From IMG/VR virus record IMGVR_UViG_3300028840_003851: a stretch of DNA of 64,000 bases, one strand, 5' to 3'. The DNA comes from a virus. Shown here one piece after another: positions 1-64,000 of this stretch. The notes below the pieces were generated by a model. It worked only from the letters and a program-made list of their open reading frames with translations. It did not search any database and had not been told where the DNA came from. The translations under genes were made by a program, and so were the position numbers. Position 1 is the stretch's first letter, and the number at the start of each line of letters is the position of its first letter.

Positions 1-346
1 CCGGTGCAGTGGCAGTTATAGTGGACCCGCTCACTCCAGATGTGCTCAGATAATAAATGGCACGTGGGACCAACCCCGAGAACCCGGCCATCTCCCCGGA
101 GTACTGCACCACGCATGTTCCACCCACGACTGACTGAACAAGGCCAATCACGGGCTGTGTCCCGGGACCATTAGCGTCTGCCAGAGCTACCTGACCAGAG
201 GCCGACAGGTATACAGCATCACCTACTGCCAAGCCTCCTAGATGTGTATAGGTTCCTCTATTGGTGGCTGGGTCTCCGCCGCCACCAGCGCCTACCTCGG
301 CAAAGTCTAGGGTTCCTGTGAATGGATTAAAGACCAGGGAAGCCAT
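1..346 (-). CDS. Virion fibre/decoration-like protein, 5' part only (runs off the window)
   Basis: Not in the ORF track. ATG at 346 overlaps the upstream TAA (TAATG). Open to position 1: MASLVFNPFTGTLDFAEVGAGGGG...GLAVGDAVYLSASG...VIGLV, a Gly/Val-rich beta-type sequence typical of phage fibre tips. Confidence 0.6.
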   Translation of the reverse strand, partial: MASLVFNPFTGTLDFAEVGAGGGGDPATNRGTYTHLGGLAVGDAVYLSASGQVALADANGPGTQPVIGLVQSVVGGTCVVQYSGEMAGFSGLVPRAIYYLSTSGVSGSTITATAP

Positions 347-564
347 TAGGTCCTCTGTACGCGCACCAGGTCCCCAGCTACCCAGGTGAGGGTTAGAGTG
401 GCCACCAGCCCGCCACCGTTGTAGTACTCAACAGTTGTGGGGTCCCCGCCCGTGTAGCTAATCTGTACGTCGTCGTACTCAAAAGGGACAAGCTGCGCTA
501 GCTGCAGCGTGCTCACAGAGTCTGTAGACGCGTCCAGGTACCTGCCTATAAGGATGGTCGCCAT
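346..564 (-). CDS. Small hypothetical protein in the virion module (72 aa)
   Basis: Start abuts the upstream stop (TAG-ATG); beta-strand-like YDDVQISYTGGDPTTVEYY...VATLTLTW. Confidence 0.7.
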   Translation of the reverse strand: MATILIGRYLDASTDSVSTLQLAQLVPFEYDDVQISYTGGDPTTVEYYNGGGLVATLTLTWVAGDLVRVQRT

Positions 565-1059
565 CTAGCTCCTTGCCTCCAATGCCCAGATGCTTAGGGA
601 GAGTACACCAACCGTGCTGAGAATTCCCAGCACCACGCCGAACTCTACTGACTGATACCACGGTGGGTCGTTAAGTCTCTTCTGCAGCTCTTCGCGTTTG
701 TCCTCTGAGCTCTTCAAACGAAGGCGTAGGCTGCTCTCCATCTCCTCTGACCTGGACCTCTCCAGCTTAAGCAGCTTGGAGTAGTGCTCTACCTCTACGA
801 GGCGTAGGTCCTTCTCCCTCTTCACATCTAGCTCTAGGCGGCGCCTGTACTGCACTATCCAGTTAACCCACCGGAGAGCGGTGTCCTGACTGTAGAGCTG
901 ACCTGTGAACGGTGCTGTGTCCCCCTTACGCAGAGGGACAATGACGTCATCCCCGGGGGGTATCGACTCCACCTTTGGAGGCTCTGCTGACGCTACCTGA
1001 GAAATCAGGAGTGCTAGCACACAGAGAGTAAAGGTCAGAATCTTACTTGGAGTAGGCAT
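565..1059 (-). CDS. Signal peptide + coiled coil + C-terminal TM protein (spanin-like topology, function uncertain)
   Basis: Start moved to ATG 1059, 2 nt after the upstream stop. Hydrophobic N-terminus ending ASA|E, APFTGQL motif, charged heptads, C-terminal GVVLGILSTVGVLSLSIWAL. Confidence 0.65.
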   Translation of the reverse strand: MPTPSKILTFTLCVLALLISQVASAEPPKVESIPPGDDVIVPLRKGDTAPFTGQLYSQDTALRWVNWIVQYRRRLELDVKREKDLRLVEVEHYSKLLKLERSRSEEMESSLRLRLKSSEDKREELQKRLNDPPWYQSVEFGVVLGILSTVGVLSLSIWALEARS

Positions 1060-1061
1060 AT

Positions 1062-4000
1062 CTACGTGCTCACCACCACTGTCCACTGGCCCGTAAGGGG
1101 CGTCCATCCGGAGAAATCAATAGTAAGCGTGTTCCCGTTAACTCCAGTAACCACGCGGGGAGCTGTAGTAACATCTCTCTTTACAAGAAGATTGTCGTAC
1201 ACCGCCACATGATTGAACTGTTGCCCTAGGTTGTGCGTTACAGTAAGAACACCAGTAACCAGAGAGGCGTCTGTAAACGCTGTCTGGTAGCTCCTGCTGT
1301 TGGTTGTTACGAGCTCGTCTATAGCGGCCTGAGTATTGGTGGCTGTCAATCCCGACGTGGCGTTGTTGTACGACGAGCCCCTGTTGGTCCAGGTACCAGG
1401 GGCAGTAACGTTTACCAACGTACCCCCTCCAAGCTTGGTGCAGCAGTTTGTCTCTATGACAGACCCAGCCTCCGCCACGGACGCTGAAGCGCCAAACGCG
1501 CAGGCAACAGCACGGAATGTAGAGCCCCCAGTAACGGTCACAGCTCCAAGAAACTCCGTTGCCATGGAGTTGATGTTCCACGCCCCACTGTTCGGAGACA
1601 AAGCTGCAGTAACGTCACAGTTGTTTATGGTGTACAGCCCCGGACCGTACGTTGCGGACCCTGCGTTTCCTAGCCTGCAGAACCTGTACACACCACCAGC
1701 TAGCGTGAAGTTGTCTAGGAAGTTTGTCCAGCTCGCCTCCATATCGAATAGATGGTCGCCTCCGAGAACCTTACCGCCGAACAACCTTTCTACAGCCAAG
1801 CTCTTCCCGTCGAACGGGTCTGTAAAGATGCAGTCATGCGCGAACAGAGCACCACCTGAGGGGGAGCCTCCACTGAGTACACAGCGGTCTGCTCGCAGCA
1901 AGGATGCGCCCGTCAGAGATAGATTGGATATTGTGCACCCTATGACGCTCGCCTCCGTCGTATCCGCTGTTGGACCGACGTATGTGGCCGTAGAGGTGAT
2001 GCTGCCTGTCAAGAAGGTCTGCCCCTCCTCCCCGACAATGCTTACCCACGGACGTACAACAATATTCTCTGCGTTAGTCCCTGTTATCTTAATAACCCAT
2101 CTACTGGATGCTGACGGAGACTGTGCAGTGACGTACGCATCCGCACCAACCCAATTGGGGTACCTCTCTCCAATAACAGCTCCCTCATCAGGGTCTACCA
2201 ATATTACGCGAGACGGCTGCGACCCTCGCTGACCTACAAGAGCGTCTATGGCATCTTGAACGTTATCAACACCGCCAAGAGCGCCTAGGTCCGTGTATCG
2301 CACATTAGCCGAATCATCCAACATAGTATCGGGATACGGCGACGGTAGATATGAGAAGTTGGACTGCGTACCGAAGGTACACGTGGCGTCCCTGAATAGG
2401 GAGAAGCTAGCTACCTGGAACGGGAACCCAGCGTTCTCTACTGTATCCTGCGCTACGACAACGTCTCTGTACAGCCTAATCTGGCACGTTCCCCACATAC
2501 GGAACACCCCCTCAACTCCGGATGTCCTACTGCCATCTACAAGCTCTATTACAGTGTTGTCGCTTAGCTCGAATATAGGGGACTGACCGGGTAAGACCTG
2601 CAGCTCTGTGCTCCTAAATAGGAGCCTGTACCCTGTACCCTGTACAGACCACGAGGTAGAGTTACCTACAATCTTTAGGTCCTCTACAATCGACATACCG
2701 GGTAACGTAGCCCCGTCCTGAATCTCTACCTCTGTTCTTGGTGTGGTTCCAGGAGGGTTACTGCCTTTGAGCGTTGTGTCCGTAATGTCCCAAGCACCTG
2801 CCGGGATTAACGCGGGAGACGTGAACGAGTCATCTATCCGGAGAGTCTTCTTCCCTGGCGGGGCGGCCCCAATAGCGGTCATCATAGCCGCCCAGTCTGT
2901 GTACACGTTACCCGCTGCTGTACCGCCAGGCTGGTACACGAAGATTAGAGACCCTCCAAACGACAGCTCATCTATGGCCGCTTGTGTGTCGGTAGCGGTT
3001 AGATGCCCGGTGATTGATGGGTCGAACTCTACGTACTGCGCTTCCTCTGAGTTGACAACGAACCAGGCGCTGCCCGACCAGAAGCTCTTAGGGTCATCCC
3101 AAGTAGCTGATGCAGCCACTATTACGGCAATACCTGATGAGCCAGCTACCCCGCTGAGGGACGTCTCTAAGCAGGAGCATCCTTGCCCCAGAAAGAGGAA
3201 TATAGAGGAGCCGGAAACCGAAGCGTCTATTACTGGATTAGCTCCTGACGACCCGCTACCATGCTTCATGTCGAAGTACGCGGGACCTGTGGTTCCTATA
3301 ACAGACACTAATGGAGAAAGAGGGCTCGCCGTCATAATGGCGTTGTTCTCCAGCTCCATCTTATCCCCCGATTCAAGGACTATTGCAGGAGGTGCCCCCA
3401 AGCTATAAATATTAATGTTGTTCGCAAGCCTGCGAAGGTTCGTGAGCGAAGCCCCCGCAGACACACGGCATAGAACCTGTGTAAGGCGGGTAGAATACCC
3501 CTCTAAAGACACATCGGTCATATTCCATGAGCCAACAGGAATGGTTACAGGGGATATGTATGTGTCGTCTACAATGACCTTCCTAGGACCGTCTACGAGC
3601 AGAACGTCATCCATCATCTCTACCCAATCTGAGTAGTAGCTACCCTCTGTAGGGCCACCCGGACGGAAGATGAATACGCGTGACGTGTCTGCTAGATAGG
3701 CGGATGTAGCGGTCCCACCAATGTAATGAAACCCCGTTATGTATGGGTCCGCTACTGCGAAGTCGTCTGCCAGCATCAGCAGACCGTTGTCGTAGTTGAA
3801 CACCCATCCGACGCTCTTGTTGATGCCTGTGCCTGTTGTACCGTCTGTAGTGAGAATCTCTGTCCCACCAGCATCGGGGTCACCATTAAACAGACGCGCG
3901 GTGTATCCTACGCTAGGAACTCCTGTTGCCTGCGGAGCAAACGGGGGCTTTAACCACCCGTACATCCACGTAGAGAAGTCTCCGTACGTCTGGAGAGCTA

Positions 4001-4292
4001 CGTATGTGTTGTTGACACCAGGAACAGGTGTCATCCTGATAGCATTAGCGGCCAAGCTGTAATCTGCAATCACTCCCGCCAGAGGACCCGCGGCATTCGC
4101 TTGCGCTGTTGCTATGTTAGCGGCTGGATTTGCTCGTACAAGAGCGGCCTCAGTCCACACTAACGCCGCATCTAGGACGAACCCAAAAGCTCTGGTGCTC
4201 TCATACCACTGCGCCGTTGGGTCTGAGTCTAGCACTCCTCCTTGTAGCGCCTTGGCTGCGGCTACAATCCTCTCTAGCTCGCCGAAAGACAC
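1062..4292 (-). CDS. Large modular tail fibre/spike protein (1076 aa) with beta-helix-like segments
   Basis: G/T/S/A/V-rich; three copies of a (T/D)N(T/V)Q.AID(E/A)L linker and two IF(R/Y).PGG...Y.DW..MM modules. Confidence 0.7.
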   Translation of the reverse strand: MSFGELERIVAAAKALQGGVLDSDPTAQWYESTRAFGFVLDAALVWTEAALVRANPAANIATAQANAAGPLAGVIADYSLAANAIRMTPVPGVNNTYVALQTYGDFSTWMYGWLKPPFAPQATGVPSVGYTARLFNGDPDAGGTEILTTDGTTGTGINKSVGWVFNYDNGLLMLADDFAVADPYITGFHYIGGTATSAYLADTSRVFIFRPGGPTEGSYYSDWVEMMDDVLLVDGPRKVIVDDTYISPVTIPVGSWNMTDVSLEGYSTRLTQVLCRVSAGASLTNLRRLANNINIYSLGAPPAIVLESGDKMELENNAIMTASPLSPLVSVIGTTGPAYFDMKHGSGSSGANPVIDASVSGSSIFLFLGQGCSCLETSLSGVAGSSGIAVIVAASATWDDPKSFWSGSAWFVVNSEEAQYVEFDPSITGHLTATDTQAAIDELSFGGSLIFVYQPGGTAAGNVYTDWAAMMTAIGAAPPGKKTLRIDDSFTSPALIPAGAWDITDTTLKGSNPPGTTPRTEVEIQDGATLPGMSIVEDLKIVGNSTSWSVQGTGYRLLFRSTELQVLPGQSPIFELSDNTVIELVDGSRTSGVEGVFRMWGTCQIRLYRDVVVAQDTVENAGFPFQVASFSLFRDATCTFGTQSNFSYLPSPYPDTMLDDSANVRYTDLGALGGVDNVQDAIDALVGQRGSQPSRVILVDPDEGAVIGERYPNWVGADAYVTAQSPSASSRWVIKITGTNAENIVVRPWVSIVGEEGQTFLTGSITSTATYVGPTADTTEASVIGCTISNLSLTGASLLRADRCVLSGGSPSGGALFAHDCIFTDPFDGKSLAVERLFGGKVLGGDHLFDMEASWTNFLDNFTLAGGVYRFCRLGNAGSATYGPGLYTINNCDVTAALSPNSGAWNINSMATEFLGAVTVTGGSTFRAVACAFGASASVAEAGSVIETNCCTKLGGGTLVNVTAPGTWTNRGSSYNNATSGLTATNTQAAIDELVTTNSRSYQTAFTDASLVTGVLTVTHNLGQQFNHVAVYDNLLVKRDVTTAPRVVTGVNGNTLTIDFSGWTPLTGQWTVVVST

Positions 4293-4294
4293 AG

Positions 4295-4459
4295 CTATCT
4301 ACCTGCTTCCTTGATGAGCCCCTCGGCTTGTGCCACAAGAACTCGCCACTCTGCTAGCGGGATACGGAACACCTGTACGCAGCTGTCACTCACCTTTACG
4401 GAGAGCTGCACCTCTTTGGTGTCCTTCTTGTATTCGACCTTTGTAAGTGTGGAGAACAT
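4295..4459 (-). CDS. Small hypothetical protein (54 aa), below the ORF-track cutoff
   Basis: ATG 4459 to TAG 4295: MFSTLTKVEYKKDTKEVQLSVKVSDSCVQVFRIPLAEWRVLVAQAEGLIKEAGR. Fills the gap between 4292 and 4464 exactly. Confidence 0.6.
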   Translation of the reverse strand: MFSTLTKVEYKKDTKEVQLSVKVSDSCVQVFRIPLAEWRVLVAQAEGLIKEAGR

Positions 4460-4463
4460 AGAG

Positions 4464-6350
4464 CTACACGAAGGTTACGGACATAGAGTCCAGCTGAGTT
4501 CCTGGATTGATGATGCGTACCCAGCCATAGAACCCTATGCTTGCCGGGGTACCTGGGCCGAAGGTGCAGTTGATTGTGTTCCCTACGGAGGAGCCTTCCC
4601 TAATGCCGGAGCCGGGTACTGTCACACCGTCGTCCCAGAAGGCAAGGTTGAACGGCTCATGCACCCGTAGGGGGAAGGTGTTCCCTGGGGGAGGTCCGAA
4701 GTTACCTCCGGAGGGAGCATCGATACGGTAGACATATACCTCAAGGTTCCCTGCAATGAGGTCTGCCAGGGCGTCTCCTGCCGCGAAGACGCCGGAGAAC
4801 ACAATCGTGAAGGAGGGTATGAGGCCGGGAGCCTGCGTGAACCTTCTGCCGTAGTCTACGGGAGCTCCTAGAGCCGAATAGTCTGGGTTAGCGCCGCCTA
4901 CATCGGGCTTGTACAGCGTCCAATCGGCGTTGGGGCTTGACGGTCCGTCCGAGCGAACGTAGGTCGTGGTGTTAGGTACCAAGAGGTAGCTGTCGTACTG
5001 CTGAGCTTCACCAGCTAGGAGGGCGTTAGAGCTCACCCACGTACCTGCCCCTGGGAAGCTAGCTGGGTCCTCTCTGCGAGCCTCGTCATCGAATCCCTCA
5101 AACAGGTCCGTGCTTGTAATCGTCCACGTGTCTATCAGCACAAGAGCATTAGCGGACAGCTGAGACCCACCAGCCGCCCACGGGTCTTGAGGTGTAGCTA
5201 CGATATTCGCGGTGGGCCCCATGTACCGGTAGTTGGCTTGAGATATGGCCCACGTGGTGTTTGTGTACCCAACACCAGCCACATCATGGTTGTTCGTCCA
5301 CCCCGTGAAGCTCCCGGCTCCCGCACCAAACGGGCACTGGTTAAGCGTGGCTAGCCCATACTCTGCCCCATTTAGGACGAGGTTGCTGTCCACCCTGCTA
5401 GTGTTCTCGTTGAGGTCGTCAATGCCGATGATGTTGGCTGTGAACTGGCTGTTGAGAACGTAGTACTCAAGTCCGGACAGGTGCTTGGTCTGAATGCCGC
5501 CACCTGTCTCTGCAATGGTTACCGCACCGCTTATGCTGGGGGTCGTGGGGTTGGCGTCCAGGAACACATCGCTTTGAGTGTACGTGTGCGAAGAGCCGTC
5601 TGTAGCACTGTCTGTGTCGTGCGTGATGGCTACGTGGTACCTGCCACCCGCTAGTCCAGCATTCGTCAGTATAGCGCCGATGTTGACCGTCACAGCCATC
5701 TTGGCCTGGAACCTAAGAGAGTCCGGGCCGTATCCTGTGATGGCAACCGTGATGTTACCGCTGGGAGAGTTATGCAGAGCCACACCGTCTAGCACGGGAG
5801 TGGTGTACGTCTCTAACAGGGACACCCCATCAGCGTCGTACACGTTGATGGTAGCCGTGCTATCCCCACCAAACCCGGTGGTGTTAGCCGGGGTTGTGAA
5901 CCCTACAGCAGCGGTGGTAGCGGCGTCTTGGTCTGTGCCAGCCCACCCTCCGGTGTTAAACGGAGTGCCCTCCCCTCCCGCGGGAGCAGAGATATGTGCG
6001 GAAGTACGTGATTGGCCCTCTACAACGCTCTGGTCTCCGTTGGCGCCATCAGACGTGTTCCAGTGAGAGAGAAAGGTAGGAGTAGGTATGAATATGTTCA
6101 CCTGCCCAGGTATAGAAGGGTCTGAAGCGAGTACATCCGCTCCTATGAAGTTGAGGGCTGTTACGCCCGTTAGAACTACCGTCCCCTCGTCTAAAACAGT
6201 GACTCCGCCTATTCCCCCGCTCTGCTCGAGACGGTAGAAAGCCTCGTCGATGTCGTTACGAAGGTCGGTAATCTCCCCGCCCCTACCACGGCTCTTTAAC
6301 AGATGCACGCGAACGGGCTTTTCATCTTTGAAGGACTGAGACTTTCCCAC
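4464..6350 (-). CDS. Virion fibre/structural protein (628 aa)
   Basis: Short N-terminal helix (GEITDLRNDIDEAF), then VLDEGTVVLTGVTALNFIG, a motif common in phage fibres; G/T/P-rich beta composition. Confidence 0.65.
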   Translation of the reverse strand: MGKSQSFKDEKPVRVHLLKSRGRGGEITDLRNDIDEAFYRLEQSGGIGGVTVLDEGTVVLTGVTALNFIGADVLASDPSIPGQVNIFIPTPTFLSHWNTSDGANGDQSVVEGQSRTSAHISAPAGGEGTPFNTGGWAGTDQDAATTAAVGFTTPANTTGFGGDSTATINVYDADGVSLLETYTTPVLDGVALHNSPSGNITVAITGYGPDSLRFQAKMAVTVNIGAILTNAGLAGGRYHVAITHDTDSATDGSSHTYTQSDVFLDANPTTPSISGAVTIAETGGGIQTKHLSGLEYYVLNSQFTANIIGIDDLNENTSRVDSNLVLNGAEYGLATLNQCPFGAGAGSFTGWTNNHDVAGVGYTNTTWAISQANYRYMGPTANIVATPQDPWAAGGSQLSANALVLIDTWTITSTDLFEGFDDEARREDPASFPGAGTWVSSNALLAGEAQQYDSYLLVPNTTTYVRSDGPSSPNADWTLYKPDVGGANPDYSALGAPVDYGRRFTQAPGLIPSFTIVFSGVFAAGDALADLIAGNLEVYVYRIDAPSGGNFGPPPGNTFPLRVHEPFNLAFWDDGVTVPGSGIREGSSVGNTINCTFGPGTPASIGFYGWVRIINPGTQLDSMSVTFV

Positions 6351-6391
6351 AGCACCTCTACTCTAGCAGCTGACTGCTTTCTAAGGGAACG

Positions 6392-8977
6392 TCACACAAG
6401 ACCATACGCGCTGAGCGCTGATATTGTCTGAGGAGAGATGCCTCCTGCAGCACTCATGGCGCTCCCGAATGTAGGATACGGGTTACCTATAGAAGCTCTA
6501 GGAGCTACGGGACCACCTGGCCCCACAGACCATCCGGACGACAAGGGACCGCCTCCCGCCATCCGCATCCCAGAGCCCTTCATCGCCTTCATGATTGCTC
6601 TTTGCTCGTTAGCCTGCACCTTGAACGCGGTAGGGTAGTAATCCTCCTTCCCCATCACCTGCACCTTGGCCGTCTTCTCCTGCACCGCAGCCTGCTTCAC
6701 CTCCATCCCTAGCTCCCTGGCACGTTCCACCCTCCCCTGAAGGTCCTTGACCCGAAGAAGCTGACGACGTACCTCCTTCGCACTGTCTCGCGGAGCTCCT
6801 CCACTTCTCTGGTTGGCGAGAAGGGTGCCTACTGTGCTTCCTCCCAGCACTCCAACGAGAGGTGCCGCTTGCGCCAGGAGATGCTTTCCTCCAAGAGCAC
6901 GGGCACCGAGACCTGCACCAAAGCCTAAGCCAGCACCAGCCAAACCGTACAGCTGCTGCCGCCTCCTGCGCTCCTTCATCTGCTCTGCCGCGCCGGCAGC
7001 TCTCTCCAGAGCCTGACCCTGTTGATGGTGGGCCAAGATACCCTCCAGCAGGGCTGCAGTGTCGTCCCCCTTTTCCGCCGTCTTTGCTGTGCCCTCCGGG
7101 TCTACACCCAAAAGAGCCTTAACGACGTCAAGGCCAACCTCAAACATGCTGCTTAATAGCTTAGGGGGTATGTGCTCCTTATATGCCTGTAGTGCGTCAC
7201 TCTTGTTGTCATAGCCGACAAACACCTTGTACTCATCGAACGTACCGTCCGGCTTTACCTGCCTAGCCCAGAATGTCCTTGTAGAGCCTTTGCTCGGGCC
7301 TACGAACACATCAAGGCTATCCCCGTCTCCTCCATTAGCACCTTTGAGGTAGCCGTAGTCTGTCTTGTACACGCGCTTCCACGGTGTACCCCCCTCGTCT
7401 ACGCCCTCCATGACGAACCCCTTTGGGCGGTCTATGTGCACAGTGAGCCCTTGAAAGTATACCTTCTTCTTTGCTCTACCGTCCTGCGCAATCTTGTCTA
7501 GCTCTCCTACGAACCCACGCCACCTGTGGAGCGCTGTAGGAGACCAGACCTCTGCTCTTTTCTCTTTGCTATCCATTAGCCCTCTAAACTGCCCTATCAG
7601 CTTCTCTTTACGTTGGGCGTGTGCCGTCAGGTACTCATCTATGCCCCCGCCGGGCTTTGTTATCTTCAGCTTCTCCAGCAACCCTGCCTTTGGTCTTGTG
7701 GCAAGGTAGCTCTCTACTGTGATGTTTCGTTCCTTCTTGGGTAGGTGCGTATGGCTTCTGTACCTAATGCCTCGGCCTTCCACCTGCTTCAGCTTCTCTG
7801 TGTTCCAGTGTGGCTCTAGCACCTGGAGCAGCCTGGTGCCCTTGAGGTCTAGCCCCTCACCGCCTGCTGAGCTAAGCAGTAGAACCCTCTTATTCCCTTC
7901 ATTGTAGTCTCGAACCAGCTGGTCACGCTCCTTCTTGGGCATGGCCCCGGTGAACTCCCCGTAGGGGATGCCCGCCTGCTCAAGCCTCTCCTTGTACGGG
8001 CGTACCCCAGCATCCAGATAGTTTGAGTAGACCACCCCCTTAAACCTGGGGTTGCCCTCTAGCTTAGCCTTCATACGTTTGAACGCTGTATCAACCTTGG
8101 GCTCTTGGGGGGGCTCCTTTGGCGCATGCGCCCTCGTGGAGAGAGATATCTGCCGTACAGCAGAGGCAAACGCGTTAAGCTGCTTGGACTCCTGCTTGGA
8201 GGGGGGGAGACCCGCCTTTATCTTGAGCGCTACCCACGGAGGGGCTTGTCCTATTACCCCATCGTACAGCTTGCGCTGTTTGGCGGTCATGGGAACCTTC
8301 ACCACCTCCCTCCTCACGTCTGGGAAGTCGGCCTTCGTGCCAGGGTGGTAGTCTACCCACGTACGCATCACCTTCTTGAGCTCGTTGGCCTGTCTCGGGT
8401 TAAGCTCCTGCACCGTCCCAGGCTTGGCCCCACGGATACGCTGCCACAAGGAAGGATTGATGCGCGTCTCCTTCACGTACCTCTGCTCAAAGCTCTTCTG
8501 GTCTGGGGGGAGGACACGCTCCCCCGCGGCAATGTTTATCAGAGGAGCTATGTCACTTGGCCTATTATAAAATGGGCTCGCCGTGAGGAGCATACGCTTA
8601 TCTGAGAGGTTCCTCTTAAGCGCTTGATAGGTCTTAGAGTCCACCTCTCTTGCTCTGTGCGCCTCATCTACAATCAGCATGGGCGCATCTATCACCTCGC
8701 CTGCTCTTGCTACACGCTGCAGAGTAGTAATAGCCGCCTCGGGGGAGGTGCCTTCTATGTGCTTCTCTCGCTCCTTCTCGTAGTTCGCCTTCAAGGAGGC
8801 GGGCACGACCACAGTAGAAGGAAGACCTAACGCATCCTGTGCAGCAATAGAGCTGAGGGTCTTACCAGAGCCTAGCCCATGAGCCACTACCAGCCCTGGC
8901 TGCTCCTTCATACGCTCTACTACCTTGCGCTGATGGGGCTTTAGCTCATGGCGTATTGCCGCGACCTTCTCAGACAT
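6392..8977 (-). CDS. SNF2/SF2 helicase fused to an inorganic-pyrophosphatase-like (InPase) domain and a Gly-rich hydrophobic tail
   Basis: Walker A HGLGSGKT, DEAH, motif III LTASP, motifs V/VI SAGGEGLDL and QVEGRGIR (about 7600-8960). Then YGYLKG..GGDGDSLDVFVGP...DEYKVFVGY (about 7100-7470), carrying the PPase-type DxDxxD motif. Confidence 0.85.
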   Translation of the reverse strand: MSEKVAAIRHELKPHQRKVVERMKEQPGLVVAHGLGSGKTLSSIAAQDALGLPSTVVVPASLKANYEKEREKHIEGTSPEAAITTLQRVARAGEVIDAPMLIVDEAHRAREVDSKTYQALKRNLSDKRMLLTASPFYNRPSDIAPLINIAAGERVLPPDQKSFEQRYVKETRINPSLWQRIRGAKPGTVQELNPRQANELKKVMRTWVDYHPGTKADFPDVRREVVKVPMTAKQRKLYDGVIGQAPPWVALKIKAGLPPSKQESKQLNAFASAVRQISLSTRAHAPKEPPQEPKVDTAFKRMKAKLEGNPRFKGVVYSNYLDAGVRPYKERLEQAGIPYGEFTGAMPKKERDQLVRDYNEGNKRVLLLSSAGGEGLDLKGTRLLQVLEPHWNTEKLKQVEGRGIRYRSHTHLPKKERNITVESYLATRPKAGLLEKLKITKPGGGIDEYLTAHAQRKEKLIGQFRGLMDSKEKRAEVWSPTALHRWRGFVGELDKIAQDGRAKKKVYFQGLTVHIDRPKGFVMEGVDEGGTPWKRVYKTDYGYLKGANGGDGDSLDVFVGPSKGSTRTFWARQVKPDGTFDEYKVFVGYDNKSDALQAYKEHIPPKLLSSMFEVGLDVVKALLGVDPEGTAKTAEKGDDTAALLEGILAHHQQGQALERAAGAAEQMKERRRRQQLYGLAGAGLGFGAGLGARALGGKHLLAQAAPLVGVLGGSTVGTLLANQRSGGAPRDSAKEVRRQLLRVKDLQGRVERARELGMEVKQAAVQEKTAKVQVMGKEDYYPTAFKVQANEQRAIMKAMKGSGMRMAGGGPLSSGWSVGPGGPVAPRASIGNPYPTFGSAMSAAGGISPQTISALSAYGLV

Positions 8978-9032
8978 GCCTCATCGTACCACCATCCGTA
9001 TGCACCGAGCACCTCTGTCAGAGCGAGATGTG

Positions 9033-9059
9033 AAAGTTCGTCATGAAATAAAGCATAAG
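9033..9059 (+). promoter_or_regulatory. Putative phage promoter (AAA(A)...ATAAG motif) upstream of the structured-RNA island
   Basis: AAAG at 9033 and ATAAG at 9055, the same 21-24 nt spacing as the copies at 9852, 11275, 31199, 43909(-) and 45511(-). Confidence 0.4.
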
Positions 9060-9065
9060 AATAAC

Positions 9066-9257
9066 GAGATGGAAGATACATCTCAGGTGCCGACCAGAGT
9101 TAAAGCCCTCTGGTCAGGGAGAGCAGTCTCCCGCCATCGGAGTGGCGCCCGGTGGTTAGTGTTTTTTACCGAGGTACTCTCGGTAGGCTGGATGCTGGGC
9201 CGGTGACCAACAGCATCCGCAAAAGCCTGAGCACGGAGCTTCCCGGAGCTCTGCGCT
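9066..9257 (+). ncRNA. Candidate structured ncRNA or leader: a chain of seven hairpins
   Basis: GAGATG/CATCTC, GACCAGAG/CTCTGGTC, GGGAGA/TCTCCC, GGTGCC/GGCGCC (or GCCA/TGGC), TACCGAG/CTCGGTA, GGATGCTG/CAGCATCC, and AGCACGGAGCT/AGCTCTGCGCT. No convincing CDS. Confidence 0.45.
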
Positions 9258-9269
9258 GCTTATCTTAAG

Positions 9270-9554
9270 AGAGGCTGCGGTGTACCGCCGCGGATTAACC
9301 TCTCGCATGGGCTCCTACCAGTCCCTTAAAGGTAGGGTACGGCTCATGGCAGGTCTCCTCTTCACAATGAGGCCACATGCAAAGGGACACGCAACGACTC
9401 TGACAGCACCGCCACGTTGGGCCTTCGGCCTCTCGCGGTGCAGTCAGATTCGCCGCGCTACACCCTCCGCTAATGGTGTCTCTCGGGGCGTCAGGAGGAA
9501 GTGTAGGGCTGTGGGTTATAGGCCCCAGCGGGTTCGAGTCCCGAAACAGCCTCT
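9270..9554 (+). ncRNA. Candidate novel large structured ncRNA with a tRNA-like T-arm and a pseudoknot
   Basis: Terminal stem AGAGGCTG(9270-77)/CAGCCTCT(9547-54); T-arm CGGG-TTCGAGT-CCCG (9529-43); at least seven internal helices; loop GTCCCTT(9321-27) complementary to loop AAGGGAC(9382-88). Confidence 0.6.
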
Positions 9555-9779
9555 ATGTATAAGACAAAAGGCATGACTCAGTCCGAGCTCTCCGAGCTCG
9601 GACTGATTGCTGGGTACCACATAGTACCCAGCAACCCCCCACGCCTCCCGCGTGGGGAGCTAACACCGGCCTGCGAGTGTGAGTCGGACCACTGGGTCCG
9701 ACTATTCGGCCCATGGTACGTCTGCCCCCTCTGCGGGGCAGCTCCTGCTGAAGGGCACGAGCCACTCGTATGCAGGTAA
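9555..9779 (+). CDS. Small Zn-ribbon protein (74 aa)
   Basis: CECxxxH and CPLCG motifs; ATG directly follows the ncRNA terminal stem. Confidence 0.6.
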   Translation: MYKTKGMTQSELSELGLIAGYHIVPSNPPRLPRGELTPACECESDHWVRLFGPWYVCPLCGAAPAEGHEPLVCR

Positions 9780-9810
9780 GGGTAATGGGAGCTCCCCTAT
9801 GAGAGCGCCC

Positions 9811-9855
9811 CGTCCAAGCTGAGACGTTAAACCAGCTTTTCTTAGCTCCTTAAAA
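9811..9855 (+). repeat. Conserved intergenic module, copy a (truncated)
   Basis: CGTC-CAAGCTGA-GACG hairpin, then TTAAAC, then TTTTCTTAGCTCC. Confidence 0.7.
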
Positions 9856-9892
9856 GTACGCTCAAGAATAGGTAATAAGAATAGTGAAGGAG
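9852..9892 (+). promoter_or_regulatory. Putative phage promoter plus RBS
   Basis: AAAA(9852)...ATAAG(9875); AAGGAG at 9887-9892. Confidence 0.5.
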
Positions 9893-9940
9893 ACCACAGA
9901 CACGTGCAAAGGTTGTGCGCTGCTCTAGTGGTTCAAGAAA

Positions 9941-11113
9941 ATGTCGAACATCACTTCCAACATCACCACCATCACCACCATCAGCACAACCGCAACCATA
10001 ATCAACACCCCGGTGGTAGTCGACCGCCGGGAGGGGGAGGAGGACCGAAGGGTCCTCGAGGTGGTTGGGGACGTAAGGGATGAGGAGGAGATTGAAAATC
10101 TCCTCCTCATTGTGGACGCGTTGATGGAGGGGAGGGAGGAGGTGGTTCCTGCCCTCCTCCCGGAGGGGTGGGAGTACAACGACGGGTACTTCCCACCCCG
10201 TATCGACACCACGTGGGAATCCCCGACCTCCCCGCTCCCCCCTATGGGAGCGGTGAAGGATTACCTGAACGAAATCCGGGTATCCATCCAAAACTATCCC
10301 CCGAGTGATGAGGTTGCCCGGGCCGTAATGGCTTGGGCCGAGACCCTCCCAGAGGGTAGGGGGAGGCGACTGGTGGGGGGAGCCCAAGCGGGCTCCGGGC
10401 ACATAGCCCTACTCGATGGATGGAACGCCTACCAGCGAGAAGGGTGTGACTGGGTGAGCGTAGAGTTCGAGTTCCCTCCCGTCGAGGAGGTAATAGGGGC
10501 TCTGCGCGCCCTGCGTCCCGGGAGGTACGATAGGGAGGAGGTTGCCGTTCTCGGCAATCGGTTCTCCAGGCTACCCTGGGGATCGATTGAGGGGATGCCC
10601 GGATGGTTCATCCAGGACAGGGCAAAAGGGGACTGGTCGTCCCCTTACAGGGAGCGGACATTGTGCCTCCACCGAGTACCGGTAGTGACCATGGAGTACT
10701 GCACCTCCCTGATGCCCTTCAGGACCTTGGAGCTCCAGGTGTTCTCCGTGGAGGAGGGTAAGGCCCTCCGCCAGAGGGAGAAGGAGGAGAACCGCGCCAG
10801 TGCCCGAGAGTACGCAGACTCTAGGGCCCAGGCTAGGGACCTTCTCCTAGCAGGGGCGGAGCTGCAGTACTTTCCCGGGCAGATGGGAGGGGTGCTGTAC
10901 TTTGAGGGCCTGCAAAGGTATGTCTCCGCTCACGGCGCCCTGCGGGGGCTCCTCCCGGATGTCGAGGTGGCAGAGCTGCTGTATAAGGCGGCGCAGGAGG
11001 ACGCACCTCGCTGGATACGACTCCCACGGAAGCCCACTATACCAAAGTGGGTGGGGAAGAAGGCGGGGAGGTCCGCCGAAGCAGACATAGAGGAGGGGCT
11101 GGCTGAGCTCTAA
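9941..11113 (+). CDS. Hypothetical protein (390 aa) with a Thr/Ile low-complexity N-terminus
   Basis: Long ORF with natural composition; no family recognised. Confidence 0.7.
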   Translation: MSNITSNITTITTISTTATIINTPVVVDRREGEEDRRVLEVVGDVRDEEEIENLLLIVDALMEGREEVVPALLPEGWEYNDGYFPPRIDTTWESPTSPLPPMGAVKDYLNEIRVSIQNYPPSDEVARAVMAWAETLPEGRGRRLVGGAQAGSGHIALLDGWNAYQREGCDWVSVEFEFPPVEEVIGALRALRPGRYDREEVAVLGNRFSRLPWGSIEGMPGWFIQDRAKGDWSSPYRERTLCLHRVPVVTMEYCTSLMPFRTLELQVFSVEEGKALRQREKEENRASAREYADSRAQARDLLLAGAELQYFPGQMGGVLYFEGLQRYVSAHGALRGLLPDVEVAELLYKAAQEDAPRWIRLPRKPTIPKWVGKKAGRSAEADIEEGLAEL

Positions 11114-11196
11114 AGGCCAGCCCCTTCCCTCCCCAGTGGTCGTGGCAAAGCCACTGGGGAGACACCGATGTGTCTGGCAAGCACATGGTGTAACCT

Positions 11197-11277
11197 CGTC
11201 CTCAGCTGAAGGACGTTAAGCAGAGCGCACAAGCTCTTCGGCACGGGACCATTAATGGTCCTTTTTAGTACCGTAAA
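11197..11277 (+). repeat. Conserved intergenic module, copy b (three hairpins ending in an intrinsic terminator)
   Basis: CGTCC/GGACG, TTAAGC, GAGC-GCACAA-GCTC, GGACC-ATTAAT-GGTCC-TTTTTAG-TACCGTAAA. Confidence 0.8.
11246..11266 (+). terminator. Intrinsic terminator
   Basis: GGACC/GGTCC stem followed by T5. Confidence 0.65.
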
Positions 11278-11301
11278 ATAATACGTAAAATCGAGCATAA
11301 G
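11275..11301 (+). promoter_or_regulatory. Putative phage promoter, possibly giving a leaderless mRNA
   Basis: AAAA(11275)...ATAAG(11297); ATG 11311 follows 9 nt later with no SD. Confidence 0.45.
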
Positions 11302-11310
11302 AGTAATGGT

Positions 11311-11604
11311 ATGAAATACAACCGCGACTGCAGCGTGTGCCTCAGTGAGAGGCGCAACCCATTCAGTCATGAATGGGACTGCGTCGCGGGTCCAGAGTGC
11401 CCGGAGTGCCATAAGTGCTCCGGGGTAATATTCGACACACAGTACAAGTCGGTAGACGGAAAATACTACTGGCGGGAGTACTATGTCGAGCCCCATGGCC
11501 GCATGGGGAACAGAAGCTACAACGACGACTACCGAGTCGGGTACTTCTGCTCATGCGGCTGGGAGTACTCCAGACCCCGGCGTAGGAAGAAGGATGATGA
11601 GTAA
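11311..11604 (+). CDS. Cys-rich Zn-binding protein (97 aa)
   Basis: CSVC, CPECHKC and CSCG motifs; basic C-terminus. Confidence 0.7.
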   Translation: MKYNRDCSVCLSERRNPFSHEWDCVAGPECPECHKCSGVIFDTQYKSVDGKYYWREYYVEPHGRMGNRSYNDDYRVGYFCSCGWEYSRPRRRKKDDE

Positions 11605-11622
11605 GGGAGCTCTCAAGTCCCA

Positions 11623-11702
11623 CGTCTAAGCTGTGAGACGTTAAACCATGGGCGCAACAGCCCTACCAGCACGGACCTCATGGTCCTTTTTAGCTCCGTA
11701 AA
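11623..11702 (+). repeat. Conserved intergenic module, copy c
   Basis: CGTCT/AGACG, TTAAAC, GGGC-GCAACA-GCCC, GGACC-TCAT-GGTCC-TTTTTAG-CTCCGTAAA. Confidence 0.8.
11673..11691 (+). terminator. Intrinsic terminator
   Basis: GGACC/GGTCC stem followed by T5. Confidence 0.65.
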
Positions 11703-11734
11703 CAGGGTTCTCTCTGCGGTGCTACACTGTATGC

Positions 11735-12022
11735 ATGAAGGACGAGGAGCTGGAGGCCATCAAGGAGCGCCTCAAAGAGACAGACAACAGAGCAGCCTCC
11801 CTAGGGGTCTACTCCCAGACGACGAACGACATGCGCGCCCTCATCCAAGAGATAGAGGTCTTGCGCAGGCGACAAGCCCTGTTAGCTGCTGTCGTAGACG
11901 CTGCAGTAAGACTTTGGTCGGTAGGAGCCGGTCTTCTCCGTACCTCGCTTAAGGACCTGCACGACCGATGGCCCAACTGGCAGAGCGAGACATCCCGCAG
12001 GAGCGGCAAGAAGGAGGACTAG
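11735..12022 (+). CDS. Coiled-coil hypothetical protein (95 aa)
   Basis: Stop abuts the next start (TAG-ATG). Confidence 0.65.
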   Translation: MKDEELEAIKERLKETDNRAASLGVYSQTTNDMRALIQEIEVLRRRQALLAAVVDAAVRLWSVGAGLLRTSLKDLHDRWPNWQSETSRRSGKKED

Positions 12023-12385
12023 ATGGAGGAGAAGCTAGCCGTAGAGCTCATCAAGACCGTCCCCCTAGTAGGAGTTCTGTTCTGCGCGCTAACCCTAATA
12101 TGGAGAAGACTTATTGCTGTTCAGGATAAGCACGACACATACCTTAAGGAGAACGCTGACAAGCTCACTATGCATACAGACAAGCTCCGCGAGGCCATAA
12201 CAAACAATACACACGCCAACCAGAGCGTAGCTAAGGGGCTAGCAGAGCTACGTAGGTCAAACGAGCTGTTGGCGCGAGAGGTGATGGAGCTCCGCCTGGA
12301 GCATAGGTCCCCGTCCACTAGACCCCTTATTGACTCCTCTAGGCCCCCACTAGAGTCGGGACACAGAATCTACACGGAGGAGTGA
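12023..12385 (+). CDS. Single-TM coiled-coil protein (BhlA/UviB holin-like topology)
   Basis: N-terminal TM VPLVGVLFCALTLIW followed by a charged helix. The resemblance to BhlA-type holins is by eye only. Confidence 0.5.
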   Translation: MEEKLAVELIKTVPLVGVLFCALTLIWRRLIAVQDKHDTYLKENADKLTMHTDKLREAITNNTHANQSVAKGLAELRRSNELLAREVMELRLEHRSPSTRPLIDSSRPPLESGHRIYTEE

Positions 12386-12630
12386 TGAAGAGCTTCATCT
12401 ACCTCCTATTTGGGGAGCTGAGCAAAGTAACGCCTGAGGAGAAGAGGCTGCATGACGCTTGGGACAAGCTAGGGGAGGCGAACGACGAGATTAACAATAA
12501 CCTGGATAGACTGGAGGGGGCTATACGTAAGGCCAGGAAGCAGGGCGCCCAGGCTGCGCAGGAGATACTCGATGGAGAAGAGGCCAGGCAAAGAGGAGAG
12601 CAAGACGGAGAATGCGCGAAGGAGAGTTAG
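12382..12630 (+). CDS. Small coiled-coil protein (82 aa)
   Basis: Start overlaps the upstream stop (GTGA); helical heptads. Confidence 0.65.
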   Translation: MMKSFIYLLFGELSKVTPEEKRLHDAWDKLGEANDEINNNLDRLEGAIRKARKQGAQAAQEILDGEEARQRGEQDGECAKES

Positions 12631-13114
12631 GGCCGTCAGCTCTAACATCCAGCTCGCCGCCACCAGCAAAGCAAGCTACTGGTCTGAGCCCATGGCTAAG
12701 CTGGCTGCCGCCTTTGACGAGGTGTGTCACGTATCCTTAGAGGTTACGGACGAGATACGAAGGTCGCAGGAGGTTAACGCCAAGATGGTTGTTCTGGCGC
12801 GTGACCTTACACGTAGGGCACACACAGTGACAATTGCCGTGTGCCTCTTCGTTTTGGCAAACCTTTTCCTGACCGCCCTTCTGTACTACCAATCTGCAAG
12901 GAAGCTAGACGAGATACAGCGGGGACAAGTGGCTAAGAGCCACAGCCACCCGGCTTACCTAACGAGCAGGGACCTACCGCCGCCGCCCCCTACCGTTACT
13001 GTGACCGTAACGGTGAGCAGCAAAGCTCCCCTGAGGCACCCTGTCCGTAGACCTCCTGCTGTAGCCCCCAAGCCTACCGCGTCTTCGCCTAAGCCGACTC
13101 CAATGTTCGAGTGA
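12572..13114 (+). CDS. Membrane protein: coiled coil, one TM, Pro/Thr-rich C-terminus
   Basis: TM VTIAVCLFVLANLFLTALLYY; PPPPPTVTVTVTVSS linker. The true start may be further downstream. Confidence 0.6.
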   Translation: MEKRPGKEESKTENARRRVRAVSSNIQLAATSKASYWSEPMAKLAAAFDEVCHVSLEVTDEIRRSQEVNAKMVVLARDLTRRAHTVTIAVCLFVLANLFLTALLYYQSARKLDEIQRGQVAKSHSHPAYLTSRDLPPPPPTVTVTVTVSSKAPLRHPVRRPPAVAPKPTASSPKPTPMFE

Positions 13115-13123
13115 CAATCGATG

Positions 13124-13197
13124 TGCCCAGCGATAGGGTCGAACTCGCAGCATACCGCTTTTGAGGCGGCCTCCTCTGCCTTTTGGGCTAGCTTGGC
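13124..13197 (-). tRNA. tRNA-Leu(CAA), short variable loop, imperfect T-stem (possibly degenerate)
   Basis: GCCAAGC/GCTGGGC acceptor with one mismatch; D-loop GGCAGA; GCCGC-CTCAAAA-GCGGT anticodon arm; GAG-TTCGACC-CT T-arm with two mismatches; A73. Confidence 0.7.
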
Positions 13198-13273
13198 TGG
13201 TACCGGGAACAAGAGTCGAACTTGCACTGAGCTGGTTCTAAGCCAGCTGCCTCTGCCGTTGGGCTACCCCGGC
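13198..13273 (-). tRNA. tRNA-Leu(TAG), short variable loop, encoded CCA
   Basis: GCCGGGG/TCCCGGT; GCTGG-CTTAGAA-CCAGC; GCAAG-TTCGACT-CTTGT; A73-CCA. Confidence 0.9.
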
Positions 13274-13280
13274 AAAACCT

Positions 13281-13360
13281 TGGGATGCTCCGGGCATCGA
13301 ACCCGGACGATAGACATCATGAATTCTGTTGTGCGTCGTCTACCGGCCCTAGCACATCCC
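13281..13360 (-). pseudogene. tRNA-like element with intact acceptor and T arms but no canonical anticodon arm
   Basis: GGGATGT/GCATCCC-A and TCCGGG-TTCGATG-CCCGGA (7+6 bp); D and anticodon regions do not fold canonically. Confidence 0.55.
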
Positions 13361-13368
13361 TAAGGCAG

Positions 13369-13437
13369 CTGAGTATGAGGGAATCGAACCCCCTTCTTCA
13401 GGTTTGGAGCCTGAGTGCCCACCATGGGCTATGCCCA
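13369..13437 (-). tRNA. tRNA-Trp(CCA), compact 69 nt with an atypical D arm
   Basis: TGGGCAT/ATACTCA-G73; 1-nt connector; GCCC-ATGGT-GGGC D arm; TCAGG-CTCCAAA-CCTGA; GGGGG-TTCGATT-CCCTC. Confidence 0.8.
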
Positions 13438-13636
13438 GTGCTACCCCAAAGTGCCATTTTGGCCCTTTGGGGAGTAGTAAAACCCTGGTTTTGAGTACAG
13501 GACCAGGAACCTACTCCACCCCAGACCTGTTTGCCGTGGACAGCCTTCGGGTCCGGGTACCCGCCATCGATGGGTAATGCTTGGGAGCCAGCTCCGCTGG
13601 ACTTACCTTCACCGCCGTGCAAGCGGCTAGACCCGG
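13438..13636 (-). ncRNA. Candidate structured RNA embedded in the tRNA array
   Basis: Helices CCGC/GCGG, CCAGC/GCTGG, TACCC/GGGTA, GGAGTAG/CTACTCC, CCTGGT/ACCAGG and CCAAAG/CTTTGG in 199 nt. Confidence 0.5.
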
Positions 13637-13718
13637 TGGACAGTGATGGAATCGAACCACGCGCCTCACAGCAGCTGGGTTACAGCCAGCCCAGTCTCCA
13701 AGACTGTATGCACCGTCC
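13637..13718 (-). tRNA. tRNA-Tyr(GTA) with an 8-bp acceptor, 4-bp T stem and long D stem
   Basis: GGACGGTG/CACTGTCC-A73; CAGTC-TTGGA-GACTG; GCTGG-CTGTAAC-CCAGC; long V arm GCT-GTGA-GGC; GTGG-TTCGATT-CCAT. Confidence 0.85.
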
Positions 13719-13724
13719 TAAACG

Positions 13725-13754
13725 ATGAAAGGCCACCCGAGGGCGGCCTTTCAT
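13725..13754. terminator. Strong hairpin (terminator-like on both strands), 6 nt upstream of the tRNA array
   Basis: ATGAAAGGCC(13725-34)/GGCCTTTCAT(13745-54). Confidence 0.65.
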
Positions 13755-13861
13755 TCGCATATGCCTGTATCCCTCGGGCCTACATTGGGGTCCTCCAATA
13801 CTCCTCGAGGTTTGTAAACAGGCTAGTCATTGTCCTCACAATAGCGAAGATGCGAAGGATG

Positions 13862-14230
13862 TCAACCTCTGACATCCTTCCCCACCTTTTTTAGGTACTC
13901 GTTCAGCTTGTCCGGGTCATCAAGGAGCTCTTTGACGTCCTCCTTCTGCTCGTCGGTGACCTTCTTGACCTCCTCCTCGTGCCTCTCCTCGACCTCCTGA
14001 ACCTTCTTATCGTGCTCCTCCTCGGCCTTGCGGACGTCCTCGTCGTGCTTCTCCTTGATGCGAATACGCTCCTTCTCTGCCTCAATCTCCTCCTCTGAGG
14101 GGCCTGATGGCGTAGGAGCTCGCCGCTGGGAAACAGCTGTGATGATACCTACAACGATGCCGACGGGGAACAGGATGTACTTCCAGTACCGCTTGAGCCA
14201 CGCCCACACCTTCTTCAGAAAGAGCATCAT
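13862..14230 (-). CDS. N-terminal TM + charged coiled-coil protein (i-spanin-like topology)
   Basis: WAWLKRYWKYILFPVGIVVGIITAV followed by EEHDKKVQEVEERHEEEV repeats. A 10-bp hairpin (13854-13878) spans the stop codon. Confidence 0.65.
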   Translation of the reverse strand: MMLFLKKVWAWLKRYWKYILFPVGIVVGIITAVSQRRAPTPSGPSEEEIEAEKERIRIKEKHDEDVRKAEEEHDKKVQEVEERHEEEVKKVTDEQKEDVKELLDDPDKLNEYLKKVGKDVRG

Positions 14231-14619
14231 TCATTCTTCTCTGTGGGGTTGGTAGCCGTCGTTAGCTCCTCCTCACTCTTCAGCCCAGCCTTCTTGAGGA
14301 TGAGCATCTTCAGAATCTTGTAGAGCATCGACGACAGGGAGCCAATGACCATCCCATACACCACAGCCACCTGATAGCTCTCGATGCCTGAGGGAAGAAC
14401 AGAGGTACCCTTTAGCGCAGCACCCACACACCCACCAATAGTGATTGGGATGAGGTACAGAAACACCTGATTCCACCACCTAGAGAAGGTTGTCTTGTAG
14501 GGCTTCTCCTTTAGATGTGGTTGAGCTGTCTCTACAATCTTTCGGATGCCCAACGTGATGACGTAGCAGCCAGCCCCAAACAGAGCTAACCAGACTATCT
14601 CTCCTAACAGCTTATCCAC
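14227..14619 (-). CDS. Holin-like membrane protein (3 predicted TM)
   Basis: Three hydrophobic segments and a charged C-terminus; follows the tailspike gene. Confidence 0.55.
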   Translation of the reverse strand: MDKLLGEIVWLALFGAGCYVITLGIRKIVETAQPHLKEKPYKTTFSRWWNQVFLYLIPITIGGCVGAALKGTSVLPSGIESYQVAVVYGMVIGSLSSMLYKILKMLILKKAGLKSEEELTTATNPTEKNE

Positions 14620-14630
14620 GACTACTCCTT

Positions 14631-17600
14631 CTACGGAATTGGGTCACCGTACTCAATCAAAGCTATTCTAGCAAGGTTCCTAAACATAAGCTCCCCGTCT
14701 ATTATCACCTGAGATGATGTTGGAGAGACAAACCCCCACCAGCGAACCAGACCTACGTTAAGCTGGTATGCAGTCGACGAGTCTAAAACCTGTCCTGGGT
14801 AGGGGACGGCCGAAGGTGGTGTCGACTTTATATAGAACGTTATGATTCCATTGTCTGCACCGTCGTACCCACAGTTGTTTCCCACAAGAATACCGCCCAA
14901 AGACGCCCCGCGAACAGCAGCTCCGTTTCTACCGAACAATATCTGTGTATGCGTTAGACCGCTGTTGTTGTCCTTTATCGTATTGTTAGTAATTACGAAA
15001 CAGTCCTTAAGCGCGGCACCTGGTGCGTACCACAACCCATACGAGCTGCAATTATGTATTATATTATCTTGTACACGTACATCTGTAATATACTGACCTC
15101 CAAGCTCCGACACTAGCGCCGCACCCACAAGGCAGTTGTCTATATCGCAGCCACGTATAGTAACTCCGGTGACATCGTCGTGTGCAGGGTCCAAGGATAA
15201 GAACACTCCAAGTCCAGGTACATTCTTGATTAATGAGTCATGAAGCTCGAATCCGTTAGCCTCATCTAGGGTACCAGAGAATATGTGTATAGCCGAACCG
15301 CTACCACCTGTTCCTAGCTGTCTAAACGTACAGTCCTTTAATACTAGACTGCCGTTGCTTACAGCCATCAGAGCAGCAATATCACATATTTCCGCATTAC
15401 CGGTACCGTCTATGACTAACCTAGATATGGACCCATTAGACCCGAACGGGGAATCCCCCGCTATAACCACTCTATAGTCAGGGTCAGCTGCTGCGGGGGC
15501 GAAATCATTAGCTATGTTCTCGATAAATATTCCATCTACGTCGTAAGACTTTGCTCCACCAAGCATGAGGTCACATGCGCTAACGCTGTCTCCCAGACGA
15601 CGTATAGTGCGGAAAAATGAGAGATTATTAATCACTAAATTATCCGCACTGATATAGAATGATGCTACTGTGGAAGATTTTCCTACACCTACCTCGGCGG
15701 CGAAGGTTCCATGAGGTACTGCAGTTGTGTATGTACCTGACTCAAACCCCCACTGTACATCTCGTATAGTTACCTTATTTGGTCTATACCCAGTGCTAGA
15801 GGCTTGCCACCCACCTACATATAGAGGCGCAATTTCGGTGTCTTGTCCGGGACATGTCCATCTACCGCCCTCAATCCTAAGATGGTTCAGTGTAAAAGCT
15901 GATGTCCCGTTAAACCCTCTAAGGTACAGCAGAATACTGTTCTGCGAGGCCCCGAACCAGTTTGCCTCTACTCTACAGCGCACGAACACTAGGTCGTGAA
16001 CAGTGAGTACCGGACCTATAGCAGGATGCTCAATGTCGACAGCCCCTACGTTCTCGCTAAGGTTACCTCCTACAGAGGAGCATCCGAACAACTTTAGCTG
16101 ACAATCTTCAAATACTACGTCGTTTACGTCGGCAGTATCCCCCAATCCAACGAGGTTCGTGCTTATGCGCATAGGAGGGTGCTCACCTGTCATAGTGAAG
16201 AAACACCCTTCTGCCTTTACCCCTGAGGTTACGACACCATCACTGCTTGGACGTATGTGCACTGCAGGACCGTACTGCTGTCTGAGTCGTGAGTCCTTTA
16301 GGTAGCATGCGTAGGTGTTGTAGTTAGTCAGCGTAGGGGCTACTTGAAGTGTTATATCGTACACATAAGACCGCTCTACCTTGACGAAGTTAGAAGCAGA
16401 GATACTCACAGCGCCTGCAACGGTGTTCTGCAGGTACAGGTCTCGTATCACTATACTATTTAGGGATATGTTCCCATTCAGGAAGACAATAGAGGATGTA
16501 CCCATACCCTCCAGCACTAGGTTAGACGGGATAGAGGACGTGTGGAAGGAGTTGTACACACCTTCCTTTACTTGTATGTGCAGTATAGTAGCAGGAGACC
16601 CTAGCCCGCTAAAGGCGGATAGAACCTCCGTGATGGCGGATGCTCCATTGAAGTCTCCAAAGCTGTTTACCCCATCACCCACGGTAACCTTGAACTTGGC
16701 GTTTAATAGCCGCATAAGGCTGGGTCGGATGCCTATTGTGCTTGGGTCAGACTCTATAAGTCTAGGGAACCTTGCTCCGTCAGACGCCAACCCCTCAGTA
16801 AGAGGAACAGGGCGTGGGGAGGCCATCATAAGCGTGTTGACATCTTGAAAACGTATCGTAAAGTCAGACGACCAGCAAGACGGTACAAATCCGCTTGTCT
16901 CCCTTACGCTGAAGATGTTGCTACCGCCTGAGAAGGCTACGTTAAATACCCCTCCATCCACAAAATCTGCGTTAGTATCTACCTCTACATCAATGAAGTT
17001 ATGCCCTATAAACGCTAGGGGATTAGAGCCGGATGGTGTCTCTATCTTAGTGAGCTGTATCGCGTCAACAGCCCCATCCCCTCCAACGCGCCTGAACGCC
17101 TCCAGTAGGACGCGCAAAACCTCTCCAGGTATTAGATGAGCAGACCTGATAGACTCCCCCAACAGCCCACTAAGAGTAGGAGGAGTACCGGTAGATATCC
17201 CAGCAAAGCTAGAGCGTTCTCCGTAGATGACTCTGTACTGAACTCCGGCCGGTATCGGGGTATTGAAGAAGATGCGAGGGTTTGTCTGGAACCCGTTCCC
17301 TACGACAGGCAGACCTCCGCCATCGTCAACAGCGTTAACGTACACCCGGATGCCCGTAGATAGAACCAGCTCGTGCATTGTATTGGGGTCTACGACGCTG
17401 AACAGCCTACCGTGCGTCTCTAGCGTGTCTGGTGTCCCAGCCTCCCCGACGAACACCTCTCCGGTGATGGTAGTGTTGTTGATTCCGAAGAGAGGAGTAC
17501 TATCCCTGTACGTTACCTTGGGGATGCTGCTACTCAGAATGTTGTCTAGGAAGTCTGTGTTCTCTGCTAAAGCCCTATGTGCCCTGTTTCCATACAGAGA

Positions 17601-17780
17601 CTCCGCGTCCTCACCGAAGTCTATGAAGTAGGTCCCAGGGAAGCTACCGCCTGCCTTAGCTCCATCTGCCGGTGCTTGAGAGAACGGTGCTGCCGGGTCG
17701 TTGTTGATGTAGTCGTACCCTACGGGGGGCCAAGGAACAGGTAGGTAGTAGGTCGGCGTGGTTAGTCTGTGAAACGGCAT
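14631..17780 (-). CDS. Tailspike/fibre with a right-handed beta-helix (pectate-lyase-like) domain (1049 aa)
   Basis: N-terminal anchor (NRAHRALAENTDFLD); VTVGDGVNSFGDFNG and IQVKEGVY at the start of the beta-helix; I.DN.I.NC...G rung repeats. Confidence 0.8.
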   Translation of the reverse strand: MPFHRLTTPTYYLPVPWPPVGYDYINNDPAAPFSQAPADGAKAGGSFPGTYFIDFGEDAESLYGNRAHRALAENTDFLDNILSSSIPKVTYRDSTPLFGINNTTITGEVFVGEAGTPDTLETHGRLFSVVDPNTMHELVLSTGIRVYVNAVDDGGGLPVVGNGFQTNPRIFFNTPIPAGVQYRVIYGERSSFAGISTGTPPTLSGLLGESIRSAHLIPGEVLRVLLEAFRRVGGDGAVDAIQLTKIETPSGSNPLAFIGHNFIDVEVDTNADFVDGGVFNVAFSGGSNIFSVRETSGFVPSCWSSDFTIRFQDVNTLMMASPRPVPLTEGLASDGARFPRLIESDPSTIGIRPSLMRLLNAKFKVTVGDGVNSFGDFNGASAITEVLSAFSGLGSPATILHIQVKEGVYNSFHTSSIPSNLVLEGMGTSSIVFLNGNISLNSIVIRDLYLQNTVAGAVSISASNFVKVERSYVYDITLQVAPTLTNYNTYACYLKDSRLRQQYGPAVHIRPSSDGVVTSGVKAEGCFFTMTGEHPPMRISTNLVGLGDTADVNDVVFEDCQLKLFGCSSVGGNLSENVGAVDIEHPAIGPVLTVHDLVFVRCRVEANWFGASQNSILLYLRGFNGTSAFTLNHLRIEGGRWTCPGQDTEIAPLYVGGWQASSTGYRPNKVTIRDVQWGFESGTYTTAVPHGTFAAEVGVGKSSTVASFYISADNLVINNLSFFRTIRRLGDSVSACDLMLGGAKSYDVDGIFIENIANDFAPAAADPDYRVVIAGDSPFGSNGSISRLVIDGTGNAEICDIAALMAVSNGSLVLKDCTFRQLGTGGSGSAIHIFSGTLDEANGFELHDSLIKNVPGLGVFLSLDPAHDDVTGVTIRGCDIDNCLVGAALVSELGGQYITDVRVQDNIIHNCSSYGLWYAPGAALKDCFVITNNTIKDNNSGLTHTQILFGRNGAAVRGASLGGILVGNNCGYDGADNGIITFYIKSTPPSAVPYPGQVLDSSTAYQLNVGLVRWWGFVSPTSSQVIIDGELMFRNLARIALIEYGDPIP

Positions 17781-17789
17781 CCTCGGCTC

Positions 17790-18428
17790 CTAGAACTGGA
17801 AGGTCCAGCGTACCTCAATCTCGATTGCGGAGGTCTTGCTTATTGTATCAACAGTGTCGTACGCAACCATGTACCCCGCGTTGTACTGAAAAGCTGGGTT
17901 TGCTGCAGCCGTGAACAGCCCAAGCTCAGAGATGGGCACGGTGAGGTAGGGCCCATAGCTAATCTCCAGCTGCGTGAATACCCTAAAGAACGTCACTGAC
18001 TGTGGCGTGGGCCATGTAGGAGGGGCGGCTACCTGACCTATCCACTCGTCTGTTCCGATAGGAGGTCCCCCTCCAGGGTCACCGGTGACCCTTACCGGTC
18101 TCTCCAGCTGAGACACCGTAGGTAGCAAGTCTGTCTGGTTGTTCGTACCAGGGTAGTCAGCCAGCAGTGCCCCCGAGTTAGCTGTAGGAAGGGCGAGCTG
18201 CCTTGTACCTCCTATGCCCAGCCCCATGTACTTGATGCGGTCGTCCCTCTGCGTAGTCTCCGGGAAAAAGCTTATGTACGCAATAAGCTCGGCCAGCCAC
18301 TGTCTACCGACATCCAGGAAGATGTTGTGTCCCTCTCTTCGGTCCACTATCTTCCCTCGCTCTCTAGCTACCAGAGTGAGGTTCTGCTTAACCTCGATGT
18401 CATCCTTCAGGTTTATTAGACCCTTCAT
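17790..18428 (-). CDS. Baseplate/fibre-attachment-type structural protein, paralogue 1
   Basis: RERGKIVDRREGHNIFLDVGRQWL...YMGLGIGG...ISELGLF...EIEVRWTFQF. Confidence 0.6.
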   Translation of the reverse strand: MKGLINLKDDIEVKQNLTLVARERGKIVDRREGHNIFLDVGRQWLAELIAYISFFPETTQRDDRIKYMGLGIGGTRQLALPTANSGALLADYPGTNNQTDLLPTVSQLERPVRVTGDPGGGPPIGTDEWIGQVAAPPTWPTPQSVTFFRVFTQLEISYGPYLTVPISELGLFTAAANPAFQYNAGYMVAYDTVDTISKTSAIEIEVRWTFQF

Positions 18429-19088
18429 CTAGAACCTCACGTGCCAGATTATCTCTAGCGTATGTGCCGTAGTCATGATTACTGCGGGGAAGTTATGGTA
18501 CGCGAATAGAGTGTTTCCGTAGGGAAACCCAGTAGGGTTAAGAGAGAAGTTGTTGTATAACCCCGCCTCTGAGATGGGCATCTCAGTGAACGTACCGTAA
18601 ACGACATGCCCTAAAGACCCATCCAGTATAATTCTGTATGCCGTGGAGTACGGAGTTGGATGGGTGATTATGCCGCCATACGGCCACCCAGGGGCCATGT
18701 CTACCAACCACTCGTCTATCAGAGTAGGTACAGAGTACGGATTCTGAGAGCCGAACACACGTACAGGAAGCTCTAGTGTGGTTATTGTAGGGGATATAGG
18801 GCAGTAGTCCTTGTACTCAAAACCTGACGTACCGTGCGGGTCAAACCCTACGGGGTACGCAAGAGATATCGGGGGAGATGTTACCATCGCCTGCTCAGTT
18901 TGCTCTATACCGCCTATACCTACCCCCATGTAGCGTATGCTCCTGGGGTCCGCGGGTACGTCTCCTGGCAGTAGACTTATATAGTTAGACAGCCACTGTC
19001 TACCGAGGTCTACAAAAACATTGTGACCTTCTCTCCTGGCTACTATCTTTCCCCTCTCGCGAAGGGTGATGAACACATTAGCTTTCAC
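18429..19088 (-). CDS. Baseplate/fibre-attachment-type structural protein, paralogue 2
   Basis: RERGKIVARREGHNVFVDLGRQWL...YMGVGIGG...ISEAGLY...LEIIWHVRF. Start set at GTG 19088, overlapping the upstream TGA. Confidence 0.6.
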   Translation of the reverse strand: MKANVFITLRERGKIVARREGHNVFVDLGRQWLSNYISLLPGDVPADPRSIRYMGVGIGGIEQTEQAMVTSPPISLAYPVGFDPHGTSGFEYKDYCPISPTITTLELPVRVFGSQNPYSVPTLIDEWLVDMAPGWPYGGIITHPTPYSTAYRIILDGSLGHVVYGTFTEMPISEAGLYNNFSLNPTGFPYGNTLFAYHNFPAVIMTTAHTLEIIWHVRF

Positions 19089-22000
19089 ATCGGCCCCAAA
19101 GAGTAGCTGTACAGCCCGGCAGGTATTACTAGACCGTACTTCTGCCACCAATATACAGGATTATTGAGCGCGTCCCTCTCCTCCTGAACTACCGCTATAC
19201 GCACTCTAGTCCATGGAGGGGCCGGGTCTCCTGTAGTTTCATACAACCTTACATCTACTGTATCGGCAGCTTTAATGGATAAAGCTAAGGCCGCGTGAAG
19301 CTCAGTGTTAGGATTCTGAGCATCAAACGGTATAGATGCAGCCAAAAACCCGCCTATATTTACCTCAACCACGTAGCCATTCGATGCGCCAACGATACCG
19401 TACACCAAGAGGTCCAAGCGCACTAGCTCACCTTCAAAGGGGGATATCGAAGGACCCAGAGACAGCGGGAGCACGGGAGCTGGGTCTAGGAATACGTGAG
19501 TCGTGCTTACTGGGTCGTTCGGAGGGAACTCAGAGGCCGGGGTTATCAAAGTAGGCGCTGCAAACGTCACTGTGACGTTTGCGTATATCGGGTCGTCAGG
19601 GCACAGATACGCTTTGTCGTACCCCCAAAGAATCTCGGCATCAGGCACAGGAGCAACAGGCGGAGGGTCGTTCGGGTCCGGGTTTGAATCGTACTGGTTG
19701 CGCCACCCGCCCCCTCCGCATCTGGGGTCATCCCACGTAAGCCCTATGCCCAACCACTTAGAGCCGTCACACGGGACATCCGTTACTATTACAGTTACAG
19801 ATGCCTCCGTCTGGTCTGTGACGTCTATCTCGGAGTCCTCCGCCGCCAACAGCACTACTAGCTTTGGGTACGTGTACTTGGGCTTAACACGTAGCACGAA
19901 CTCGTGTGCGAATATCAGAGCAGACAGGTTAAACACCGTACTGTCCACCCTGAGCATGAACCTAAAGAACTTCTCTATCTCCCTTAGGTGGCCCTGGTTA
20001 AGGTACCCAACAAACCAGTCTGGGTCGTTAACGTAGTCCAGTATCTCGGCACCGGTCACAAGGGGGGCGAACTGCGGTACCTCATCCCCCTCTGTCCACC
20101 TCTCCCCCGTGGAGAAGTCTACCTCCATCTCTAGGTCTCTAGGGAAGGTATACGACCTTACTATCTCCGGATTGGCGGTATCTCGTATTAGAATCCTGCC
20201 CTCATTGGGGGAGAAGTCTGTTCGTATCTCCTCAATAGTACCTGTCTCCTCTGCGAACGGGAGCCCAAGTAGAATCTGCACCCCTACACGCAGGTTGTAC
20301 AAGGTGGGAGAGTGGGAGTAGGCGTACCATAAACCTCTAACGGCAGACAGATAGTCAACGCCGCTTGAAAGGGTGTCTAGGTCGTCTAGAGTAAAGCTTA
20401 CAGGAATTCCGAAGTTTGCCTCTATGCGCTCGCTGTTGTCTAGATAGCTGTACTCAGCCCAAAGACGGTCAGGAGGCGTCTCTCCTTCCCAAACGTCCAG
20501 ACCGTTAACATCTGCTACAAATCGTATACAGGGGACATCCCTAAAGGTGTCTAGGTAGAAATCTAGATTGCGCCTAAGAACCTCTGCCTCATCCTCTATC
20601 ACTATCTTGTCGCGCAACGTCGGTACGTCTACAACTAGCTCTGAGCGCGGAATGTACCTCCTCCGCACAACCTTAGCTAGACGCACCCTGTACTCATCTG
20701 GTCTGTACAGATACGCTCCTAGGGGTGTCGGGTCAACCTGCACCTCCTCCGGAACACCCTCGCACACCCCTAGCACTGTAGTGTGTACAATCTCGTATTC
20801 CTGTGCGGCGGGGGCGAGGTCTGGGTCTATTCCTAGGACCTCAAAGTATACGTGGTCCCCCACCGTAACCAGCCCTTTGTAGAAGTCCAACAGCTCCGAA
20901 CGCGTGGCCGCACCTATGGACCACTCAGTACCCACAGTAACAGGGAGAGCGTCTTTTAGCGTAATACGTTGGTACGCTAGAGGGTCTGATGCGTCATCTT
21001 GAACGCGTAGAATACGGTACCCAATACCACCAACAAGGAGAACGTCGTTCTCCTGAACTCCCAGACCCTCTAATGAGATGCTGGTACGGTATGTTCTCTC
21101 CGCTACGCCCGCCCCAGAGGAGCCTTTCGGGTAGATGCTTGACGAGCGAGGCAGGATAGAGCTGGGTATGGTACTAGTAGCCTCCACTGTGAACGGGAAC
21201 GGGGCGTATATTCTGACGTACCCGTCGTAAGGAGCGGGGGCAGAGCTCCTGTCCACCACAGGCTGTATTGTGAAACCGTACCTAGCCAGCGCTCCTACGA
21301 GCTCATTTACAAGCTCTCCGTAGGTAAATGGGTCCGGTCCTGTGAACGTGTAGGATACCTCCTGTCCCAGAAAAGACAGGACTATAGTAGACGCAGACAC
21401 GCCAGCTACTCCTGCAGAGGGAATCAGAGAGGTGGTGACACCCTCCCACAGCGCTCTTATCTGGGTCAGCTCTGGTAGCGGTTCGGCCAGTAGGGGGTCA
21501 TAGTGCAGCCACCTGCGCACGAACTGTCGCTGGATGTCCCTTAAAGACTTTGAGTAGTCTATCTGCCACAGCGTGTACAGCTCCGATGCTGTCACCTGTG
21601 CAAGGGCAGACCAGAAGGTTGCAATAGGCTCCTTCTCCTCGACAAGCCTCCAAAAGTCACCAAGGTACGACCAGATAAAGGATAAGTCTGGAGTGCATCC
21701 TCTAGGAAGCGGAGACTCTAGAACGTTTACAATGGTCTGACTGGCCTCAGAGTAGTTCTGGCCATCGAACACGGTAAGCTCAAAGGAGTAGAACCCAGGC
21801 TTGTCCGGTAGGAATGTTGGATGTACCTCAGTGGCGTCACGCACGCCTCGTTGCCTTAACACCTTAAAGGACACGCCGCTGCTAACCGTCATATCCGCTT
21901 GCGATGGAGGTACGGTCATGTACACATCACCACCTACTACGCCCACAGTGTCTACAACCCGCGCTATTCCGTTAAGCTGTATGATGTCTCCGGGAAGAAC

Positions 22001-22915
22001 AGGGTCTGTGGTGTGTGGGATAGACAGCTCTGTAGACCTTATCTCATCTGCGGCTACGATATTACCGTCGTTAAGCTCTAATGCATTCTCACTTCCGATA
22101 GGAGCGTCTGTAAGGTGCCACTCGTACGCAAGAGGAGCTCCCTCTGGGTCGAACGAGGCAGAACCATCTAGCTCTACAATGCTGCACGACCTGACCGCCT
22201 GGTCATCCCCTGCGTCAGCGATAGGTATTACGTTAGGTATCAGCACCGCATCAGTCATCTGTATTCGGTCTAGGTACACTAACGCCTCGGACCCGTACTC
22301 TCCACACACACTAACTACCGTTCGGTCCACGGCAGAGAACGCCAAGATGTCAGCGTCTATCAACGGCATCACAGCTCTAAGCTGGTAGGTGGGCAGCTCG
22401 CTCTTAGGGGTTACAAATATATACGCCGCATTGATGATGGTGCTCACCGCCATGCGGATGTTGAGCATCAAGCCCTCCTTGATGTACTCGTAGCTCCCAG
22501 GAATAATCTGAGTGGCGCTGCCTACGCTCATAAGCTGCGAGGCGTCGTGAATCACGCCTCCGCCGTACATCATACCTACCTTAGACAAGAACAGTCCGGC
22601 ACACGCCCCTGTAGCATTCAGGGCTCCCACGAATACGTGCTGCGTGGTGACGTGCGTGAAGTCTACCGGCAACGACGCTGTGTAAATGTTCCACTCAAGC
22701 GTGAACTCAGGCTCTACGGCAAGTCCTATGTAGATGTAGGCACTTCCCGGGTCACCCGTAGGACCTGGAACCTGTATAGCTAGGTCATCAGCGTAGGGTG
22801 GGGGTCCACCGTAGAAGTGATTACCTGGGCTTGTAGTTACAGAAGGCCCTCCCGGCAGATTTATAATCTGCGTCGCAGGGGGGTAGGTACCGTCGTAGTA
22901 GTCGTATGCGGCCAT
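19085..22915 (-). CDS. Large baseplate-wedge-type protein with a PKD/K319L-like Ig domain (1276 aa)
   Basis: PIADAGDDQAV...VELDGSASFDPEGAPLAYEW...FLPDKPGFYSFELTVFDG; adjacent to the baseplate J-like gene. Confidence 0.65.
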   Translation of the reverse strand: MAAYDYYDGTYPPATQIINLPGGPSVTTSPGNHFYGGPPPYADDLAIQVPGPTGDPGSAYIYIGLAVEPEFTLEWNIYTASLPVDFTHVTTQHVFVGALNATGACAGLFLSKVGMMYGGGVIHDASQLMSVGSATQIIPGSYEYIKEGLMLNIRMAVSTIINAAYIFVTPKSELPTYQLRAVMPLIDADILAFSAVDRTVVSVCGEYGSEALVYLDRIQMTDAVLIPNVIPIADAGDDQAVRSCSIVELDGSASFDPEGAPLAYEWHLTDAPIGSENALELNDGNIVAADEIRSTELSIPHTTDPVLPGDIIQLNGIARVVDTVGVVGGDVYMTVPPSQADMTVSSGVSFKVLRQRGVRDATEVHPTFLPDKPGFYSFELTVFDGQNYSEASQTIVNVLESPLPRGCTPDLSFIWSYLGDFWRLVEEKEPIATFWSALAQVTASELYTLWQIDYSKSLRDIQRQFVRRWLHYDPLLAEPLPELTQIRALWEGVTTSLIPSAGVAGVSASTIVLSFLGQEVSYTFTGPDPFTYGELVNELVGALARYGFTIQPVVDRSSAPAPYDGYVRIYAPFPFTVEATSTIPSSILPRSSSIYPKGSSGAGVAERTYRTSISLEGLGVQENDVLLVGGIGYRILRVQDDASDPLAYQRITLKDALPVTVGTEWSIGAATRSELLDFYKGLVTVGDHVYFEVLGIDPDLAPAAQEYEIVHTTVLGVCEGVPEEVQVDPTPLGAYLYRPDEYRVRLAKVVRRRYIPRSELVVDVPTLRDKIVIEDEAEVLRRNLDFYLDTFRDVPCIRFVADVNGLDVWEGETPPDRLWAEYSYLDNSERIEANFGIPVSFTLDDLDTLSSGVDYLSAVRGLWYAYSHSPTLYNLRVGVQILLGLPFAEETGTIEEIRTDFSPNEGRILIRDTANPEIVRSYTFPRDLEMEVDFSTGERWTEGDEVPQFAPLVTGAEILDYVNDPDWFVGYLNQGHLREIEKFFRFMLRVDSTVFNLSALIFAHEFVLRVKPKYTYPKLVVLLAAEDSEIDVTDQTEASVTVIVTDVPCDGSKWLGIGLTWDDPRCGGGGWRNQYDSNPDPNDPPPVAPVPDAEILWGYDKAYLCPDDPIYANVTVTFAAPTLITPASEFPPNDPVSTTHVFLDPAPVLPLSLGPSISPFEGELVRLDLLVYGIVGASNGYVVEVNIGGFLAASIPFDAQNPNTELHAALALSIKAADTVDVRLYETTGDPAPPWTRVRIAVVQEERDALNNPVYWWQKYGLVIPAGLYSYSLGPM

Positions 22916-22952
22916 CTTTGACTTTCTTCCTCTACAAGCCTATCTTTTCCTC

Positions 22953-23267
22953 ATGCCAGTTTACACCGAGCTAGACCCTGTTCTTGTCTGGAAGGCGATA
23001 GAGGGAGTGGAGAATGCGCTTGAGGGGCCTGCCAAGTCTCAAGAGACCTTCTACCGACAGTTTGAGTGTCCCCGTTGCCGCGTCCCACTGCAAAAAGAGT
23101 TCGACTCTCGGCACGCGTTCGCCGACGACACCAGTGTTGTAGCTAGAGCTCTTCTTCGTTGCACTCACTGTCAATACCTCATAGACCCGCACACTAGCGT
23201 CGTTCTGGAGTTTGGAGATGCCTCAAAGATACCTCATGACATAATCCCTATTGTAGGAAAAGATTAG
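22953..23267 (+). CDS. Zn-ribbon protein (104 aa), antisense to the surrounding operon
   Basis: CPRC and CTHC motifs; fills the gap between two minus-strand genes exactly, with a 4-nt convergent stop overlap. Confidence 0.7.
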   Translation: MPVYTELDPVLVWKAIEGVENALEGPAKSQETFYRQFECPRCRVPLQKEFDSRHAFADDTSVVARALLRCTHCQYLIDPHTSVVLEFGDASKIPHDIIPIVGKD

Positions 23268-26200
23268 CTCACATCTCTCACGATGTTAAGAACATCTGGT
23301 ATGAACGTGCACAGTCTACTGTCTGTACCTATAGCATCCTGCGACCTTCGCGCTGTAACCGTTCTATCGGCCTCATGAACTATAGCGATAAGGTCTAGCG
23401 GATTGTCTATGTCTGTAGCTCCTCTGTCCAAGAATATCTTCTGCACGTTACTACTGCTAAGCGTGTCCTCCGGGTACAGCTTGGTGATGTAATCCTCAAG
23501 CTCTGGCTGCACAACATCTACCTTAGAGCCCCCAGTGTACGTCACGTCCATCCGCACAAAGTAGGGAGACAGATATCGAGCAAGGGGGCTTGAGCACACT
23601 ACTCTCTCTATGTCTGAGCTGATGTAGCTCTGAACACTATCTACTACAGGAGCTCTGTCGTAGCTAACCTGCAGGTTCTGCCCGGTAATTTGGATGGCAT
23701 TAGATGGGTCATCATCTACACCGTCCGGGAGTATTGTTCTAGACACAATTATCTTTACGGTCTCTACACCCGAGAACGATAGGTTGCTATCCTCCGTTGT
23801 CAGGTACCACCCTTCAGACCTGTACCCCTCAGCACTCATCTGCACGTCTGCTGCTAGATTCCAGATATCCCCTGTCCCCTCCGACACAAGCTCTACGTCA
23901 AAGTAGTAGAGCCCTGCCTCAGCCTCGTTGTCACCCATGTCCGTTGTAGTGATTCTCTGAGCTCCTGGTCTGAGAATCTGGTAGCTCTGCCGGGGGTAGC
24001 TAGGACCTGGGTAGTTAGCTGTAAAGTTGGCATCGATGGGTATCGGAGCGTCTGCTTGGAGCGTAGTCGTGGCCGTGGAAAGTATTCTGTACGTACCGTA
24101 GCTTGGTGACCTGTTGCTCCTTTGGACGCTGTTACCTGTAGGGTTCGGTCCTGCAGTGTGAAACGACAATGGAGGAGCTGTACCAGCTATATCCCCTAGT
24201 ATTAGCTCGTTGGCTGTCCCCGTCTCACTTATCGTTATCAGCATGTCTGCTTCAAACTCTAGAGTGTCCGTCCCTGTAAGAGAGCACACATCATCGCCGA
24301 ACGAGGCGTTAATCTGCGACACAATCCCTTCTCTACTCACATCCGTAGGAGCCAGAGCTGGGTCATCACGGACAAACGTAACAGTCTTCCAAGGACCGTT
24401 GTCTACAGAGTACGTTAAGGTTGTACCGGAGGCGTTAGCCACCGGCACCCCTGACGGCATCACAACGGTACCAGCTAAAGGCCAGTACAGCAGCAACAGG
24501 TCGTCCCCGGCATGTACTCTAGACAGATTGAAGTCCTGAGACAGGGATGTCAGCGTAGGCGAGCCTGTCGTTGTCTCCCCGTCCCTCACAGGGACATCAC
24601 CAGGTAATGGTGGTATTAGCTGTGTGCTTAGCGATGGGTCAGGAAGGTACCTTACATCCCCGTACGCTGTTGACGCCGTGAAGTACGTGTCGGAGTCTAC
24701 CTCTATTGTAGTGGGCTCTAAAAAGTACATCCTTGCAGAGCCTATAGAGCGCGCCCCTATCTGAACATGCACGTTGAGCTCAGGGGACAGAGCCGTAGCA
24801 TTGCTCAAGGTCGGAGTGTCCTCCGCTAGAATAAGCGCTTTAGATGGGTCTGCCGTCCCTAACGGTGACGTCCAGTCAACTACGTAAGGAATAGGGTAGA
24901 ACCCCACCTGATTACCGTCTAGAACCTGTATTACATCTAGACCTGTAGCCAGGTCCACATCTGGGTCTAAGCTGTCCCACCCTGCAGAGGCGTTAGAAGA
25001 CCGTATGTCACATGAGGTCCTAACGTCGGTATCCCCGAACACGGCGGTCATCGCTGTACCCCCAGTAATGGCCACTCTTCCGCCATTACCGAACGGCCTG
25101 ATGCCGAAGTGGGTGCTGTCTAGCTCCACCGCTACAGGACCGCTAGAGAACGGTAACAGCATCGTGTTCAACGTGTTAACTACCGAAGCTATATCTGCCT
25201 CTCCTGAGAACGTAACAACAACAGTAGAAAAGTAAAAATTGTAGACGAACAGCGTACCCACGAGCGGGAACGTGATGCTTCCAGATACCAGCCCGAGAGA
25301 CACGTCTACCCAATCATGCTTCACGCCCCTAGCCGGGTTTTGAAAGGAGCGTGATTGAATGTCTACAGGCTTAGCGTACGGTACTGTAGTTCCTTGCGGC
25401 TGATTACCACTATCTAGCAGCTCTACTGATGTAACCCTGACTAGAGGCAGGTCGATGCTTCCTGCAACATTAGGGGTATAGACGGTGTATGACACACCTG
25501 TCTCTGTGAACGTCATCTCCGCATCTAGCTCTAAAGACGTGAACCCAGGAGCTATAGGGTCTGCGGTGAGCGTGTACTCCCCCGCATCCTGCCCCTCTAG
25601 AATCTGCACAACGTCTCCCTCTGCCACGCCTAGAGCGTCGAAGTCTGTACCTGAAGATGTTGTGACGTAGACGGAGCCTTGTATCTTGCTCAGGTCGTTT
25701 CCCGATACCTTGGTATGCCTCGGGCCTGTGAGCTCTATTGTAAGCTCGTCAACCAGCCTCCACCTGGAAGGACCGCTGGTAGGGTTCGGAAGGTCAGGTG
25801 TCAGATATAGAACAGGGGACAGCCCAACCGTCTGCGTTACGCTCAGAACTCTGTAGCTGCCCGCGTTTGTACCTGTCTCTATCTGAAGTGTGTATCCTCT
25901 AGCTCCCGCCTCCTCTATGGCTGTGTACACAGAGTCCCCCTCGAAGTAGGTCGCATTCAACACTATATCTGTTAGCGTTACCTGGTTAGGGGCGACCTCT
26001 GCTGCCGACAAACCACTGACGGCTGGCTCGTCGTCTATTACCTCTGTGAGGACTAGCGACGTGCTCTCCAGCTCTGTAGCCCTGAGGTATACATCGTACG
26101 TGCCTCCTATATGTATCTCGTCGGGCTCTATAGTTACGGTACCGTATGGGCTGTCTGGGTATAGAATCCCACCAGGTATGCCAGACAACGTGAGCTCCTT

Positions 26201-27340
26201 GCGCCTTATCGCCCATGCACACGGACCTGTAGCAGAGTAGAACATCTCCTGCTCTGTCACATCTATCTCAGTGGGGGACACGATGGACTCTACCTCAAAG
26301 TCACGGCCGGTTGTAAACGAGCCGGATGCCCCGAAGATTGTAATGTAAAGCCCTGATACCGGTCCGGCTGAGGCTACCGTTGTTAGGTCTACATCCGTTG
26401 TGTAGAACCTCCTAGTTCGGTTAGCCCCCTCTCCATCTGATACCGGTCTACCCGTCGTACCGGAGGCTATGATGTCCCCAAAGCTACCTCCAGTTACGAT
26501 ATCTCGCTGCATCTCAGGGTCGTTGAACCCTACAACGTTAAGTCGTTGTACCTCAGGATACGAGCGAGTAATCTTGGCGGCGATTCCCCTCAGAGACACC
26601 AGAGAACGTTCGGTGAGCTCAGATTGGGCTCTGTACACGTAGTCTGTCGCTGTCTCCTCCTTAAGACCGTCCTGGAACCTCCGTAGGTTCGTTACACCGA
26701 CGGCTGAGGGGGTGTTGGCTACGGACACCAAGGACCTCGGCCCTATGTTGTACGCTGAGCCTGGATTCTCTGCTATTAGGTTGACGTCGAAGTAGTACAG
26801 CCCGTCATCGTCAACGTTGAGAATCATCTCCTCAGCTCGGATGGACTGAGATTCTATGGGGAAGAAGTGCAGCCCGCCCTTGCTAGTGAAAAACTTCTCT
26901 GGCGTCATGCTGACAACCTGGGGCTGGTCAAACAGGATGCGCCCAACACCTTTGGCGTACTCCCCTGTCTCCCTTGTAGAGAAGAGGTTGGCCCCGAGTG
27001 CCTCCGCCTCCTCTGTAGTGAGTGCCCCTGGGTACTTAAACGACTGAGACCCTTGGATGCGCACGCTCTCTCTGACGATAGGGTCCCACAGCAGAGTAAC
27101 GGGCTTGATGAGAAGGTCGGTCAACGCCCCTCCCTCATCAAAGGCTACGTCTGGATACGCCTGCTTCAGCCTGGCCTGCACGAAGGTGGCCATGTCTACC
27201 GTGAAAGGGTCGGTCCCTAAGCGGCGCAGAACACGCTGCACAATCTTAGTGTCGAACGGAGAGCCCTCACTGACATCCAAGCTCGGGTCCCACTCACGTG
27301 CTATCTGGCGAAGGAACGCCTCTAGGTCTCTGACTGCCAT
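23264..27340 (-). CDS. Baseplate J-like (wedge) protein with large insertions (1358 aa)
   Basis: N-terminal FDEGGALTDLLIKP...ALGANLFSTRETGEYAKG; YYFDV.L.AENPGSAYNI; VTNLRRFQDGLKEET, all typical of baseplate J. Confidence 0.8.
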   Translation of the reverse strand: MAVRDLEAFLRQIAREWDPSLDVSEGSPFDTKIVQRVLRRLGTDPFTVDMATFVQARLKQAYPDVAFDEGGALTDLLIKPVTLLWDPIVRESVRIQGSQSFKYPGALTTEEAEALGANLFSTRETGEYAKGVGRILFDQPQVVSMTPEKFFTSKGGLHFFPIESQSIRAEEMILNVDDDGLYYFDVNLIAENPGSAYNIGPRSLVSVANTPSAVGVTNLRRFQDGLKEETATDYVYRAQSELTERSLVSLRGIAAKITRSYPEVQRLNVVGFNDPEMQRDIVTGGSFGDIIASGTTGRPVSDGEGANRTRRFYTTDVDLTTVASAGPVSGLYITIFGASGSFTTGRDFEVESIVSPTEIDVTEQEMFYSATGPCAWAIRRKELTLSGIPGGILYPDSPYGTVTIEPDEIHIGGTYDVYLRATELESTSLVLTEVIDDEPAVSGLSAAEVAPNQVTLTDIVLNATYFEGDSVYTAIEEAGARGYTLQIETGTNAGSYRVLSVTQTVGLSPVLYLTPDLPNPTSGPSRWRLVDELTIELTGPRHTKVSGNDLSKIQGSVYVTTSSGTDFDALGVAEGDVVQILEGQDAGEYTLTADPIAPGFTSLELDAEMTFTETGVSYTVYTPNVAGSIDLPLVRVTSVELLDSGNQPQGTTVPYAKPVDIQSRSFQNPARGVKHDWVDVSLGLVSGSITFPLVGTLFVYNFYFSTVVVTFSGEADIASVVNTLNTMLLPFSSGPVAVELDSTHFGIRPFGNGGRVAITGGTAMTAVFGDTDVRTSCDIRSSNASAGWDSLDPDVDLATGLDVIQVLDGNQVGFYPIPYVVDWTSPLGTADPSKALILAEDTPTLSNATALSPELNVHVQIGARSIGSARMYFLEPTTIEVDSDTYFTASTAYGDVRYLPDPSLSTQLIPPLPGDVPVRDGETTTGSPTLTSLSQDFNLSRVHAGDDLLLLYWPLAGTVVMPSGVPVANASGTTLTYSVDNGPWKTVTFVRDDPALAPTDVSREGIVSQINASFGDDVCSLTGTDTLEFEADMLITISETGTANELILGDIAGTAPPLSFHTAGPNPTGNSVQRSNRSPSYGTYRILSTATTTLQADAPIPIDANFTANYPGPSYPRQSYQILRPGAQRITTTDMGDNEAEAGLYYFDVELVSEGTGDIWNLAADVQMSAEGYRSEGWYLTTEDSNLSFSGVETVKIIVSRTILPDGVDDDPSNAIQITGQNLQVSYDRAPVVDSVQSYISSDIERVVCSSPLARYLSPYFVRMDVTYTGGSKVDVVQPELEDYITKLYPEDTLSSSNVQKIFLDRGATDIDNPLDLIAIVHEADRTVTARRSQDAIGTDSRLCTFIPDVLNIVRDVS

Positions 27341-27994
27341 CTACACCTCCAGGTTGGCCACAGCAGCGCGGCCAGCCATCGACGTCACCTCTACGTTTAC
27401 CACCAAGGCGCCAAGCTGCCTGTTGAAGTTTGCTCCGAGAACCTTTGCGGCCATGAGCCGCTCGTCTCTTGGGATGCCAGGATTCATGCTCTGACGTCTT
27501 ACAATCTGCCTTGTAGCTGTGTCTACGGCTACCACGAACCCACTAACAATGTCCCCTCCTTGGTCCGCCCCAAACGTCTGACCTATAGGCTTCAGAGCGC
27601 TTGCTCCTTTCCCTTTGTCCAGCTTGTCAGAGCCCTTCGTGTTGAGGAGCTCCATCAGGAAAATCTGAATGAGCTTAAGCAGACCGGTCACCATCTGAGG
27701 AGTGCTGCTTAGCCTGAACGTAAGCAGACTCTTCTCCGTAACGGCGAGCTTGCGGGAGACTACGGAGACATCCACCAGTCTATCGCTCTCTAGAACCTCA
27801 GGGACCTGCGCAAGCAGCCTGGTGCGGCTCAGCACCATGAAGTTTGGGCTCTCAACGCCGTTCATCTTGACCTCCGCTACAGAGCGAAAGTCTGCCCCGA
27901 TGATGTCCAACATGGACGGCGGACCAGGCACCAACCGTATGCTGTTAAGCTCTATCTCCTCTTGAGGGAAGACAACCTGAAGGTCTATGCTCAC
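27341..27994 (-). CDS. gp25/GPW-like baseplate wedge protein with an N-terminal IPT-like domain
   Basis: VTGLLKLIQIFLMELLNTKGSD...G...; C-terminal alpha/beta; directly upstream of baseplate J. Confidence 0.65.
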   Translation of the reverse strand: MSIDLQVVFPQEEIELNSIRLVPGPPSMLDIIGADFRSVAEVKMNGVESPNFMVLSRTRLLAQVPEVLESDRLVDVSVVSRKLAVTEKSLLTFRLSSTPQMVTGLLKLIQIFLMELLNTKGSDKLDKGKGASALKPIGQTFGADQGGDIVSGFVVAVDTATRQIVRRQSMNPGIPRDERLMAAKVLGANFNRQLGALVVNVEVTSMAGRAAVANLEV

Positions 27995-28035
27995 ATCTCC
28001 TCCTTGCCACTAACCATAGCATCTTACCAAAAGCC

Positions 28036-28074
28036 AAAAAGAAATAGGCCCGCCGAGGGAGACAAGCGGGCCTA
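28036..28074 (-). terminator. Intrinsic terminator
   Basis: TAGGCCCGC/GCGGGCCTA stem followed by TTTCTTTTT on the minus strand. Confidence 0.65.
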
Positions 28075-28141
28075 GGATGAGAAAGGAGGTGTGTGCTCCT
28101 TTAGAATTAGAAGAACATAACGAGCAGGTCAAGTCTTTTCT

Positions 28142-28375
28142 CTACCGTCTTCTTCCGGTCTCGTACTGTCTACGTACTATGTTCAGGTCCGTGACAAACG
28201 CCTTAGCCTCAGCGAGTGACTGTCTAAGCTCCTTGTTCTCCTCCTCTAGCTCCTTAACCCTCTCCTGACTAAGCTCCAGCATCTCTACCAGAATAGGATG
28301 GTAGTTCTCCGCTCTAGGAGCTACGTCTCGCATGCGACTAACAGCGTCGTTCAGCCTTTCTGTGATGTCTCCCAT
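28142..28375 (-). CDS. Coiled-coil hypothetical protein (77 aa)
   Basis: SD GAGGGG; heptads RVKELEEENKELRQSL. Confidence 0.65.
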   Translation of the reverse strand: MGDITERLNDAVSRMRDVAPRAENYHPILVEMLELSQERVKELEEENKELRQSLAEAKAFVTDLNIVRRQYETGRRR

Positions 28376-29445
28376 ACTTCCCTCAGCCGGTTAACGACAT
28401 CGATGTCAAGACTCCCGTCTGGGGGTAGTCCCTCCTTCTCCTCAAACGCACGTATGGCCGCACTGGTCATCTTCCCTATACGCCCATCCGCCTTACACGG
28501 CCCTAGGTCGTAGCCTAGGTCTATCAGCATCTCCTGTATGCCCTTAGCGTCGTAGAGCTCTCCTGAAGGTCCCTTCCAGTCCTTTAGGTCCTCGGGCAGG
28601 TCTGGGATGTCGATAGAGAACAACCTCTCCAGAACAGGACGTATGGCCTTGTACCTGTGTGGGTATATCGCTATTCGCGGACCGAAGGTGAGCTCATTCA
28701 GCAGCTCAATTAACCACCCCTCGCTGAACGTTCGGTACTTGGTTTTCTGCGCAGCCACCGTTAGATGCTTAGCCGCTCTAACTGGGCTGTTAACCGCGAA
28801 GCTTAGGTACGCAGCTACGAACGCCATGCTCATATCTGTACCTAGCTCAGTAGCAGCTTCTACGGCCTCTCTGGAGTGGTAGAAAGCGTAGTCGTACAGC
28901 CTAGGAGCGATAAACTCTACCTGAGCTCTCTGTGCGCTCTCCTTTCCCCAGAAGGATGCCACTACAGCAGCCCATGTCTTAGCGCGCTCCTCTGATTCAG
29001 AGCCCCAGCTTCCCTGCTTCCCGCTACACCCAAGCATCATCATGCTTTGCTGCTCCTCCGTAGCTACCGGGGACGGAGGCTCCTTAGACCTGTAGTGAAT
29101 GCGCCACCCTCTCGGTCCCTTCACAAAGCTGGCGTCACATAGCTCAAGAGCGGGGGATAGCATACCTGCCAGGCTCTCATCCTTCTCTACGGCGAAACCA
29201 AGTGCCTTGCTCGCGGTGAAGTACCTCTTCTCTGTCACCTGGATGAGTGTGGTAGAGAGAATCTGCCCGTCGTACATGTTGATGGCGTCGTAGGCCCCGC
29301 CCTCAGTGGCTGTAATGACAGCCAGAATCTTGTCAGACAAGCTCGGCTCATCAGGTACAACGTACCGGTGCCTACCCCTAAAGAAGGGCCCCTCGTACCC
29401 GCCATACGCCCCCCAACCAATATCCTTAGTCGAAACTAGCATCAC
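28351..29445 (-). CDS. Endolysin-like protein: lysozyme-fold-like N-terminus + C-terminal peptidoglycan-binding domain
   Basis: C-terminal IQEMLIDLGYDLG...ADGRIGKMTSAAIRAFEEKEGLPPDG matches PG_binding_1; N-terminal TEGGAYDAINMYD has a candidate catalytic Glu. Confidence 0.75.
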   Translation of the reverse strand: MMLVSTKDIGWGAYGGYEGPFFRGRHRYVVPDEPSLSDKILAVITATEGGAYDAINMYDGQILSTTLIQVTEKRYFTASKALGFAVEKDESLAGMLSPALELCDASFVKGPRGWRIHYRSKEPPSPVATEEQQSMMMLGCSGKQGSWGSESEERAKTWAAVVASFWGKESAQRAQVEFIAPRLYDYAFYHSREAVEAATELGTDMSMAFVAAYLSFAVNSPVRAAKHLTVAAQKTKYRTFSEGWLIELLNELTFGPRIAIYPHRYKAIRPVLERLFSIDIPDLPEDLKDWKGPSGELYDAKGIQEMLIDLGYDLGPCKADGRIGKMTSAAIRAFEEKEGLPPDGSLDIDVVNRLREVWETSQKG

Positions 29446-29759
29446 GCATCCTTTGGTGTGTTTACGTTCTCTTCGTCACTTACGCTCGGACCAGAGTACT
29501 CCTCTACATCCTCTGCTGCCGCAAGAACATCTTTGTAGATACGCTCTACGCGCTCCTTCTCATTAGGACGCAGAACTGTACCAGAGCCTTCTATCCTCTC
29601 AATCTGGTCGTCAAGAGCATCCTCGAACGTGTACGCAGTAAAGCTGTTAACCGACTCCCTACCTCTCACAAAAGCGTACGCGTTGTTAAGCGCTCTTCTG
29701 ATGCGTTGACGAACCTCTTGGTTGTCCTGCTCTTGACTGAGCTCTTCCTCTGTCGGCAT
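29442..29759 (-). CDS. Hypothetical acidic protein (105 aa)
   Basis: ATGA overlap with the next gene. Confidence 0.6.
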   Translation of the reverse strand: MPTEEELSQEQDNQEVRQRIRRALNNAYAFVRGRESVNSFTAYTFEDALDDQIERIEGSGTVLRPNEKERVERIYKDVLAAAEDVEEYSGPSVSDEENVNTPKDA

Positions 29760-29815
29760 GTAGAGAGGGTACCACGCGTAGTACCAGCTGGTTCTATAAA
29801 ACGACTTTGGTAGCT

Positions 29816-29845
29816 AAAGAAAAGGCGCCGTACCGTCGGCGCCTT
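29816..29845 (-). terminator. Intrinsic terminator followed by the TTTAGCTACC motif
   Basis: AAGGCGCCG/CGGCGCCTT stem; TTTTCTTT tract on the minus strand. Confidence 0.65.
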
Positions 29846-29849
29846 CTCC

Positions 29850-30080
29850 CTATTCGTAGGACAACCCTAGAGGCGGGTCATACCCTGTCTCCCATGCTCT
29901 TGCCGCTACAGACCTACCTAGCATTGCCTCTGCAGATAGATGCTCCCGCATCTCTGCCCTAAGCGTAGCTGCCAGCTCATCGTACCCTAACTCCCTAAGC
30001 TCACGGTCAGAGTCTAGAGGGTTTACCTTGTACGCCCTACGAAACAGCATCTCTAGCTCCATTCTAATCTTCATACACAC
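29850..30080 (-). CDS. Hypothetical protein (76 aa)
   Basis: SD AAGGA; ends just before the terminator. Confidence 0.6.
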   Translation of the reverse strand: MCMKIRMELEMLFRRAYKVNPLDSDRELRELGYDELAATLRAEMREHLSAEAMLGRSVAARAWETGYDPPLGLSYE

Positions 30081-30910
30081 TCCTTATCTAAAGGGTACAG
30101 CGGACTAGCCCTGAACCGTCTATTGCTTAGCGGTCGAGGGTCGCCTCCTTGTAGGATGGTTAGGATGTCATCCTCCTGCTCTCCGGCTCCCTCTGAGTTC
30201 GGGTAGAACACCTTTGGGTGGTAGAGCACAACCCCGTGAGAGTAGTCGTTGTAGTTAGTTATGTGGGCCTTTGCTTCCTTCTCAAACACGTGGATGGGCT
30301 TGTTGCTCTTGCCGTAGTACGCCCCATGTATCCCGCAGTACTTAAAGCCCCAATCGGCAAGCCACGGGTGGGTGATTAAGCCCTTCTTGTGACCTGTCAC
30401 TGGCTTACCAATCTCGTAGCCTTCCTTCTCCATGTCATCCAGAAACCACTTAGTGTGGATGGGCCAGCGCTCCGTGCTCATCATGGAGGCGTTACGCGGG
30501 AACCTTGGAGGGGCCATCGCCCTGAAGCTCAGCTTCTGCGGGAAGTAGGCTCTGCGGGCATCCTCCATCTCAGGGGTACCTAGAATGAGCCCCCACTCGT
30601 TGGCTATGCGCTGAGCTGTACGAGGGGACATAGGAGTATGAACGAAGTCATCATCAGAGCCGAGACACAGGAAGTCTGGGAGGCTGTAGATGACCATAGG
30701 ACGCCCATCAGGGCGCTGCAGCTCCAAGGGGTACAGGGTCCTCATGAAGCTCGGGATGTTCCCCCTCAGATACTCCTCCGTCAGAAACCTCTCCCGCACT
30801 ATCCCAAAGCTCACTCCCTGGGCTAGCAAGTAGGTAACCATCTGGGAGGCTGCACGAGCCTCCGTCGGGCGTTCAGGCACTGTCGTGAGCTTCATACACG
30901 GGTGGGTCAT
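30071..30910 (-). CDS. Hypothetical protein (279 aa)
   Basis: SD GGAGG/AGGA; globular enzyme-like composition (GHKK, YNDYSHG); family not recognised. Confidence 0.7.
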   Translation of the reverse strand: MTHPCMKLTTVPERPTEARAASQMVTYLLAQGVSFGIVRERFLTEEYLRGNIPSFMRTLYPLELQRPDGRPMVIYSLPDFLCLGSDDDFVHTPMSPRTAQRIANEWGLILGTPEMEDARRAYFPQKLSFRAMAPPRFPRNASMMSTERWPIHTKWFLDDMEKEGYEIGKPVTGHKKGLITHPWLADWGFKYCGIHGAYYGKSNKPIHVFEKEAKAHITNYNDYSHGVVLYHPKVFYPNSEGAGEQEDDILTILQGGDPRPLSNRRFRASPLYPLDKECV

Positions 30911-31160
30911 CGTTCCTCTCCTCCTTCAGCTTGCAATCTACCTTCTTGCTCGTTCCTAGCTCGCGACTCGATATCTCTCGGGCCTCATACCAGGACTCCG
31001 CGTCTACTGTTACCGTACTGTCCGGCTCGTCGCATATCCACCCTATCCAGGGCTTAAGCTTGCGCGCTGGACCTTCCTTCTTAAGCTCCTCGAGACTCTC
31101 CTTCCTCCGTTGCTGCTCCTCTGGTGTTGGCTTTTGCCACCGCTCATCGCACACACGCAC
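30873..31160 (-). CDS. Hypothetical protein (95 aa)
   Basis: SD AGGAGG before GTG. Confidence 0.55.
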   Translation of the reverse strand: MRVCDERWQKPTPEEQQRRKESLEELKKEGPARKLKPWIGWICDEPDSTVTVDAESWYEAREISSRELGTSKKVDCKLKEERNDDPPVYEAHDSA

Positions 31161-31198
31161 ACCTCCTAGCTAGGCGTGGACCAAACGCCTTGTCCTAG

Positions 31199-31239
31199 AA
31201 AAACGGACGAGATTCTAGGATAAGCGATGTGGAAGGAGG
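31199..31239 (+). promoter_or_regulatory. Putative phage promoter plus RBS
   Basis: AAAAA(31199)...ATAAG(31220); AAGGAGG at 31233-31239. Confidence 0.5.
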
Positions 31240-31249
31240 TCTGCAAACC

Positions 31250-31711
31250 ATGTCGACCTGTTCGTGTATAGCTGAGACCGCCTGCGACATCGTCGCAAGC
31301 GGAGACACCTGGGATGACTTCTACGAGGAAGAGCGGGAGCTCTCGAAGGACAGGAGGTGCTGCGAGTGCGGCGAGACCCTGAGGAAGGGGTCAATGGCCT
31401 TCTACACCAGGGGGTGGATGTGGGACAGGGACGAGGAAGGAGAGGAGCTGGAGGGAGAGGAGGACCCGGACACGGTATCTGAGGATTGGACGTGCAAGGG
31501 GTGCCACGCCATCCGAAAGGACCTGTACGGCGGCTGCATAATACTCGGCGAGCTTCGGGAGATGCTCAGCGAGTGCTTGGGCTTTGACTACGTTACCGGT
31601 GAGTACGACGAGGAGGATGAGCCATCAGATGCGGAGAGGGCACGGTACATCAAGGAGAGTGAGGAGAGGCAGAGGAGACTTGAGGAGCTGAGGTACGCAA
31701 AGACCTGCTAG
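31250..31711 (+). CDS. Acidic Zn-binding protein
   Basis: CCECG and CKGC motifs; start moved to ATG 31250, 10 nt after AAGGAGG. Confidence 0.7.
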   Translation: MSTCSCIAETACDIVASGDTWDDFYEEERELSKDRRCCECGETLRKGSMAFYTRGWMWDRDEEGEELEGEEDPDTVSEDWTCKGCHAIRKDLYGGCIILGELREMLSECLGFDYVTGEYDEEDEPSDAERARYIKESEERQRRLEELRYAKTC

Positions 31712-31719
31712 GAGGTAAC

Positions 31720-32028
31720 ATGAGCATAGCGATGCATGGGTACAAGGGCACTCGGGAGTCACTAGAGCTGGTACACATGGATGACTACCCATCCTGGTCC
31801 ACCAGCAACGCTGCCAGGCTGCTGGTACACCTGGGATACACCGGAGATATCTGGAGAGCTCCGGTGTTCTCTGTGGAGGAGCTGCGCGAGGGGATAGAGA
31901 ATGCCCTAGTGAGGGTAACATCGTTCCCTTATGTCAAAGGGGGATACCTAGACAGGAGGTTCAAGGAGATGCGTGAGCACCTCAAGATGCTGGAGTCTGC
32001 GGGCGCGCGCTACGTGAGCTTCGCGTAG
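31720..32028 (+). CDS. Hypothetical protein (102 aa)
   Basis: SD GGAGG; followed by a terminator. Confidence 0.7.
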   Translation: MSIAMHGYKGTRESLELVHMDDYPSWSTSNAARLLVHLGYTGDIWRAPVFSVEELREGIENALVRVTSFPYVKGGYLDRRFKEMREHLKMLESAGARYVSFA

Positions 32029-32035
32029 CAGTGTA

Positions 32036-32061
32036 GGGGAGCGCACGAGCTCCCCTTTTTT
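32036..32061 (+). terminator. Intrinsic terminator; partial copy d of the conserved module
   Basis: GGGGAGC-GCACGA-GCTCCCC-TTTTTT, then AGCTCCC. Confidence 0.75.
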
Positions 32062-32067
32062 AGCTCC

Positions 32068-32550
32068 CTAAGCTCCGGCTGCTAGCTGCGCCTGCCTAGC
32101 TGCGCGAAGCTTGGCTGCCCTCTGGGCCATCTGCGACTCAGCCGCCTGCATCGTGGATGACCCAGCCTGCGACACCGTCTGCTTTGGTATCATGGCAATC
32201 CGGTTCATGGCGGTTAGAGCTCCGGTGGTGTCCCCTCCGGCTCCCCGCAGACCCATGGCAAGCATTGCTGTCGGGTCCCTTATCTCCCCGCCCGTGGCTG
32301 CCTCCGCTGCTCTCCTAAAGCTGGGGTCCTCCATCAGCTTCTTGGCGCGGGTCATGTGCGAAGGAAGGGCGGGAGCCCCTGACGCCAACCTTTGACCCGC
32401 CCTTGTTGGGGGCAGAACCCTGCCTATTGTCTTTGGTTTGGCTACCGATGCGACGCCCCTCGTTAAGAACTTCGGAATAGGCAGGCTCTTGGCCACCTTA
32501 GACATGTAGTCGTGTAGCGACCTGACTAGCTGTAGGGTCTCACCGTCCAT
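32068..32550 (-). CDS. Ala/Gly/Met-rich basic protein, candidate internal virion protein
   Basis: N-terminal LHDYMSKVA motif; low-complexity helical composition. Confidence 0.6.
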   Translation of the reverse strand: MDGETLQLVRSLHDYMSKVAKSLPIPKFLTRGVASVAKPKTIGRVLPPTRAGQRLASGAPALPSHMTRAKKLMEDPSFRRAAEAATGGEIRDPTAMLAMGLRGAGGDTTGALTAMNRIAMIPKQTVSQAGSSTMQAAESQMAQRAAKLRAARQAQLAAGA

Positions 32551-32575
32551 GGCTCTACTTTACCAAAAGGAGCGT

Positions 32576-35500
32576 CTATATAGGAGACTCAGGGGTCGGG
32601 TCCTCTACGTCAGAGATGTCGAACTCGAAGTCCTGCTCCTCATACTCGGCAAGTATGGACTGCTTATCTATCACACCCCTTCGCACCTTGCGCAGCGGGA
32701 GGTCAATACGACTAACATCCCTAATCTGCTCCAACATATATCCGGAGTAGCTGACAGATGAGGTGGACATCCCGAAGAATGTAGAGAACCTTCCCTGTAG
32801 AAGCACATCAACAGCCCTGTCCGCTCCCTTCTCTATGAAGCTTGCAACTAGAGTGTCAACCGATGGGACGACAGAGCAGCTATATGACTCCAGTATCTGC
32901 ATCCCAAGAAGAGCTGCCGCATACAGCTGGTTTATGTAGTCATACGCCGTGCCTACTGCTACAGCACTAGGATTAGTGCTGTACACCAGAGGGTTCACAG
33001 CGGCATACATATTCTGAAAGTATACGGGGTTGTTCTGGGACAGGGACAGCCAGCTTTCTGCCTGCTCTTTGAAGGTGTCGAACGTTTGACCCTGAGACCT
33101 TCTGATTCGGGCAAACGGTATCTGGATGTCGAGACCCATCGCGACTACACCCATGTCTGTAGATACCGGCGGGTCTACCTCTATTAGGTTCCTGCTCAGC
33201 TCCAGACCGACAATAGTGTGCGATGAGCTGGGCGACAACGGGGATGTCAGGTACAGCTCAAACACGTCTCCGATAGATATCTCGCTAGATGTCCTTGGTA
33301 TCTGTACGTAGGCCGTGGTCCCGCGCTCGTCTACCGGTGAGGAGAAGAACAGGCCCATTGCGGTGCTTGGGTTCGGTATAGGGTTTAGAAGAGAATCGTA
33401 GTAGAACCCATCTCCGTCCGTAATCTGTAGTCTGGTGTCTGTCGTCTCGTCCGTGCTCGTAAATGTAACAGACCTGTAACCGAGCTCAGCGTTTTCTGCG
33501 AATACAGGCAAACCTCTGTAGGTCACTACCGGTATGGTGTTCTCTAAGGGGAGCTCAAACGGTATCTGCGTTCCCAAGAGCACGCCAGAGCGAACAACCC
33601 TGTACTCTCCATCAGCAAGACTACCCTCAGACACTCTTAAGATGCAGTTATTGGGCGGTAGAAAGCTAGGACCTATCTCCACAAGAACGTCTGACACATC
33701 TGTAGGAGGCGCCGAGAAAGTGACCTCCACGTACGTATCGCTTATGCCTGTTACTGGACCGAACTTGTTGACGTCTGCTGAGTCCGCTGCCTCCCTAAGA
33801 ACTAGAACGTCACCGATGGACACCCCTGAATCAGCGACGTTAGCTAGAGTCACTGTGGTTACCGCCCCAACCGTAGAGACGTCTGCGTTGCCCCTGACCT
33901 TGTAGAGTATATAGGTGAGAGAGGACGTAGTACTGGTTCTACCCTTTCCAGTGTAGATGTCCGCTGAGAACTCTGTGTCCAGCACTATCCTTGTATTGTT
34001 CCTAGGCGCTACTGCGGGAGTCTTGTTTACCTCTTCCGCAATCTCTAAGGCTGTTATCGGTCTAGAGTACGCCACCATCTCAGGGTAGAACCCTATAGAC
34101 GTTAGTGCCGTTGTATAGTCGGTACCTGCTCCATCGTCCGTAGGAAGGCGTATGTACCAGTTAAACTCTAGAGCGTTGGAGTAGTGCGGCTCTGGGATGA
34201 ACAGTCGTACTAGTCCTGGATAGGGACCTATATCAATGCGCACATCCGTATCCGTTACCGTAGGCCCGCCGTTAGTTATCACGGCCCATAGAACATTCCC
34301 GATAACGTTAATAATGGCGTAGGTGTACCTCTTGTTGCTGCCCGTACGGACAACCAAAACATCTGTGCCGGCTGTAACGCCTAACGCCGCAAAGTCTACA
34401 CTAGCGTCGGCAGCTATACGGTCTATTCCTGGGAATACACCGTCAGCTACTATAGTAACCTCACCAGTCCACCTACTAGGATAGTAGTATACCTCTGCCT
34501 CAACGTATGGGTTAGCCCCCCAGGTAGCTACGCATGCGCTGTTTATAGCCTCTACCTGTGCGTACGCGGATGACGCTGGAGCGACATTTAACGTAACATC
34601 CACAGGGACGACTCCAGTTACCTCTATCCGGATAACATCGTCTGGGGCGGTTACGTTGTACGTCTCACTTAAAGCTCCGGATATCTGGGCCACGAAGCTC
34701 CCAGGGATGCTCAGTGTCGTTGTTAGCGAAGTATCGCTCTCTAGCTGCACATCTAGCTGGGTCTCCCCCGGCACGACTGGATATGGTCCGTGCTCGTCTG
34801 CTGTCTTACTCGCTGGTAGCGCAAGATGGTCGTTATCTGCGTACGGCTGGCTATCTCCCTCAATGTTTACAAATGAGGATACAGCCGGGAGGGAGCCGAA
34901 ACCTCTGACCACCGCTCTAGCAGCAAGCACATCTAACGTAACGTCCTTGAGCCTCTCTAGCCTACCCTCCTTACCGAGAGCGTCCATCTCCTCTGCTGCA
35001 GTCCCTATGACACTCCTAGCATTCGCTATTATTGATGAGGTCAGCGACGAGGCTAGCTGCAAGCTGCTGAAGTCGTCTATGCTTGCGCTGAGATACTGCA
35101 TACCCTCAACTACCTCCTCGTATGCGCTCTTTAAGGAGCTAATAAGTGCGGGGATGCGTACCCTGGCCTCCTCCGGAGTCTGAACAGCTTCTCCGTTCAA
35201 ACGGATATTACCCCCAGTGTCCTCTAGGAACCTATCCGTGTTTGCTTTAAAACGTATGTACGCGGGGACATCCTCTATAGAGGAGAAAGATGTATCCCGG
35301 TTACTGGCGGCCGTTTCCAGAGCATAAAGGGCTGTGGAGGCGTTGAACAAGCTAGATAGGTTATCTATGGGTAGAGACCTCCTACCAGTTGCTGTTACAG
35401 CCTGTAGTAGCTCCTCTATTGAGCTCAATACAGAGCTAATAGCTGAGTACAGACGGTTGGCACCTAGAAGCACAACATAGTACGGCGCCGTAGGGCTTGT

Positions 35501-35641
35501 GACGAACACCCCGGCAGCGGCATTCTGAATGTCGCTAAAGGTTACCGACAGCTCCCGATTGCCCCGTACTCCTACAGGTCTCCTGATGCTGCTTTGTACA
35601 AGCTTCTCAACGGCGTCTTGTACCTCTTCCGGGGTGTACAT
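32576..35641 (-). CDS. Large structural protein (1021 aa): helical N- and C-termini, beta-rich core
   Basis: Composition and segment motifs resemble the insertions in the baseplate J-like protein; exact function unknown. Confidence 0.6.
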   Translation of the reverse strand: MYTPEEVQDAVEKLVQSSIRRPVGVRGNRELSVTFSDIQNAAAGVFVTSPTAPYYVVLLGANRLYSAISSVLSSIEELLQAVTATGRRSLPIDNLSSLFNASTALYALETAASNRDTSFSSIEDVPAYIRFKANTDRFLEDTGGNIRLNGEAVQTPEEARVRIPALISSLKSAYEEVVEGMQYLSASIDDFSSLQLASSLTSSIIANARSVIGTAAEEMDALGKEGRLERLKDVTLDVLAARAVVRGFGSLPAVSSFVNIEGDSQPYADNDHLALPASKTADEHGPYPVVPGETQLDVQLESDTSLTTTLSIPGSFVAQISGALSETYNVTAPDDVIRIEVTGVVPVDVTLNVAPASSAYAQVEAINSACVATWGANPYVEAEVYYYPSRWTGEVTIVADGVFPGIDRIAADASVDFAALGVTAGTDVLVVRTGSNKRYTYAIINVIGNVLWAVITNGGPTVTDTDVRIDIGPYPGLVRLFIPEPHYSNALEFNWYIRLPTDDGAGTDYTTALTSIGFYPEMVAYSRPITALEIAEEVNKTPAVAPRNNTRIVLDTEFSADIYTGKGRTSTTSSLTYILYKVRGNADVSTVGAVTTVTLANVADSGVSIGDVLVLREAADSADVNKFGPVTGISDTYVEVTFSAPPTDVSDVLVEIGPSFLPPNNCILRVSEGSLADGEYRVVRSGVLLGTQIPFELPLENTIPVVTYRGLPVFAENAELGYRSVTFTSTDETTDTRLQITDGDGFYYDSLLNPIPNPSTAMGLFFSSPVDERGTTAYVQIPRTSSEISIGDVFELYLTSPLSPSSSHTIVGLELSRNLIEVDPPVSTDMGVVAMGLDIQIPFARIRRSQGQTFDTFKEQAESWLSLSQNNPVYFQNMYAAVNPLVYSTNPSAVAVGTAYDYINQLYAAALLGMQILESYSCSVVPSVDTLVASFIEKGADRAVDVLLQGRFSTFFGMSTSSVSYSGYMLEQIRDVSRIDLPLRKVRRGVIDKQSILAEYEEQDFEFDISDVEDPTPESPI

Positions 35642-35642
35642 A

Positions 35643-36104
35643 CTACTGCAAGCTCATCCTAAGGTTGTTGCTCAGCGCCTCTCTAAGGAGAGCTATAGCC
35701 CTCATTAACGTGGGGTCCGCGCAGTTTCTAGAACCCTCTATCTTCCTGCAGTCCTCCTCAACCATCCTCATCGTCTCTACGTCCAAGCCCTCAGCTACCC
35801 TGCTGACCTCTTTTTCAAGTATGCTTCTATCGTGCTGAGGCATACTACACAGCTGCTGCAGTATGCGAGCCGTGACCTCTGACGACAGAACAATCATCTC
35901 GTCGTCCGTTACTGCCTTCTTGCGCTCAGGTTTGTACCCAAGAAGGGCTACTCCGACAGAGCCTATGGTCACGGGCATCGAGATGCTTCTACCCTCTATC
36001 TCAAGCTCGTTAAGAGCTTTTGTCAGCTCCTTGCTCATAGTGTCGGCATCTACTGCGTGGCTTCCGCTACGTGCAAAAGGGATTACAACCGCCCTCCACT
36101 TCAT
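35643..36104 (-). CDS. Hypothetical protein (153 aa)
   Basis: SD GGAGG; tightly packed in the operon. Confidence 0.65.
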   Translation of the reverse strand: MKWRAVVIPFARSGSHAVDADTMSKELTKALNELEIEGRSISMPVTIGSVGVALLGYKPERKKAVTDDEMIVLSSEVTARILQQLCSMPQHDRSILEKEVSRVAEGLDVETMRMVEEDCRKIEGSRNCADPTLMRAIALLREALSNNLRMSLQ

Positions 36105-36108
36105 CAGC

Positions 36109-36861
36109 TCACTCTCCTCCTAATGTTGTCGTCGCATAATGAGCCTCGTACTGGCTCATATACACGGTGTCACTCTGGTCAAGAACGTCCAAGGAGACAT
36201 CAACAACCGCGTGCTGCTGAACCTCCTCTCCTCCTCTCTTGCTTTTCTTACTCCTCCTTGTCTCAGCCGGTCTACCTACATGTAGAATAGCAGGAACATT
36301 AAGCTTACGTATACACTCCCTTACATTATCAGGGTCCAGGTCTAACGCCTCACAGATAGCCAAGAAGCTCGTGATTGTGTTTCCGTCAACCTCCCTGGCC
36401 TCCCAATCAGGATGCCCTGGTCCCTCCTTAAATAGCCACTTGTACGCGTCTAGAGCTAGCTCCTTCTTGTCTAGCTTGCTGCTAGTTCTATAGAGAACCC
36501 AGTCGTGCGCAGCCCGCTTAAGAACCTCAACAAGCAAAGCTTTACATCTATGGCAGTTAACCTGTGCCATGCGAGAGCTCGGGTCCCACGGGGACTCAGC
36601 GTACGCATCCTCCTCCTCTTTCTCCTCTTTTGCCTCTTTCCTTGTATCCCTCTTACTCTCCTCCTTCTGGACACACGACGCCCCGTGTATGAGCAACCTA
36701 AGAGCCGCTCTAAGACGGGACACCCTCTCGTCTATAAGCGCGTCTAGGTCAGAGCCGTTGTACAGGTCCTTCAGCCTGTAAAGCAGAAAAAGAGACACTG
36801 TAAGTGTCCCTACTGCAGCAATGATAGCGTCATACTTGCTAGTGTACTGAGATAGCTCCAT
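36109..36861 (-). CDS. Hypothetical protein with an A.KWLF...SFLAICEALDLDPDNVR motif
   Basis: Long ORF; a helical motif seen in phage hypothetical proteins; function unknown. Confidence 0.65.
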   Translation of the reverse strand: MELSQYTSKYDAIIAAVGTLTVSLFLLYRLKDLYNGSDLDALIDERVSRLRAALRLLIHGASCVQKEESKRDTRKEAKEEKEEEDAYAESPWDPSSRMAQVNCHRCKALLVEVLKRAAHDWVLYRTSSKLDKKELALDAYKWLFKEGPGHPDWEAREVDGNTITSFLAICEALDLDPDNVRECIRKLNVPAILHVGRPAETRRSKKSKRGGEEVQQHAVVDVSLDVLDQSDTVYMSQYEAHYATTTLGGE

Positions 36862-37735
36862 CTACAACCTCCACTGGCGTGTCTGGTATGCTGATGACAG
36901 AGGTATCTCTTCGCTCCGCTACTACGCTTGCTTCTCCGGCACCCACGGCGGTAATGACCAGATTATCCCCGGACACTGCAACGGTAGCCACACCGGTATC
37001 TGAGCTGCTCCACAGAACGTCTGCAATAGCCGCCCCATCTAGCTCCCTGCCGTCTGTGGTTACAACCGTAGGGGTGACCTCGATTGAGTCCTCCACGTAC
37101 AAGCTGTACGGTCCGGATGGGTCTAGCGTGACTGTCTTTACTCTCGGGAATAGCAGGTCTGGTAGGTTCACACTGGCTTGGTTCGGGACTGACACAGCTC
37201 TAAGGAGGTCCTCCCTATCTTGAATCATAGCGCAGTAGTTTCCGAAGCGTATGAGGTCTATCTGAGCAAACCCGTTGTCATCTGTTCTTATCGTTTGTCT
37301 CTCTGTTACGACCCCATCTCCGTCTAGCAGGATGGGGTCAAACCTTGCAATGAAATGAATGTCGAGGTTCCTCTTAGGAGAGCCAGACACGTCTCTGAAG
37401 AACCCTGACGCTCGACACAATCTTGGGTCAGAAGCTACAGGTACGGAGAGCACCTCGCAGTAGACGTTGAACACGTTGCTGCTAGGCACAGCCGGGGCGG
37501 GAGGCCCCACGACCTCCATAAGCTGAGGCTGCGTAAACTGTGTGTGCTGCTTGAAGAACCGCAGAGAGTAGCTTTGGGTGCTAAGGAGGAAGCTAGCCTT
37601 CCCGCTCTCGTCCGTCTCTCCCCTAGTGTAGAACAGAGCGCCATCGGTGCTGTACACGTGGACAACCGCACCAGCAATAGGAGCGTTATCTGGGGCGCTA
37701 CTTAGGACGTAAACATCTACAGGCTCATACGACAT
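36839..37735 (-). CDS. Virion protein with transthyretin/carboxypeptidase-regulatory-like domains and a C-terminal Big_2 Ig-like domain
   Basis: PIAGAVVHVY...GETDESGKASF; WSSSDTGVATV.....VITAVGAGEASV (Big_2). Confidence 0.7.
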   Translation of the reverse strand: MSYEPVDVYVLSSAPDNAPIAGAVVHVYSTDGALFYTRGETDESGKASFLLSTQSYSLRFFKQHTQFTQPQLMEVVGPPAPAVPSSNVFNVYCEVLSVPVASDPRLCRASGFFRDVSGSPKRNLDIHFIARFDPILLDGDGVVTERQTIRTDDNGFAQIDLIRFGNYCAMIQDREDLLRAVSVPNQASVNLPDLLFPRVKTVTLDPSGPYSLYVEDSIEVTPTVVTTDGRELDGAAIADVLWSSSDTGVATVAVSGDNLVITAVGAGEASVVAERRDTSVISIPDTPVEVVDGAISVH

Positions 37736-37977
37736 CAGACGTACCTCATAAGAACTGTGTCACCGGCGGCGGGGACGTGCCTAAGCCTAAGCCGCTTCCC
37801 TAGCTTGTCCTCTATCTTGAGGCGCTTCCACCTGCTTATAAGATGTAGCTCCCCAAGGGGCTGTGCGGCTAAGTAGTGCTTAATAGAGAGACCCGTACAC
37901 CGTAGAACGGCGGTGCCCCACACACCCTTGTGCGGGAACACAAACCTAACTAGCCCTGCCTCAGCAGGGTCAATCAC
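37735..37977 (-). CDS. Hypothetical protein (80 aa)
   Basis: Coupled by overlaps at both ends. Confidence 0.55.
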   Translation of the reverse strand: MIDPAEAGLVRFVFPHKGVWGTAVLRCTGLSIKHYLAAQPLGELHLISRWKRLKIEDKLGKRLRLRHVPAAGDTVLMRYV

Positions 37978-39005
37978 AGAGACCGCCTCTCTGCATACAC
38001 GATGTTAGGCACCTGCACCTTGAAAGCGTCATCGCCTGCTCCTACTGTTGGGTCTAGCAGGTTGAACCTCTTTATGCTTGTATCCGCAGGAACGACGATA
38101 TCCCTGGTCAAAGGAGTTCCCTCTATAGCCACGGACACCTTCTGGCCACGAAGCAGCTGAAACTCTACGTGTCCCTCTGCATCCGAGCGCTCGATTAGGT
38201 CGCTACCGACCATCAAACGGTTGTCTACGATGGTGCTCGTGTGCTGCGCGAACACGCGCACCTCGTGACCAACAAGAGGTACTCCCCGGATGTCGATTAG
38301 GTCCAGCTCCCCGATGGCTAGCAGCTCGGAGTCTATCCCTACAACGTTCTCAGGTGAGAACGTATCAGAGAACCTGCTTACAGCCCCCGTCTGCGTGTTT
38401 CGGAACCTAGTTCTATAGAAGTACTCGCTGGACCCTAGGATGTCGATGAACCGGTAGAGCTCCTGACTCTCCACCAAAGGCATCCAGGCATTGTGCCCGA
38501 AGTCCAGGCTCTCTGGCTCCTCGATAGACAGCCCAAGCAAGGAGGCTACCTCGCACTCCAACACACGAAGGGCCGCGCCTGTTCCCACCATGTTGGTCTG
38601 GATGGCTAGCACTCCTAGCTCGTCCACGTAGGCGCTAAGCTTTCCCAGGCTCTTGGATGTAATCTGAGACGCGACGTCTCCCAAGCTAAGGGGGTCTACC
38701 CCCGTAAGCAGAATCTCCAGGTCCTCATCCTCGTTGACACGAAGAGCCAGAGTTTGCCCCGTAACGTAAACAAGCCCACCGGCTACTGGGCTGGTGGGCG
38801 GGTCCTGCGCCGAACGGGGTAGCCTGGCGGACTTGTAAGCCTCGGCCGTGAGCTCCTCAAACATCCCCTGCGCAGTCTCTCTCGAGCGCCAAACCTCGAG
38901 AACATCGAACTGCCCAGAGAAGTCATCCGGAGATGCGATGATATCCAACGTCACGGACTGCGAGTCCGGAGATGCACTAACAGACGCGCCGAGGCTTACA
39001 GCCAT
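37974..39005 (-). CDS. Structural protein (343 aa); C-terminal beta domain resembles that of 36839-37735
   Basis: GELDLIDIRGVPLVGHEVRV...SDAEGHVEFQLLRG parallels GFFRDVSGSPKRNLDIHF...TDDNGFAQIDLIRFG. Confidence 0.6.
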   Translation of the reverse strand: MAVSLGASVSASPDSQSVTLDIIASPDDFSGQFDVLEVWRSRETAQGMFEELTAEAYKSARLPRSAQDPPTSPVAGGLVYVTGQTLALRVNEDEDLEILLTGVDPLSLGDVASQITSKSLGKLSAYVDELGVLAIQTNMVGTGAALRVLECEVASLLGLSIEEPESLDFGHNAWMPLVESQELYRFIDILGSSEYFYRTRFRNTQTGAVSRFSDTFSPENVVGIDSELLAIGELDLIDIRGVPLVGHEVRVFAQHTSTIVDNRLMVGSDLIERSDAEGHVEFQLLRGQKVSVAIEGTPLTRDIVVPADTSIKRFNLLDPTVGAGDDAFKVQVPNIVYAERRSL

Positions 39006-39006
39006 C

Positions 39007-39429
39007 CTACTTCTCCTTAGCTCCTAGACCGGACACCAAACCCATCATCTTTGCCAGGTCCGGTATCTGGTCTTTGCGTACCACCTGTCCAGTTTCCTCC
39101 ATGATGACGTGGGTGTCTAGGTCTATGCCGTGCTCCTTGGCAATCTCCTCCTTCATACGTGCGAGCTCCTCAAGCAGAGCTTTCTTCCTCTCCTCATGCT
39201 GTTGCGCAGCTTGCAGGGCAATCTGATACCTAAGCCCCTCGATGAGAATCTTCTGGTGAAGATTCTGCGCCTGGAGCAGCTCCACCTGGGGGAGCATGGT
39301 GCCCTTAGTAGGTATACCTGCGATGGTAAGCTTCTCTCGCACGGGGCAGTTGCTGCCCTCATCGGCCTTCTTTTTGGCTGCTTCCCGTCCCTCTCCTCTA
39401 TCCCATGCGTCGCATCCCATGTCGCTCAT
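39007..39429 (-). CDS. Coiled-coil hypothetical protein (140 aa)
   Basis: SD GGAG; heptad pattern. Confidence 0.65.
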   Translation of the reverse strand: MSDMGCDAWDRGEGREAAKKKADEGSNCPVREKLTIAGIPTKGTMLPQVELLQAQNLHQKILIEGLRYQIALQAAQQHEERKKALLEELARMKEEIAKEHGIDLDTHVIMEETGQVVRKDQIPDLAKMMGLVSGLGAKEK

Positions 39430-39435
39430 GATTCG

Positions 39436-39645
39436 TTACTCCTCTCTCAGAAAGTCCTCTATCTCGTCAGCCACAAGCGCCGTGGCGCTCGTCACAGTAC
39501 CGTTAGCAAGCCTCTCGGAGCCCGTTCTACCCTGAAGTATCCTCTTGGATAGCGTAACCTTGTCGTCCAGCTCCTGCAGCCTCTTAGCCCTCCATGCCGT
39601 TGTCGCCGCTATCAGCTCCTGAATTCTCTCCGCCTTGGTTGCCAT
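39436..39645 (-). CDS. Hypothetical protein (69 aa)
   Basis: Helical; starts inside the 3' end of rnhB. Confidence 0.6.
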   Translation of the reverse strand: MATKAERIQELIAATTAWRAKRLQELDDKVTLSKRILQGRTGSERLANGTVTSATALVADEIEDFLREE

Positions 39646-40282
39646 CTAGCATCTCCTTTATAGGTCTGTAGCTTCTCCTATGAAGCTTACACACTCCAAG
39701 GCGCTCAAGCGCCTCCTTGTGCATAGGAGTCCCGTACCCAACGTGCTTGCCGAACCCGTATCCAGGATACTCCCCGTCAAGCTCCTTCATGAGAAGGTCG
39801 CGATGAACCTTTGCCATGACGCTAGCCGCAGCTATCGCATGTGACTTTGTATCTCCCTTGGTGATGTAGGTAAAGGACCTATCCGCGTTCCTGGCAGGGT
39901 TACCGTCTACAAGAACTACTGCCTCTCCCAGCTCCTCCAGGCACGCGTACGCGGCCATGTGTATCGCCCCGCACAACGCGTTAGCAGCTCCAAGCCTATC
40001 TAACAGCCATGCAGGTATCTCTACAATCTTACTGAACGTGCACAGCTGCTCCAGCACAGGAAGAACTGACATCCTTCTTTTGTGCGTCTTCAGCCTCTTA
40101 GAGTCTAGTATGTTCTCCTCTCCTAGATGCTCTGGCCACGCCATGTTAAGCGGGTACGCTGCGGCTGCCACCACAAGCGGACCTGCCCACGCTCCGTAAC
40201 CAACCTCGTCTACTCCCACAATGAACCTTTTATTAGCCCTCTTCACGAATGCCGGCACCCACCTTCTCGCTGCTCTTTTCAT
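39584..40282 (-). CDS. rnhB: Ribonuclease HII
   Basis: GVDEVGYGAWAGP, DSK, LVDGN, KGD...IAAASVMAKVHRD, YPGYGF.KH.GYGT..H..AL..LG....HRRSY. Confidence 0.95.
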   Translation of the reverse strand: MKRAARRWVPAFVKRANKRFIVGVDEVGYGAWAGPLVVAAAAYPLNMAWPEHLGEENILDSKRLKTHKRRMSVLPVLEQLCTFSKIVEIPAWLLDRLGAANALCGAIHMAAYACLEELGEAVVLVDGNPARNADRSFTYITKGDTKSHAIAAASVMAKVHRDLLMKELDGEYPGYGFGKHVGYGTPMHKEALERLGVCKLHRRSYRPIKEMLDGNQGGENSGADSGDNGMEG

Positions 40283-40286
40283 AGCT

Positions 40287-40316
40287 AGAAACAGAGACCC
40301 CCTATAGGGGGTCTCT
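40287..40316 (-). terminator. Terminator-like hairpin 4 nt upstream of the rnhB ATG
   Basis: AGAGACCCCC-TATA-GGGGGTCTCT; weak U tract (GTTTCT). Confidence 0.5.
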
Positions 40317-40330
40317 CTACCTACTTTCTA

Positions 40331-40603
40331 CTAGTCCTTCCTTCCTCGGTTTAGGTCCTCCGCCTCTCTACACGATATCTCTGTTTTGAGCTGCTCTATG
40401 ACCTGACACAGCTCCTGAAACAGGGGGGTGTGCGACGTATCGCCTCTGCCAGAGACAAACAGATTACAAGGAGACCAACGGTCTACGCCCATGGCGTCCT
40501 TACCATCAGCTTCCTCTAGTAGATAACGACCGTTATCTACTAGGTTACCCTCCACTACTACAACCCTGAACCGGGCCGTCTGTACTAGAACCTTTCTACT
40601 CAT
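40331..40603 (-). CDS. Hypothetical protein (90 aa)
   Basis: SD GGAGG; overlaps the upstream stop. Confidence 0.65.
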   Translation of the reverse strand: MSRKVLVQTARFRVVVVEGNLVDNGRYLLEEADGKDAMGVDRWSPCNLFVSGRGDTSHTPLFQELCQVIEQLKTEISCREAEDLNRGRKD

Positions 40604-41810
40604 CCTCCACCTTTCCCAGCAGCTTCCCAGCTGCTAGCTGCAGGTCATGTGCCTTCTCCTGTAGCTCGTTCTCAGCCAACCATCCCACGGCATTAGCAAG
40701 CCACCATGCGTTAGCCTGTGGGTCACCGTCATCATCCTTGGATGGCGAAGGGAGCTCTTCCATGGGGGGCCCAGACAAGAGCTCTCTAACCCTCTCCCTC
40801 TCCTCCTTCAGCAGGGTCATAGCCTTAAGCATCTGGTCTGCCTTGTACCACGGTATCCTCTTCTCATGCGCGAACTGTATGAGCTCCAACGTATTCTTTA
40901 TTGACGGGAGACTCAAGGCTCTTGGTACTAGGTCCCGTACCGCCTGACTCTGCGCCTCTACCTCAGCCTTCTTGAACTCCGCGGACGATTCAAGCTCTGT
41001 ACATTGAAGAACAGAGCCGATGTGTCTGCGTGAGTAATCGTGCTCCAAGATAGATGTCGTACCTCCAAGAACAGAGAACGCGACAGTGCTTATAGAGAAA
41101 GCTCCCCTTCCGAAGTCAGAGTTCGTGAAGTTGACACCGATGGCTACAAAGCTCTTATCTACCGGCTCGAACACGTAAGGAAGGCAACAGGTAAGAGAGA
41201 CCTTTAGGTCATCGTAGTAAGCGGCTACGGGGCCAGCTTTTACAGATTTGCAGCTCTCGATAAAAGCCCTTAGAAGAGCTCTTGTGTCGTACGTCACCCC
41301 GAACTTGTCAGATAGGAACGCTCTAATCTCCTCCTTGTCAGCTCCTTTCTCCTTTACCAGGCGCACGAGGAATCTCTTAATCCTCTTTCTGCTCTTACCT
41401 GTGGTGAAGGTCTCATGCTCAAACAGCGTGTTGAGTACATGCGGTACCAGCTCTTGTCTCTCCAACTGACCACTTAGCATCCAGCGAATATCGCGCATGG
41501 ACAGCTTGATGTCCGGCGGGTTGTTGGTCATCTGCTGTAACGCATTCTGATGCAAAATAGCATCGAACGTTTGCTTTGGCTCATCGGGGTTGCAGGCGAC
41601 CAACCTCAGCTCCCCCTTATTTGGCGTAAGCTTCACCCGCAACGTGTGCGGCAGTGGCAGCTTGTTCGTTACAGTCCTGCCGCAGATAACCTCTAGCATC
41701 CTTATCTGCTTAGGGACTCCCTGCTCAACGAAGGAGTGCAACCTCCTCTTCATACTCTCTGCGCGCTTTCCCTCTGCCTCAATCTCTTCGATAGTCGTAA
41801 TCGTGCTCAT
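40596..41810 (-). CDS. DUF932-like protein
   Basis: LSDKFGVTYDT..LL; AIGVNFTNSDFGRGAFSI, resembling the DUF932 NSxxG motif. Start set at ATG 41810, after GGAG. Confidence 0.6.
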   Translation of the reverse strand: MSTITTIEEIEAEGKRAESMKRRLHSFVEQGVPKQIRMLEVICGRTVTNKLPLPHTLRVKLTPNKGELRLVACNPDEPKQTFDAILHQNALQQMTNNPPDIKLSMRDIRWMLSGQLERQELVPHVLNTLFEHETFTTGKSRKRIKRFLVRLVKEKGADKEEIRAFLSDKFGVTYDTRALLRAFIESCKSVKAGPVAAYYDDLKVSLTCCLPYVFEPVDKSFVAIGVNFTNSDFGRGAFSISTVAFSVLGGTTSILEHDYSRRHIGSVLQCTELESSAEFKKAEVEAQSQAVRDLVPRALSLPSIKNTLELIQFAHEKRIPWYKADQMLKAMTLLKEERERVRELLSGPPMEELPSPSKDDDGDPQANAWWLANAVGWLAENELQEKAHDLQLAAGKLLGKVEDE

Positions 41811-41822
41811 CACTTTCTCCAT

Positions 41823-41851
41823 AAAAAAAAAAGGCGCCCGGTGTGGGCGCC
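41823..41851 (-). terminator. Intrinsic terminator after the sigma factor gene
   Basis: GGCGCCC/GGGCGCC stem followed by T10 on the minus strand. Confidence 0.8.
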
Positions 41852-41874
41852 TTTCGTATACGCGTGCCTGCCTA

Positions 41875-42771
41875 TTACGTTTGCTCCTTGATTACTCCTT
41901 GTATCCTCCCTACAGCGCGAGACACTGTAGAGGGACTCACACCTAGCTTCTTCGCTACAGCCCCCTTCGATGGGAGCCTCTTTAGCTTACTGACCTCGAA
42001 GGTACCGTCAGGCTTCTGAACCATCTTGATACCCCTCAATGAGTTGTACACCTCTCGGGTGCGCTGGCTCTGAGCCAGCTCCCTGTCGTACGCCCTCCTC
42101 TCTGCGGGTGACTGCGGCCGGAATGTAGGAGGCTTGAAGAACACATCGTTCTCCGGCTTATCCGGCTGCTGGTCCATCAAGCTGAGAACATCCAGTGGTA
42201 GAGGGCTGTGCTGATGCGCCATCAGCTCTATCGGGTCCTCTGCGAAGGCACTACCCGATATGTCCTTACGGCTGGTGTCCATCCGAAGCTTTCGTACAAT
42301 CTTCTCCGGCTGACCCATGAAGTCCGCCATCTGCGAGTCAGTCGGGGACTCCCCTAGCCTCTCCTGCAGCTGGTTGTGCGCCCTCTGGTACGGTCCGATA
42401 AGGCGGCTACGGTCCGATGGTGTGTACGCAAGATTAGAGTGCAGCTCAATCTTGCGAAGAACCTTCTTGTGGTTCGTGTTGACCCACGTGTTCAGCTCCG
42501 CCTTCCTAGGGTCCCATGTTTTATGGGCGTGCACCGTGGCGTCCAAGAGGTCTAGCCTCAAGGCATCCTTGTTGACCTGCGGGGCGTTCCCCCACATGGA
42601 CAGGTTACGCTGGATAGCCGGGTTGAACCTATCCAGCGACGCGTTCAGAAGCTCCTTCTTCCTTTGCCCCTCCGGCTCCTTGTGCCATTGTTTCCAGGCT
42701 TCAAAGTCCGCCTGGGCGGCGGGCTTAGGAAACGCAATCTTCTCTAGCTCCAGCTCTGAGAGCTTAATCAT
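41875..42771 (-). CDS. Phage-encoded sigma70-family factor (FliA/SigF-like regions 2-4)
   Basis: Region 2 WDPRKAELNTWV; region 3 LQERLGESPTDSQMADFMG; region 4 HTH AVAKKLGVSPSTVSRAV. Confidence 0.8.
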   Translation of the reverse strand: MIKLSELELEKIAFPKPAAQADFEAWKQWHKEPEGQRKKELLNASLDRFNPAIQRNLSMWGNAPQVNKDALRLDLLDATVHAHKTWDPRKAELNTWVNTNHKKVLRKIELHSNLAYTPSDRSRLIGPYQRAHNQLQERLGESPTDSQMADFMGQPEKIVRKLRMDTSRKDISGSAFAEDPIELMAHQHSPLPLDVLSLMDQQPDKPENDVFFKPPTFRPQSPAERRAYDRELAQSQRTREVYNSLRGIKMVQKPDGTFEVSKLKRLPSKGAVAKKLGVSPSTVSRAVGRIQGVIKEQT

Positions 42772-42772
42772 G

Positions 42773-43129
42773 TTACCTCCTGTTACAGAGGAGCTTCACC
42801 GTATCCTGCATGGTCAGCTGAGCGTGCGACACCTTCTTGAAGTGCCCTTTAGGGGAAGGAGGAGCTACAAAAGACCGGCTTAGAACACCGTCTCTGGCGT
42901 CCGCTGCTCTGTCCTTAACATCCGGGCTGTACTGCTCCGGGTCATCCCCATCCCATTCGTCGCCTTCGCCGACCTCTCCAGGGTCCTCTGCATTTACTGC
43001 TTGAGCCCCCTGTACGGTGTCGTCCTCGTTTGTCTCCGGTGGCTTGTCCTGAGCTTCCTTCTTCAAGAAAGCCTCGGCAAAACCTTCTTCAAAACGTTGA
43101 TACGCCGACTTACCTACTACAGTAACCAT
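42773..43129 (-). CDS. Acidic low-complexity protein with a K-x-A motif
   Basis: FAEAFLKKEAQ followed by a D/E/P-rich disordered segment. Confidence 0.6.
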   Translation of the reverse strand: MVTVVGKSAYQRFEEGFAEAFLKKEAQDKPPETNEDDTVQGAQAVNAEDPGEVGEGDEWDGDDPEQYSPDVKDRAADARDGVLSRSFVAPPSPKGHFKKVSHAQLTMQDTVKLLCNRR

Positions 43130-43203
43130 GACTGTAGTCTAGCAGGTGCTGCTCTATAGCACCTAGGCCGGCATCACCCTCTTATTCCACCTTTTTGCTC
43201 CGG

Positions 43204-43863
43204 CTACCAAACCCCACCCACAACGTCCCAGCGGGAGGTGCCTGTCGGGAATACGGTGCTTCCCGCCGTAATGTGGAGCATCACGGATAGGTTGCTCACT
43301 CGTTGCGTTATAGCGACGTCTGACGCACGCTCCACGCCTACAATCTTACGTACGGCCTTCTGCAGGTTGGGACGTACATCCTCGTGGTTGAGCTCCTCTC
43401 GTACCACAGCTGCCGCCTCTGATATGCCTGTAAGCACAGCGGACGCAACCTTAAGCTCCGCGCTCAGCATAGGCAGTATGGCCTGCCCGTCCATATGTAC
43501 TCCCGTAATCTCTATCTCTATCTCCTCCTTCACTCTCTTGGCTGCCTCTATCACTCTGGTCAGCCCCTTCCAAGACATCTCCTCCTGGCGAGCAAGGAGC
43601 ACTAGGCTCTCCTCACTGCGCTGCTCCATGACAAGCTGTGTGTACACCCTTCGCATCGTCTCGACGCAGTACGTGCGGCAAGCCACCTGCACTAGGTAGA
43701 AAGCTCTAAGGCGGGACACCGCAGGAGTACAGGCTTCCTCCTTCGCCTGAGACTCCAAATCTTCCACCTCCTCCCCTAGATGTTCACATAGATACAGACC
43801 TGCATTCTTCTGCAGGTCTCTCCTAACTTCCTTTGCATAGCTACTAAAGATGGGACAGGTCAC
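43204..43863 (-). CDS. Helical hypothetical protein (219 aa)
   Basis: SD AAGGAGG 5 nt before GTG. Confidence 0.7.
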   Translation of the reverse strand: MTCPIFSSYAKEVRRDLQKNAGLYLCEHLGEEVEDLESQAKEEACTPAVSRLRAFYLVQVACRTYCVETMRRVYTQLVMEQRSEESLVLLARQEEMSWKGLTRVIEAAKRVKEEIEIEITGVHMDGQAILPMLSAELKVASAVLTGISEAAAVVREELNHEDVRPNLQKAVRKIVGVERASDVAITQRVSNLSVMLHITAGSTVFPTGTSRWDVVGGVW

Positions 43864-43867
43864 TATG

Positions 43868-43909
43868 TCCTCCTTCCCCCATCTTATAGCGCGTACGCCT
43901 GGAGTTTTT
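43868..43909 (-). promoter_or_regulatory. Putative phage promoter plus RBS
   Basis: Minus strand: AAAAA(43909)...ATAAG(43887), then AAGGAGG. Confidence 0.5.
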
Positions 43910-44700
43910 CAGCTGGCGGCTAGGCCGGGCAAGACGTGGCCGGAGCCCGGTCCCTTTGGCTTAGCTAGGGTCCCTATGCCCTTGCCAGGGTGAACCGCGG
44001 CACGGGGCAGACCTACCCTTTTGGTGGCTGCTAGCATCGCTGCGGGGCTCGACGCCGCCTCCTTCAGGAGTCCCATGGCCTCGGCCTTCTTACGCATACG
44101 ACTGCGCTGCTCCCTCGACGCAGCAGCCATCTCCAGCATGCGCTTGACCTGCTCATTCCACGCAGAAGCCATCTCCCTCTGCTCCTTCAGCTTGGAGGGA
44201 TACATAGCAGCTGTTCCTGCGGCCATACCAGCACCCATACCAAGACCCGTACCCAAGATGGCGCCAGGGACTGCAGCTCGGGGGTGTAAGCGGCTTGCAA
44301 GGTACCCTAGCCCTACTCCCCCCAGAGATCCCCCAAAACCAAGACCGAGTACACCACCGCCACCAACTGCCCTCCCAAAAGCACGGTTCTTTATGTGCTC
44401 TTCGCTCCCAGGCTCAAGACGCTCACCACGCCTGGGCTTGTCTAGAAACTCAGGAAGTACGGCGCTCTCCTTAAGCTTCGGACTGTCGAGGTCTCCTGGG
44501 TTGGCGGCCTTCTTGTACTCCTTCTTGGGCTCGTCGTATTTGGCCTTAGCCTCTCGCTTACCCTCCGACGTACCGTAGCCCTTCGGAGTTTTCCCCAGGC
44601 TGTGGCTTTGCTGTGTAGCAATTGCGAAAGCTGTGCTCTTTCGCATGCTTGGGTTGCGCGCTAGAAGGTGCTCCGCCCTGTTGTGTATCCACTGTGGCAT
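43909..44700 (-). CDS. Glycine-zipper-rich protein, candidate internal/ejected virion protein
   Basis: Basic N-terminal domain (MPQWIHNRAEH...GYGT); GxxxG-rich hydrophobic hairpin; LLKEAAS motif. Confidence 0.65.
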   Translation of the reverse strand: MPQWIHNRAEHLLARNPSMRKSTAFAIATQQSHSLGKTPKGYGTSEGKREAKAKYDEPKKEYKKAANPGDLDSPKLKESAVLPEFLDKPRRGERLEPGSEEHIKNRAFGRAVGGGGVLGLGFGGSLGGVGLGYLASRLHPRAAVPGAILGTGLGMGAGMAAGTAAMYPSKLKEQREMASAWNEQVKRMLEMAAASREQRSRMRKKAEAMGLLKEAASSPAAMLAATKRVGLPRAAVHPGKGIGTLAKPKGPGSGHVLPGLAAS

Positions 44701-44701
44701 A

Positions 44702-45481
44702 TCAGAGTCCTGTCATCTTCGTGATGTCTTGGCGAAGCTTGGTGCTAGGCCTGTTCTCGATGTAATCGCGCAGCTTGGCTTCCTGCGAGCGCTTTGCTAG
44801 AGCACGCGCCACTAGGGGCCCTATAGCGCTAACCGTTCCGGCACCAAGGGCAGCAGCTGTCAAAGCCCTGCCAACATTCTTAGAACCTGATGCCACACCC
44901 TTTAGCTTTTCCCAAGAACCAGCTCTAGGTGCGTGCAGATAGCCTCCCTTACCCGCCTCACCCATGAACGCCTTAGGTACCGCTCCGCTGGCCAGTCCAC
45001 CCACGAGAGCAGATGCAGGACCTACAATAGCCCCCGTAGCTGCGGCCCGTCCTACATCCTCTTTGGTGACCTTCTCCTTCTCTAGCTTTCGTAGCTTCTT
45101 AAGTGCCTCTTCCGCCTCAGAGTATGTGATGGCGGCCTCTCCGCCCTTCTCCAGGTCTCCCAGCGCTGTGAAGTTGCGCTGGTCCAGCTCATCTGTAGCT
45201 ACGTCGGGCTCTGTGCTTTTCGCCACCGGAGTCTTGTCCGCACTTACAGGTCCCTTGGGACGCCTGAACTCCAAGCTACCTGGCAGCACCAAAGGGTTGG
45301 CTCTTGAGGCCTTCTTGATGGCCTCCGTCTGCTTGTACAGCGTGCCGTCCTTCTCCTTGCTAAGGAGAGTGGCTACACGCATAGGTCTTCTTCCAGCACG
45401 AGCATTAGCTACCTGCATACAGCCCTTAGAGGCAGCCTCCTTGTGCATCTCACGTACGAGGTCTATCAGCTCCTGTTCCAC
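44702..45481 (-). CDS. Ala/Gly-rich protein with two hydrophobic helices, candidate internal/ejected virion protein
   Basis: VREMHKEAAS motif; AAATGAIVGPASALVGGLASG and ALTAAALGAGTVSAIGPLV. Confidence 0.65.
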   Translation of the reverse strand: MEQELIDLVREMHKEAASKGCMQVANARAGRRPMRVATLLSKEKDGTLYKQTEAIKKASRANPLVLPGSLEFRRPKGPVSADKTPVAKSTEPDVATDELDQRNFTALGDLEKGGEAAITYSEAEEALKKLRKLEKEKVTKEDVGRAAATGAIVGPASALVGGLASGAVPKAFMGEAGKGGYLHAPRAGSWEKLKGVASGSKNVGRALTAAALGAGTVSAIGPLVARALAKRSQEAKLRDYIENRPSTKLRQDITKMTGL

Positions 45482-45482
45482 C

Positions 45483-45520
45483 CTTACAGCCTACCATCTG
45501 CTGCTACTTTTGGGAGCTAA
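45483..45520 (-). promoter_or_regulatory. Putative phage promoter
   Basis: Minus strand: TTAGCTCC-C-AAAA...GTAAG; TTAG-to-TAAG spacing is 33 nt, as at 9842/9875. Confidence 0.4.
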
Positions 45521-45596
45521 AGGGGAAAATCCCCCAAGGGAGGCGACGCTCAACGCGGTGCCGTCTCCCACAATCTATCTTTTTTCATGAGATGGG

Positions 45597-48500
45597 CTAA
45601 CCCAACAAAGCGCGTGTGAACCTCACCGCTGTAGCGTACTTCTGTACTGCAAGTAGCTTAGCTAGACGGGTGTCTCCTGCTTGTGCAGCGTTAGACCCCT
45701 CTTTAATCTTCACGATGCTCCTAATGTCGGGGGGTACTAGACCGAACAGGTCACCGTAGGGACCGAATGCTCTAGAGTGAAAACCCTCTATCCCCTGCAG
45801 CACCTTTCTACCATCTGATGACAAAGTAAGGTCTGATGTCCCAAACATGTCTACCATCGTGGCTATAGGTCTCCACACGTACGACTTGATGAACTCCTCC
45901 ACATCTATATCGTTCATCTTGATGTAGCTGTACGTGAAGAGGATGAACTCTACTGCGTCCTGGATGCTAGCATCCTTGTCTAGAGCGATTATCCCAGGAG
46001 CCTGTGCCTTCGGGTCCTCCTTACTCTCCGCGTCTAGCTTGTCCTCTGTACCATCATTCGCATTAAGGTTGCTGTCTCCACGCGGTACATCGCCTACATC
46101 CACGACCTGCTGTGCATCAGTGATAGCTCCGGTCTTGAAGAAGTAGTTGTACGCTTCCCCAATCTTGGCTGATGACCACACGTCCCCATACCACCCAGGC
46201 TTTATATACTCTTCGACCGGGAGCTCCTTCTTCTCTCTTCTGTAGCGGGGTATCTCCTCATCTATCCTGTACGCCTTCAGGGTGATGTTGATACTTCTAC
46301 CCCCAGAGAGCTCTGTTATCTCGGGCCCGTACTCATTCCCATTTATAGGTATCCCTACAGGTACCTTGATAGTCCTCCCAGCAGCTCCTTTGCTACGCCT
46401 TCTAGGGACATATAGGTCTATCTTCTTTCCCTCCTGCAGCTGGCCCAAGCTCTTAAGGAGCTCCTTGTACTGCGGGGTGTAATAGTACGCTGGTCCTGCG
46501 TAGATGTGGGTGACCTCCTTGACGTTTATAATCTTGCCGTTGTTTGGTCCTAGAGAGTGTATTCTGGGAGCGGTTAGAGCCGCTACGTCTGTAGTTCTCT
46601 TAGCATCCGCGCTCATACGCCGCTTAACCGTACGGTCCTTTACGCCCACACCGAGGAACTCTATATCCTCGTTAGGTTGGCGCGGGTACGAGCAGACTAT
46701 CTCCGTCTTTCCGTTCCCTCCCTGCTGCGTAGCCATGTGAGATGATGCCGTGAAGTTTGCCAGGTAGTGTGTTCCAAGCCCGGCGCTAAGGTCTATGCCC
46801 TGCATGCCGCCGACACCCCACTTGGACGCCTCCGGACTGTTGCGCAGACGCTCCTTCATCTCATTGTGCTCTGCCACCTTCTGGGCGTCTATGTACCGGT
46901 CTAGCACTAGTCCAGGGAAACCACAGGCGATGTATGGGTTGAAGAAGCCACTAACCCTCGCCTTACGCGCGTTGAACTTGTGCTTGAAGTAGATGAAGTT
47001 TGCTGCCCTCTGCGCGTAGGATATCTTCCCAGGAAGCTTAGAGTCTCCTGCACGTCTGGCCGCAAACAGATTGAACTCTCCCATCTTCTCAAACACCGGT
47101 AGGATGCCCGTAAAGAGCTCATGCGTGAGGAGGTCGTTCCTTATGACGTCTCTAAGCTGCGCTTGAGACGACCTTAGGCTACCTGCTTGCGGAGCGAAGT
47201 AGTAGCTGTCAAACAAGAAGTCCTCCCCAAAGAACTCGTCGTGCGTCTTAAGCAAAAGGCGTGTGGGCTCCTTAAGAAACGCGCGCTCGTAGGTGTACAT
47301 GTTGTACACCTCGGGGAATATTACGTTGCATCTAGGGGGGGCAGAGAACCACAGGTCTGGACGCAGCACATGCTGGTTCAGCCTGTGAGGCATGATTGTA
47401 GAGCTCTCCTTAGAGTGAAGAACCAGGTCTGGAATCTTTAACGCGTTCTTCAGAACTACATCTATGCTCTTCTCTATCTGGTCCCACTGCCTTGATGAGG
47501 CTCTAGGACGCATGTACGGAATCCTAGCTTGCAGCAAACCGAGATTGTATGACATCTCAGTGAATAGCTTCCTCGCGTTCGCCAGCGTAGGAGAGAACCC
47601 GCACTTCCTCAAGGCGCTTATCGCCACGCCGCGCATACTCTTTAGAGACCTCAAAACATCTGTCTTCGCGTTGTTCTCTTGCGCCCTAAGGTCAGCTTTG
47701 CTCTCCGCCGACACACCCGCAAACCCCCCACTTAGACGGAACGTCTCAATCCCTATAGCTACGTTGCCCATCCCTAAGGCGATGCTCTCAGCGTACTCAA
47801 CTAAAGGCTTTGTCTCTGGCGCATCACGGAACGACCTACGTACCTTCTTTACGTCCTCTACAGGGGTACCCGGTACGAACGCAGGACATGGCTGAGCATA
47901 CGTCTCGTAGAACATCACGGCAGTCATTGCGTTGATGCACTTACGAATGCTAGCTTGCCCTCCTAACCCGCCTACCCGTCTGTTGAACAGCCCGCTGTAT
48001 CCTCTGGCTCTCATCAGAGATTCAGACGTAGGGTCCTTCTCTAGGGCAGTTACCATCTGAGTAAGGTGTAAGCGTAGCTCTGCAATAGAGAAGAACAGGT
48101 TCTGACCTCGGTACCGCTGAGGAGCTTTTCCGTCCGGTCTCGGTGGCGGGTAGTACGAGCCGCCAATGGCCTCGATAAGGCGCACGATACCCGCAGCCAA
48201 ACCCTTCATGTTGGGGAACGTGTTGCACTTACCCGCGCTGACAATCTGTGCAACCGTGCCTCCTGGGCTCCCTAGGATGGGGTCCGTGAATAGGTTGGTT
48301 GCGGCACCAGAGAACATAGCCTTCATGCCTGGGCCGAACAGTCCCCCGCCACCGCTCTGGTAGGCATAATCCCAGTAGTTGCTGAAGTCTTCGCACTGAA
48401 GAACAAGAGACCGCTGATGCGGAGCTTTTACCCATTGAAACCCTACAACCTCCCCTGAGAACAGAACCTTGTACTTGCTGCTGCGTATGTCTACTCTATC

Positions 48501-48851
48501 GTCCTCGGATAGGTTCTCATTCGTTATCACGCCGAAAGGGTCTGCCGTCTTCCCCGTTCTCTTCTCTACCCTCTTGAGCGCCTGCTCGTACATTGTAGGG
48601 TTAGCCGACTCCCTGTGCTTGTAGTCACCTACGTTATGCACATAGGGCGTATTCACCTGATAGTTATCTAGAAAGAACAGATGAACTACTGTCCTAGGGA
48701 GAAGCTTTGTACCCTCGTCTAAAGGAAGAACCTGAAGCGAGGCTACAGACGGGCTGTTGGGCGCCGTCTGTACATTGGCAGAGATGATAGGAACCTCAAC
48801 CCCCTCTAAGAACAGACGAAGCCTGAGGGCGTATACGTATGATTTAGACAC
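45597..48851 (-). CDS. Baseplate hub-like tail protein (gpD/gp27-type) with large insertions (1084 aa)
   Basis: LRLFLEGVEVPIISANV...LFSGEVVGFQW...SLVLQCEDFSNYW; position downstream of the tape measure gene. Confidence 0.6.
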   Translation of the reverse strand: MSKSYVYALRLRLFLEGVEVPIISANVQTAPNSPSVASLQVLPLDEGTKLLPRTVVHLFFLDNYQVNTPYVHNVGDYKHRESANPTMYEQALKRVEKRTGKTADPFGVITNENLSEDDRVDIRSSKYKVLFSGEVVGFQWVKAPHQRSLVLQCEDFSNYWDYAYQSGGGGLFGPGMKAMFSGAATNLFTDPILGSPGGTVAQIVSAGKCNTFPNMKGLAAGIVRLIEAIGGSYYPPPRPDGKAPQRYRGQNLFFSIAELRLHLTQMVTALEKDPTSESLMRARGYSGLFNRRVGGLGGQASIRKCINAMTAVMFYETYAQPCPAFVPGTPVEDVKKVRRSFRDAPETKPLVEYAESIALGMGNVAIGIETFRLSGGFAGVSAESKADLRAQENNAKTDVLRSLKSMRGVAISALRKCGFSPTLANARKLFTEMSYNLGLLQARIPYMRPRASSRQWDQIEKSIDVVLKNALKIPDLVLHSKESSTIMPHRLNQHVLRPDLWFSAPPRCNVIFPEVYNMYTYERAFLKEPTRLLLKTHDEFFGEDFLFDSYYFAPQAGSLRSSQAQLRDVIRNDLLTHELFTGILPVFEKMGEFNLFAARRAGDSKLPGKISYAQRAANFIYFKHKFNARKARVSGFFNPYIACGFPGLVLDRYIDAQKVAEHNEMKERLRNSPEASKWGVGGMQGIDLSAGLGTHYLANFTASSHMATQQGGNGKTEIVCSYPRQPNEDIEFLGVGVKDRTVKRRMSADAKRTTDVAALTAPRIHSLGPNNGKIINVKEVTHIYAGPAYYYTPQYKELLKSLGQLQEGKKIDLYVPRRRSKGAAGRTIKVPVGIPINGNEYGPEITELSGGRSINITLKAYRIDEEIPRYRREKKELPVEEYIKPGWYGDVWSSAKIGEAYNYFFKTGAITDAQQVVDVGDVPRGDSNLNANDGTEDKLDAESKEDPKAQAPGIIALDKDASIQDAVEFILFTYSYIKMNDIDVEEFIKSYVWRPIATMVDMFGTSDLTLSSDGRKVLQGIEGFHSRAFGPYGDLFGLVPPDIRSIVKIKEGSNAAQAGDTRLAKLLAVQKYATAVRFTRALLG

Positions 48852-50689
48852 TACGGCCAGCTCCAGTTCTTCTTGTACGAGAATGGGTCATCTTCCTCCT
48901 CCGGCTCTAAGCACTCAACACCGAATGGGTTGTCGTCCGCCAGCCCAAACCTTCTCTTTCTCTGCAGCTCTGATATGGCCTCTGGACTATTACGGTACGT
49001 GCCCGTCGGGTCTAGGGTGCCCTCAGCGGATATGAGAGCAAAGGCTGTTACGTCCCCTTCCACCTTGCTAGAGGTGTCTGTCGTGCACACCTCACGCTCT
49101 CCCGAGCGAGAGTACTCTTGCCCGTTCTCGTCCACACCGGCCTCTGCGTAGTATTGACTAGAGCACGTCTGGTTCTTAGCATCTAAGAACCGCTCCATAG
49201 CGCTCCTGTAGTCATCCTCAGCCGCGTAGGTAAACTTGGAGAAGTCCTTAAACCCTGGGTCTCCAGACTCTCCCAGACCACTACCGAACCCCAAACCTCC
49301 AAGGTCCCCGAAACCAGCCTGTCCGAATCCTGGTCCCCCGAAGTCACTGGGGTAGCCGTAATACGGGTCGCCCGCCCCCTCAGTGTAGCGCGGGTCCTTC
49401 TCCTCTTTTGGAGGCCCGAATATGCTGCCTAGTGGGTCCTGCTCAGTTCCCACGTACGCCTCTACACCTATGCCAGCAAACAGGCCGTATTCGTCATTCT
49501 CCTTGCTGTACTCATAGCCGTAACCGTACCCGTATCCGTTGTTAGGCTGTGGTCCGTACACAGCCGAAGCCTTAGACTTGCTGCCCCCTAGACTGACACC
49601 TGCTACCGCCCCAAAGCTCACACCCAGGCCCAGCCCGGTCATTGACTTAGGGTTGTTCACGTCCGCGCCAAAGCACGCAAGCGTCTCAATAGACTTCCTA
49701 AACAGGTCCTCAATCTCAAAAGAGGAGCGAACTGTAGGAGCCTCCGGAGACGGAAGACCGCCTGATAGGTTGTCGTACGCTACATCTCTACCACCGATGT
49801 ACTCATCCTCGTTGTCTGTAATCTTACCCCTCAGGGGCTTACCTCGAAGGTAGATGTAGTTGTTAAGAAGTGCTTCTCTCTCCTCAGGGCTCAGCTGGAA
49901 CAGATAGCGGTCTACGTCTGCTGCGAACGCTGTGCTCGAGTAGAACGCGTCATAGCTACTCTCTGTAAGCCTCCCTCTGGCTGAGAGTAAAGCTGCGTTT
50001 CGGAGGTGAGTCGTTAGCTGCTCTCTAGAGTTCCCTGCAGTTAGGTCTACTCCGTCAGGTAGGAGAACACTAGAGCGCACGGGGTACGCATTGTTGCTAG
50101 TCAGAGAGATGTTAGAGTAAGCCGTTACAAAGAACTGGAAGGACAATCCAACACTGAGTGGCTGCTGTGACGTCTTCTTCGCGTTGGCCATCAGCATGTA
50201 CCCCTCTACGACCGTGTCGTCGTAGAACAGGTAGCAACGCGCACCCATCTCTACAAGCTTAGTTCCGCGGAAGTATTTGTCGTAGTTCTCCCACCACTCA
50301 GCTTCCCAGTTGAAGTCGTTACTGTTCACCAAGAGAGCAGTACACTGGAGCATCTTCGGCGCTTCCCCGAAGAAGAAGACATAGGCGTCCCCGAACGTCT
50401 CAAGAATCTGCTTCTTCTCCATCCTCTGCTCTGTAACCTCTTGAAGGATGAAGTTAGAGTACCCGCTACCGACGTCCTTTCTGGAGCCGCTGTCTATTAG
50501 AGGTATCTCTACCCCGTTGGCGCCTATCACCTTTATCATGGCGTAGGTGTCGTCTTTTATCTCCAGACCCCGTACTGGTCTTCTAGCCCGCGACCTTCCG
50601 GCCCTACTCTTTCCGGATGTCTGTCCAGAGATATTGTCTGCGTAGTAGTTCTGCAGGATGTTTGTAACGAGCTCTATAAAGACAGCCAC
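48851..50689 (-). CDS. Tail tube-initiator/baseplate-type protein with an acidic Gly-rich C-terminus (612 aa)
   Basis: NFILQEVTEQRMEKKQILETFG.AYVFFFGE.P...; located between tape measure and hub genes. Confidence 0.5.
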   Translation of the reverse strand: MAVFIELVTNILQNYYADNISGQTSGKSRAGRSRARRPVRGLEIKDDTYAMIKVIGANGVEIPLIDSGSRKDVGSGYSNFILQEVTEQRMEKKQILETFGDAYVFFFGEAPKMLQCTALLVNSNDFNWEAEWWENYDKYFRGTKLVEMGARCYLFYDDTVVEGYMLMANAKKTSQQPLSVGLSFQFFVTAYSNISLTSNNAYPVRSSVLLPDGVDLTAGNSREQLTTHLRNAALLSARGRLTESSYDAFYSSTAFAADVDRYLFQLSPEEREALLNNYIYLRGKPLRGKITDNEDEYIGGRDVAYDNLSGGLPSPEAPTVRSSFEIEDLFRKSIETLACFGADVNNPKSMTGLGLGVSFGAVAGVSLGGSKSKASAVYGPQPNNGYGYGYGYEYSKENDEYGLFAGIGVEAYVGTEQDPLGSIFGPPKEEKDPRYTEGAGDPYYGYPSDFGGPGFGQAGFGDLGGLGFGSGLGESGDPGFKDFSKFTYAAEDDYRSAMERFLDAKNQTCSSQYYAEAGVDENGQEYSRSGEREVCTTDTSSKVEGDVTAFALISAEGTLDPTGTYRNSPEAISELQRKRRFGLADDNPFGVECLEPEEEDDPFSYKKNWSWP

Positions 50690-50696
50690 GACTACC

Positions 50697-50966
50697 TCAG
50701 ATTACAACAGAGTTCTTGATTAGCCAATCACGTACTGAGCGCTCAGGAGGCATGCCCTTGTAGAACTCCCCTGTTGTGATGGAGAAGGCAATAGCTTTTA
50801 CCATCACTAGAAACGGGTCCTCAGGTATCACCTTGTCACGCATGACAAACTGGTAAAGTCTGTCTCCTTTGCGAAACGTAAAAGGGACCTCTGTTCTACA
50901 CGGAAGAGCCCCGCATGCAGGGGGCTCGGTAAACGGTGTAACACCTTGATATAGTAGAGACCGCAT
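50697..50966 (-). CDS. Hypothetical protein (89 aa)
   Basis: SD AGGAGG. Confidence 0.6.
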   Translation of the reverse strand: MRSLLYQGVTPFTEPPACGALPCRTEVPFTFRKGDRLYQFVMRDKVIPEDPFLVMVKAIAFSITTGEFYKGMPPERSVRDWLIKNSVVI

Positions 50967-50976
50967 TATGTACCTC

Positions 50977-53900
50977 CTACTTTTCCTCTCCGTCCTTACT
51001 CTTTTCTACTGCAGCTGATATCTGATTTGCAGAAGCTCTAACGGCATCTGTAGTTTCCTGAGTGGAGCTCTCTATCATGGAGAGCGATGAGACCATCTTG
51101 GCCATAAGAGGATTGTTGGCCTCATCCTCCTTCAACTTCTTCTCCTGTATGTCCTTTGATATGAGCTCCTTAGTCCTGTCCATCTCCTTCATCAGCTCTT
51201 GAGTCTCTTTAGCCTTGTCTCCTTCTGCTGTACGCATAACGCCAGATGCTTGTAGGGTCTTCACCATCTGCTTCATGGTGGCGTCGCTGACGTCTCCGCC
51301 CTCGAGCCCCATACTCTTAAGTATCCCCTTTGCCGTAATAAGCTGAGACCCCTCCCCCTGCTTTTCCATCTTTCCGTATCCGGCAATTGCGGCCTTCCTT
51401 CTCGTCGCCGCGTCTATCTCTCCTCCAAGCATCTTTGCTACAGTCCCCTGTATGTCTCTGCTCTTATGCAGCCTATCCTTAGTCTTACCTGTCTGGGCTA
51501 CGTAGTCTGCTAAACCATGGGCCCCTCCAGCCCTAAGCTTACCAGCTACCGCCTTAGACTCCTCTAGAGACATACTAAACAGCTCTCCTCTAGCATCAGA
51601 CCTAGAGAAACCAGCCTCCTCCATCAACCTCTGGTCTCTCTCCTCCATTCCAGATACCCCGGACATCTGCCTCTCTGCCTCTGTGGCGCGGAACATGTAC
51701 TTGAGGAAGTTCTGGCCCTTTTCCCCCATAGCCGCCAGAGCTTTCTCATCTAGACCTGTCAGCTTTAAATCACCACCCTCTGTTCGCTCTACCATGCCGT
51801 ACAGTCTGCCTGCCTTATCAAATGACTTTCTTGCTCTAGCACTCGCTTGCAGCGCAGCTTGACGCACCCTCTCCTTGACCTTGTGTTGCTGTAGCCCCCC
51901 GTGCGCAGCAGCAGTCGCAAGTAGCTGCTGCTTCGTAACCTTCGGTGCGCCAGGAGGCAATGACGCATTCTGCTCCTCTACAAGCTTGTCCAACCCGGCA
52001 TCAAACCCTTCCCCTCCACCTGAATCCTCAAATAGGGTAGCAACCCTGGATGCTACATCTGCTGTACCGCGTACGAACAGCTCAGATTGAGCCTGTTTCA
52101 GGTCAGCCCCCTTAAGCTTACCAGCGTCCATCATCTGCCGGAGAGACGCCATCTTCTTAAGATTCTCTTGAACAGCTTCGACACGCCTATCTGAGTCTTT
52201 GCTAAGCAACCTGGCATTCAGGTCGCGCATCTCTTTAGTATCGAGCGTCTTGCCTATAAGGGCTGCTCTATTCGATATCTCTGTGCCCTTTATAGACTCA
52301 TTAAAGGCGCCCATGGCCATGCCTACAGGAGGCATCAGAGCTCCTGCTACCCACGGGAGCGCCCCCATTGCTTTGTCGGCGTACTTATCAAGCGTCCCCA
52401 TCAGACCGCCTTGAGAACCAGGCTCACCGAACACATCCCTTTGCGTCACTCCGGCGCCTTTCATGAGGAATTGACCCATGGCCTCCTCTCGCTCTCTGGC
52501 AGTAGCAAATATACCTTCCGGTACGTTCATGAGGTTTGTATCCGCACCTAAAGCACCGGCAACGCCAACCTCTCCTTGAAGACGTCCAGCACCTTGCAGA
52601 ACACGCCCCATAATGCGTGACTTACCGGCGTCGTCAGCCATGCCCCACCCCATTCGTACATCCCCCCAACCCTCACCCTCTCTACCCTTCATGAACCGTC
52701 CGAACCGGGATAGGCGCTCCGCTGCTGTCCTACCTCCGAGACCGCCGAACGCTTGAGCTCGTAGGATGTCATCCGCAGACCCCTGCCCCGCTAGTAACGT
52801 GGTGCCCGCTATCGGGCCTAAACCGAGACCCTGACCACCCCTAAGCAGGTTGCTTGTCATGGATACGGCAGCCTCCTGGCTCTGTCTTGCCCTGGCTCTA
52901 CCTTTACCGAAGAACATCTGCTCAACCCTACCTAAGGCTCCCCCAACGGCTCCAAAGGCTCCTCTACCCGTGTACTCTGTGGCGAACCGTCTCTCTGCGT
53001 CTTTATAGGCACCCATGTCTCCAGCCATACCGCCTATGCCGAAGTACTCCTGCATTATGCGCTTGTCTCCACGCATACCTTTGTCGTACAGCTTCATGAT
53101 GTCCTTCTCCTGAAACGACACCATATCCCCTGTGGCCCTGTTTATCAGTCTATCGATGCTGTCAGATATGGAGGATGTAAGGTCGGCCCCGTACTGCTCT
53201 AGAGCCGCTGACACCTTTGCCTCGGCCTCTCTCAGCTTGTGCTTAATCCCCCTGATGCCCGTGTGCTCCCTATGCCTAGCAGTAGCAGCTCTCATCTCTG
53301 CATTCTCAGTGGCGTACCTCCTCTCCTGCATTATGCTTGGGAGGTTCTTCACCATCTTCATGAGCTGCTCAGCCTCGTCGGTGCCCATCCCTAGGCGACG
53401 TTGCGCGAATATCATGGCCCTGTCGGAGTCCGGGTCTATCCCCCGCTGCCCTAGCCATCCCCTCATGGCGATGGCGGGCATGAGCCCTCCGAACCTTCCC
53501 ATAATCTCCCCGCGCAGCCTCTTCTCGTTACGGATGAAGTTTGCTCTGCCCACACGAGACAGGTTCCTACCGGCCATCTGCATGGTCTCTCCAGTACCGA
53601 CTCCTCCCGCCATGAACGCTTGCACGGACTCCTCATCCAGCCTACCGCCACTACCGGCCATGGCCGCTACAATCCTTCTCCCCATACTACTCTGCAGAAA
53701 ACGAGCAGAAGTCTGAAGCTGCTGAGTGGCCATCGCTCTACGGCCTTCAGCCCCCGTAAGCCCTGTAACGTTGTAGATGTCCTCCTCACTGAGGATGCCC
53801 ATCTGCTGGGCGGTACCGATGGTAGAGATGGCCTGCATGCCCGCAACTGCACCAGAGCCGCCACGTCCTCCTATCATCCTTGATATCTGGGAGCCCACCC

Positions 53901-54750
53901 CCATCATCCCGGTTACCTCGGACGTTGCCAGCCCCCCTGCTACGGCTACACCTCTGATGGCCTTAGCGGCCCCCGCTTGGTTCCCCATCCCAAACACGCC
54001 AGAGGAGCGCATCCCCTGCATCATCTTCTGCGCTTCCTCTAGAGAGGTTCCCATGTCCTCTGCGATGGTCTTAAGGGTTGAGACCATCTGCTTGAACTTG
54101 TCCCTGAACTCCTTGGCGTCGCGAACCCCCTGGCTCATCCCCATGCGACCCATGTTCGCAGCTAAGCGCCCCAGCTCCTCGAATCCGACCATCTGCCCCA
54201 TAGAGCCCTGCTGGGTGGACATGTCGCGCATGGTCCTACCCATCTGGGACAGGTCTGTACCTGTAAACCCAGTTCCCCCGTAGTTGTTCGGCATGTTCCC
54301 GTAGGCACTTCGCATCATCATGCTCAGCTGCTGTTGCTGCTGCATTCCCGTCATGATGTGCCCGCCAGCGTAGCTAGCCCCCGCGTACAGCCCGGCCACA
54401 GGGAGCGCCGCTGCCGCGCCAGCTCCTAGACCTACAGCTCCTGCCCCTAGCAGGCTCGCACCGCCAGAGTACGCTGCCATTCCTGTTGAAGCAGCGACAC
54501 CCATGCCAACGCCTAGAGGGTCCAGACCAGCCATCCCCAGACCTGCTCTGGCCATCGGAGCGAAGCTGGCTGCAGTGTTCGTCATCCCTCCAAAGGCAGC
54601 CTCTCCGGCAGACATGCTCGTACCCCCGTACGAGCCACCGTAGGTAGGGTGTCCTCCTCCTACCGCTGCTGCCATCTGCTGGTTCTGTAGGTACATAGAG
54701 TTGTACCCACCGTTCATCTGCGCAATCTGCGCGCTGGTCATCGGACACAT
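50977..54750 (-). CDS. Tape measure protein (1257 aa)
   Basis: Long G/A/M/Q-rich helical protein with a hydrophobic segment and C-terminal coiled coil, upstream of hub genes. Confidence 0.75.
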   Translation of the reverse strand: MCPMTSAQIAQMNGGYNSMYLQNQQMAAAVGGGHPTYGGSYGGTSMSAGEAAFGGMTNTAASFAPMARAGLGMAGLDPLGVGMGVAASTGMAAYSGGASLLGAGAVGLGAGAAAALPVAGLYAGASYAGGHIMTGMQQQQQLSMMMRSAYGNMPNNYGGTGFTGTDLSQMGRTMRDMSTQQGSMGQMVGFEELGRLAANMGRMGMSQGVRDAKEFRDKFKQMVSTLKTIAEDMGTSLEEAQKMMQGMRSSGVFGMGNQAGAAKAIRGVAVAGGLATSEVTGMMGVGSQISRMIGGRGGSGAVAGMQAISTIGTAQQMGILSEEDIYNVTGLTGAEGRRAMATQQLQTSARFLQSSMGRRIVAAMAGSGGRLDEESVQAFMAGGVGTGETMQMAGRNLSRVGRANFIRNEKRLRGEIMGRFGGLMPAIAMRGWLGQRGIDPDSDRAMIFAQRRLGMGTDEAEQLMKMVKNLPSIMQERRYATENAEMRAATARHREHTGIRGIKHKLREAEAKVSAALEQYGADLTSSISDSIDRLINRATGDMVSFQEKDIMKLYDKGMRGDKRIMQEYFGIGGMAGDMGAYKDAERRFATEYTGRGAFGAVGGALGRVEQMFFGKGRARARQSQEAAVSMTSNLLRGGQGLGLGPIAGTTLLAGQGSADDILRAQAFGGLGGRTAAERLSRFGRFMKGREGEGWGDVRMGWGMADDAGKSRIMGRVLQGAGRLQGEVGVAGALGADTNLMNVPEGIFATAREREEAMGQFLMKGAGVTQRDVFGEPGSQGGLMGTLDKYADKAMGALPWVAGALMPPVGMAMGAFNESIKGTEISNRAALIGKTLDTKEMRDLNARLLSKDSDRRVEAVQENLKKMASLRQMMDAGKLKGADLKQAQSELFVRGTADVASRVATLFEDSGGGEGFDAGLDKLVEEQNASLPPGAPKVTKQQLLATAAAHGGLQQHKVKERVRQAALQASARARKSFDKAGRLYGMVERTEGGDLKLTGLDEKALAAMGEKGQNFLKYMFRATEAERQMSGVSGMEERDQRLMEEAGFSRSDARGELFSMSLEESKAVAGKLRAGGAHGLADYVAQTGKTKDRLHKSRDIQGTVAKMLGGEIDAATRRKAAIAGYGKMEKQGEGSQLITAKGILKSMGLEGGDVSDATMKQMVKTLQASGVMRTAEGDKAKETQELMKEMDRTKELISKDIQEKKLKEDEANNPLMAKMVSSLSMIESSTQETTDAVRASANQISAAVEKSKDGEEK

Positions 54751-54864
54751 ACAGGAAGCTCTCCAGTGTTTGTCTACCTAGGGGGCGCTTAGCACATATT
54801 AGCACTGTAGAGCTCTGTAGAGCGGAGCACGTGAAAATAGCGCCTGTAATCGCGTAAAAGAGCG

Positions 54865-55176
54865 GTGGAGAAGAACATCATGCTCAACGCAGCAGTGGTA
54901 TTCTGCGCTTGGGGCCTTGTGAACCAGGGTCTCGAGCTGTACGCAGCTCACCTAAGGAAGAAGGTTAAAGCTAGAAGAGCTGAGCTTCTTCCTCAGGAGA
55001 GCGAGGAGCTAGAGCAGTGGGGTGCGGATGTGCGGGCCAATGGTGGCCAGCCCATCAACACTCCACCAGGTTTATGGGATAGCAGAGAGCTAATCCCGAT
55101 TCTGAGAGAGCACGGTGGCGCATGGAAGAGAGCCACCAAAAGAGCGCAGGTAGCTGCGCAGTTAAAAAGGAGATAG
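54865..55176 (+). CDS. Hypothetical protein with a hydrophobic N-terminus
   Basis: First gene of a three-gene plus-strand island. Confidence 0.6.
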   Translation: MEKNIMLNAAVVFCAWGLVNQGLELYAAHLRKKVKARRAELLPQESEELEQWGADVRANGGQPINTPPGLWDSRELIPILREHGGAWKRATKRAQVAAQLKRR

Positions 55177-55178
55177 TC

Positions 55179-55544
55179 ATGGAAGAGCTCGACACCACCA
55201 CCGACACCACCACCGACACCGACACCATCACCGACACCATCACCACCGACACCACGGCAGCGTTTGAGGGAGTCAAAATGTCAAAGGCGGAACTAAAAGA
55301 CGCGGTGTACGAAGGAGCGTACACTGCCGCCCGGGATGTAACCCGGGAAAGGTTAGAGGACCCCTCCTTCCTAGAGGAGTATGGGTTCGCGAAGAGCGAC
55401 ATAGGGGCGGGAATCAAGATTGTCGCGACTACAGCCGCTATCGCGGCTGTAACAGTTGCGGCCGTCCACGTGGGGCGTAAGCTCCTGTCGTCGGGGGACA
55501 GTACCCCCGTCCCAGAAGCTCCGGACCCAGATGTGAGCTTCTAG
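55179..55544 (+). CDS. Protein with a D/T tandem-repeat N-terminus and a C-terminal TM
   Basis: SD AAGGAG before ATG 55179; TM ATTAAIAAVTVAAVHVG. Confidence 0.7.
   Translation: MEELDTTTDTTTDTDTITDTITTDTTAAFEGVKMSKAELKDAVYEGAYTAARDVTRERLEDPSFLEEYGFAKSDIGAGIKIVATTAAIAAVTVAAVHVGRKLLSSGDSTPVPEAPDPDVSF
55191..55256 (+). repeat. Coding tandem repeat of GACACC(ACC/ATC)n
   Basis: Encodes DTTTDTTTDTDTITDTITTDTT. Confidence 0.85.
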
Positions 55545-55596
55545 CGCATAGCGCTCTGTGACAGAGATGTCATAGAGCGCTTCGCTCTTTTCTCTT
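55543..55596 (+). promoter_or_regulatory. Mutually exclusive hairpins (attenuator-like) ending in a U-rich tract
   Basis: AGCGC/GCGCT (55543-55); 14-bp AGCGCTCTGTGACA-GAGA-TGTCATAGAGCGCT (55550-81); AGAGCG/CGCTCT + TTTCTCTT (55574-96). Confidence 0.5.
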
Positions 55597-55634
55597 GCAT
55601 CAAAAAGGGGGGAGACAGATATTAGAGGTGTACA

Positions 55635-55874
55635 ATGGATACAATAAGACCATACGAGAACGCCTCTGTAGCGATGGAGTCCTTTCGGGCTGCCATGTGC
55701 TTGCGGGGTCTTTCTCGAGAAGCAGAGGCGCTTAGAGGCGCGGAGGTTATGAGCACCGAGTCAGCGCACTCGGCGCTTGCAGCCATCAACTCTGTTAACG
55801 TGGAAGACGCGACCGTAAAGGCAGCGCAAGAGGACGCAAGGCGAGTGCTCACAGCAGTGCTCGCATACCAGTAG
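55635..55874 (+). CDS. Helical hypothetical protein (79 aa)
   Basis: SD GAGGT. Confidence 0.6.
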   Translation: MDTIRPYENASVAMESFRAAMCLRGLSREAEALRGAEVMSTESAHSALAAINSVNVEDATVKAAQEDARRVLTAVLAYQ

Positions 55875-55958
55875 TATCGCCAGAGACGGCACGTAGCGAG
55901 GGCACCGGCCCGGTGCCCTGGGACTCTACGTGCCAAAAGCACATCAAGATGGGCTCTT

Positions 55959-56252
55959 CTACCGATGAGGAGGAGGAAGCTGGCCATCAACGGCTCTGCT
56001 CTCCGCCTCATCCTCGTCGTCTTTTTTAGCTTCCGAAGACCGCCTGGAGACCTCTCCTATCTTATCGGCGTAGTTGAGCACCACCTGAACGCACCGCTCA
56101 CACAGGTCAGAGAACGTGACCTCACGTACAGGTGCGTCTCCTAACGAGGAGCGCAAAGCAAGAGACAAGCTGACTACCGCAGAGCTAGGGTCCTGATACT
56201 CAACCTTCTTGCACCTATCGCAGCGTACCTCAACTACCTTTCGGCGGCCCAT
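55959..56252 (-). CDS. Small Zn-binding protein (CDRC...DLCERC)
   Basis: Two CxxC pairs; a loose Lsr2-N-terminus-like pattern is possible but unverified. Confidence 0.65.
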   Translation of the reverse strand: MGRRKVVEVRCDRCKKVEYQDPSSAVVSLSLALRSSLGDAPVREVTFSDLCERCVQVVLNYADKIGEVSRRSSEAKKDDEDEAESRAVDGQLPPPHR

Positions 56253-56412
56253 CAGGACTCCCCATGTCTACCCAGATAAGGTAGGTCTTCAAGATTGCTC
56301 TCTCGGGCTTAGCTAGCTCGCTATTCCCTAGCTTCAAAAAGAAGCTCTCAAAGTCGGATATCTCCTTCTCTATCACATCCTCTGAGGGCTTAGAATCCTC
56401 GTGCGACATCAC
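56230..56412 (-). CDS. Hypothetical protein (60 aa)
   Basis: Coupled overlaps at both ends. Confidence 0.55.
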   Translation of the reverse strand: MMSHEDSKPSEDVIEKEISDFESFFLKLGNSELAKPERAILKTYLIWVDMGSPDGPPKGS

Positions 56413-56603
56413 ATCCTCGTACTTTTTATCTCAGCCCCACACATGCACATCCACACCAGCTCCCCTCTGGCATTTCTCTGGTGGTAGGCGAGCTTCTTGC
56501 AGCGAGGGCAGCGCATCTTGCGCATCTTGCCATCTCCCTTAATGACGTTGACGTTACCGACTCTCTTCTGACGACCTACCCTAGGATTCCTTACCTGTCC
56601 CAT
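56409..56603 (-). CDS. Basic Zn-ribbon protein (64 aa)
   Basis: CPRC and CMCG motifs. Confidence 0.65.
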   Translation of the reverse strand: MGQVRNPRVGRQKRVGNVNVIKGDGKMRKMRCPRCKKLAYHQRNARGELVWMCMCGAEIKSTRM

Positions 56604-57018
56604 GCTCGTGTCCTTTCTCCGCCTCAGCTAGATAGTGACCCATGTCTGCGCTCTCTAAGGCGTTACACTTAGCATAGTACCACTCTAGGTCTACGCGTAC
56701 GCCTTTCGCACCTGACGCTCCCCAATGGCTGTCTAGCCACTCTTTCACAACGTCCTCCTCAGAGGCACCATCTGAGAGCATGCTCCTTAGATGGGTGACA
56801 AGATAGGTAGGTGGTGGCCACATGCACGCCTCTCCTTTTGCGATATCGTCGCAGACCAAACGGAGTACGCGTATGTGTGCGTCGTTGAGCGTGAACCCGT
56901 CCTTGGTGACGCTCATGTTCTCGTTGAACACCTTAGCCAGCGTCTTTACCGACTCCTCCAAGCTAGCTACTCTTTCCTCTAGGTCTCTTACCTGCTGCCC
57001 TTTGCTTCCCTTTGACAT
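56581..57018 (-). CDS. Hypothetical protein (145 aa)
   Basis: SD GAGG; N-terminal coiled coil. Confidence 0.65.
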   Translation of the reverse strand: MSKGSKGQQVRDLEERVASLEESVKTLAKVFNENMSVTKDGFTLNDAHIRVLRLVCDDIAKGEACMWPPPTYLVTHLRSMLSDGASEEDVVKEWLDSHWGASGAKGVRVDLEWYYAKCNALESADMGHYLAEAEKGHEHGTGKES

Positions 57019-57286
57019 CCTCCTCTTCCTTCCTTACGAACTCGAATCTCCCCATCTCTACAACAAGGTGGGCTCTCATCTCCTCCAGCTCCTCCACGAA
57101 GCTGTAGACGTCCTCAGGGGGGACCTTCTCGTCCTCTCTAAAAACGTCCTCAGAGATGATGTGAACAGTGGGCTCTAAACCGTCTGCTCCTATGACATCT
57201 CCGCTTAGGTGAGAGATGGTGTAGTCTAGTATTGCTTTCCTGTATGCCAGGTAGGCGTATGCTGGGTTTGTGCGTTTTGAGCTCAT
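56963..57286 (-). CDS. Hypothetical protein (107 aa)
   Basis: ATGA overlap with the upstream gene. Confidence 0.65.
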   Translation of the reverse strand: MSSKRTNPAYAYLAYRKAILDYTISHLSGDVIGADGLEPTVHIISEDVFREDEKVPPEDVYSFVEELEEMRAHLVVEMGRFEFVRKEEEDVKGKQRAAGKRPRGKSS

Positions 57287-57909
57287 GCTTTCAGAAAGGC
57301 TAAGACGCGACCGTAAAGGTCCGCGCCGTTTGACGTGTCCTTTACTATATCGCTTAGCCTGTAGATACGTACAGCGCGCCCCCGCCGTACATCCCCCATG
57401 AGCTCTCCTGCTTTAGAGCTCTCTTGCTCTACCAGTGCCGCACTTCTAATGTCGTCATCTGGGTAGATAAGACGAATATCGGCGTTCATCCCCAGACATC
57501 TCACTACCTTCAGGATAGCTGTTGCCCACCCCTGTACCCCCAGCTTGTAGTACCTTCCGCTGTCCACCTCGTCGGTGTCCCATACCTTGTCACATGAAGG
57601 ACAATAGCCGTCCATCGCCCCATCAGGCATGGGCTTCCTACATCCCTCTCCCGGACACAGGTACACGGCTGTCTGTCCGCCAGCATCCTTAGCTCCATTC
57701 TTAAAGTAGCTTATGATGCCTCCAGATGGGCGCAAAAGAGAGTACCCTCTAGCGAACACCACATCTAGCAGATACTCGGCTCTTACCTCAGGAGAGCCCA
57801 GCGCAGATTCCTGCTTAACTCGGTCTAATATCAGCTCCTTCTCAGCGTCGTTTAAACCGTTTCCTAGCACCAGCTCCGCCCCAGAGCCAATCTTCAGGTC
57901 GCCCTCCAT
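57283..57909 (-). CDS. Zn-finger-containing hypothetical protein (208 aa)
   Basis: LCPGEGC and YCPSC motifs. Confidence 0.7.
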   Translation of the reverse strand: MEGDLKIGSGAELVLGNGLNDAEKELILDRVKQESALGSPEVRAEYLLDVVFARGYSLLRPSGGIISYFKNGAKDAGGQTAVYLCPGEGCRKPMPDGAMDGYCPSCDKVWDTDEVDSGRYYKLGVQGWATAILKVVRCLGMNADIRLIYPDDDIRSAALVEQESSKAGELMGDVRRGRAVRIYRLSDIVKDTSNGADLYGRVLAFLKA

Positions 57910-58409
57910 TACAGTCCCATCCTTTCCTTTCGGGTCCTTCCTATAGCTGCCTTAAGCATTGGCTGAGCCCCCTTACCCCTAGATGTGTCCGCATTGTTTC
58001 TGTCCTGCCCGGCTCCAACTAGAGGTACTGACCAAACGGCATTGCTGGCGCTCTGTGCTTGACCTGTTCTAGTAGATGGAGCACTGAGGACGATGTTTAC
58101 GATGTCGTCTACACGGCTCTCTATGCCCTCTCCCTGCAGTATTACCCTCCACGCAAATCTAAGCTCCTCACGAACGAAGTACTGCTTAGAGAGGTCTACA
58201 TCCCAATCTGAAGAGGCTTCACCAGCGAGGTACAGCGCCTGAACAACCTCAAGCCACTGCGGTACACGACTAAGCGGCTTGACCCTACCAGACAGTCTTA
58301 GACTCCCCTCTCGGACAGTCTCGTTCACAATCTCGTAGCCGCCTCTAGCGTGCAGAGCATCGTAGAGCTTCCTCCAAGGGTTATCAGGAACCTCATTCTC
58401 CTCAGCCAT
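57909..58409 (-). CDS. Hypothetical protein (166 aa)
   Basis: SD GGAG; TAATG coupling with the next gene. Confidence 0.7.
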   Translation of the reverse strand: MAEENEVPDNPWRKLYDALHARGGYEIVNETVREGSLRLSGRVKPLSRVPQWLEVVQALYLAGEASSDWDVDLSKQYFVREELRFAWRVILQGEGIESRVDDIVNIVLSAPSTRTGQAQSASNAVWSVPLVGAGQDRNNADTSRGKGAQPMLKAAIGRTRKERMGL

Positions 58410-58875
58410 CTTGCTCCTCCTTCACTCCAGGGCGGCACACCATGAACACCTTCGTTTCCCCAAAGTAGACCTCTCGGATGTCGCAGAAGTACACCTTCTT
58501 TCTCCGTACCTTAAGATGAGTCTCTCCATCCACCATCGTGTCCGTTATAGACTCGCTCATCCAGGGTATTGCGTACTCCCCTGTGATTAGCCTGCAGAAG
58601 GAGACGGGTATCGGACTACCCTTTATTACGAGCCTACCTCTCTCCTGCTTCCTAAGGTACACGCGCATGATGTCTAGGTCCGTGTCCCTGATGGTCACAA
58701 GGTCCTCGGACTCTAGGGCATCTCTAAGTAGGTCGAGCGCGTCATCAGCACTCTCGGCGTGCTCAACGGCATTCTCATCTACCTCGAGAGGGAGCCCCCA
58801 CCTTCTTATCTCTGCAAGGGTCTCTGTACCTACTAGACCTGCGCGGATAACGGCTTCAGATATCTCCTTGGTCAT
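58402..58875 (-). CDS. Hypothetical protein (157 aa)
   Basis: SD GAGG; coupled overlaps. Confidence 0.7.
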   Translation of the reverse strand: MTKEISEAVIRAGLVGTETLAEIRRWGLPLEVDENAVEHAESADDALDLLRDALESEDLVTIRDTDLDIMRVYLRKQERGRLVIKGSPIPVSFCRLITGEYAIPWMSESITDTMVDGETHLKVRRKKVYFCDIREVYFGETKVFMVCRPGVKEEQDG

Positions 58876-59438
58876 ATCACCTCTACTGATGTAACAGGTC
58901 CTACATCGATGTCCATGTACATCTTGTATGTAGCCTGTGTGTCCACAAACCCCGCATCTCTACCGTAACCGGCACATAGAAGAAGGAGGTCATCCTCGTA
59001 GGCTCTATCAAGGTAAATGGGCAAGCCGTACATAGAGTCTGACCTGCGCATGTCTACTCCGGACGTTAATCTGTACCACTCCCACAGATTAGTGTCAGCC
59101 CCACTTACAAATGCAAGCGGATGAAGATGGTCACTAGCCACTGCGGCAAACATCTGACCTATAGCCGCTGCTCCGTTACGACTAGGGTTCTGTATCTCTC
59201 TTATATCGCTGTGCTGCACAATGTAGCTAGGCTCTAGCTCTTCAAAGTTAACGCCTAGATTGTCGTCGTGCATATCATCTGGGACGTAGCACGTGTACGT
59301 TATGCGCGCTTTAGAGTCTATCAGGATGCTCTGTACGCGAGGCTTCTTCAGAATCTCTCGGATGGCGTGCATAAGCCCGCTCACTCCAGTTCTTAGAGGT
59401 ACAGATACTGTCCGCTCTACCGCGCTGTAGCTAGTCAT
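58872..59438 (-). CDS. Hypothetical protein
   Basis: Start moved to ATG 59438 (ATGA overlap with the RHH gene). Confidence 0.7.
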   Translation of the reverse strand: MTSYSAVERTVSVPLRTGVSGLMHAIREILKKPRVQSILIDSKARITYTCYVPDDMHDDNLGVNFEELEPSYIVQHSDIREIQNPSRNGAAAIGQMFAAVASDHLHPLAFVSGADTNLWEWYRLTSGVDMRRSDSMYGLPIYLDRAYEDDLLLLCAGYGRDAGFVDTQATYKMYMDIDVGPVTSVEVI

Positions 59439-59617
59439 ATCTGCACTGCCTCCGCCTGCTCTCGCTGTAGACGCTCGTTCTTCTCCCTGCTCAGTAGGTC
59501 GCGAAAGCACGCTTCAACTATGTCTGAGATAGTTACTCCGCGCTCCTTGGCGTACCTGCGCATCTCCTCCTTTAGCTTGGGGCAGATGCGCAGCTGTAAC
59601 CTATCATCCCTTGCCAT
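59435..59617 (-). CDS. Ribbon-helix-helix (CopG/Arc-like) DNA-binding protein
   Basis: RLQLRICPKLKEEMRRYAKERGVTISDIVEACFRDLL. Confidence 0.75.
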   Translation of the reverse strand: MARDDRLQLRICPKLKEEMRRYAKERGVTISDIVEACFRDLLSREKNERLQREQAEAVQI

Positions 59618-59855
59618 CCTGTATCTCTACATGCTCTAGTGCCGCAAGATACTGGTCAATCCCCTTAATGTGTGGAAACTGTTCCTGCAGCCAGGCAACT
59701 ATGCAGGTGTTAGCCTGGTCTAGTGTCTTGCCTACCAGTACCTCACCAAGCTCCTCCTGCATGCGCTCTAGAAGAGCCCTGTTCATCCCAACCCAGGACG
59801 GAAGCCACATCCAGTTTACCTCTGTCGCCTCATCTGTCTGAACTATCACTCTCAC
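59604..59855 (-). CDS. Hypothetical protein (83 aa)
   Basis: SD GGAGG; GTGA overlap. Confidence 0.65.
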   Translation of the reverse strand: MRVIVQTDEATEVNWMWLPSWVGMNRALLERMQEELGEVLVGKTLDQANTCIVAWLQEQFPHIKGIDQYLAALEHVEIQDGKG

Positions 59856-60169
59856 AACGACACCTCCACATCCGCCTCTAAGACGAACAGCACATCACTC
59901 TCCCGAATGAGGCCCTGCCCCTCGTCAAGTCTGTAGCAAAGCTCTTTGCCTTGCTTGGTTTGCAGGTTAGCCATATGAAAGGCCACCCTATCCCCTACGA
60001 ATACTCCTAAGGGCCTTCTCGAACCGGCTGCGCTCCTCATCCCTGGGCCCGCCGAGATAACACTCCCTACCCTCAAGGGTTCTCTCTCCGGGTCCGGGAT
60101 GATAATACTCCCGCTCCTCTGCTTGGCGGGCTCTAGCTTTATCAGCAGCCAATCGTGCAGCAACCTCAT
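59852..60169 (-). CDS. groES: Co-chaperonin GroES (Cpn10)
   Basis: LHDWLLIK...SGSIIIPD...GSVISAGPG...VFVGDRVAF...LIRESDVL; SD AAGGA. Confidence 0.9.
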   Translation of the reverse strand: MRLLHDWLLIKLEPAKQRSGSIIIPDPEREPLRVGSVISAGPGMRSAAGSRRPLGVFVGDRVAFHMANLQTKQGKELCYRLDEGQGLIRESDVLFVLEADVEVSL

Positions 60170-60602
60170 CGTTCTGTCCTTTGTGCGTAACGGTGTGCCC
60201 CCAACGGTTAAGTGGCTCTAGCACGTGCTTGTCGAGGTCGTCCTCGTCAACACGCACCATGAACGACCCCGTCTTGGAGGCAACCTCTAGGTAGCTAACG
60301 GTATCCCCCGGAGTAAACGTTGTAGACGCTCTATCGGATGTGCGCTCAACCTGCCTTTTGCGGTGAAAGCCTACGACCCTCATCTCAGACAGAGGATTTA
60401 CAGAACAGCGGGGGGCACCCGGTACGAGCTTCTCAAATGTAACGCGTACTGCTGCTCCCTCCTCTAAGTCGAACCCAATATCCTCAGGTTTGATGAATGG
60501 AGCACCATATCCCCTCCCATTGGTAAGAATAAGGTTGTCGCATGCGCCGCACCCGCACTTGACCCGTTTAACGGTGAACTCAGCTTCCTTCTTCATGGTC
60601 AC
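59988..60602 (-). CDS. Hypothetical protein; last 60 codons overlap groES out of frame
   Basis: Open frame with no earlier stop; N-terminal CGCGAC. Confidence 0.55.
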   Translation of the reverse strand: MTMKKEAEFTVKRVKCGCGACDNLILTNGRGYGAPFIKPEDIGFDLEEGAAVRVTFEKLVPGAPRCSVNPLSEMRVVGFHRKRQVERTSDRASTTFTPGDTVSYLEVASKTGSFMVRVDEDDLDKHVLEPLNRWGHTVTHKGQNDEVAARLAADKARARQAEEREYYHPGPGERTLEGRECYLGGPRDEERSRFEKALRSIRRG

Positions 60603-60603
60603 C

Positions 60604-60885
60604 CTAGTTCTTCTCTCTTACAGCCTTAGCGTCCAAGAGCTCCCAGTCTATTGCCCTCATATCCTCCTGAGTAGGAGACCACGGGGTGTACTGCACCTCC
60701 ACGCCAGACCCCTTGCCCTGGCACAGAAAAGGTTGCGGCTTACCGCCTCCCTTTGGCTGAATCGTAGGGTCACGAGGGAACAGCTGGGCTGTTTCTACTT
60801 GGAAGATGAAGCGCTCTCTCCATGGTGGTCTAGTAGCAACGCGACCATTGAGCACTACCTCCCTAATAGCTTCCCAGAAGAGCAT
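60604..60885 (-). CDS. Tad2/DUF2829-like protein (candidate nucleotide-signal sponge, anti-defence)
   Basis: MxFxEAI....NGRVATRPPW N-terminus and PWSPTQEDMRAIDW C-terminus match the DUF2829 pattern. Confidence 0.7.
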   Translation of the reverse strand: MLFWEAIREVVLNGRVATRPPWRERFIFQVETAQLFPRDPTIQPKGGGKPQPFLCQGKGSGVEVQYTPWSPTQEDMRAIDWELLDAKAVREKN

Positions 60886-61220
60886 CAGTCCTTACTCTCC
60901 ACGAGAATGTTCACCTTATCCTCCTTAGGAGCGGTAACCTCCTTTTGAGCGTTCAGCTTCTCCTGCACACCCTTCTTCACCCAGTCCATAAGCGTCTTAA
61001 GCTTGGTCGCCCACTGCTCCCCACCCGGGTCCTCTAAGAGCTTGTCACCGACCATCACCCCTATCTTCGTGGATGATACGTTACCTGCAGCGTCTGTGTA
61101 GGTCATCGCAATCAGCTGGATTGGTACTGCGTCTATTACTGTCTTAGGGGGACCCTTCCTCTTCTCCTCTTGGTCCCTTAGCTGCCCCGGAGGAATCCGT
61201 ACACCTTGTGCTCTTTGCAT
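60885..61220 (-). CDS. Hypothetical protein (111 aa)
   Basis: SD GGAG; TGATG coupling. Confidence 0.6.
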   Translation of the reverse strand: MQRAQGVRIPPGQLRDQEEKRKGPPKTVIDAVPIQLIAMTYTDAAGNVSSTKIGVMVGDKLLEDPGGEQWATKLKTLMDWVKKGVQEKLNAQKEVTAPKEDKVNILVESKD

Positions 61221-61671
61221 TCTTACTCTCCATGTCCTTTAAGACGCTGTCCGCATAGCTGTGAACAGCTGACATTCTGTAGACAACCGCACCGTATGTG
61301 CTAGCTCCGAGGTAGAGCGTTGTGCCGTCCTCGAGCTCAATCCTGTCTACGCAGCATCTACCTTTTCCGACACTGCGTGTGTGCACCTTGCGAATCTTTG
61401 CCCCATTCATAGCTCCGCGAACGACGGTCTCGCCGAACTCTCTCTCAGCGGGCATGCCAAGACCATGGAAGGCAGCAAACATCTCCTCAGGGTTCAGGTC
61501 TACCGCATTCTCAGGGTAATCTCCGCCCACTAGAATACGTGCCTTGGCCGCGCACCTAGGACAAGGATACCTGTCTGGGTACCAATCAGAGCCCTGTCCA
61601 AGAAGATGCTCAAGACCGTCTCCTGCAGAGCGAATAGTTAGCCCACACTTGGCGCACGTAACGACAATCAC
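61144..61671 (-). CDS. Zn-finger hypothetical protein
   Basis: CAKCG and CPRC motifs. Confidence 0.7.
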   Translation of the reverse strand: MIVVTCAKCGLTIRSAGDGLEHLLGQGSDWYPDRYPCPRCAAKARILVGGDYPENAVDLNPEEMFAAFHGLGMPAEREFGETVVRGAMNGAKIRKVHTRSVGKGRCCVDRIELEDGTTLYLGASTYGAVVYRMSAVHSYADSVLKDMESKNAKSTRCTDSSGAAKGPRGEEEGSP

Positions 61672-62279
61672 ATCTGCCCCACTCCGTCCTCATCCAGCTC
61701 AGAGGACACCTCTCCAGGGTCTGCCCGCACCTTTGGGGTGACGTTTCTAGGGAGGCCCCACTCCGTCTTGTCAGGGAATCGAATAGGTACTAGCTTCCTC
61801 CTGGCCTGAGGTGGGGCGTCTCCCCAGCTTACCGTCCCAACAGAGGACTCTGAAGCTGCTGTCTCGGCGAGCGACTTGGCTACCTGAATGGCCTCCTCCA
61901 GCTCTGCAGGAGGAAGAGGCTCTGTAACCTCTAGAGCCGTTAGAACATCCTTCATGGCCTGGGATAGTATTCTGTCTGGCAGCTTAGACCAGTAGATGGC
62001 GGATGAGGGGGAAGGGGGAGGCGTCTCATCCACCACAGGCTCATCCTGTACAGGCATAGGAGGAGCTGGTGGGTCCTCAACCATGTCCTCCTGAGCACTG
62101 CGATAAACGTTTGGGGTGCCCCGGTCTCCGCCACTCATCTTCTGAAGATGGTCGTAAACGGCGTAGTCAACCACAGCGCTGAACTGAGTGCCATCCGGCA
62201 GTACTATCAGGACGCTGCAGTATCTCTCCCCAGTGTCTAGGTCAATACCGTGTGTCAGCCCTGCAAGCTTAACGTCCAT
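61668..62279 (-). CDS. Hypothetical protein with a Pro-rich linker
   Basis: Start moved to ATG 62279, near the upstream stop. Confidence 0.6.
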   Translation of the reverse strand: MDVKLAGLTHGIDLDTGERYCSVLIVLPDGTQFSAVVDYAVYDHLQKMSGGDRGTPNVYRSAQEDMVEDPPAPPMPVQDEPVVDETPPPSPSSAIYWSKLPDRILSQAMKDVLTALEVTEPLPPAELEEAIQVAKSLAETAASESSVGTVSWGDAPPQARRKLVPIRFPDKTEWGLPRNVTPKVRADPGEVSSELDEDGVGQM

Positions 62280-62601
62280 GAGGCACCGGTGGTACGTAGG
62301 TTGGAGGTACAGGTGCTGGCGCTGCCCTGCTCTTGTCAGCTCTGGCATTACGCTCCGCCTTCATCTGCTGAGCCATCATGCTAGCGATTATCACAGAGTG
62401 CTTACCGACTCTGTGCTGAGACACAAGGATGGAGCAGTGACCCTGCTGCTCGCTAAGCTCGTCCCCACCATGTGATGCGGTAGTGTACGCCATACAGTCG
62501 GCCCCACACACACGGTCCGGACTTCTGAAGCAGATTAGACCAGGAGCAGCGTCATCTAGCTCGTCTGGCATGTGGATGAATTGCTCGTCAGTTTGTCCCA
62601 C
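62269..62601 (-). CDS. Cys-containing hypothetical protein
   Basis: CF...CGADCMAY...C pattern. Confidence 0.65.
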   Translation of the reverse strand: MGQTDEQFIHMPDELDDAAPGLICFRSPDRVCGADCMAYTTASHGGDELSEQQGHCSILVSQHRVGKHSVIIASMMAQQMKAERNARADKSRAAPAPVPPTYVPPVPHGR

Positions 62602-62992
62602 TTACCCTCTCCTTCTCTCTTCTCTGTCGCTCACGGATTGTAGCCTCTAGTACAGCTACCGCAGCGGCAGCGAAGTATCTTCCTAGGGACTCCTTGTTGA
62701 GGCTCTCCTGCGTGATGAATCCCCAACGCATGAGGAACTCGGAGTACGGCTTTGCGAAGCTCTTTGTGAAGATAGCTCTAAGGTCATTCGAGAGCCTGCT
62801 AGCGATGTTCTCCTTAGAGCCCTCCATGTGGACTATAGGTGCCACAAGCATCTCAGTCTGCTTACCGCACCACCCACAAGCGTTACACGATGCCGTTGTG
62901 TTGTAGCTCTCTGGGTACTCTAATGCGGCGCTTCCGCACTCTGGGCAAAGATAGACAACGTCTAGCTTGTCCCCTCCTATTACATCAGCCAT
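62588..62992 (-). CDS. Zn-ribbon hypothetical protein
   Basis: CPECG and CNACGW motifs; start at ATG 62992. Confidence 0.7.
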   Translation of the reverse strand: MADVIGGDKLDVVYLCPECGSAALEYPESYNTTASCNACGWCGKQTEMLVAPIVHMEGSKENIASRLSNDLRAIFTKSFAKPYSEFLMRWGFITQESLNKESLGRYFAAAAVAVLEATIRERQRREKERVSGTN

Positions 62993-63422
62993 TGAACGAC
63001 CTCTCATCTCCCAGCTTCTTGTAAAGCTTGTCGGCTCTCTGCTTCATCTCAGGAGTTACGCTAGACATCTTCCTCTTGAGCTTACTCCTTATCTTTGGCT
63101 CTGGAACTGCTGTAACTCCAATCGGTCCTCTACTAGCCTCCTTCTGGAGAAGGTCTATAAACTTCTTTCGGTCTTGGCTCTTCGCAGACTCGAGGTATGG
63201 GAACGCAATCTTCATGTATTCCTCGAACGCTTCGACACCCTTCTCATTGTCTATCGTTATCTGCGCAAGCGCCCTAAACCTTGCATGCTCTATGCTCTCT
63301 TGCTTCATGAGCAGCAGGATTAGTGCGGACTCCTGGAGGGACCCTCTGGGTGGTGGCGCTTGCAGGGTCTGGAGCATTAGGTTTGCTCTAGCCCAGCCCT
63401 CAGGAGTCCTCAGCCATTTCCC
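62985..63422 (-). CDS. Tail assembly chaperone, -1 frame extension (lambda T-like part)
   Basis: Frame is open from the slippery site (GKWLRTPEGWARANLMLQ...) to 62985. Confidence 0.7.
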   Translation of the reverse strand, partial: GKWLRTPEGWARANLMLQTLQAPPPRGSLQESALILLLMKQESIEHARFRALAQITIDNEKGVEAFEEYMKIAFPYLESAKSQDRKKFIDLLQKEASRGPIGVTAVPEPKIRSKLKRKMSSVTPEMKQRADKLYKKLGDERSFNG

Positions 63423-64000
63423 ACTATCTCCGCCACAAACAGCTTCCTAACCCTGCACTCAAACCAGAAGTGGTTAGCTCCAAGGCTCGCAAGCATGTGT
63501 GTAGGTAGCTTCTGAACTCTCTTGAACTTCTTCCAGAACAGCTCATCAGAGAAAGACCCGTTTGGCCCTATGTGCTCACCAAGCGGCTTGCCGTTGATAC
63601 GCGCTATGCCGATTGTGACGCTCATGATGGAGTACTTATCTAGAAGGTAACGGTCGCTCACCGTTACAGACTCAGACTCCTCCATGATGAGGCGCTTAAG
63701 CGCTAGGTCCTCCTCACCCGTCATAGACTGGTAGGTGACCTCGAACCCGCTAACAATCGGGACCTTCTGCTCTATCCTGTTGTGCAGAATTAGGTCCTCT
63801 ACATTGAGCGGCTTTAGCCTCTTCTCTATCGCCTCCTTCTGCTTGTCGTTGTTCAGGATGTCCTTCATCATCAGCTGACGGAGCTTGTCGAAATCAAGCT
63901 CGTCAACGTTAAGCTCGGATGCCTCCTTGCTAGTGGTCTTGAAGGACGTGTCCCCCGGAAGGTTTCCTATCCTGGCCGATGCGGCAGCTGGGCCGTCCGC
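63410..64000 (-). CDS. Tail assembly chaperone (lambda G-like), 5' end beyond the window
   Basis: Frame is open back to 64000; ends ...EIVGNG* on G-GGA-AAT; FEVTYQSMTGEED...SVTIGIARING resembles myophage chaperones. Confidence 0.7.
   Translation of the reverse strand, partial: ADGPAAASARIGNLPGDTSFKTTSKEASELNVDELDFDKLRQLMMKDILNNDKQKEAIEKRLKPLNVEDLILHNRIEQKVPIVSGFEVTYQSMTGEEDLALKRLIMEESESVTVSDRYLLDKYSIMSVTIGIARINGKPLGEHIGPNGSFSDELFWKKFKRVQKLPTHMLASLGANHFWFECRVRKLFVAEIVGNG
63416..63422 (-). other. Programmed -1 ribosomal frameshift slippery heptamer GGGAAAT
   Basis: X-XXY-YYZ in the correct register (GTG GGA AAT GGC TGA), two codons before the stop; the -1 frame is open for about 145 codons. 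Confidence 0.75.

Follow-up and report, generated by a model that had tools for sequence, protein, structure and literature searches.

Does the stretch at positions 9270-9554 of this phage DNA specify one closed RNA on a tRNA-like frame, or is it part of something more ordinary? The original prediction had drawn it as a closed, multi-helix RNA of 285 nt whose two ends pair over 8 bp, with a tRNA-type T arm near the 3′ end and a kissing-loop pseudoknot inside. It had offered two readings of this structure, a new class of tRNA mimic or a large cis-regulatory leader. The features on which the answer turns are collected in Table 1.

Genome setting

The source is an uncultured large phage of ~179 kb, of which 64 kb (the window) was analysed. 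The relative closest to it is a 186.7-kb IMG/VR phage, with 74% identity in the helicase, and none of the cultured phages is close to it. The stretch sits where a leftward helicase operon and a rightward island (~9-13 kb) diverge. The genes nearest to it include one for an SNF2 helicase fused to a pyrophosphatase-like domain (SNF2-InPase; 6392-8977, minus strand), and large structural-type proteins are also encoded among them. The rightward island consists of orphan small accessory genes and is followed by three tRNA genes at 13.1-13.4 kb (ARAGORN), 3.6 kb from 9270-9554. The whole island is missing from the closest relative, and its 74-aa and 390-aa neighbour proteins have no or almost no relatives, the 390-aa protein (9941-11113) having only five distant ones among 1.8 billion representative proteins. 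This protein and a 97-aa protein of the island (11311-11604) have in common a short W-E-Y-N-D-G-Y-F-like motif, which is visible in the DNA as repeats at 10166-10192 and 11471-11568. A Pfam search identified a sigma-70-like protein (sigma-70 region 3) and RNase HII in the window, while no Ro60, RtcB, integrase or reverse-transcriptase domain was found among the 48 ORFs scanned (E ≤ 1e-5).

Table 1. Features of the junction region, with coordinates on the window
Feature	Coordinates	Strand	Remarks
Non-coding hairpin-dense region	8978-9940		Junction at which the leftward SNF2-InPase gene and the rightward accessory island diverge; 9270-9554 is its middle third
Promoter-like site	9030-9071	+	GTGAAA, 17-18 nt, CATAAGA, N8, ATG; member of a local class
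Intrinsic-terminator-like hairpin with a T6 run after it	9133-9167	+	Upstream of 9270-9554
Stable local hairpin	9269-9304	+	-19.4 kcal/mol, z -4.15; probability 0.65-1.0 with flanks
Stretch as first delimited	9270-9554	+	285 nt; all six frames non-coding by codon score
Hairpin with an 11-nt loop containing GTCCCTT	9306-9348	+	-17.4 kcal/mol, z -2.6; in every fold
Long interrupted hairpin, the best-supported single structure	9390-9457	+	-36.7 kcal/mol, z -5.4; 0 shuffles fold as well
G-U-rich hairpin (strand-specific if real)	9458-9506	+	-18.1 kcal/mol, z -2.2; lost in the 963-nt fold
tRNA-like look-alike module	9506-9552	+	7-bp acceptor-like stem, small hairpin, T-arm-like hairpin at 9529-9543
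Second ATAAGA-N8-ATG site	9558-9575	+	Starts 4 nt past the end of 9270-9554

Coding potential of the junction region

The longest low-coding run of the window, 8821-9990, contains the stretch. With a codon model trained on this phage's own long genes, the six frames of 9270-9554 score between -0.29 and -0.43, against +0.15 to +0.43 for genes, and the ORFs at 8976-9206, 9280-9576 and 9573-9779 all score negative. We take 8978-9940 as non-coding. The one reading that would place a gene here is a small basic protein encoded by a 98-codon ORF at 9280-9576 that opens with GTG 5 nt past a GAGG. This frame is open and the GAGG, at 9271-9274, resembles a Shine-Dalgarno sequence, but the ORF scores -0.30 when the other five frames score no worse, and its GC content is flat across codon positions (0.58/0.62/0.57, compared with 0.57/0.45/0.60 in genes). 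Its product is Arg-rich and of low complexity, as expected from translated GC-rich non-coding DNA. The protein-gene reading was rejected on these codon statistics and is extremely improbable. Further on, the 68-codon ORF at 9573-9779, whose product would carry CxC...CPxC motifs, is made up of perfect hairpins set back to back, their stems 7-13 bp long, and has a non-coding codon score of -0.23; it may be a gene, an RNA or a series of terminators.

Long-range pairings

All the complementary words listed for the proposed structure lie where they had been placed, those of the end stem being AGAGGCTG at 9270 and CAGCCTCT at 9547, and those of the two loops GTCCCTT at 9321 and AAGGGAC at 9382. The words of the 8-bp end-to-end stem are therefore present, but they occur at a frequency expected by chance, and the stem itself is gone once flanking sequence is included. 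Perfect 8-mer complements separated by 200-400 nt number 3 in 8978-9940 against 2.5 expected, and at least one such pair was found in 83% of shuffles. The pairing probability of the closing stem is 0.86 when exactly 9270-9554 is folded, but flanks of 10 nt lower it to 0.31 and flanks of at least 40 nt to 0.00, because GAGAGG at 9269-74 pairs with CCUCUC at 9299-304 in the stronger hairpin 9269-9304. The 3′ strand of this stem has two alternative 5′ partners, at 9270-77 and at 9506-12.

The kissing loop between 9321-27 and 9382-88 presents a similar picture: the complement is exact, but two 7-mer complements at spans of 30-150 nt were observed inside the element, one of them being the proposed kissing loop, when 1.84 were expected. 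The words of the CGCGG/CCGCG helix are likewise in place, but its pairing probability is ~0. In GC-rich non-coding DNA this long, chance alone is expected to supply 8-bp end stems and 7-nt loop complements. The picture of a closed multi-helix RNA of 285 nt found no support, since its closure, kissing loop and long-range helix are each at chance level or thermodynamically disfavoured.

Local hairpins

As a whole, 9270-9554 folds at -127.8 kcal/mol (z -3.55 versus dinucleotide shuffles), and after regression on GC content its stability lies only ~1.8 sd above that of other 285-nt windows of this DNA. Neighbouring 9500-10360 and 11020-11600 are more extreme in GC-corrected folding stability. The entire region 8978-9940 (963 nt) has a minimum free energy of -427 kcal/mol, equal on both strands; the plus and minus strands fold equally well and with equal G-U counts, so that thermodynamics indicates no strand. 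The parts of the stretch that rise above chance are three independent local hairpins, 9269-9304, 9306-9348 and 9390-9457, the last of which keeps its core (9399-9448) in the 963-nt fold. The helices inside 9270-9554 are imperfect, include G-U pairs and are followed by no U tracts. Perfect hairpins of 8-13 bp cluster on either side of it, with six in 9092-9703 and none within the stretch.

The T-arm look-alike and the 3′ module

The feature that gave the stretch its tRNA-like appearance, the hairpin CGGG-TTCGAGT-CCCG at 9529-9543, does fit the consensus of the tRNA T loop; by the T-arm description of the tRNA family (RF00005), it has both the G53-C61 closing pair and the TTCRANY loop. It is not thermodynamically favoured, however, reaching a probability of 0.06 in the isolated element, and the module 9506-9552 folded alone (z -1.68) pairs otherwise than in the T-arm fold. 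Consensus T-arm hairpins are expected at 0.38 per 64 kb of shuffled sequence, so that one anywhere in the window is unremarkable, and the expectation of ~0.006 for one inside this 1-kb non-coding region, which is a post hoc figure, is mildly suggestive. Between the T arm and the 3′ strand of the end stem stand three A residues; if the T arm is taken instead with the local 7-bp acceptor-like stem 9506-12/9546-52, the gap is 2 nt. A bulge of 2-3 nt breaks the stack in this module.

When the module was searched against Rfam, the scores were below threshold, with mascRNA at 14.9 bits (cut-off 42.5, E = 2.2) and tRNA-Sec at 13.7 bits (cut-off 47). Like mascRNA (RF01684, the 3′ end of MALAT1), the module combines an acceptor-like stem with a T arm, has no D arm and forms the 3′ end of a longer structured stretch; unlike it, the module scores sub-threshold and has a different predicted fold when taken alone. 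Because mascRNA is a vertebrate family, this likeness is an analogy only. The look-alike would be coincidental, or else a relic derived from a tRNA or a small processing tag of tRNA-like form.

Comparison with known RNA families

The prediction that no known family would match was borne out for 9270-9554 by both Rfam and ARAGORN. With Rfam 15 the stretch had no match at the gathering score in a scan of the window, and searches of 9000-9800 and 9260-9565 at E ≤ 10 gave only insignificant matches, none of them to tmRNA. ARAGORN made no call at the stretch with default settings, with introns allowed or with the tmRNA threshold lowered (80%), and two loosened tRNA runs produced one poor sub-threshold call each, including a 'tRNA-Arg with a 276-nt intron' at 9190-9553. 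A tRNA with a giant insert was rejected, as 0 of 396 in silico excisions, each a combination of junctions, yielded a tRNA.

The tmRNA idea was tested in earnest because, of 30 related large-phage records tested, 18 have a canonical tmRNA with the tag ANDN...AA (loci among L040-L042 and L132-L146), whereas the 64-kb window has none. The stretch resembles tmRNA (SsrA; RF00023) in its size range, its pairable ends and the T arm near its 3′ end, as well as in the large helix-rich insert between tRNA-like ends, with a possible pseudoknot, and its phage relatives carry real tmRNAs. It differs in the hallmarks that the original prediction had already reported missing, and they are indeed absent: there is no G3-U70 pair (acceptor position 3 is G-C), no CCA and no plausible tag ORF, and AAA stands between the T stem and the 3′ strand. 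As ARAGORN called no tmRNA, it gave no tag; by eye, the frame of the 98-codon ORF crosses the element without a stop, and translation in the remaining two yields ...TLR-stop or a peptide of 4 codons. The T arm is almost the same as that of this phage family's tmRNAs, and beyond its 15-16 nt neither local alignment nor an nhmmer profile of 18 family tmRNAs detected similarity to them. The position of the stretch is also not syntenic with the tmRNA of the closest relative. With no defining feature present, no match to the family profile and no synteny, tmRNA was rejected.

Several other identities were tried and set aside. An attachment site containing the 3′ half of a host tRNA was rejected since a 21-mer that covers the T loop through to the 3′ strand had a single match in species-representative genomes, at a non-tRNA site; as this 21-mer matches no tRNA gene, it is not a copied host tRNA 3′ half of the kind found in attachment sites. 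A bacterial Y RNA (a YrlA-type tRNA mimic) was discarded for want of an Rfam match and of any TROVE or RtcB domain in the nearest ORFs or the 48 scanned ones, and GOLLD and ROOL for want of an Rfam match at the gathering score in the window or at E ≤ 10 in 9000-9800. A MITE was also rejected: an 8-bp terminal inverted repeat is present, but no second copy was found in the window or in 55 related phage records.

Homologue searches

No homologue of the element was found by blastn against 50,697 phage records or by an exact 22-mer against viral contigs. A pattern for the T module gave 13 matches in viral contigs, all of them T-arm-bearing but unrelated (two within called tRNAs, several inside tRNA clusters), and a pattern for the kissing loop gave 5 chance matches in metagenome contigs. 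These five were all rejected by R1, a single-sequence covariance model of the element. Searches of 5 and then 50 related phage records (26 of the 50 at least 90% complete) with blastn and R1, a model that may miss diverged homologues, returned nothing. The proposal of a new tRNA-mimic class thus found no homologue in any of the phage, viral-contig, genome-contig and metagenome collections searched. Absence from the 55 related phage records is consistent, as judged from sequence, with a fast-evolving regulatory spacer in an orphan island.

Promoter-like sites and a structured leader or spacer

The ATG that was said to follow the element directly is there, at 9555. On the plus strand, the pattern ATAAGA-N8-ATG is present at 9055, 9559 and 11297, all within 9055-11313; with one more match on the minus strand, at 63623-63639, the total is 4 against 1.06 expected. 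A related ATAAGA site lies at 9875. The local class of promoter-like sites spans 9030-9071, 9558-9575, 9850-9880 and 11273-11313. Its members carry [CA]ATAAGA, with an ATG exactly 8 nt on in three of the four, and three of the sites have GT[GA]AAA or TTAAAA ~17 nt upstream of ATAAGA. The spacing of the ATG suggests that transcripts from such putative promoters would be leaderless or have very short leaders. No promoter-like site of this class lies in front of 9270-9554.

Between the first promoter-like site and the terminator-like site, the ~100 nt of 9067-9167 hold tight hairpins at 9092-9115 and 9117-9132 and could specify a small RNA or act as an attenuator. The overlapping ORFs of 45 and 76 codons in this segment have non-coding codon scores.

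Our preferred reading, held tentatively and at a little short of an even chance, is that 9270-9554 forms the middle part of a control or leader region, ~0.96 kb long, non-coding and dense in hairpins, and is not one closed RNA. The stretch is non-coding, it bears stable local hairpins, its long-range pairings are at chance level, and it has no detectable family or homologue. We infer from this arrangement the direction of transcription and a regulatory role, which may work as follows. Rightward transcripts would start at the promoter-like site near 9055, and most of them would stop at the hairpin and T-run of 9133-9167. RNA that reads through would carry the chain of hairpins as a structured leader or spacer, and these hairpins could control termination, processing or stability ahead of the next promoter-like site at 9559. 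The cis-regulatory leader that the original prediction had named as its second option comes close to this account, the stretch being both non-coding and locally structured.

Among known systems, the intergenic terminators and structured leaders of phages share with the stretch a chain of stable local hairpins between promoter-like sites, and flanking perfect palindromes of the kind that lie between many genes of this phage. The hairpins of 9270-9554 differ from them in being imperfect, in lacking U tracts and in being unusually numerous for a plain terminator. Against the leader reading stand these imperfect G-U helices, which, unlike the perfect hairpins around them, resemble a folded RNA more than terminators in series, together with the consensus T-arm hairpin in the region and the tmRNAs and small T-arm RNAs carried by relatives. 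If the leader reading is true, the locus is a further example of a fast-evolving structured intergenic region, here in an orphan island, and of local interest only.

Alternative explanations

The same observations bear on a discrete, stable phage RNA, either ~285 nt long or shorter and ending in the 9506-9552 module, that would act as a tRNA-like decoy or processing signal, its T arm and acceptor-like stem engaging RNase P or Z, the CCA-adding enzyme or anticodon nucleases. We consider this unlikely. The consensus T-arm hairpin in non-coding DNA, the imperfect, RNA-like helices with a z of -3.55 for the whole, and the choice of two 5′ partners (9270-77 and 9506-12) for one 3′ strand all argue for such an RNA, as do the tRNA genes 3.6 kb away and relatives that carry tmRNAs and unclassified small T-arm RNAs. 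Yet neither the closure nor the kissing loop exceeds chance, the thermodynamic ensemble disfavours both the T arm and the closing stem, three A residues break the stack of acceptor and T stem, and the T loop has no D-loop GG partner. Moreover, the strands show no asymmetry, no promoter-like site lies in front, and the lack of homologues means that there is no covariation. A precedent of a kind is provided by the species 1 and 2 RNAs of phage T4 (rnaC, rnaD), small stable RNAs that lie beside phage tRNA genes, are expressed and processed, and have no known role. The stretch resembles them in being phage-encoded, non-coding and structured, in lying a few kb from tRNA genes and in having tRNA-like features; expression and processing, however, are shown for T4 only, and no sequence relationship was detected. 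The bolder form of this idea, in which the stretch would be the founding member of a phage-specific class built on a tRNA-like frame of end stem, T arm and pseudoknot insert, standing in for tmRNA or serving as an anti-defence decoy, is quite improbable. If a discrete tRNA-like RNA is made, a T-arm RNA in place of tmRNA would point to unexplored tampering by the phage with translation or with tRNA-directed defence.

Two further readings have a slim chance each. The stretch could be the decayed remnant of a tRNA or tmRNA gene that keeps a T arm and fragments of an acceptor stem, most related phages carrying a tmRNA and tRNA arrays; the canonical tmRNAs of 18 of 30 relatives beside their absence from the window, the near-identity of the T arm to that of the family tmRNAs, and the poor tRNA-Arg call at 9190-9553 are in keeping with such an origin. 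Against it, neither alignment nor profile detected residual tmRNA similarity outside the 15-16-nt T arm, none of the 396 excisions gave a tRNA, the locus and the tmRNA of the closest relative are not in syntenic positions, and hairpins with z of -4 to -5 are not expected from decay. The other reading places the function at the DNA level or in a replication-origin primer, with a structured transcript forming an R-loop beside the helicase gene, and we rate it as quite improbable. R-loops of structured transcripts are used at origins, as by ColE1 RNA II and at oriF and oriG of T4. The equal folding of both strands, the position at a divergent junction beside an SNF2 helicase gene, the RNase HII gene in the window and the perfect palindromes that flank the stretch would suit this, but the stretch has no iterons, direct repeats or AT-rich unwinding element (GC 0.61), GC skew tracks gene orientation only, and no evidence links the SNF2 protein to the initiation of replication.

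Other structured loci in the window and in related phages

A second patch of very stable predicted folding, ~3 sd in GC-corrected terms, lies at 55291-55670 (plus strand) by another short plus-strand gene pair; according to R1 it holds no copy of 9270-9554. On the minus strand at 13646-13660, a fourth T-arm-like hairpin, GTGG-TTCGATT-CCAT, lies outside the three tRNAs called by ARAGORN.

In a relative without a normal tmRNA, a 128-nt RNA candidate (L126; G024:141453-141580, minus strand) has an acceptor stem, GGGTGTG/CGCATCC, that contains G3-U70, as well as a T arm, while its interior is only short. The tmRNA model gives this candidate 18 bits and ARAGORN does not call it; it may be a miniature tmRNA-like RNA. 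Another phage record has a 54-nt tRNA-like minihelix (L129; G032:169029-169082, plus strand) whose acceptor stem and T arm are accompanied by an encoded ACCA end; it adjoins a tRNA cluster and is likewise not called by ARAGORN. In the closest relative, a T-arm-like hairpin, TGGG-TTCGACT-CCCA, is followed by a GGCCC-TTCG-GGGCC hairpin at G001:130800-130940 (minus strand; within L036). The two lie in a ~90-nt unit that is bracketed by two copies of TTCGGGGATAA[A/C]AGTAGTGG and may be a small unannotated RNA gene.

Follow-up and report, generated by a model that had tools for sequence, protein, structure and literature searches.

The repeated intergenic module is best read as a gene-boundary cassette, in which a terminator, additional 3' hairpins, and the promoter of the next gene are combined in accessory islets and whose copies descended by shuffling; we favor this reading with moderate confidence. 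The finding is real and mostly ordinary, because the cassettes are much like the shuffling cassettes of T4-type phages, and the module is composite, not a single dedicated RNA device. The window analyzed here is a stretch of 64,000 nucleotides from IMG/VR virus record IMGVR_UViG_3300028840_003851. Its four module copies (a to d) are all on the plus strand and in the same orientation as their own genes (table 1).

The pattern of the first hairpin, P1 (CGTCY, AGCTG loop, GACG, TTAARC), is found at 9811–9832, 11197–11221, and 11623–11646 and nowhere else in the window. The coordinates and motifs given in the initial annotation were correct; no match occurred in 100 shuffles, for a pattern derived from these same three copies. 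Generic hairpins with an AGCTG loop are too little enriched to matter (82 observed vs. 58 in shuffles). Copies a and c share an exact match of 15 nt in the segment of P1 and TTAAAC, and the identity of copies b and c is only ~70%. The initial annotation placed these modules after three plus-strand genes; the unit upstream of copy a lacks a coding signal, which leaves two genes and one doubtful unit. It also noted GAGCTC at the gene ends (9789, 11105, and 11607). The hexamer is present at these positions and also inside copy d (32047), but it is frequent in the region (9 copies in 4.2 kb), and that of copy b lies within coding sequence. Both AGCT and GAGCTC are common in the genome and were rejected as special motifs. 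Copy d, described as retaining only a GCACGA hairpin and U tract, has both of these and a strong upstream hairpin (32005–32034) as well, in which all pairs are standard when aligned to P1.

Table 1. Features of the four module copies and their surroundings
Feature	Position	Strand	Remarks
Copy a, GGGAGCTC	9787–9794	+	Right after TAA 9777–9779; 8-nt exact match of a and c
Copy a, P1 (4 bp and C.A mismatch) and TTAAAC	9811–9832	+	-3.7 kcal/mol; 15-nt exact match to c
Copy a, alternative weak hairpin AAGCUG/CAGCUU, then UUUCUU	9816–9839	+	Minimum-energy fold; -5.8 kcal/mol; z -1.1
Copy a, tail: T-run, AGCTCC, TTAAAAG	9839–9856	+	
Copy a, -10-like box ATAAGAATA	9875–9883	+	32 nt past TAG of tail
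Two more strong hairpins, from 390-aa gene stop to module b	11129–11192	+	-22.6 and -13.4 kcal/mol
Copy b, P1 (CGTCC/GGACG) and TTAAGC	11197–11221	+	-7.6 kcal/mol
Copy b, P2 (AGAGC/GCTCT, loop GCACAA)	11222–11237	+	-6.5 kcal/mol
Copy b, P3 hairpin and U5, predicted intrinsic terminator	11245–11266	+	-10.0 kcal/mol; pair probability 0.99 in all contexts tested
Copy b, tail TTTTTAGTACCGTAAAA	11262–11278	+	
Copy b, ATAAGAGTA box and ATG of 97-aa gene (ATAAG-N9-ATG)	11297–11313	+	Predicted leaderless; putative start-site position
Copy c, GGGAGCTC	11605–11612	+	Right after TAA 11602–11604; pairs with AGCUCC 11692–11697 in 111-nt fold
Copy c, P1 (CGTCT/AGACG) and TTAAAC	11622–11646	+	-5.8 kcal/mol
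Copy c, P2 (GGGC/GCCC, loop GCAACA)	11650–11663	+	-8.1 kcal/mol
Copy c, P3 hairpin and U5, predicted intrinsic terminator	11673–11691	+	-9.1 kcal/mol
Copy c, tail TTTTTAGCTCCGTAAAC	11687–11703	+	
Copy c, -10-like TACACT, with ATG 11735 7 nt downstream	11723–11737	+	Putative, read from the sequence
Copy d, 13-bp hairpin with AGCU at tip	32005–32034	+	-16.3 kcal/mol; spans TAG stop 32026–32028
Copy d, P2-like terminator (GGGGAGC/GCTCCCC, loop GCACGA), U6, and tail AGCTCCCTAAGC	32035–32075	+	

Copies b and c each fold as three hairpins (P1, P2, and P3; z about -3.2), and 14 of 14 stem pairs are standard in both, that is, 100% of cells are paired. The compensatory changes reported between these copies were confirmed: At the fifth pair of P1, b has C-G and c has T-A, and P2 reads GAGC/GCTC in b versus GGGC/GCCC in c. 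Thus 2 of the 14 pairs are compensatory and none has a one-sided change, and these two pairs hold the only four stem differences between b and c. The 25 differences between the copies are distributed over 4 of 28 stem positions versus 21 of 55 unpaired columns, and random placement of all 25 left every pair intact in 0.04% of trials. It should be noted that the covariation sample consists of the two full copies in a structure-guided alignment, the covariance model having been built from b alone before the copies were realigned. These comparisons support the view that P1 and P2 of b and c form a structured element, probably under selection for pairing. Pairing of P1 had been claimed for all three copies and holds for b and c. 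In copy a the fifth pair is C.A, P2 and P3 are absent, and P1 (-3.7 kcal/mol) loses to the AAGCUG/CAGCUU hairpin; the conserved sequences are kept there despite the broken pair. In equilibrium folds of copy c, a long-range helix competes with P3.

The 3' part of the module is of a familiar kind. To judge from its sequence, P3 with its U run is an ordinary intrinsic terminator, at which transcription would end. P3 and U5 were called terminator-like at 11245–11262 (b) and 11673–11686 (c), and the hairpin of copy d at 32035–32056, which resembles P2 and not P3, also fits. As in intrinsic terminators, a G+C-rich hairpin (-9 to -16 kcal/mol) is followed in these copies by five or six U, past the stop codon and on the strand of the gene; the module differs from such terminators in the TAGCT(C/A)CC tail after the U run and in the two conserved upstream hairpins. 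Copy a is marginal as a terminator (-5.8 kcal/mol). The conserved tail (T-run, AGCTCC, GTAAA) of a, b, and c lies 32–34 nt upstream of a -10-like box (AAGAAT, AAGAGT, or TACACT), and in b and c an ATG follows this box 5–7 nt downstream. The arrangement ATAAG-N9-ATG occurs three times in the islet, versus 1.06 matches expected in the entire window. A sigma-70 scan identified no promoter at the modules, which have no canonical -35 hexamer. The tail is also found after unrelated minus-strand hairpins (29843–29809, 45535–45513, and 40316–40283). Behind the tail of copy d and of the 40283 site there is no promoter, so that its role may lie in termination and not in initiation; in a, b, and c we infer that it also serves as the 5' portion of the next, predicted promoter.

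All copies are located within plus-strand islets of orphan genes, which the related phages do not have. The islet at 8978–13861 is missing in the relatives, in which the homologue of the 13862–14230 gene has the SNF2 gene immediately after it, and copy d lies between two conserved genes with a spacing of 3.1 kb here versus 8 to 20 kb in the relatives. A search of 5.8 billion proteins gave no relative for the 390-aa gene; the identical protein is encoded on two other contigs. IMG/VR likewise contained no relatives of the remaining islet genes that were tested. A Pfam search of ten plus-strand islet ORFs returned no family, and Atlas look-ups of the 390-aa and 97-aa proteins gave no usable function. 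The 97-aa protein encoded near the module is Cys-rich and has the C-terminal sequence RPRRRKK. That the two small Cys-rich ORFs preceding a and c might be paralogues was rejected, BLASTP giving no alignment.

The module itself has a similarly narrow distribution. Exact patterns had no match in IMG/VR, a metagenome scan gave three chance-like matches in unrelated contexts, and blastn against cultured phages did not recover the module. A covariance-model search in relatives, proposed by the initial annotation as a check, found no module in five related phage records. The tail was likewise not found in relatives, IMG/VR, metagenomes, or cultured phages, and the flanking genes gave no relatives that could have led to orthologous spacers. 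Rfam reported only tRNAs in the window, with no family at the gathering threshold, and only spurious microRNA and small-RNA matches far below threshold for 9000–12000 at E up to 5. Given its absence from the five related records and the public collections, "conserved" is valid only inside this phage. What remains of the conserved structured element first described is the structure and pairing in b and c; its conservation is limited to this phage, and its 3' third is an ordinary terminator.

We propose that in this uncultured large phage each copy separates two tiny transcription units belonging to strain-specific accessory islets. RNA polymerase transcribing the upstream unit would pass P1 and P2 and stop at P3 and the U run, releasing an RNA with two or three successive hairpins at its 3' end. 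P1 and P2, presumably maintained by selection for pairing, would most likely act as plain 3'-end structure, shielding the message from 3' exonucleases and preventing mispairing between upstream sequence and the terminator stem, which is short (5 bp); such stabilization or insulation of the 3' end seems the simplest role for them, and the analysis supported none of the more specific roles suggested in the initial annotation (protein binding, antitermination, or processing). Since the -10-like box lies 7 nt before the ATG in b and c, leaderless messages are predicted from these putative start sites. The likeness of the four copies would reflect common descent via duplication, recombination, and deletion, in a presumed shuffling of cassettes.

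Some of the sequence conservation fits this reading less well. The unpaired AGCUG, GACGUUAA, and GCAC are constant in a, b, and c while adjacent loop and linker bases vary, and the AGCUG loop and the 15-nt stretch TGAGACGTTAAACCA are more strongly conserved than a generic hairpin requires. P1 and P2 could thus be specific RNA recognition sites for a trans-acting factor, which we regard as a tentative possibility: Either a phage protein would give nut-like read-through of each cassette terminator, or would cut or stabilize the message, or P1-P2-P3-U5 would be freed from the 3' untranslated regions as sibling small RNAs with a shared seed AGCUG or GUUAARC. In lambda, cro-nutR-tR1 has the order gene, hairpin element, terminator, and the module resembles it in placing small hairpins between a gene end and the next terminator; Hfq-type small RNAs combine stem-loops, an A/U-rich single-stranded stretch, and a U tail, all of which are found here with three stem-loops. 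The C-terminal RPRRRKK of the adjacent 97-aa protein would also suit a factor of this kind. However, neither part of a nut site (boxA and boxB) is recognizable: the module lacks a boxA consensus (GCTCTT occurs in b only), and P2, with 4–5 bp and a 6-nt loop, is unlike boxB, which has a 5-bp stem and a GNRA-like pentaloop. Unlike a nut site, the element recurs ahead of every terminator, and the analysis identified no N-like protein. No Rfam family matched even at E up to 5, no candidate factor emerged from the Pfam search of the islet ORFs or the Atlas look-ups, and there are only three or four copies, all in one phage, in which recent common descent can explain the conserved stretches, notably those of a and c. 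That P1-TTAARC-P2 is a phage-specific RNA signal for a factor whose gene lies elsewhere in the genome of roughly 178 kb, as a nut-like site or as sibling small RNAs, seems rather doubtful to us. If true, the nut-like version would turn an array of separate units into a single read-through transcript, and in the small-RNA version sibling 3'-untranslated-region RNAs would share one seed.

The opposite reading, that P1 and P2 are themselves without function and that the likeness is the residue of a recent duplication of one intergenic segment, with only terminator and promoter mattering, appears unlikely. It draws on the module being private to this phage, on the unusual richness of the entire islet in hairpins, and on the loss of parts, P2 and P3 with the P1 mismatch in a and P3 in d, which would make these parts dispensable. 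Against it stands the divergence of b and c, in which no stem pair is broken at ~70% identity and both stem changes are compensatory, an outcome as rare under random placement as given above.

Far less probable still is an element acting on DNA, either as a recombination or mobility site (integron attC or REP hairpin) or as an operator-type palindrome. The attC R' core has the consensus GTTRRRY, which GTTAAAC and GTTAAGC fit in all three copies, a folded element follows each cassette in an array of single-gene cassettes, and 6-bp inverted repeats (GGAGCT/AGCTCC) surround a and c; but on the 5' side of P1 copies a and c lack the inverse core RYYYAAC, which is imperfect in b, R' would overlap the stem contrary to attC geometry, the Pfam search found no family and thus no recombinase or integrase among the ten plus-strand islet ORFs searched, the cassettes have their own predicted promoters, and the compensatory changes favor strand pairing over a reading as half-sites. 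The attC, nut, and REP readings were rejected on their defining features.

For the gene-boundary cassette, the closest known analogue is the promoter-early stem-loop (PeSL) cassette of T4-type phages (Arbiol et al. 2010, PMC2839356; Comeau et al. 2014, PMC4122927), in which conserved promoter and stem-loop terminator cassettes of roughly 100 bp flank orphan genes in variable regions. Like them, the module is a conserved intergenic unit of ~100 bp that joins a stem-loop terminator and A/T-rich tract to a promoter, the last of these being predicted here from the -10-like box 32–34 nt further on in a, b, and c; this composite unit recurs in the four copies. Both occur repeatedly between successive small orphan genes, within variable regions missing in close relatives, as seen in the islet and in the variable spacing around copy d, and both differ in sequence between phage groups. 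In contrast to the PeSLs, this phage is not T4-type, and the module has no sigma-70 early promoter (TTGACA-N17-TATAAT), with AAGART or TACACT as its box, and a predicted leaderless ATG in place of a Shine-Dalgarno site. Here the stem-loops lie upstream of the entire promoter, and two extra covarying hairpins (P1 and P2) precede the terminator. The comparison would extend the PeSL idea beyond the T4-type phages, with accessory genes traveling as small units bracketed by a terminator/promoter cassette. It also adds a small pair of 3' hairpins that covary and, past the U run, a conserved tail not present in ordinary terminators, and is of modest practical value for the annotation of operons and transcripts in this phage group and as a source of candidate terminator and promoter parts.

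The four related modules in plus-strand intergenic stretches (copies a–d, near 9811, 11197 and 11623 and at 32005–32075) are one family of gene-boundary cassettes, each of which would bring together accessory hairpins at the 3' end, an intrinsic terminator and the upstream portion of the following promoter. A covariance model of b and c, run on the entire window (both strands, filters off), recovers only four true copies: b and c at E about 1e-26, a at 1e-3 and d at 1.2e-3. The next-best match (11246–11270, E 0.007) is an antisense reading of the palindromic third hairpin (P3) of b, and all remaining matches in the window have E above 2. A pattern for the first hairpin (P1) and its 3' flank, taken from copies a–c themselves, matches only at 9811–9832 (a), 11197–11221 (b), and 11623–11646 (c), and in none of 100 shuffles; the initial annotation, which proposed a conserved structured RNA element here, had described the module sequence correctly.

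Copies b and c each form three separate hairpins, P1, P2 and P3, in both minimum-energy and centroid folds (z about -3.2), and P3 with its five U was scored terminator-like in both. With a covariance model from b alone, c is recovered at E 2.8e-9 and shows no non-standard pair, and the structural alignment gives 14/14 standard pairs in either copy. Differences occupy 25 of 83 aligned columns, with 4 of 28 stem positions affected versus 21 of 55 unpaired positions; two pairs changed on both sides (C-G in b to U-A in c in P1, A-U to G-C in P2) and none on one side only. When the 25 differences were placed at random, all 14 pairs survived in 0.04% of 200,000 trials, a statistic drawn from two sequences in a structure-guided alignment. 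On this comparative reading, the pairing of P1 and P2 is under selection, and the two hairpins would serve as generic 3'-end structure, giving exonuclease protection and insulating the short terminator stem. A specific-factor role for P1/P2, in nut-like read-through or as sibling small RNAs derived from 3' UTRs, draws on how strongly AGCUG and GACGUUAARC are conserved; we regard it as rather doubtful. A purely neutral remnant is unlikely because of the covariation. An attC-like DNA site was also considered and rejected, as the copies do not match attC in its defining features.

Copy a keeps the P1 sequence and has a 15-nt exact stretch in common with c, lacks P2 and P3, and looks like a c-type module minus these two hairpins; the P2 deletion would fall between two ACCA repeats. 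Its P1 is weak (-3.7 kcal/mol), with C.A at the fifth pair, and the predicted fold has in its place a weak AAGCUG/CAGCUU hairpin followed by UUUCUU. This P1 joins the 5' arm of b to the 3' arm of c, an unfavourable intermediate between two covarying states; the plus-strand C.A (9815, 9822) would be G.U on a minus-strand transcript. Copy d had been described as retaining only the terminator hairpin and U tract; these are present, but the account was incomplete, as a further hairpin lies upstream. The terminator 3' of it is strong, matches P2 of b in sequence (GAGCGCAC, loop GCACGA), and is followed by U6 and the tail common to all copies.

Features at the module copies and at other tail-bearing hairpins
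Feature	Position	Strand	Remarks
Copy a -10-like box	9875	+	AAGAAT, within ATAAGAATA
Copy b -10-like box	11297	+	AAGAGT, within ATAAGAGTA
Copy c -10-like box	11723	+	TACACT
Copy d upstream hairpin	32005–32034	+	13 bp; AGCU at tip, stop codon covered
Unrelated hairpin and tail	29843–29809	-	Unrelated stem, T-run, then TAGCT(C/A)(C/T)
Unrelated hairpin and tail	45535–45513	-	Unrelated stem, T-run, then TAGCT(C/A)(C/T)
Unrelated hairpin and tail	40316–40283	-	Unrelated stem, T-run, TAGCT(C/A)(C/T); ATG immediately after

Ordinary intrinsic terminators carry no conserved sequence beyond the U run. Here the tail, a T-run with AG(CT)CC and (G)TAAA, is more conserved than any other part of the four copies, and it is not special to them: T-run and TAGCT(C/A)(C/T) recur behind unrelated minus-strand hairpins. 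TTTTAGCTMC is nearly missing from five related phage genomes (0–1 copy each). The tail of copy d and that of the 40283 site cannot be followed by a promoter, so that the tail may have a role in termination as much as in initiation; given the adjoining start codon at 40283, it is not always a promoter part. In a, b and c, the -10-like box lies 32–34 nt downstream of the tail's TAG, and a promoter scan found no canonical -35 at the modules. The 7 nt from the last T of the box to the A of ATG in b and c (11311, 11735) predict leaderless downstream messages. The pattern ATAAG-N9-ATG is present three times in the islet, at 9055, 9559 and 11297, where 1.06 matches would be expected across the entire window.

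Copies a–c lie in a plus-strand islet of orphan genes (8978–13861; about five mini-units), which abuts a minus-strand tRNA array at its end. In related phages (SNF2 protein identity 74% and 63%), the SNF2 gene directly follows homologues of the 13862–14619 genes, a gene order by which the islet is an insertion. Copy d sits between conserved genes (28351–29445 and 32576–35641) that are separated by 3.1 kb here, and by 8.1 kb and 19.7 kb as homologues in the related records G003 and G001, respectively, which marks 28351–35641, as far as gene spacing indicates, as a second variable region. A search of 5.8 billion proteins gave no relative of the 390-aa protein encoded upstream of b, and none was found in IMG/VR for the three islet proteins tested. 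Neither the module nor its tail was found in five related phage records, IMG/VR, cultured phages or, save three chance-like matches, metagenome contigs; no Rfam family matches.

Coding statistics are normal for the 390-aa ORF and the ORFs at 11735–13114, and borderline for the 97-aa ORF after b. A codon model trained on the window's long genes gives no coding signal for the plus-strand ORFs 8976–9206, 9280–9576 and 9574–9779, so the unit ending in copy a may be non-coding. Two more strong hairpins with similar GGCAA(A)G tips (11129–11192, plus strand; -22.6 and -13.4 kcal/mol) separate the 390-aa gene stop from module b, and the predicted transcript would thus end in five hairpins. In equilibrium folds of c that include 60–300 nt of sequence upstream, the final, purine-rich codons (11584–11604, AGGAAGAAGGAUGAUGAG) pair with P3's 3' arm and the U run (11680–11691), displacing the terminator hairpin in most contexts; no such competition appears in equivalent folds of b. 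This helix could reflect termination–translation coupling or an artefact of equilibrium folding. Across the whole window, GATC occurs twice versus about 208 expected from trinucleotides, and AATT is low (22 versus 53 expected), which suggests that a host restriction system specific for GATC has exerted pressure.

The nearest described system is found in T4-type phages, the promoter-early stem-loop (PeSL) cassette. Each PeSL is a conserved unit, roughly 100 bp long, with a promoter and a stem-loop terminator; these units flank orphan genes of hyperplastic regions and bring about the shuffling of those genes (PMC2839356, PMC4122927). The cassettes described here differ in belonging to a phage lineage that is not T4-type, in a different promoter type with predicted leaderless starts, in the placement of the stem-loops upstream of the promoter, and in two extra hairpins, P1 and P2, whose pairing appears to be under selection.
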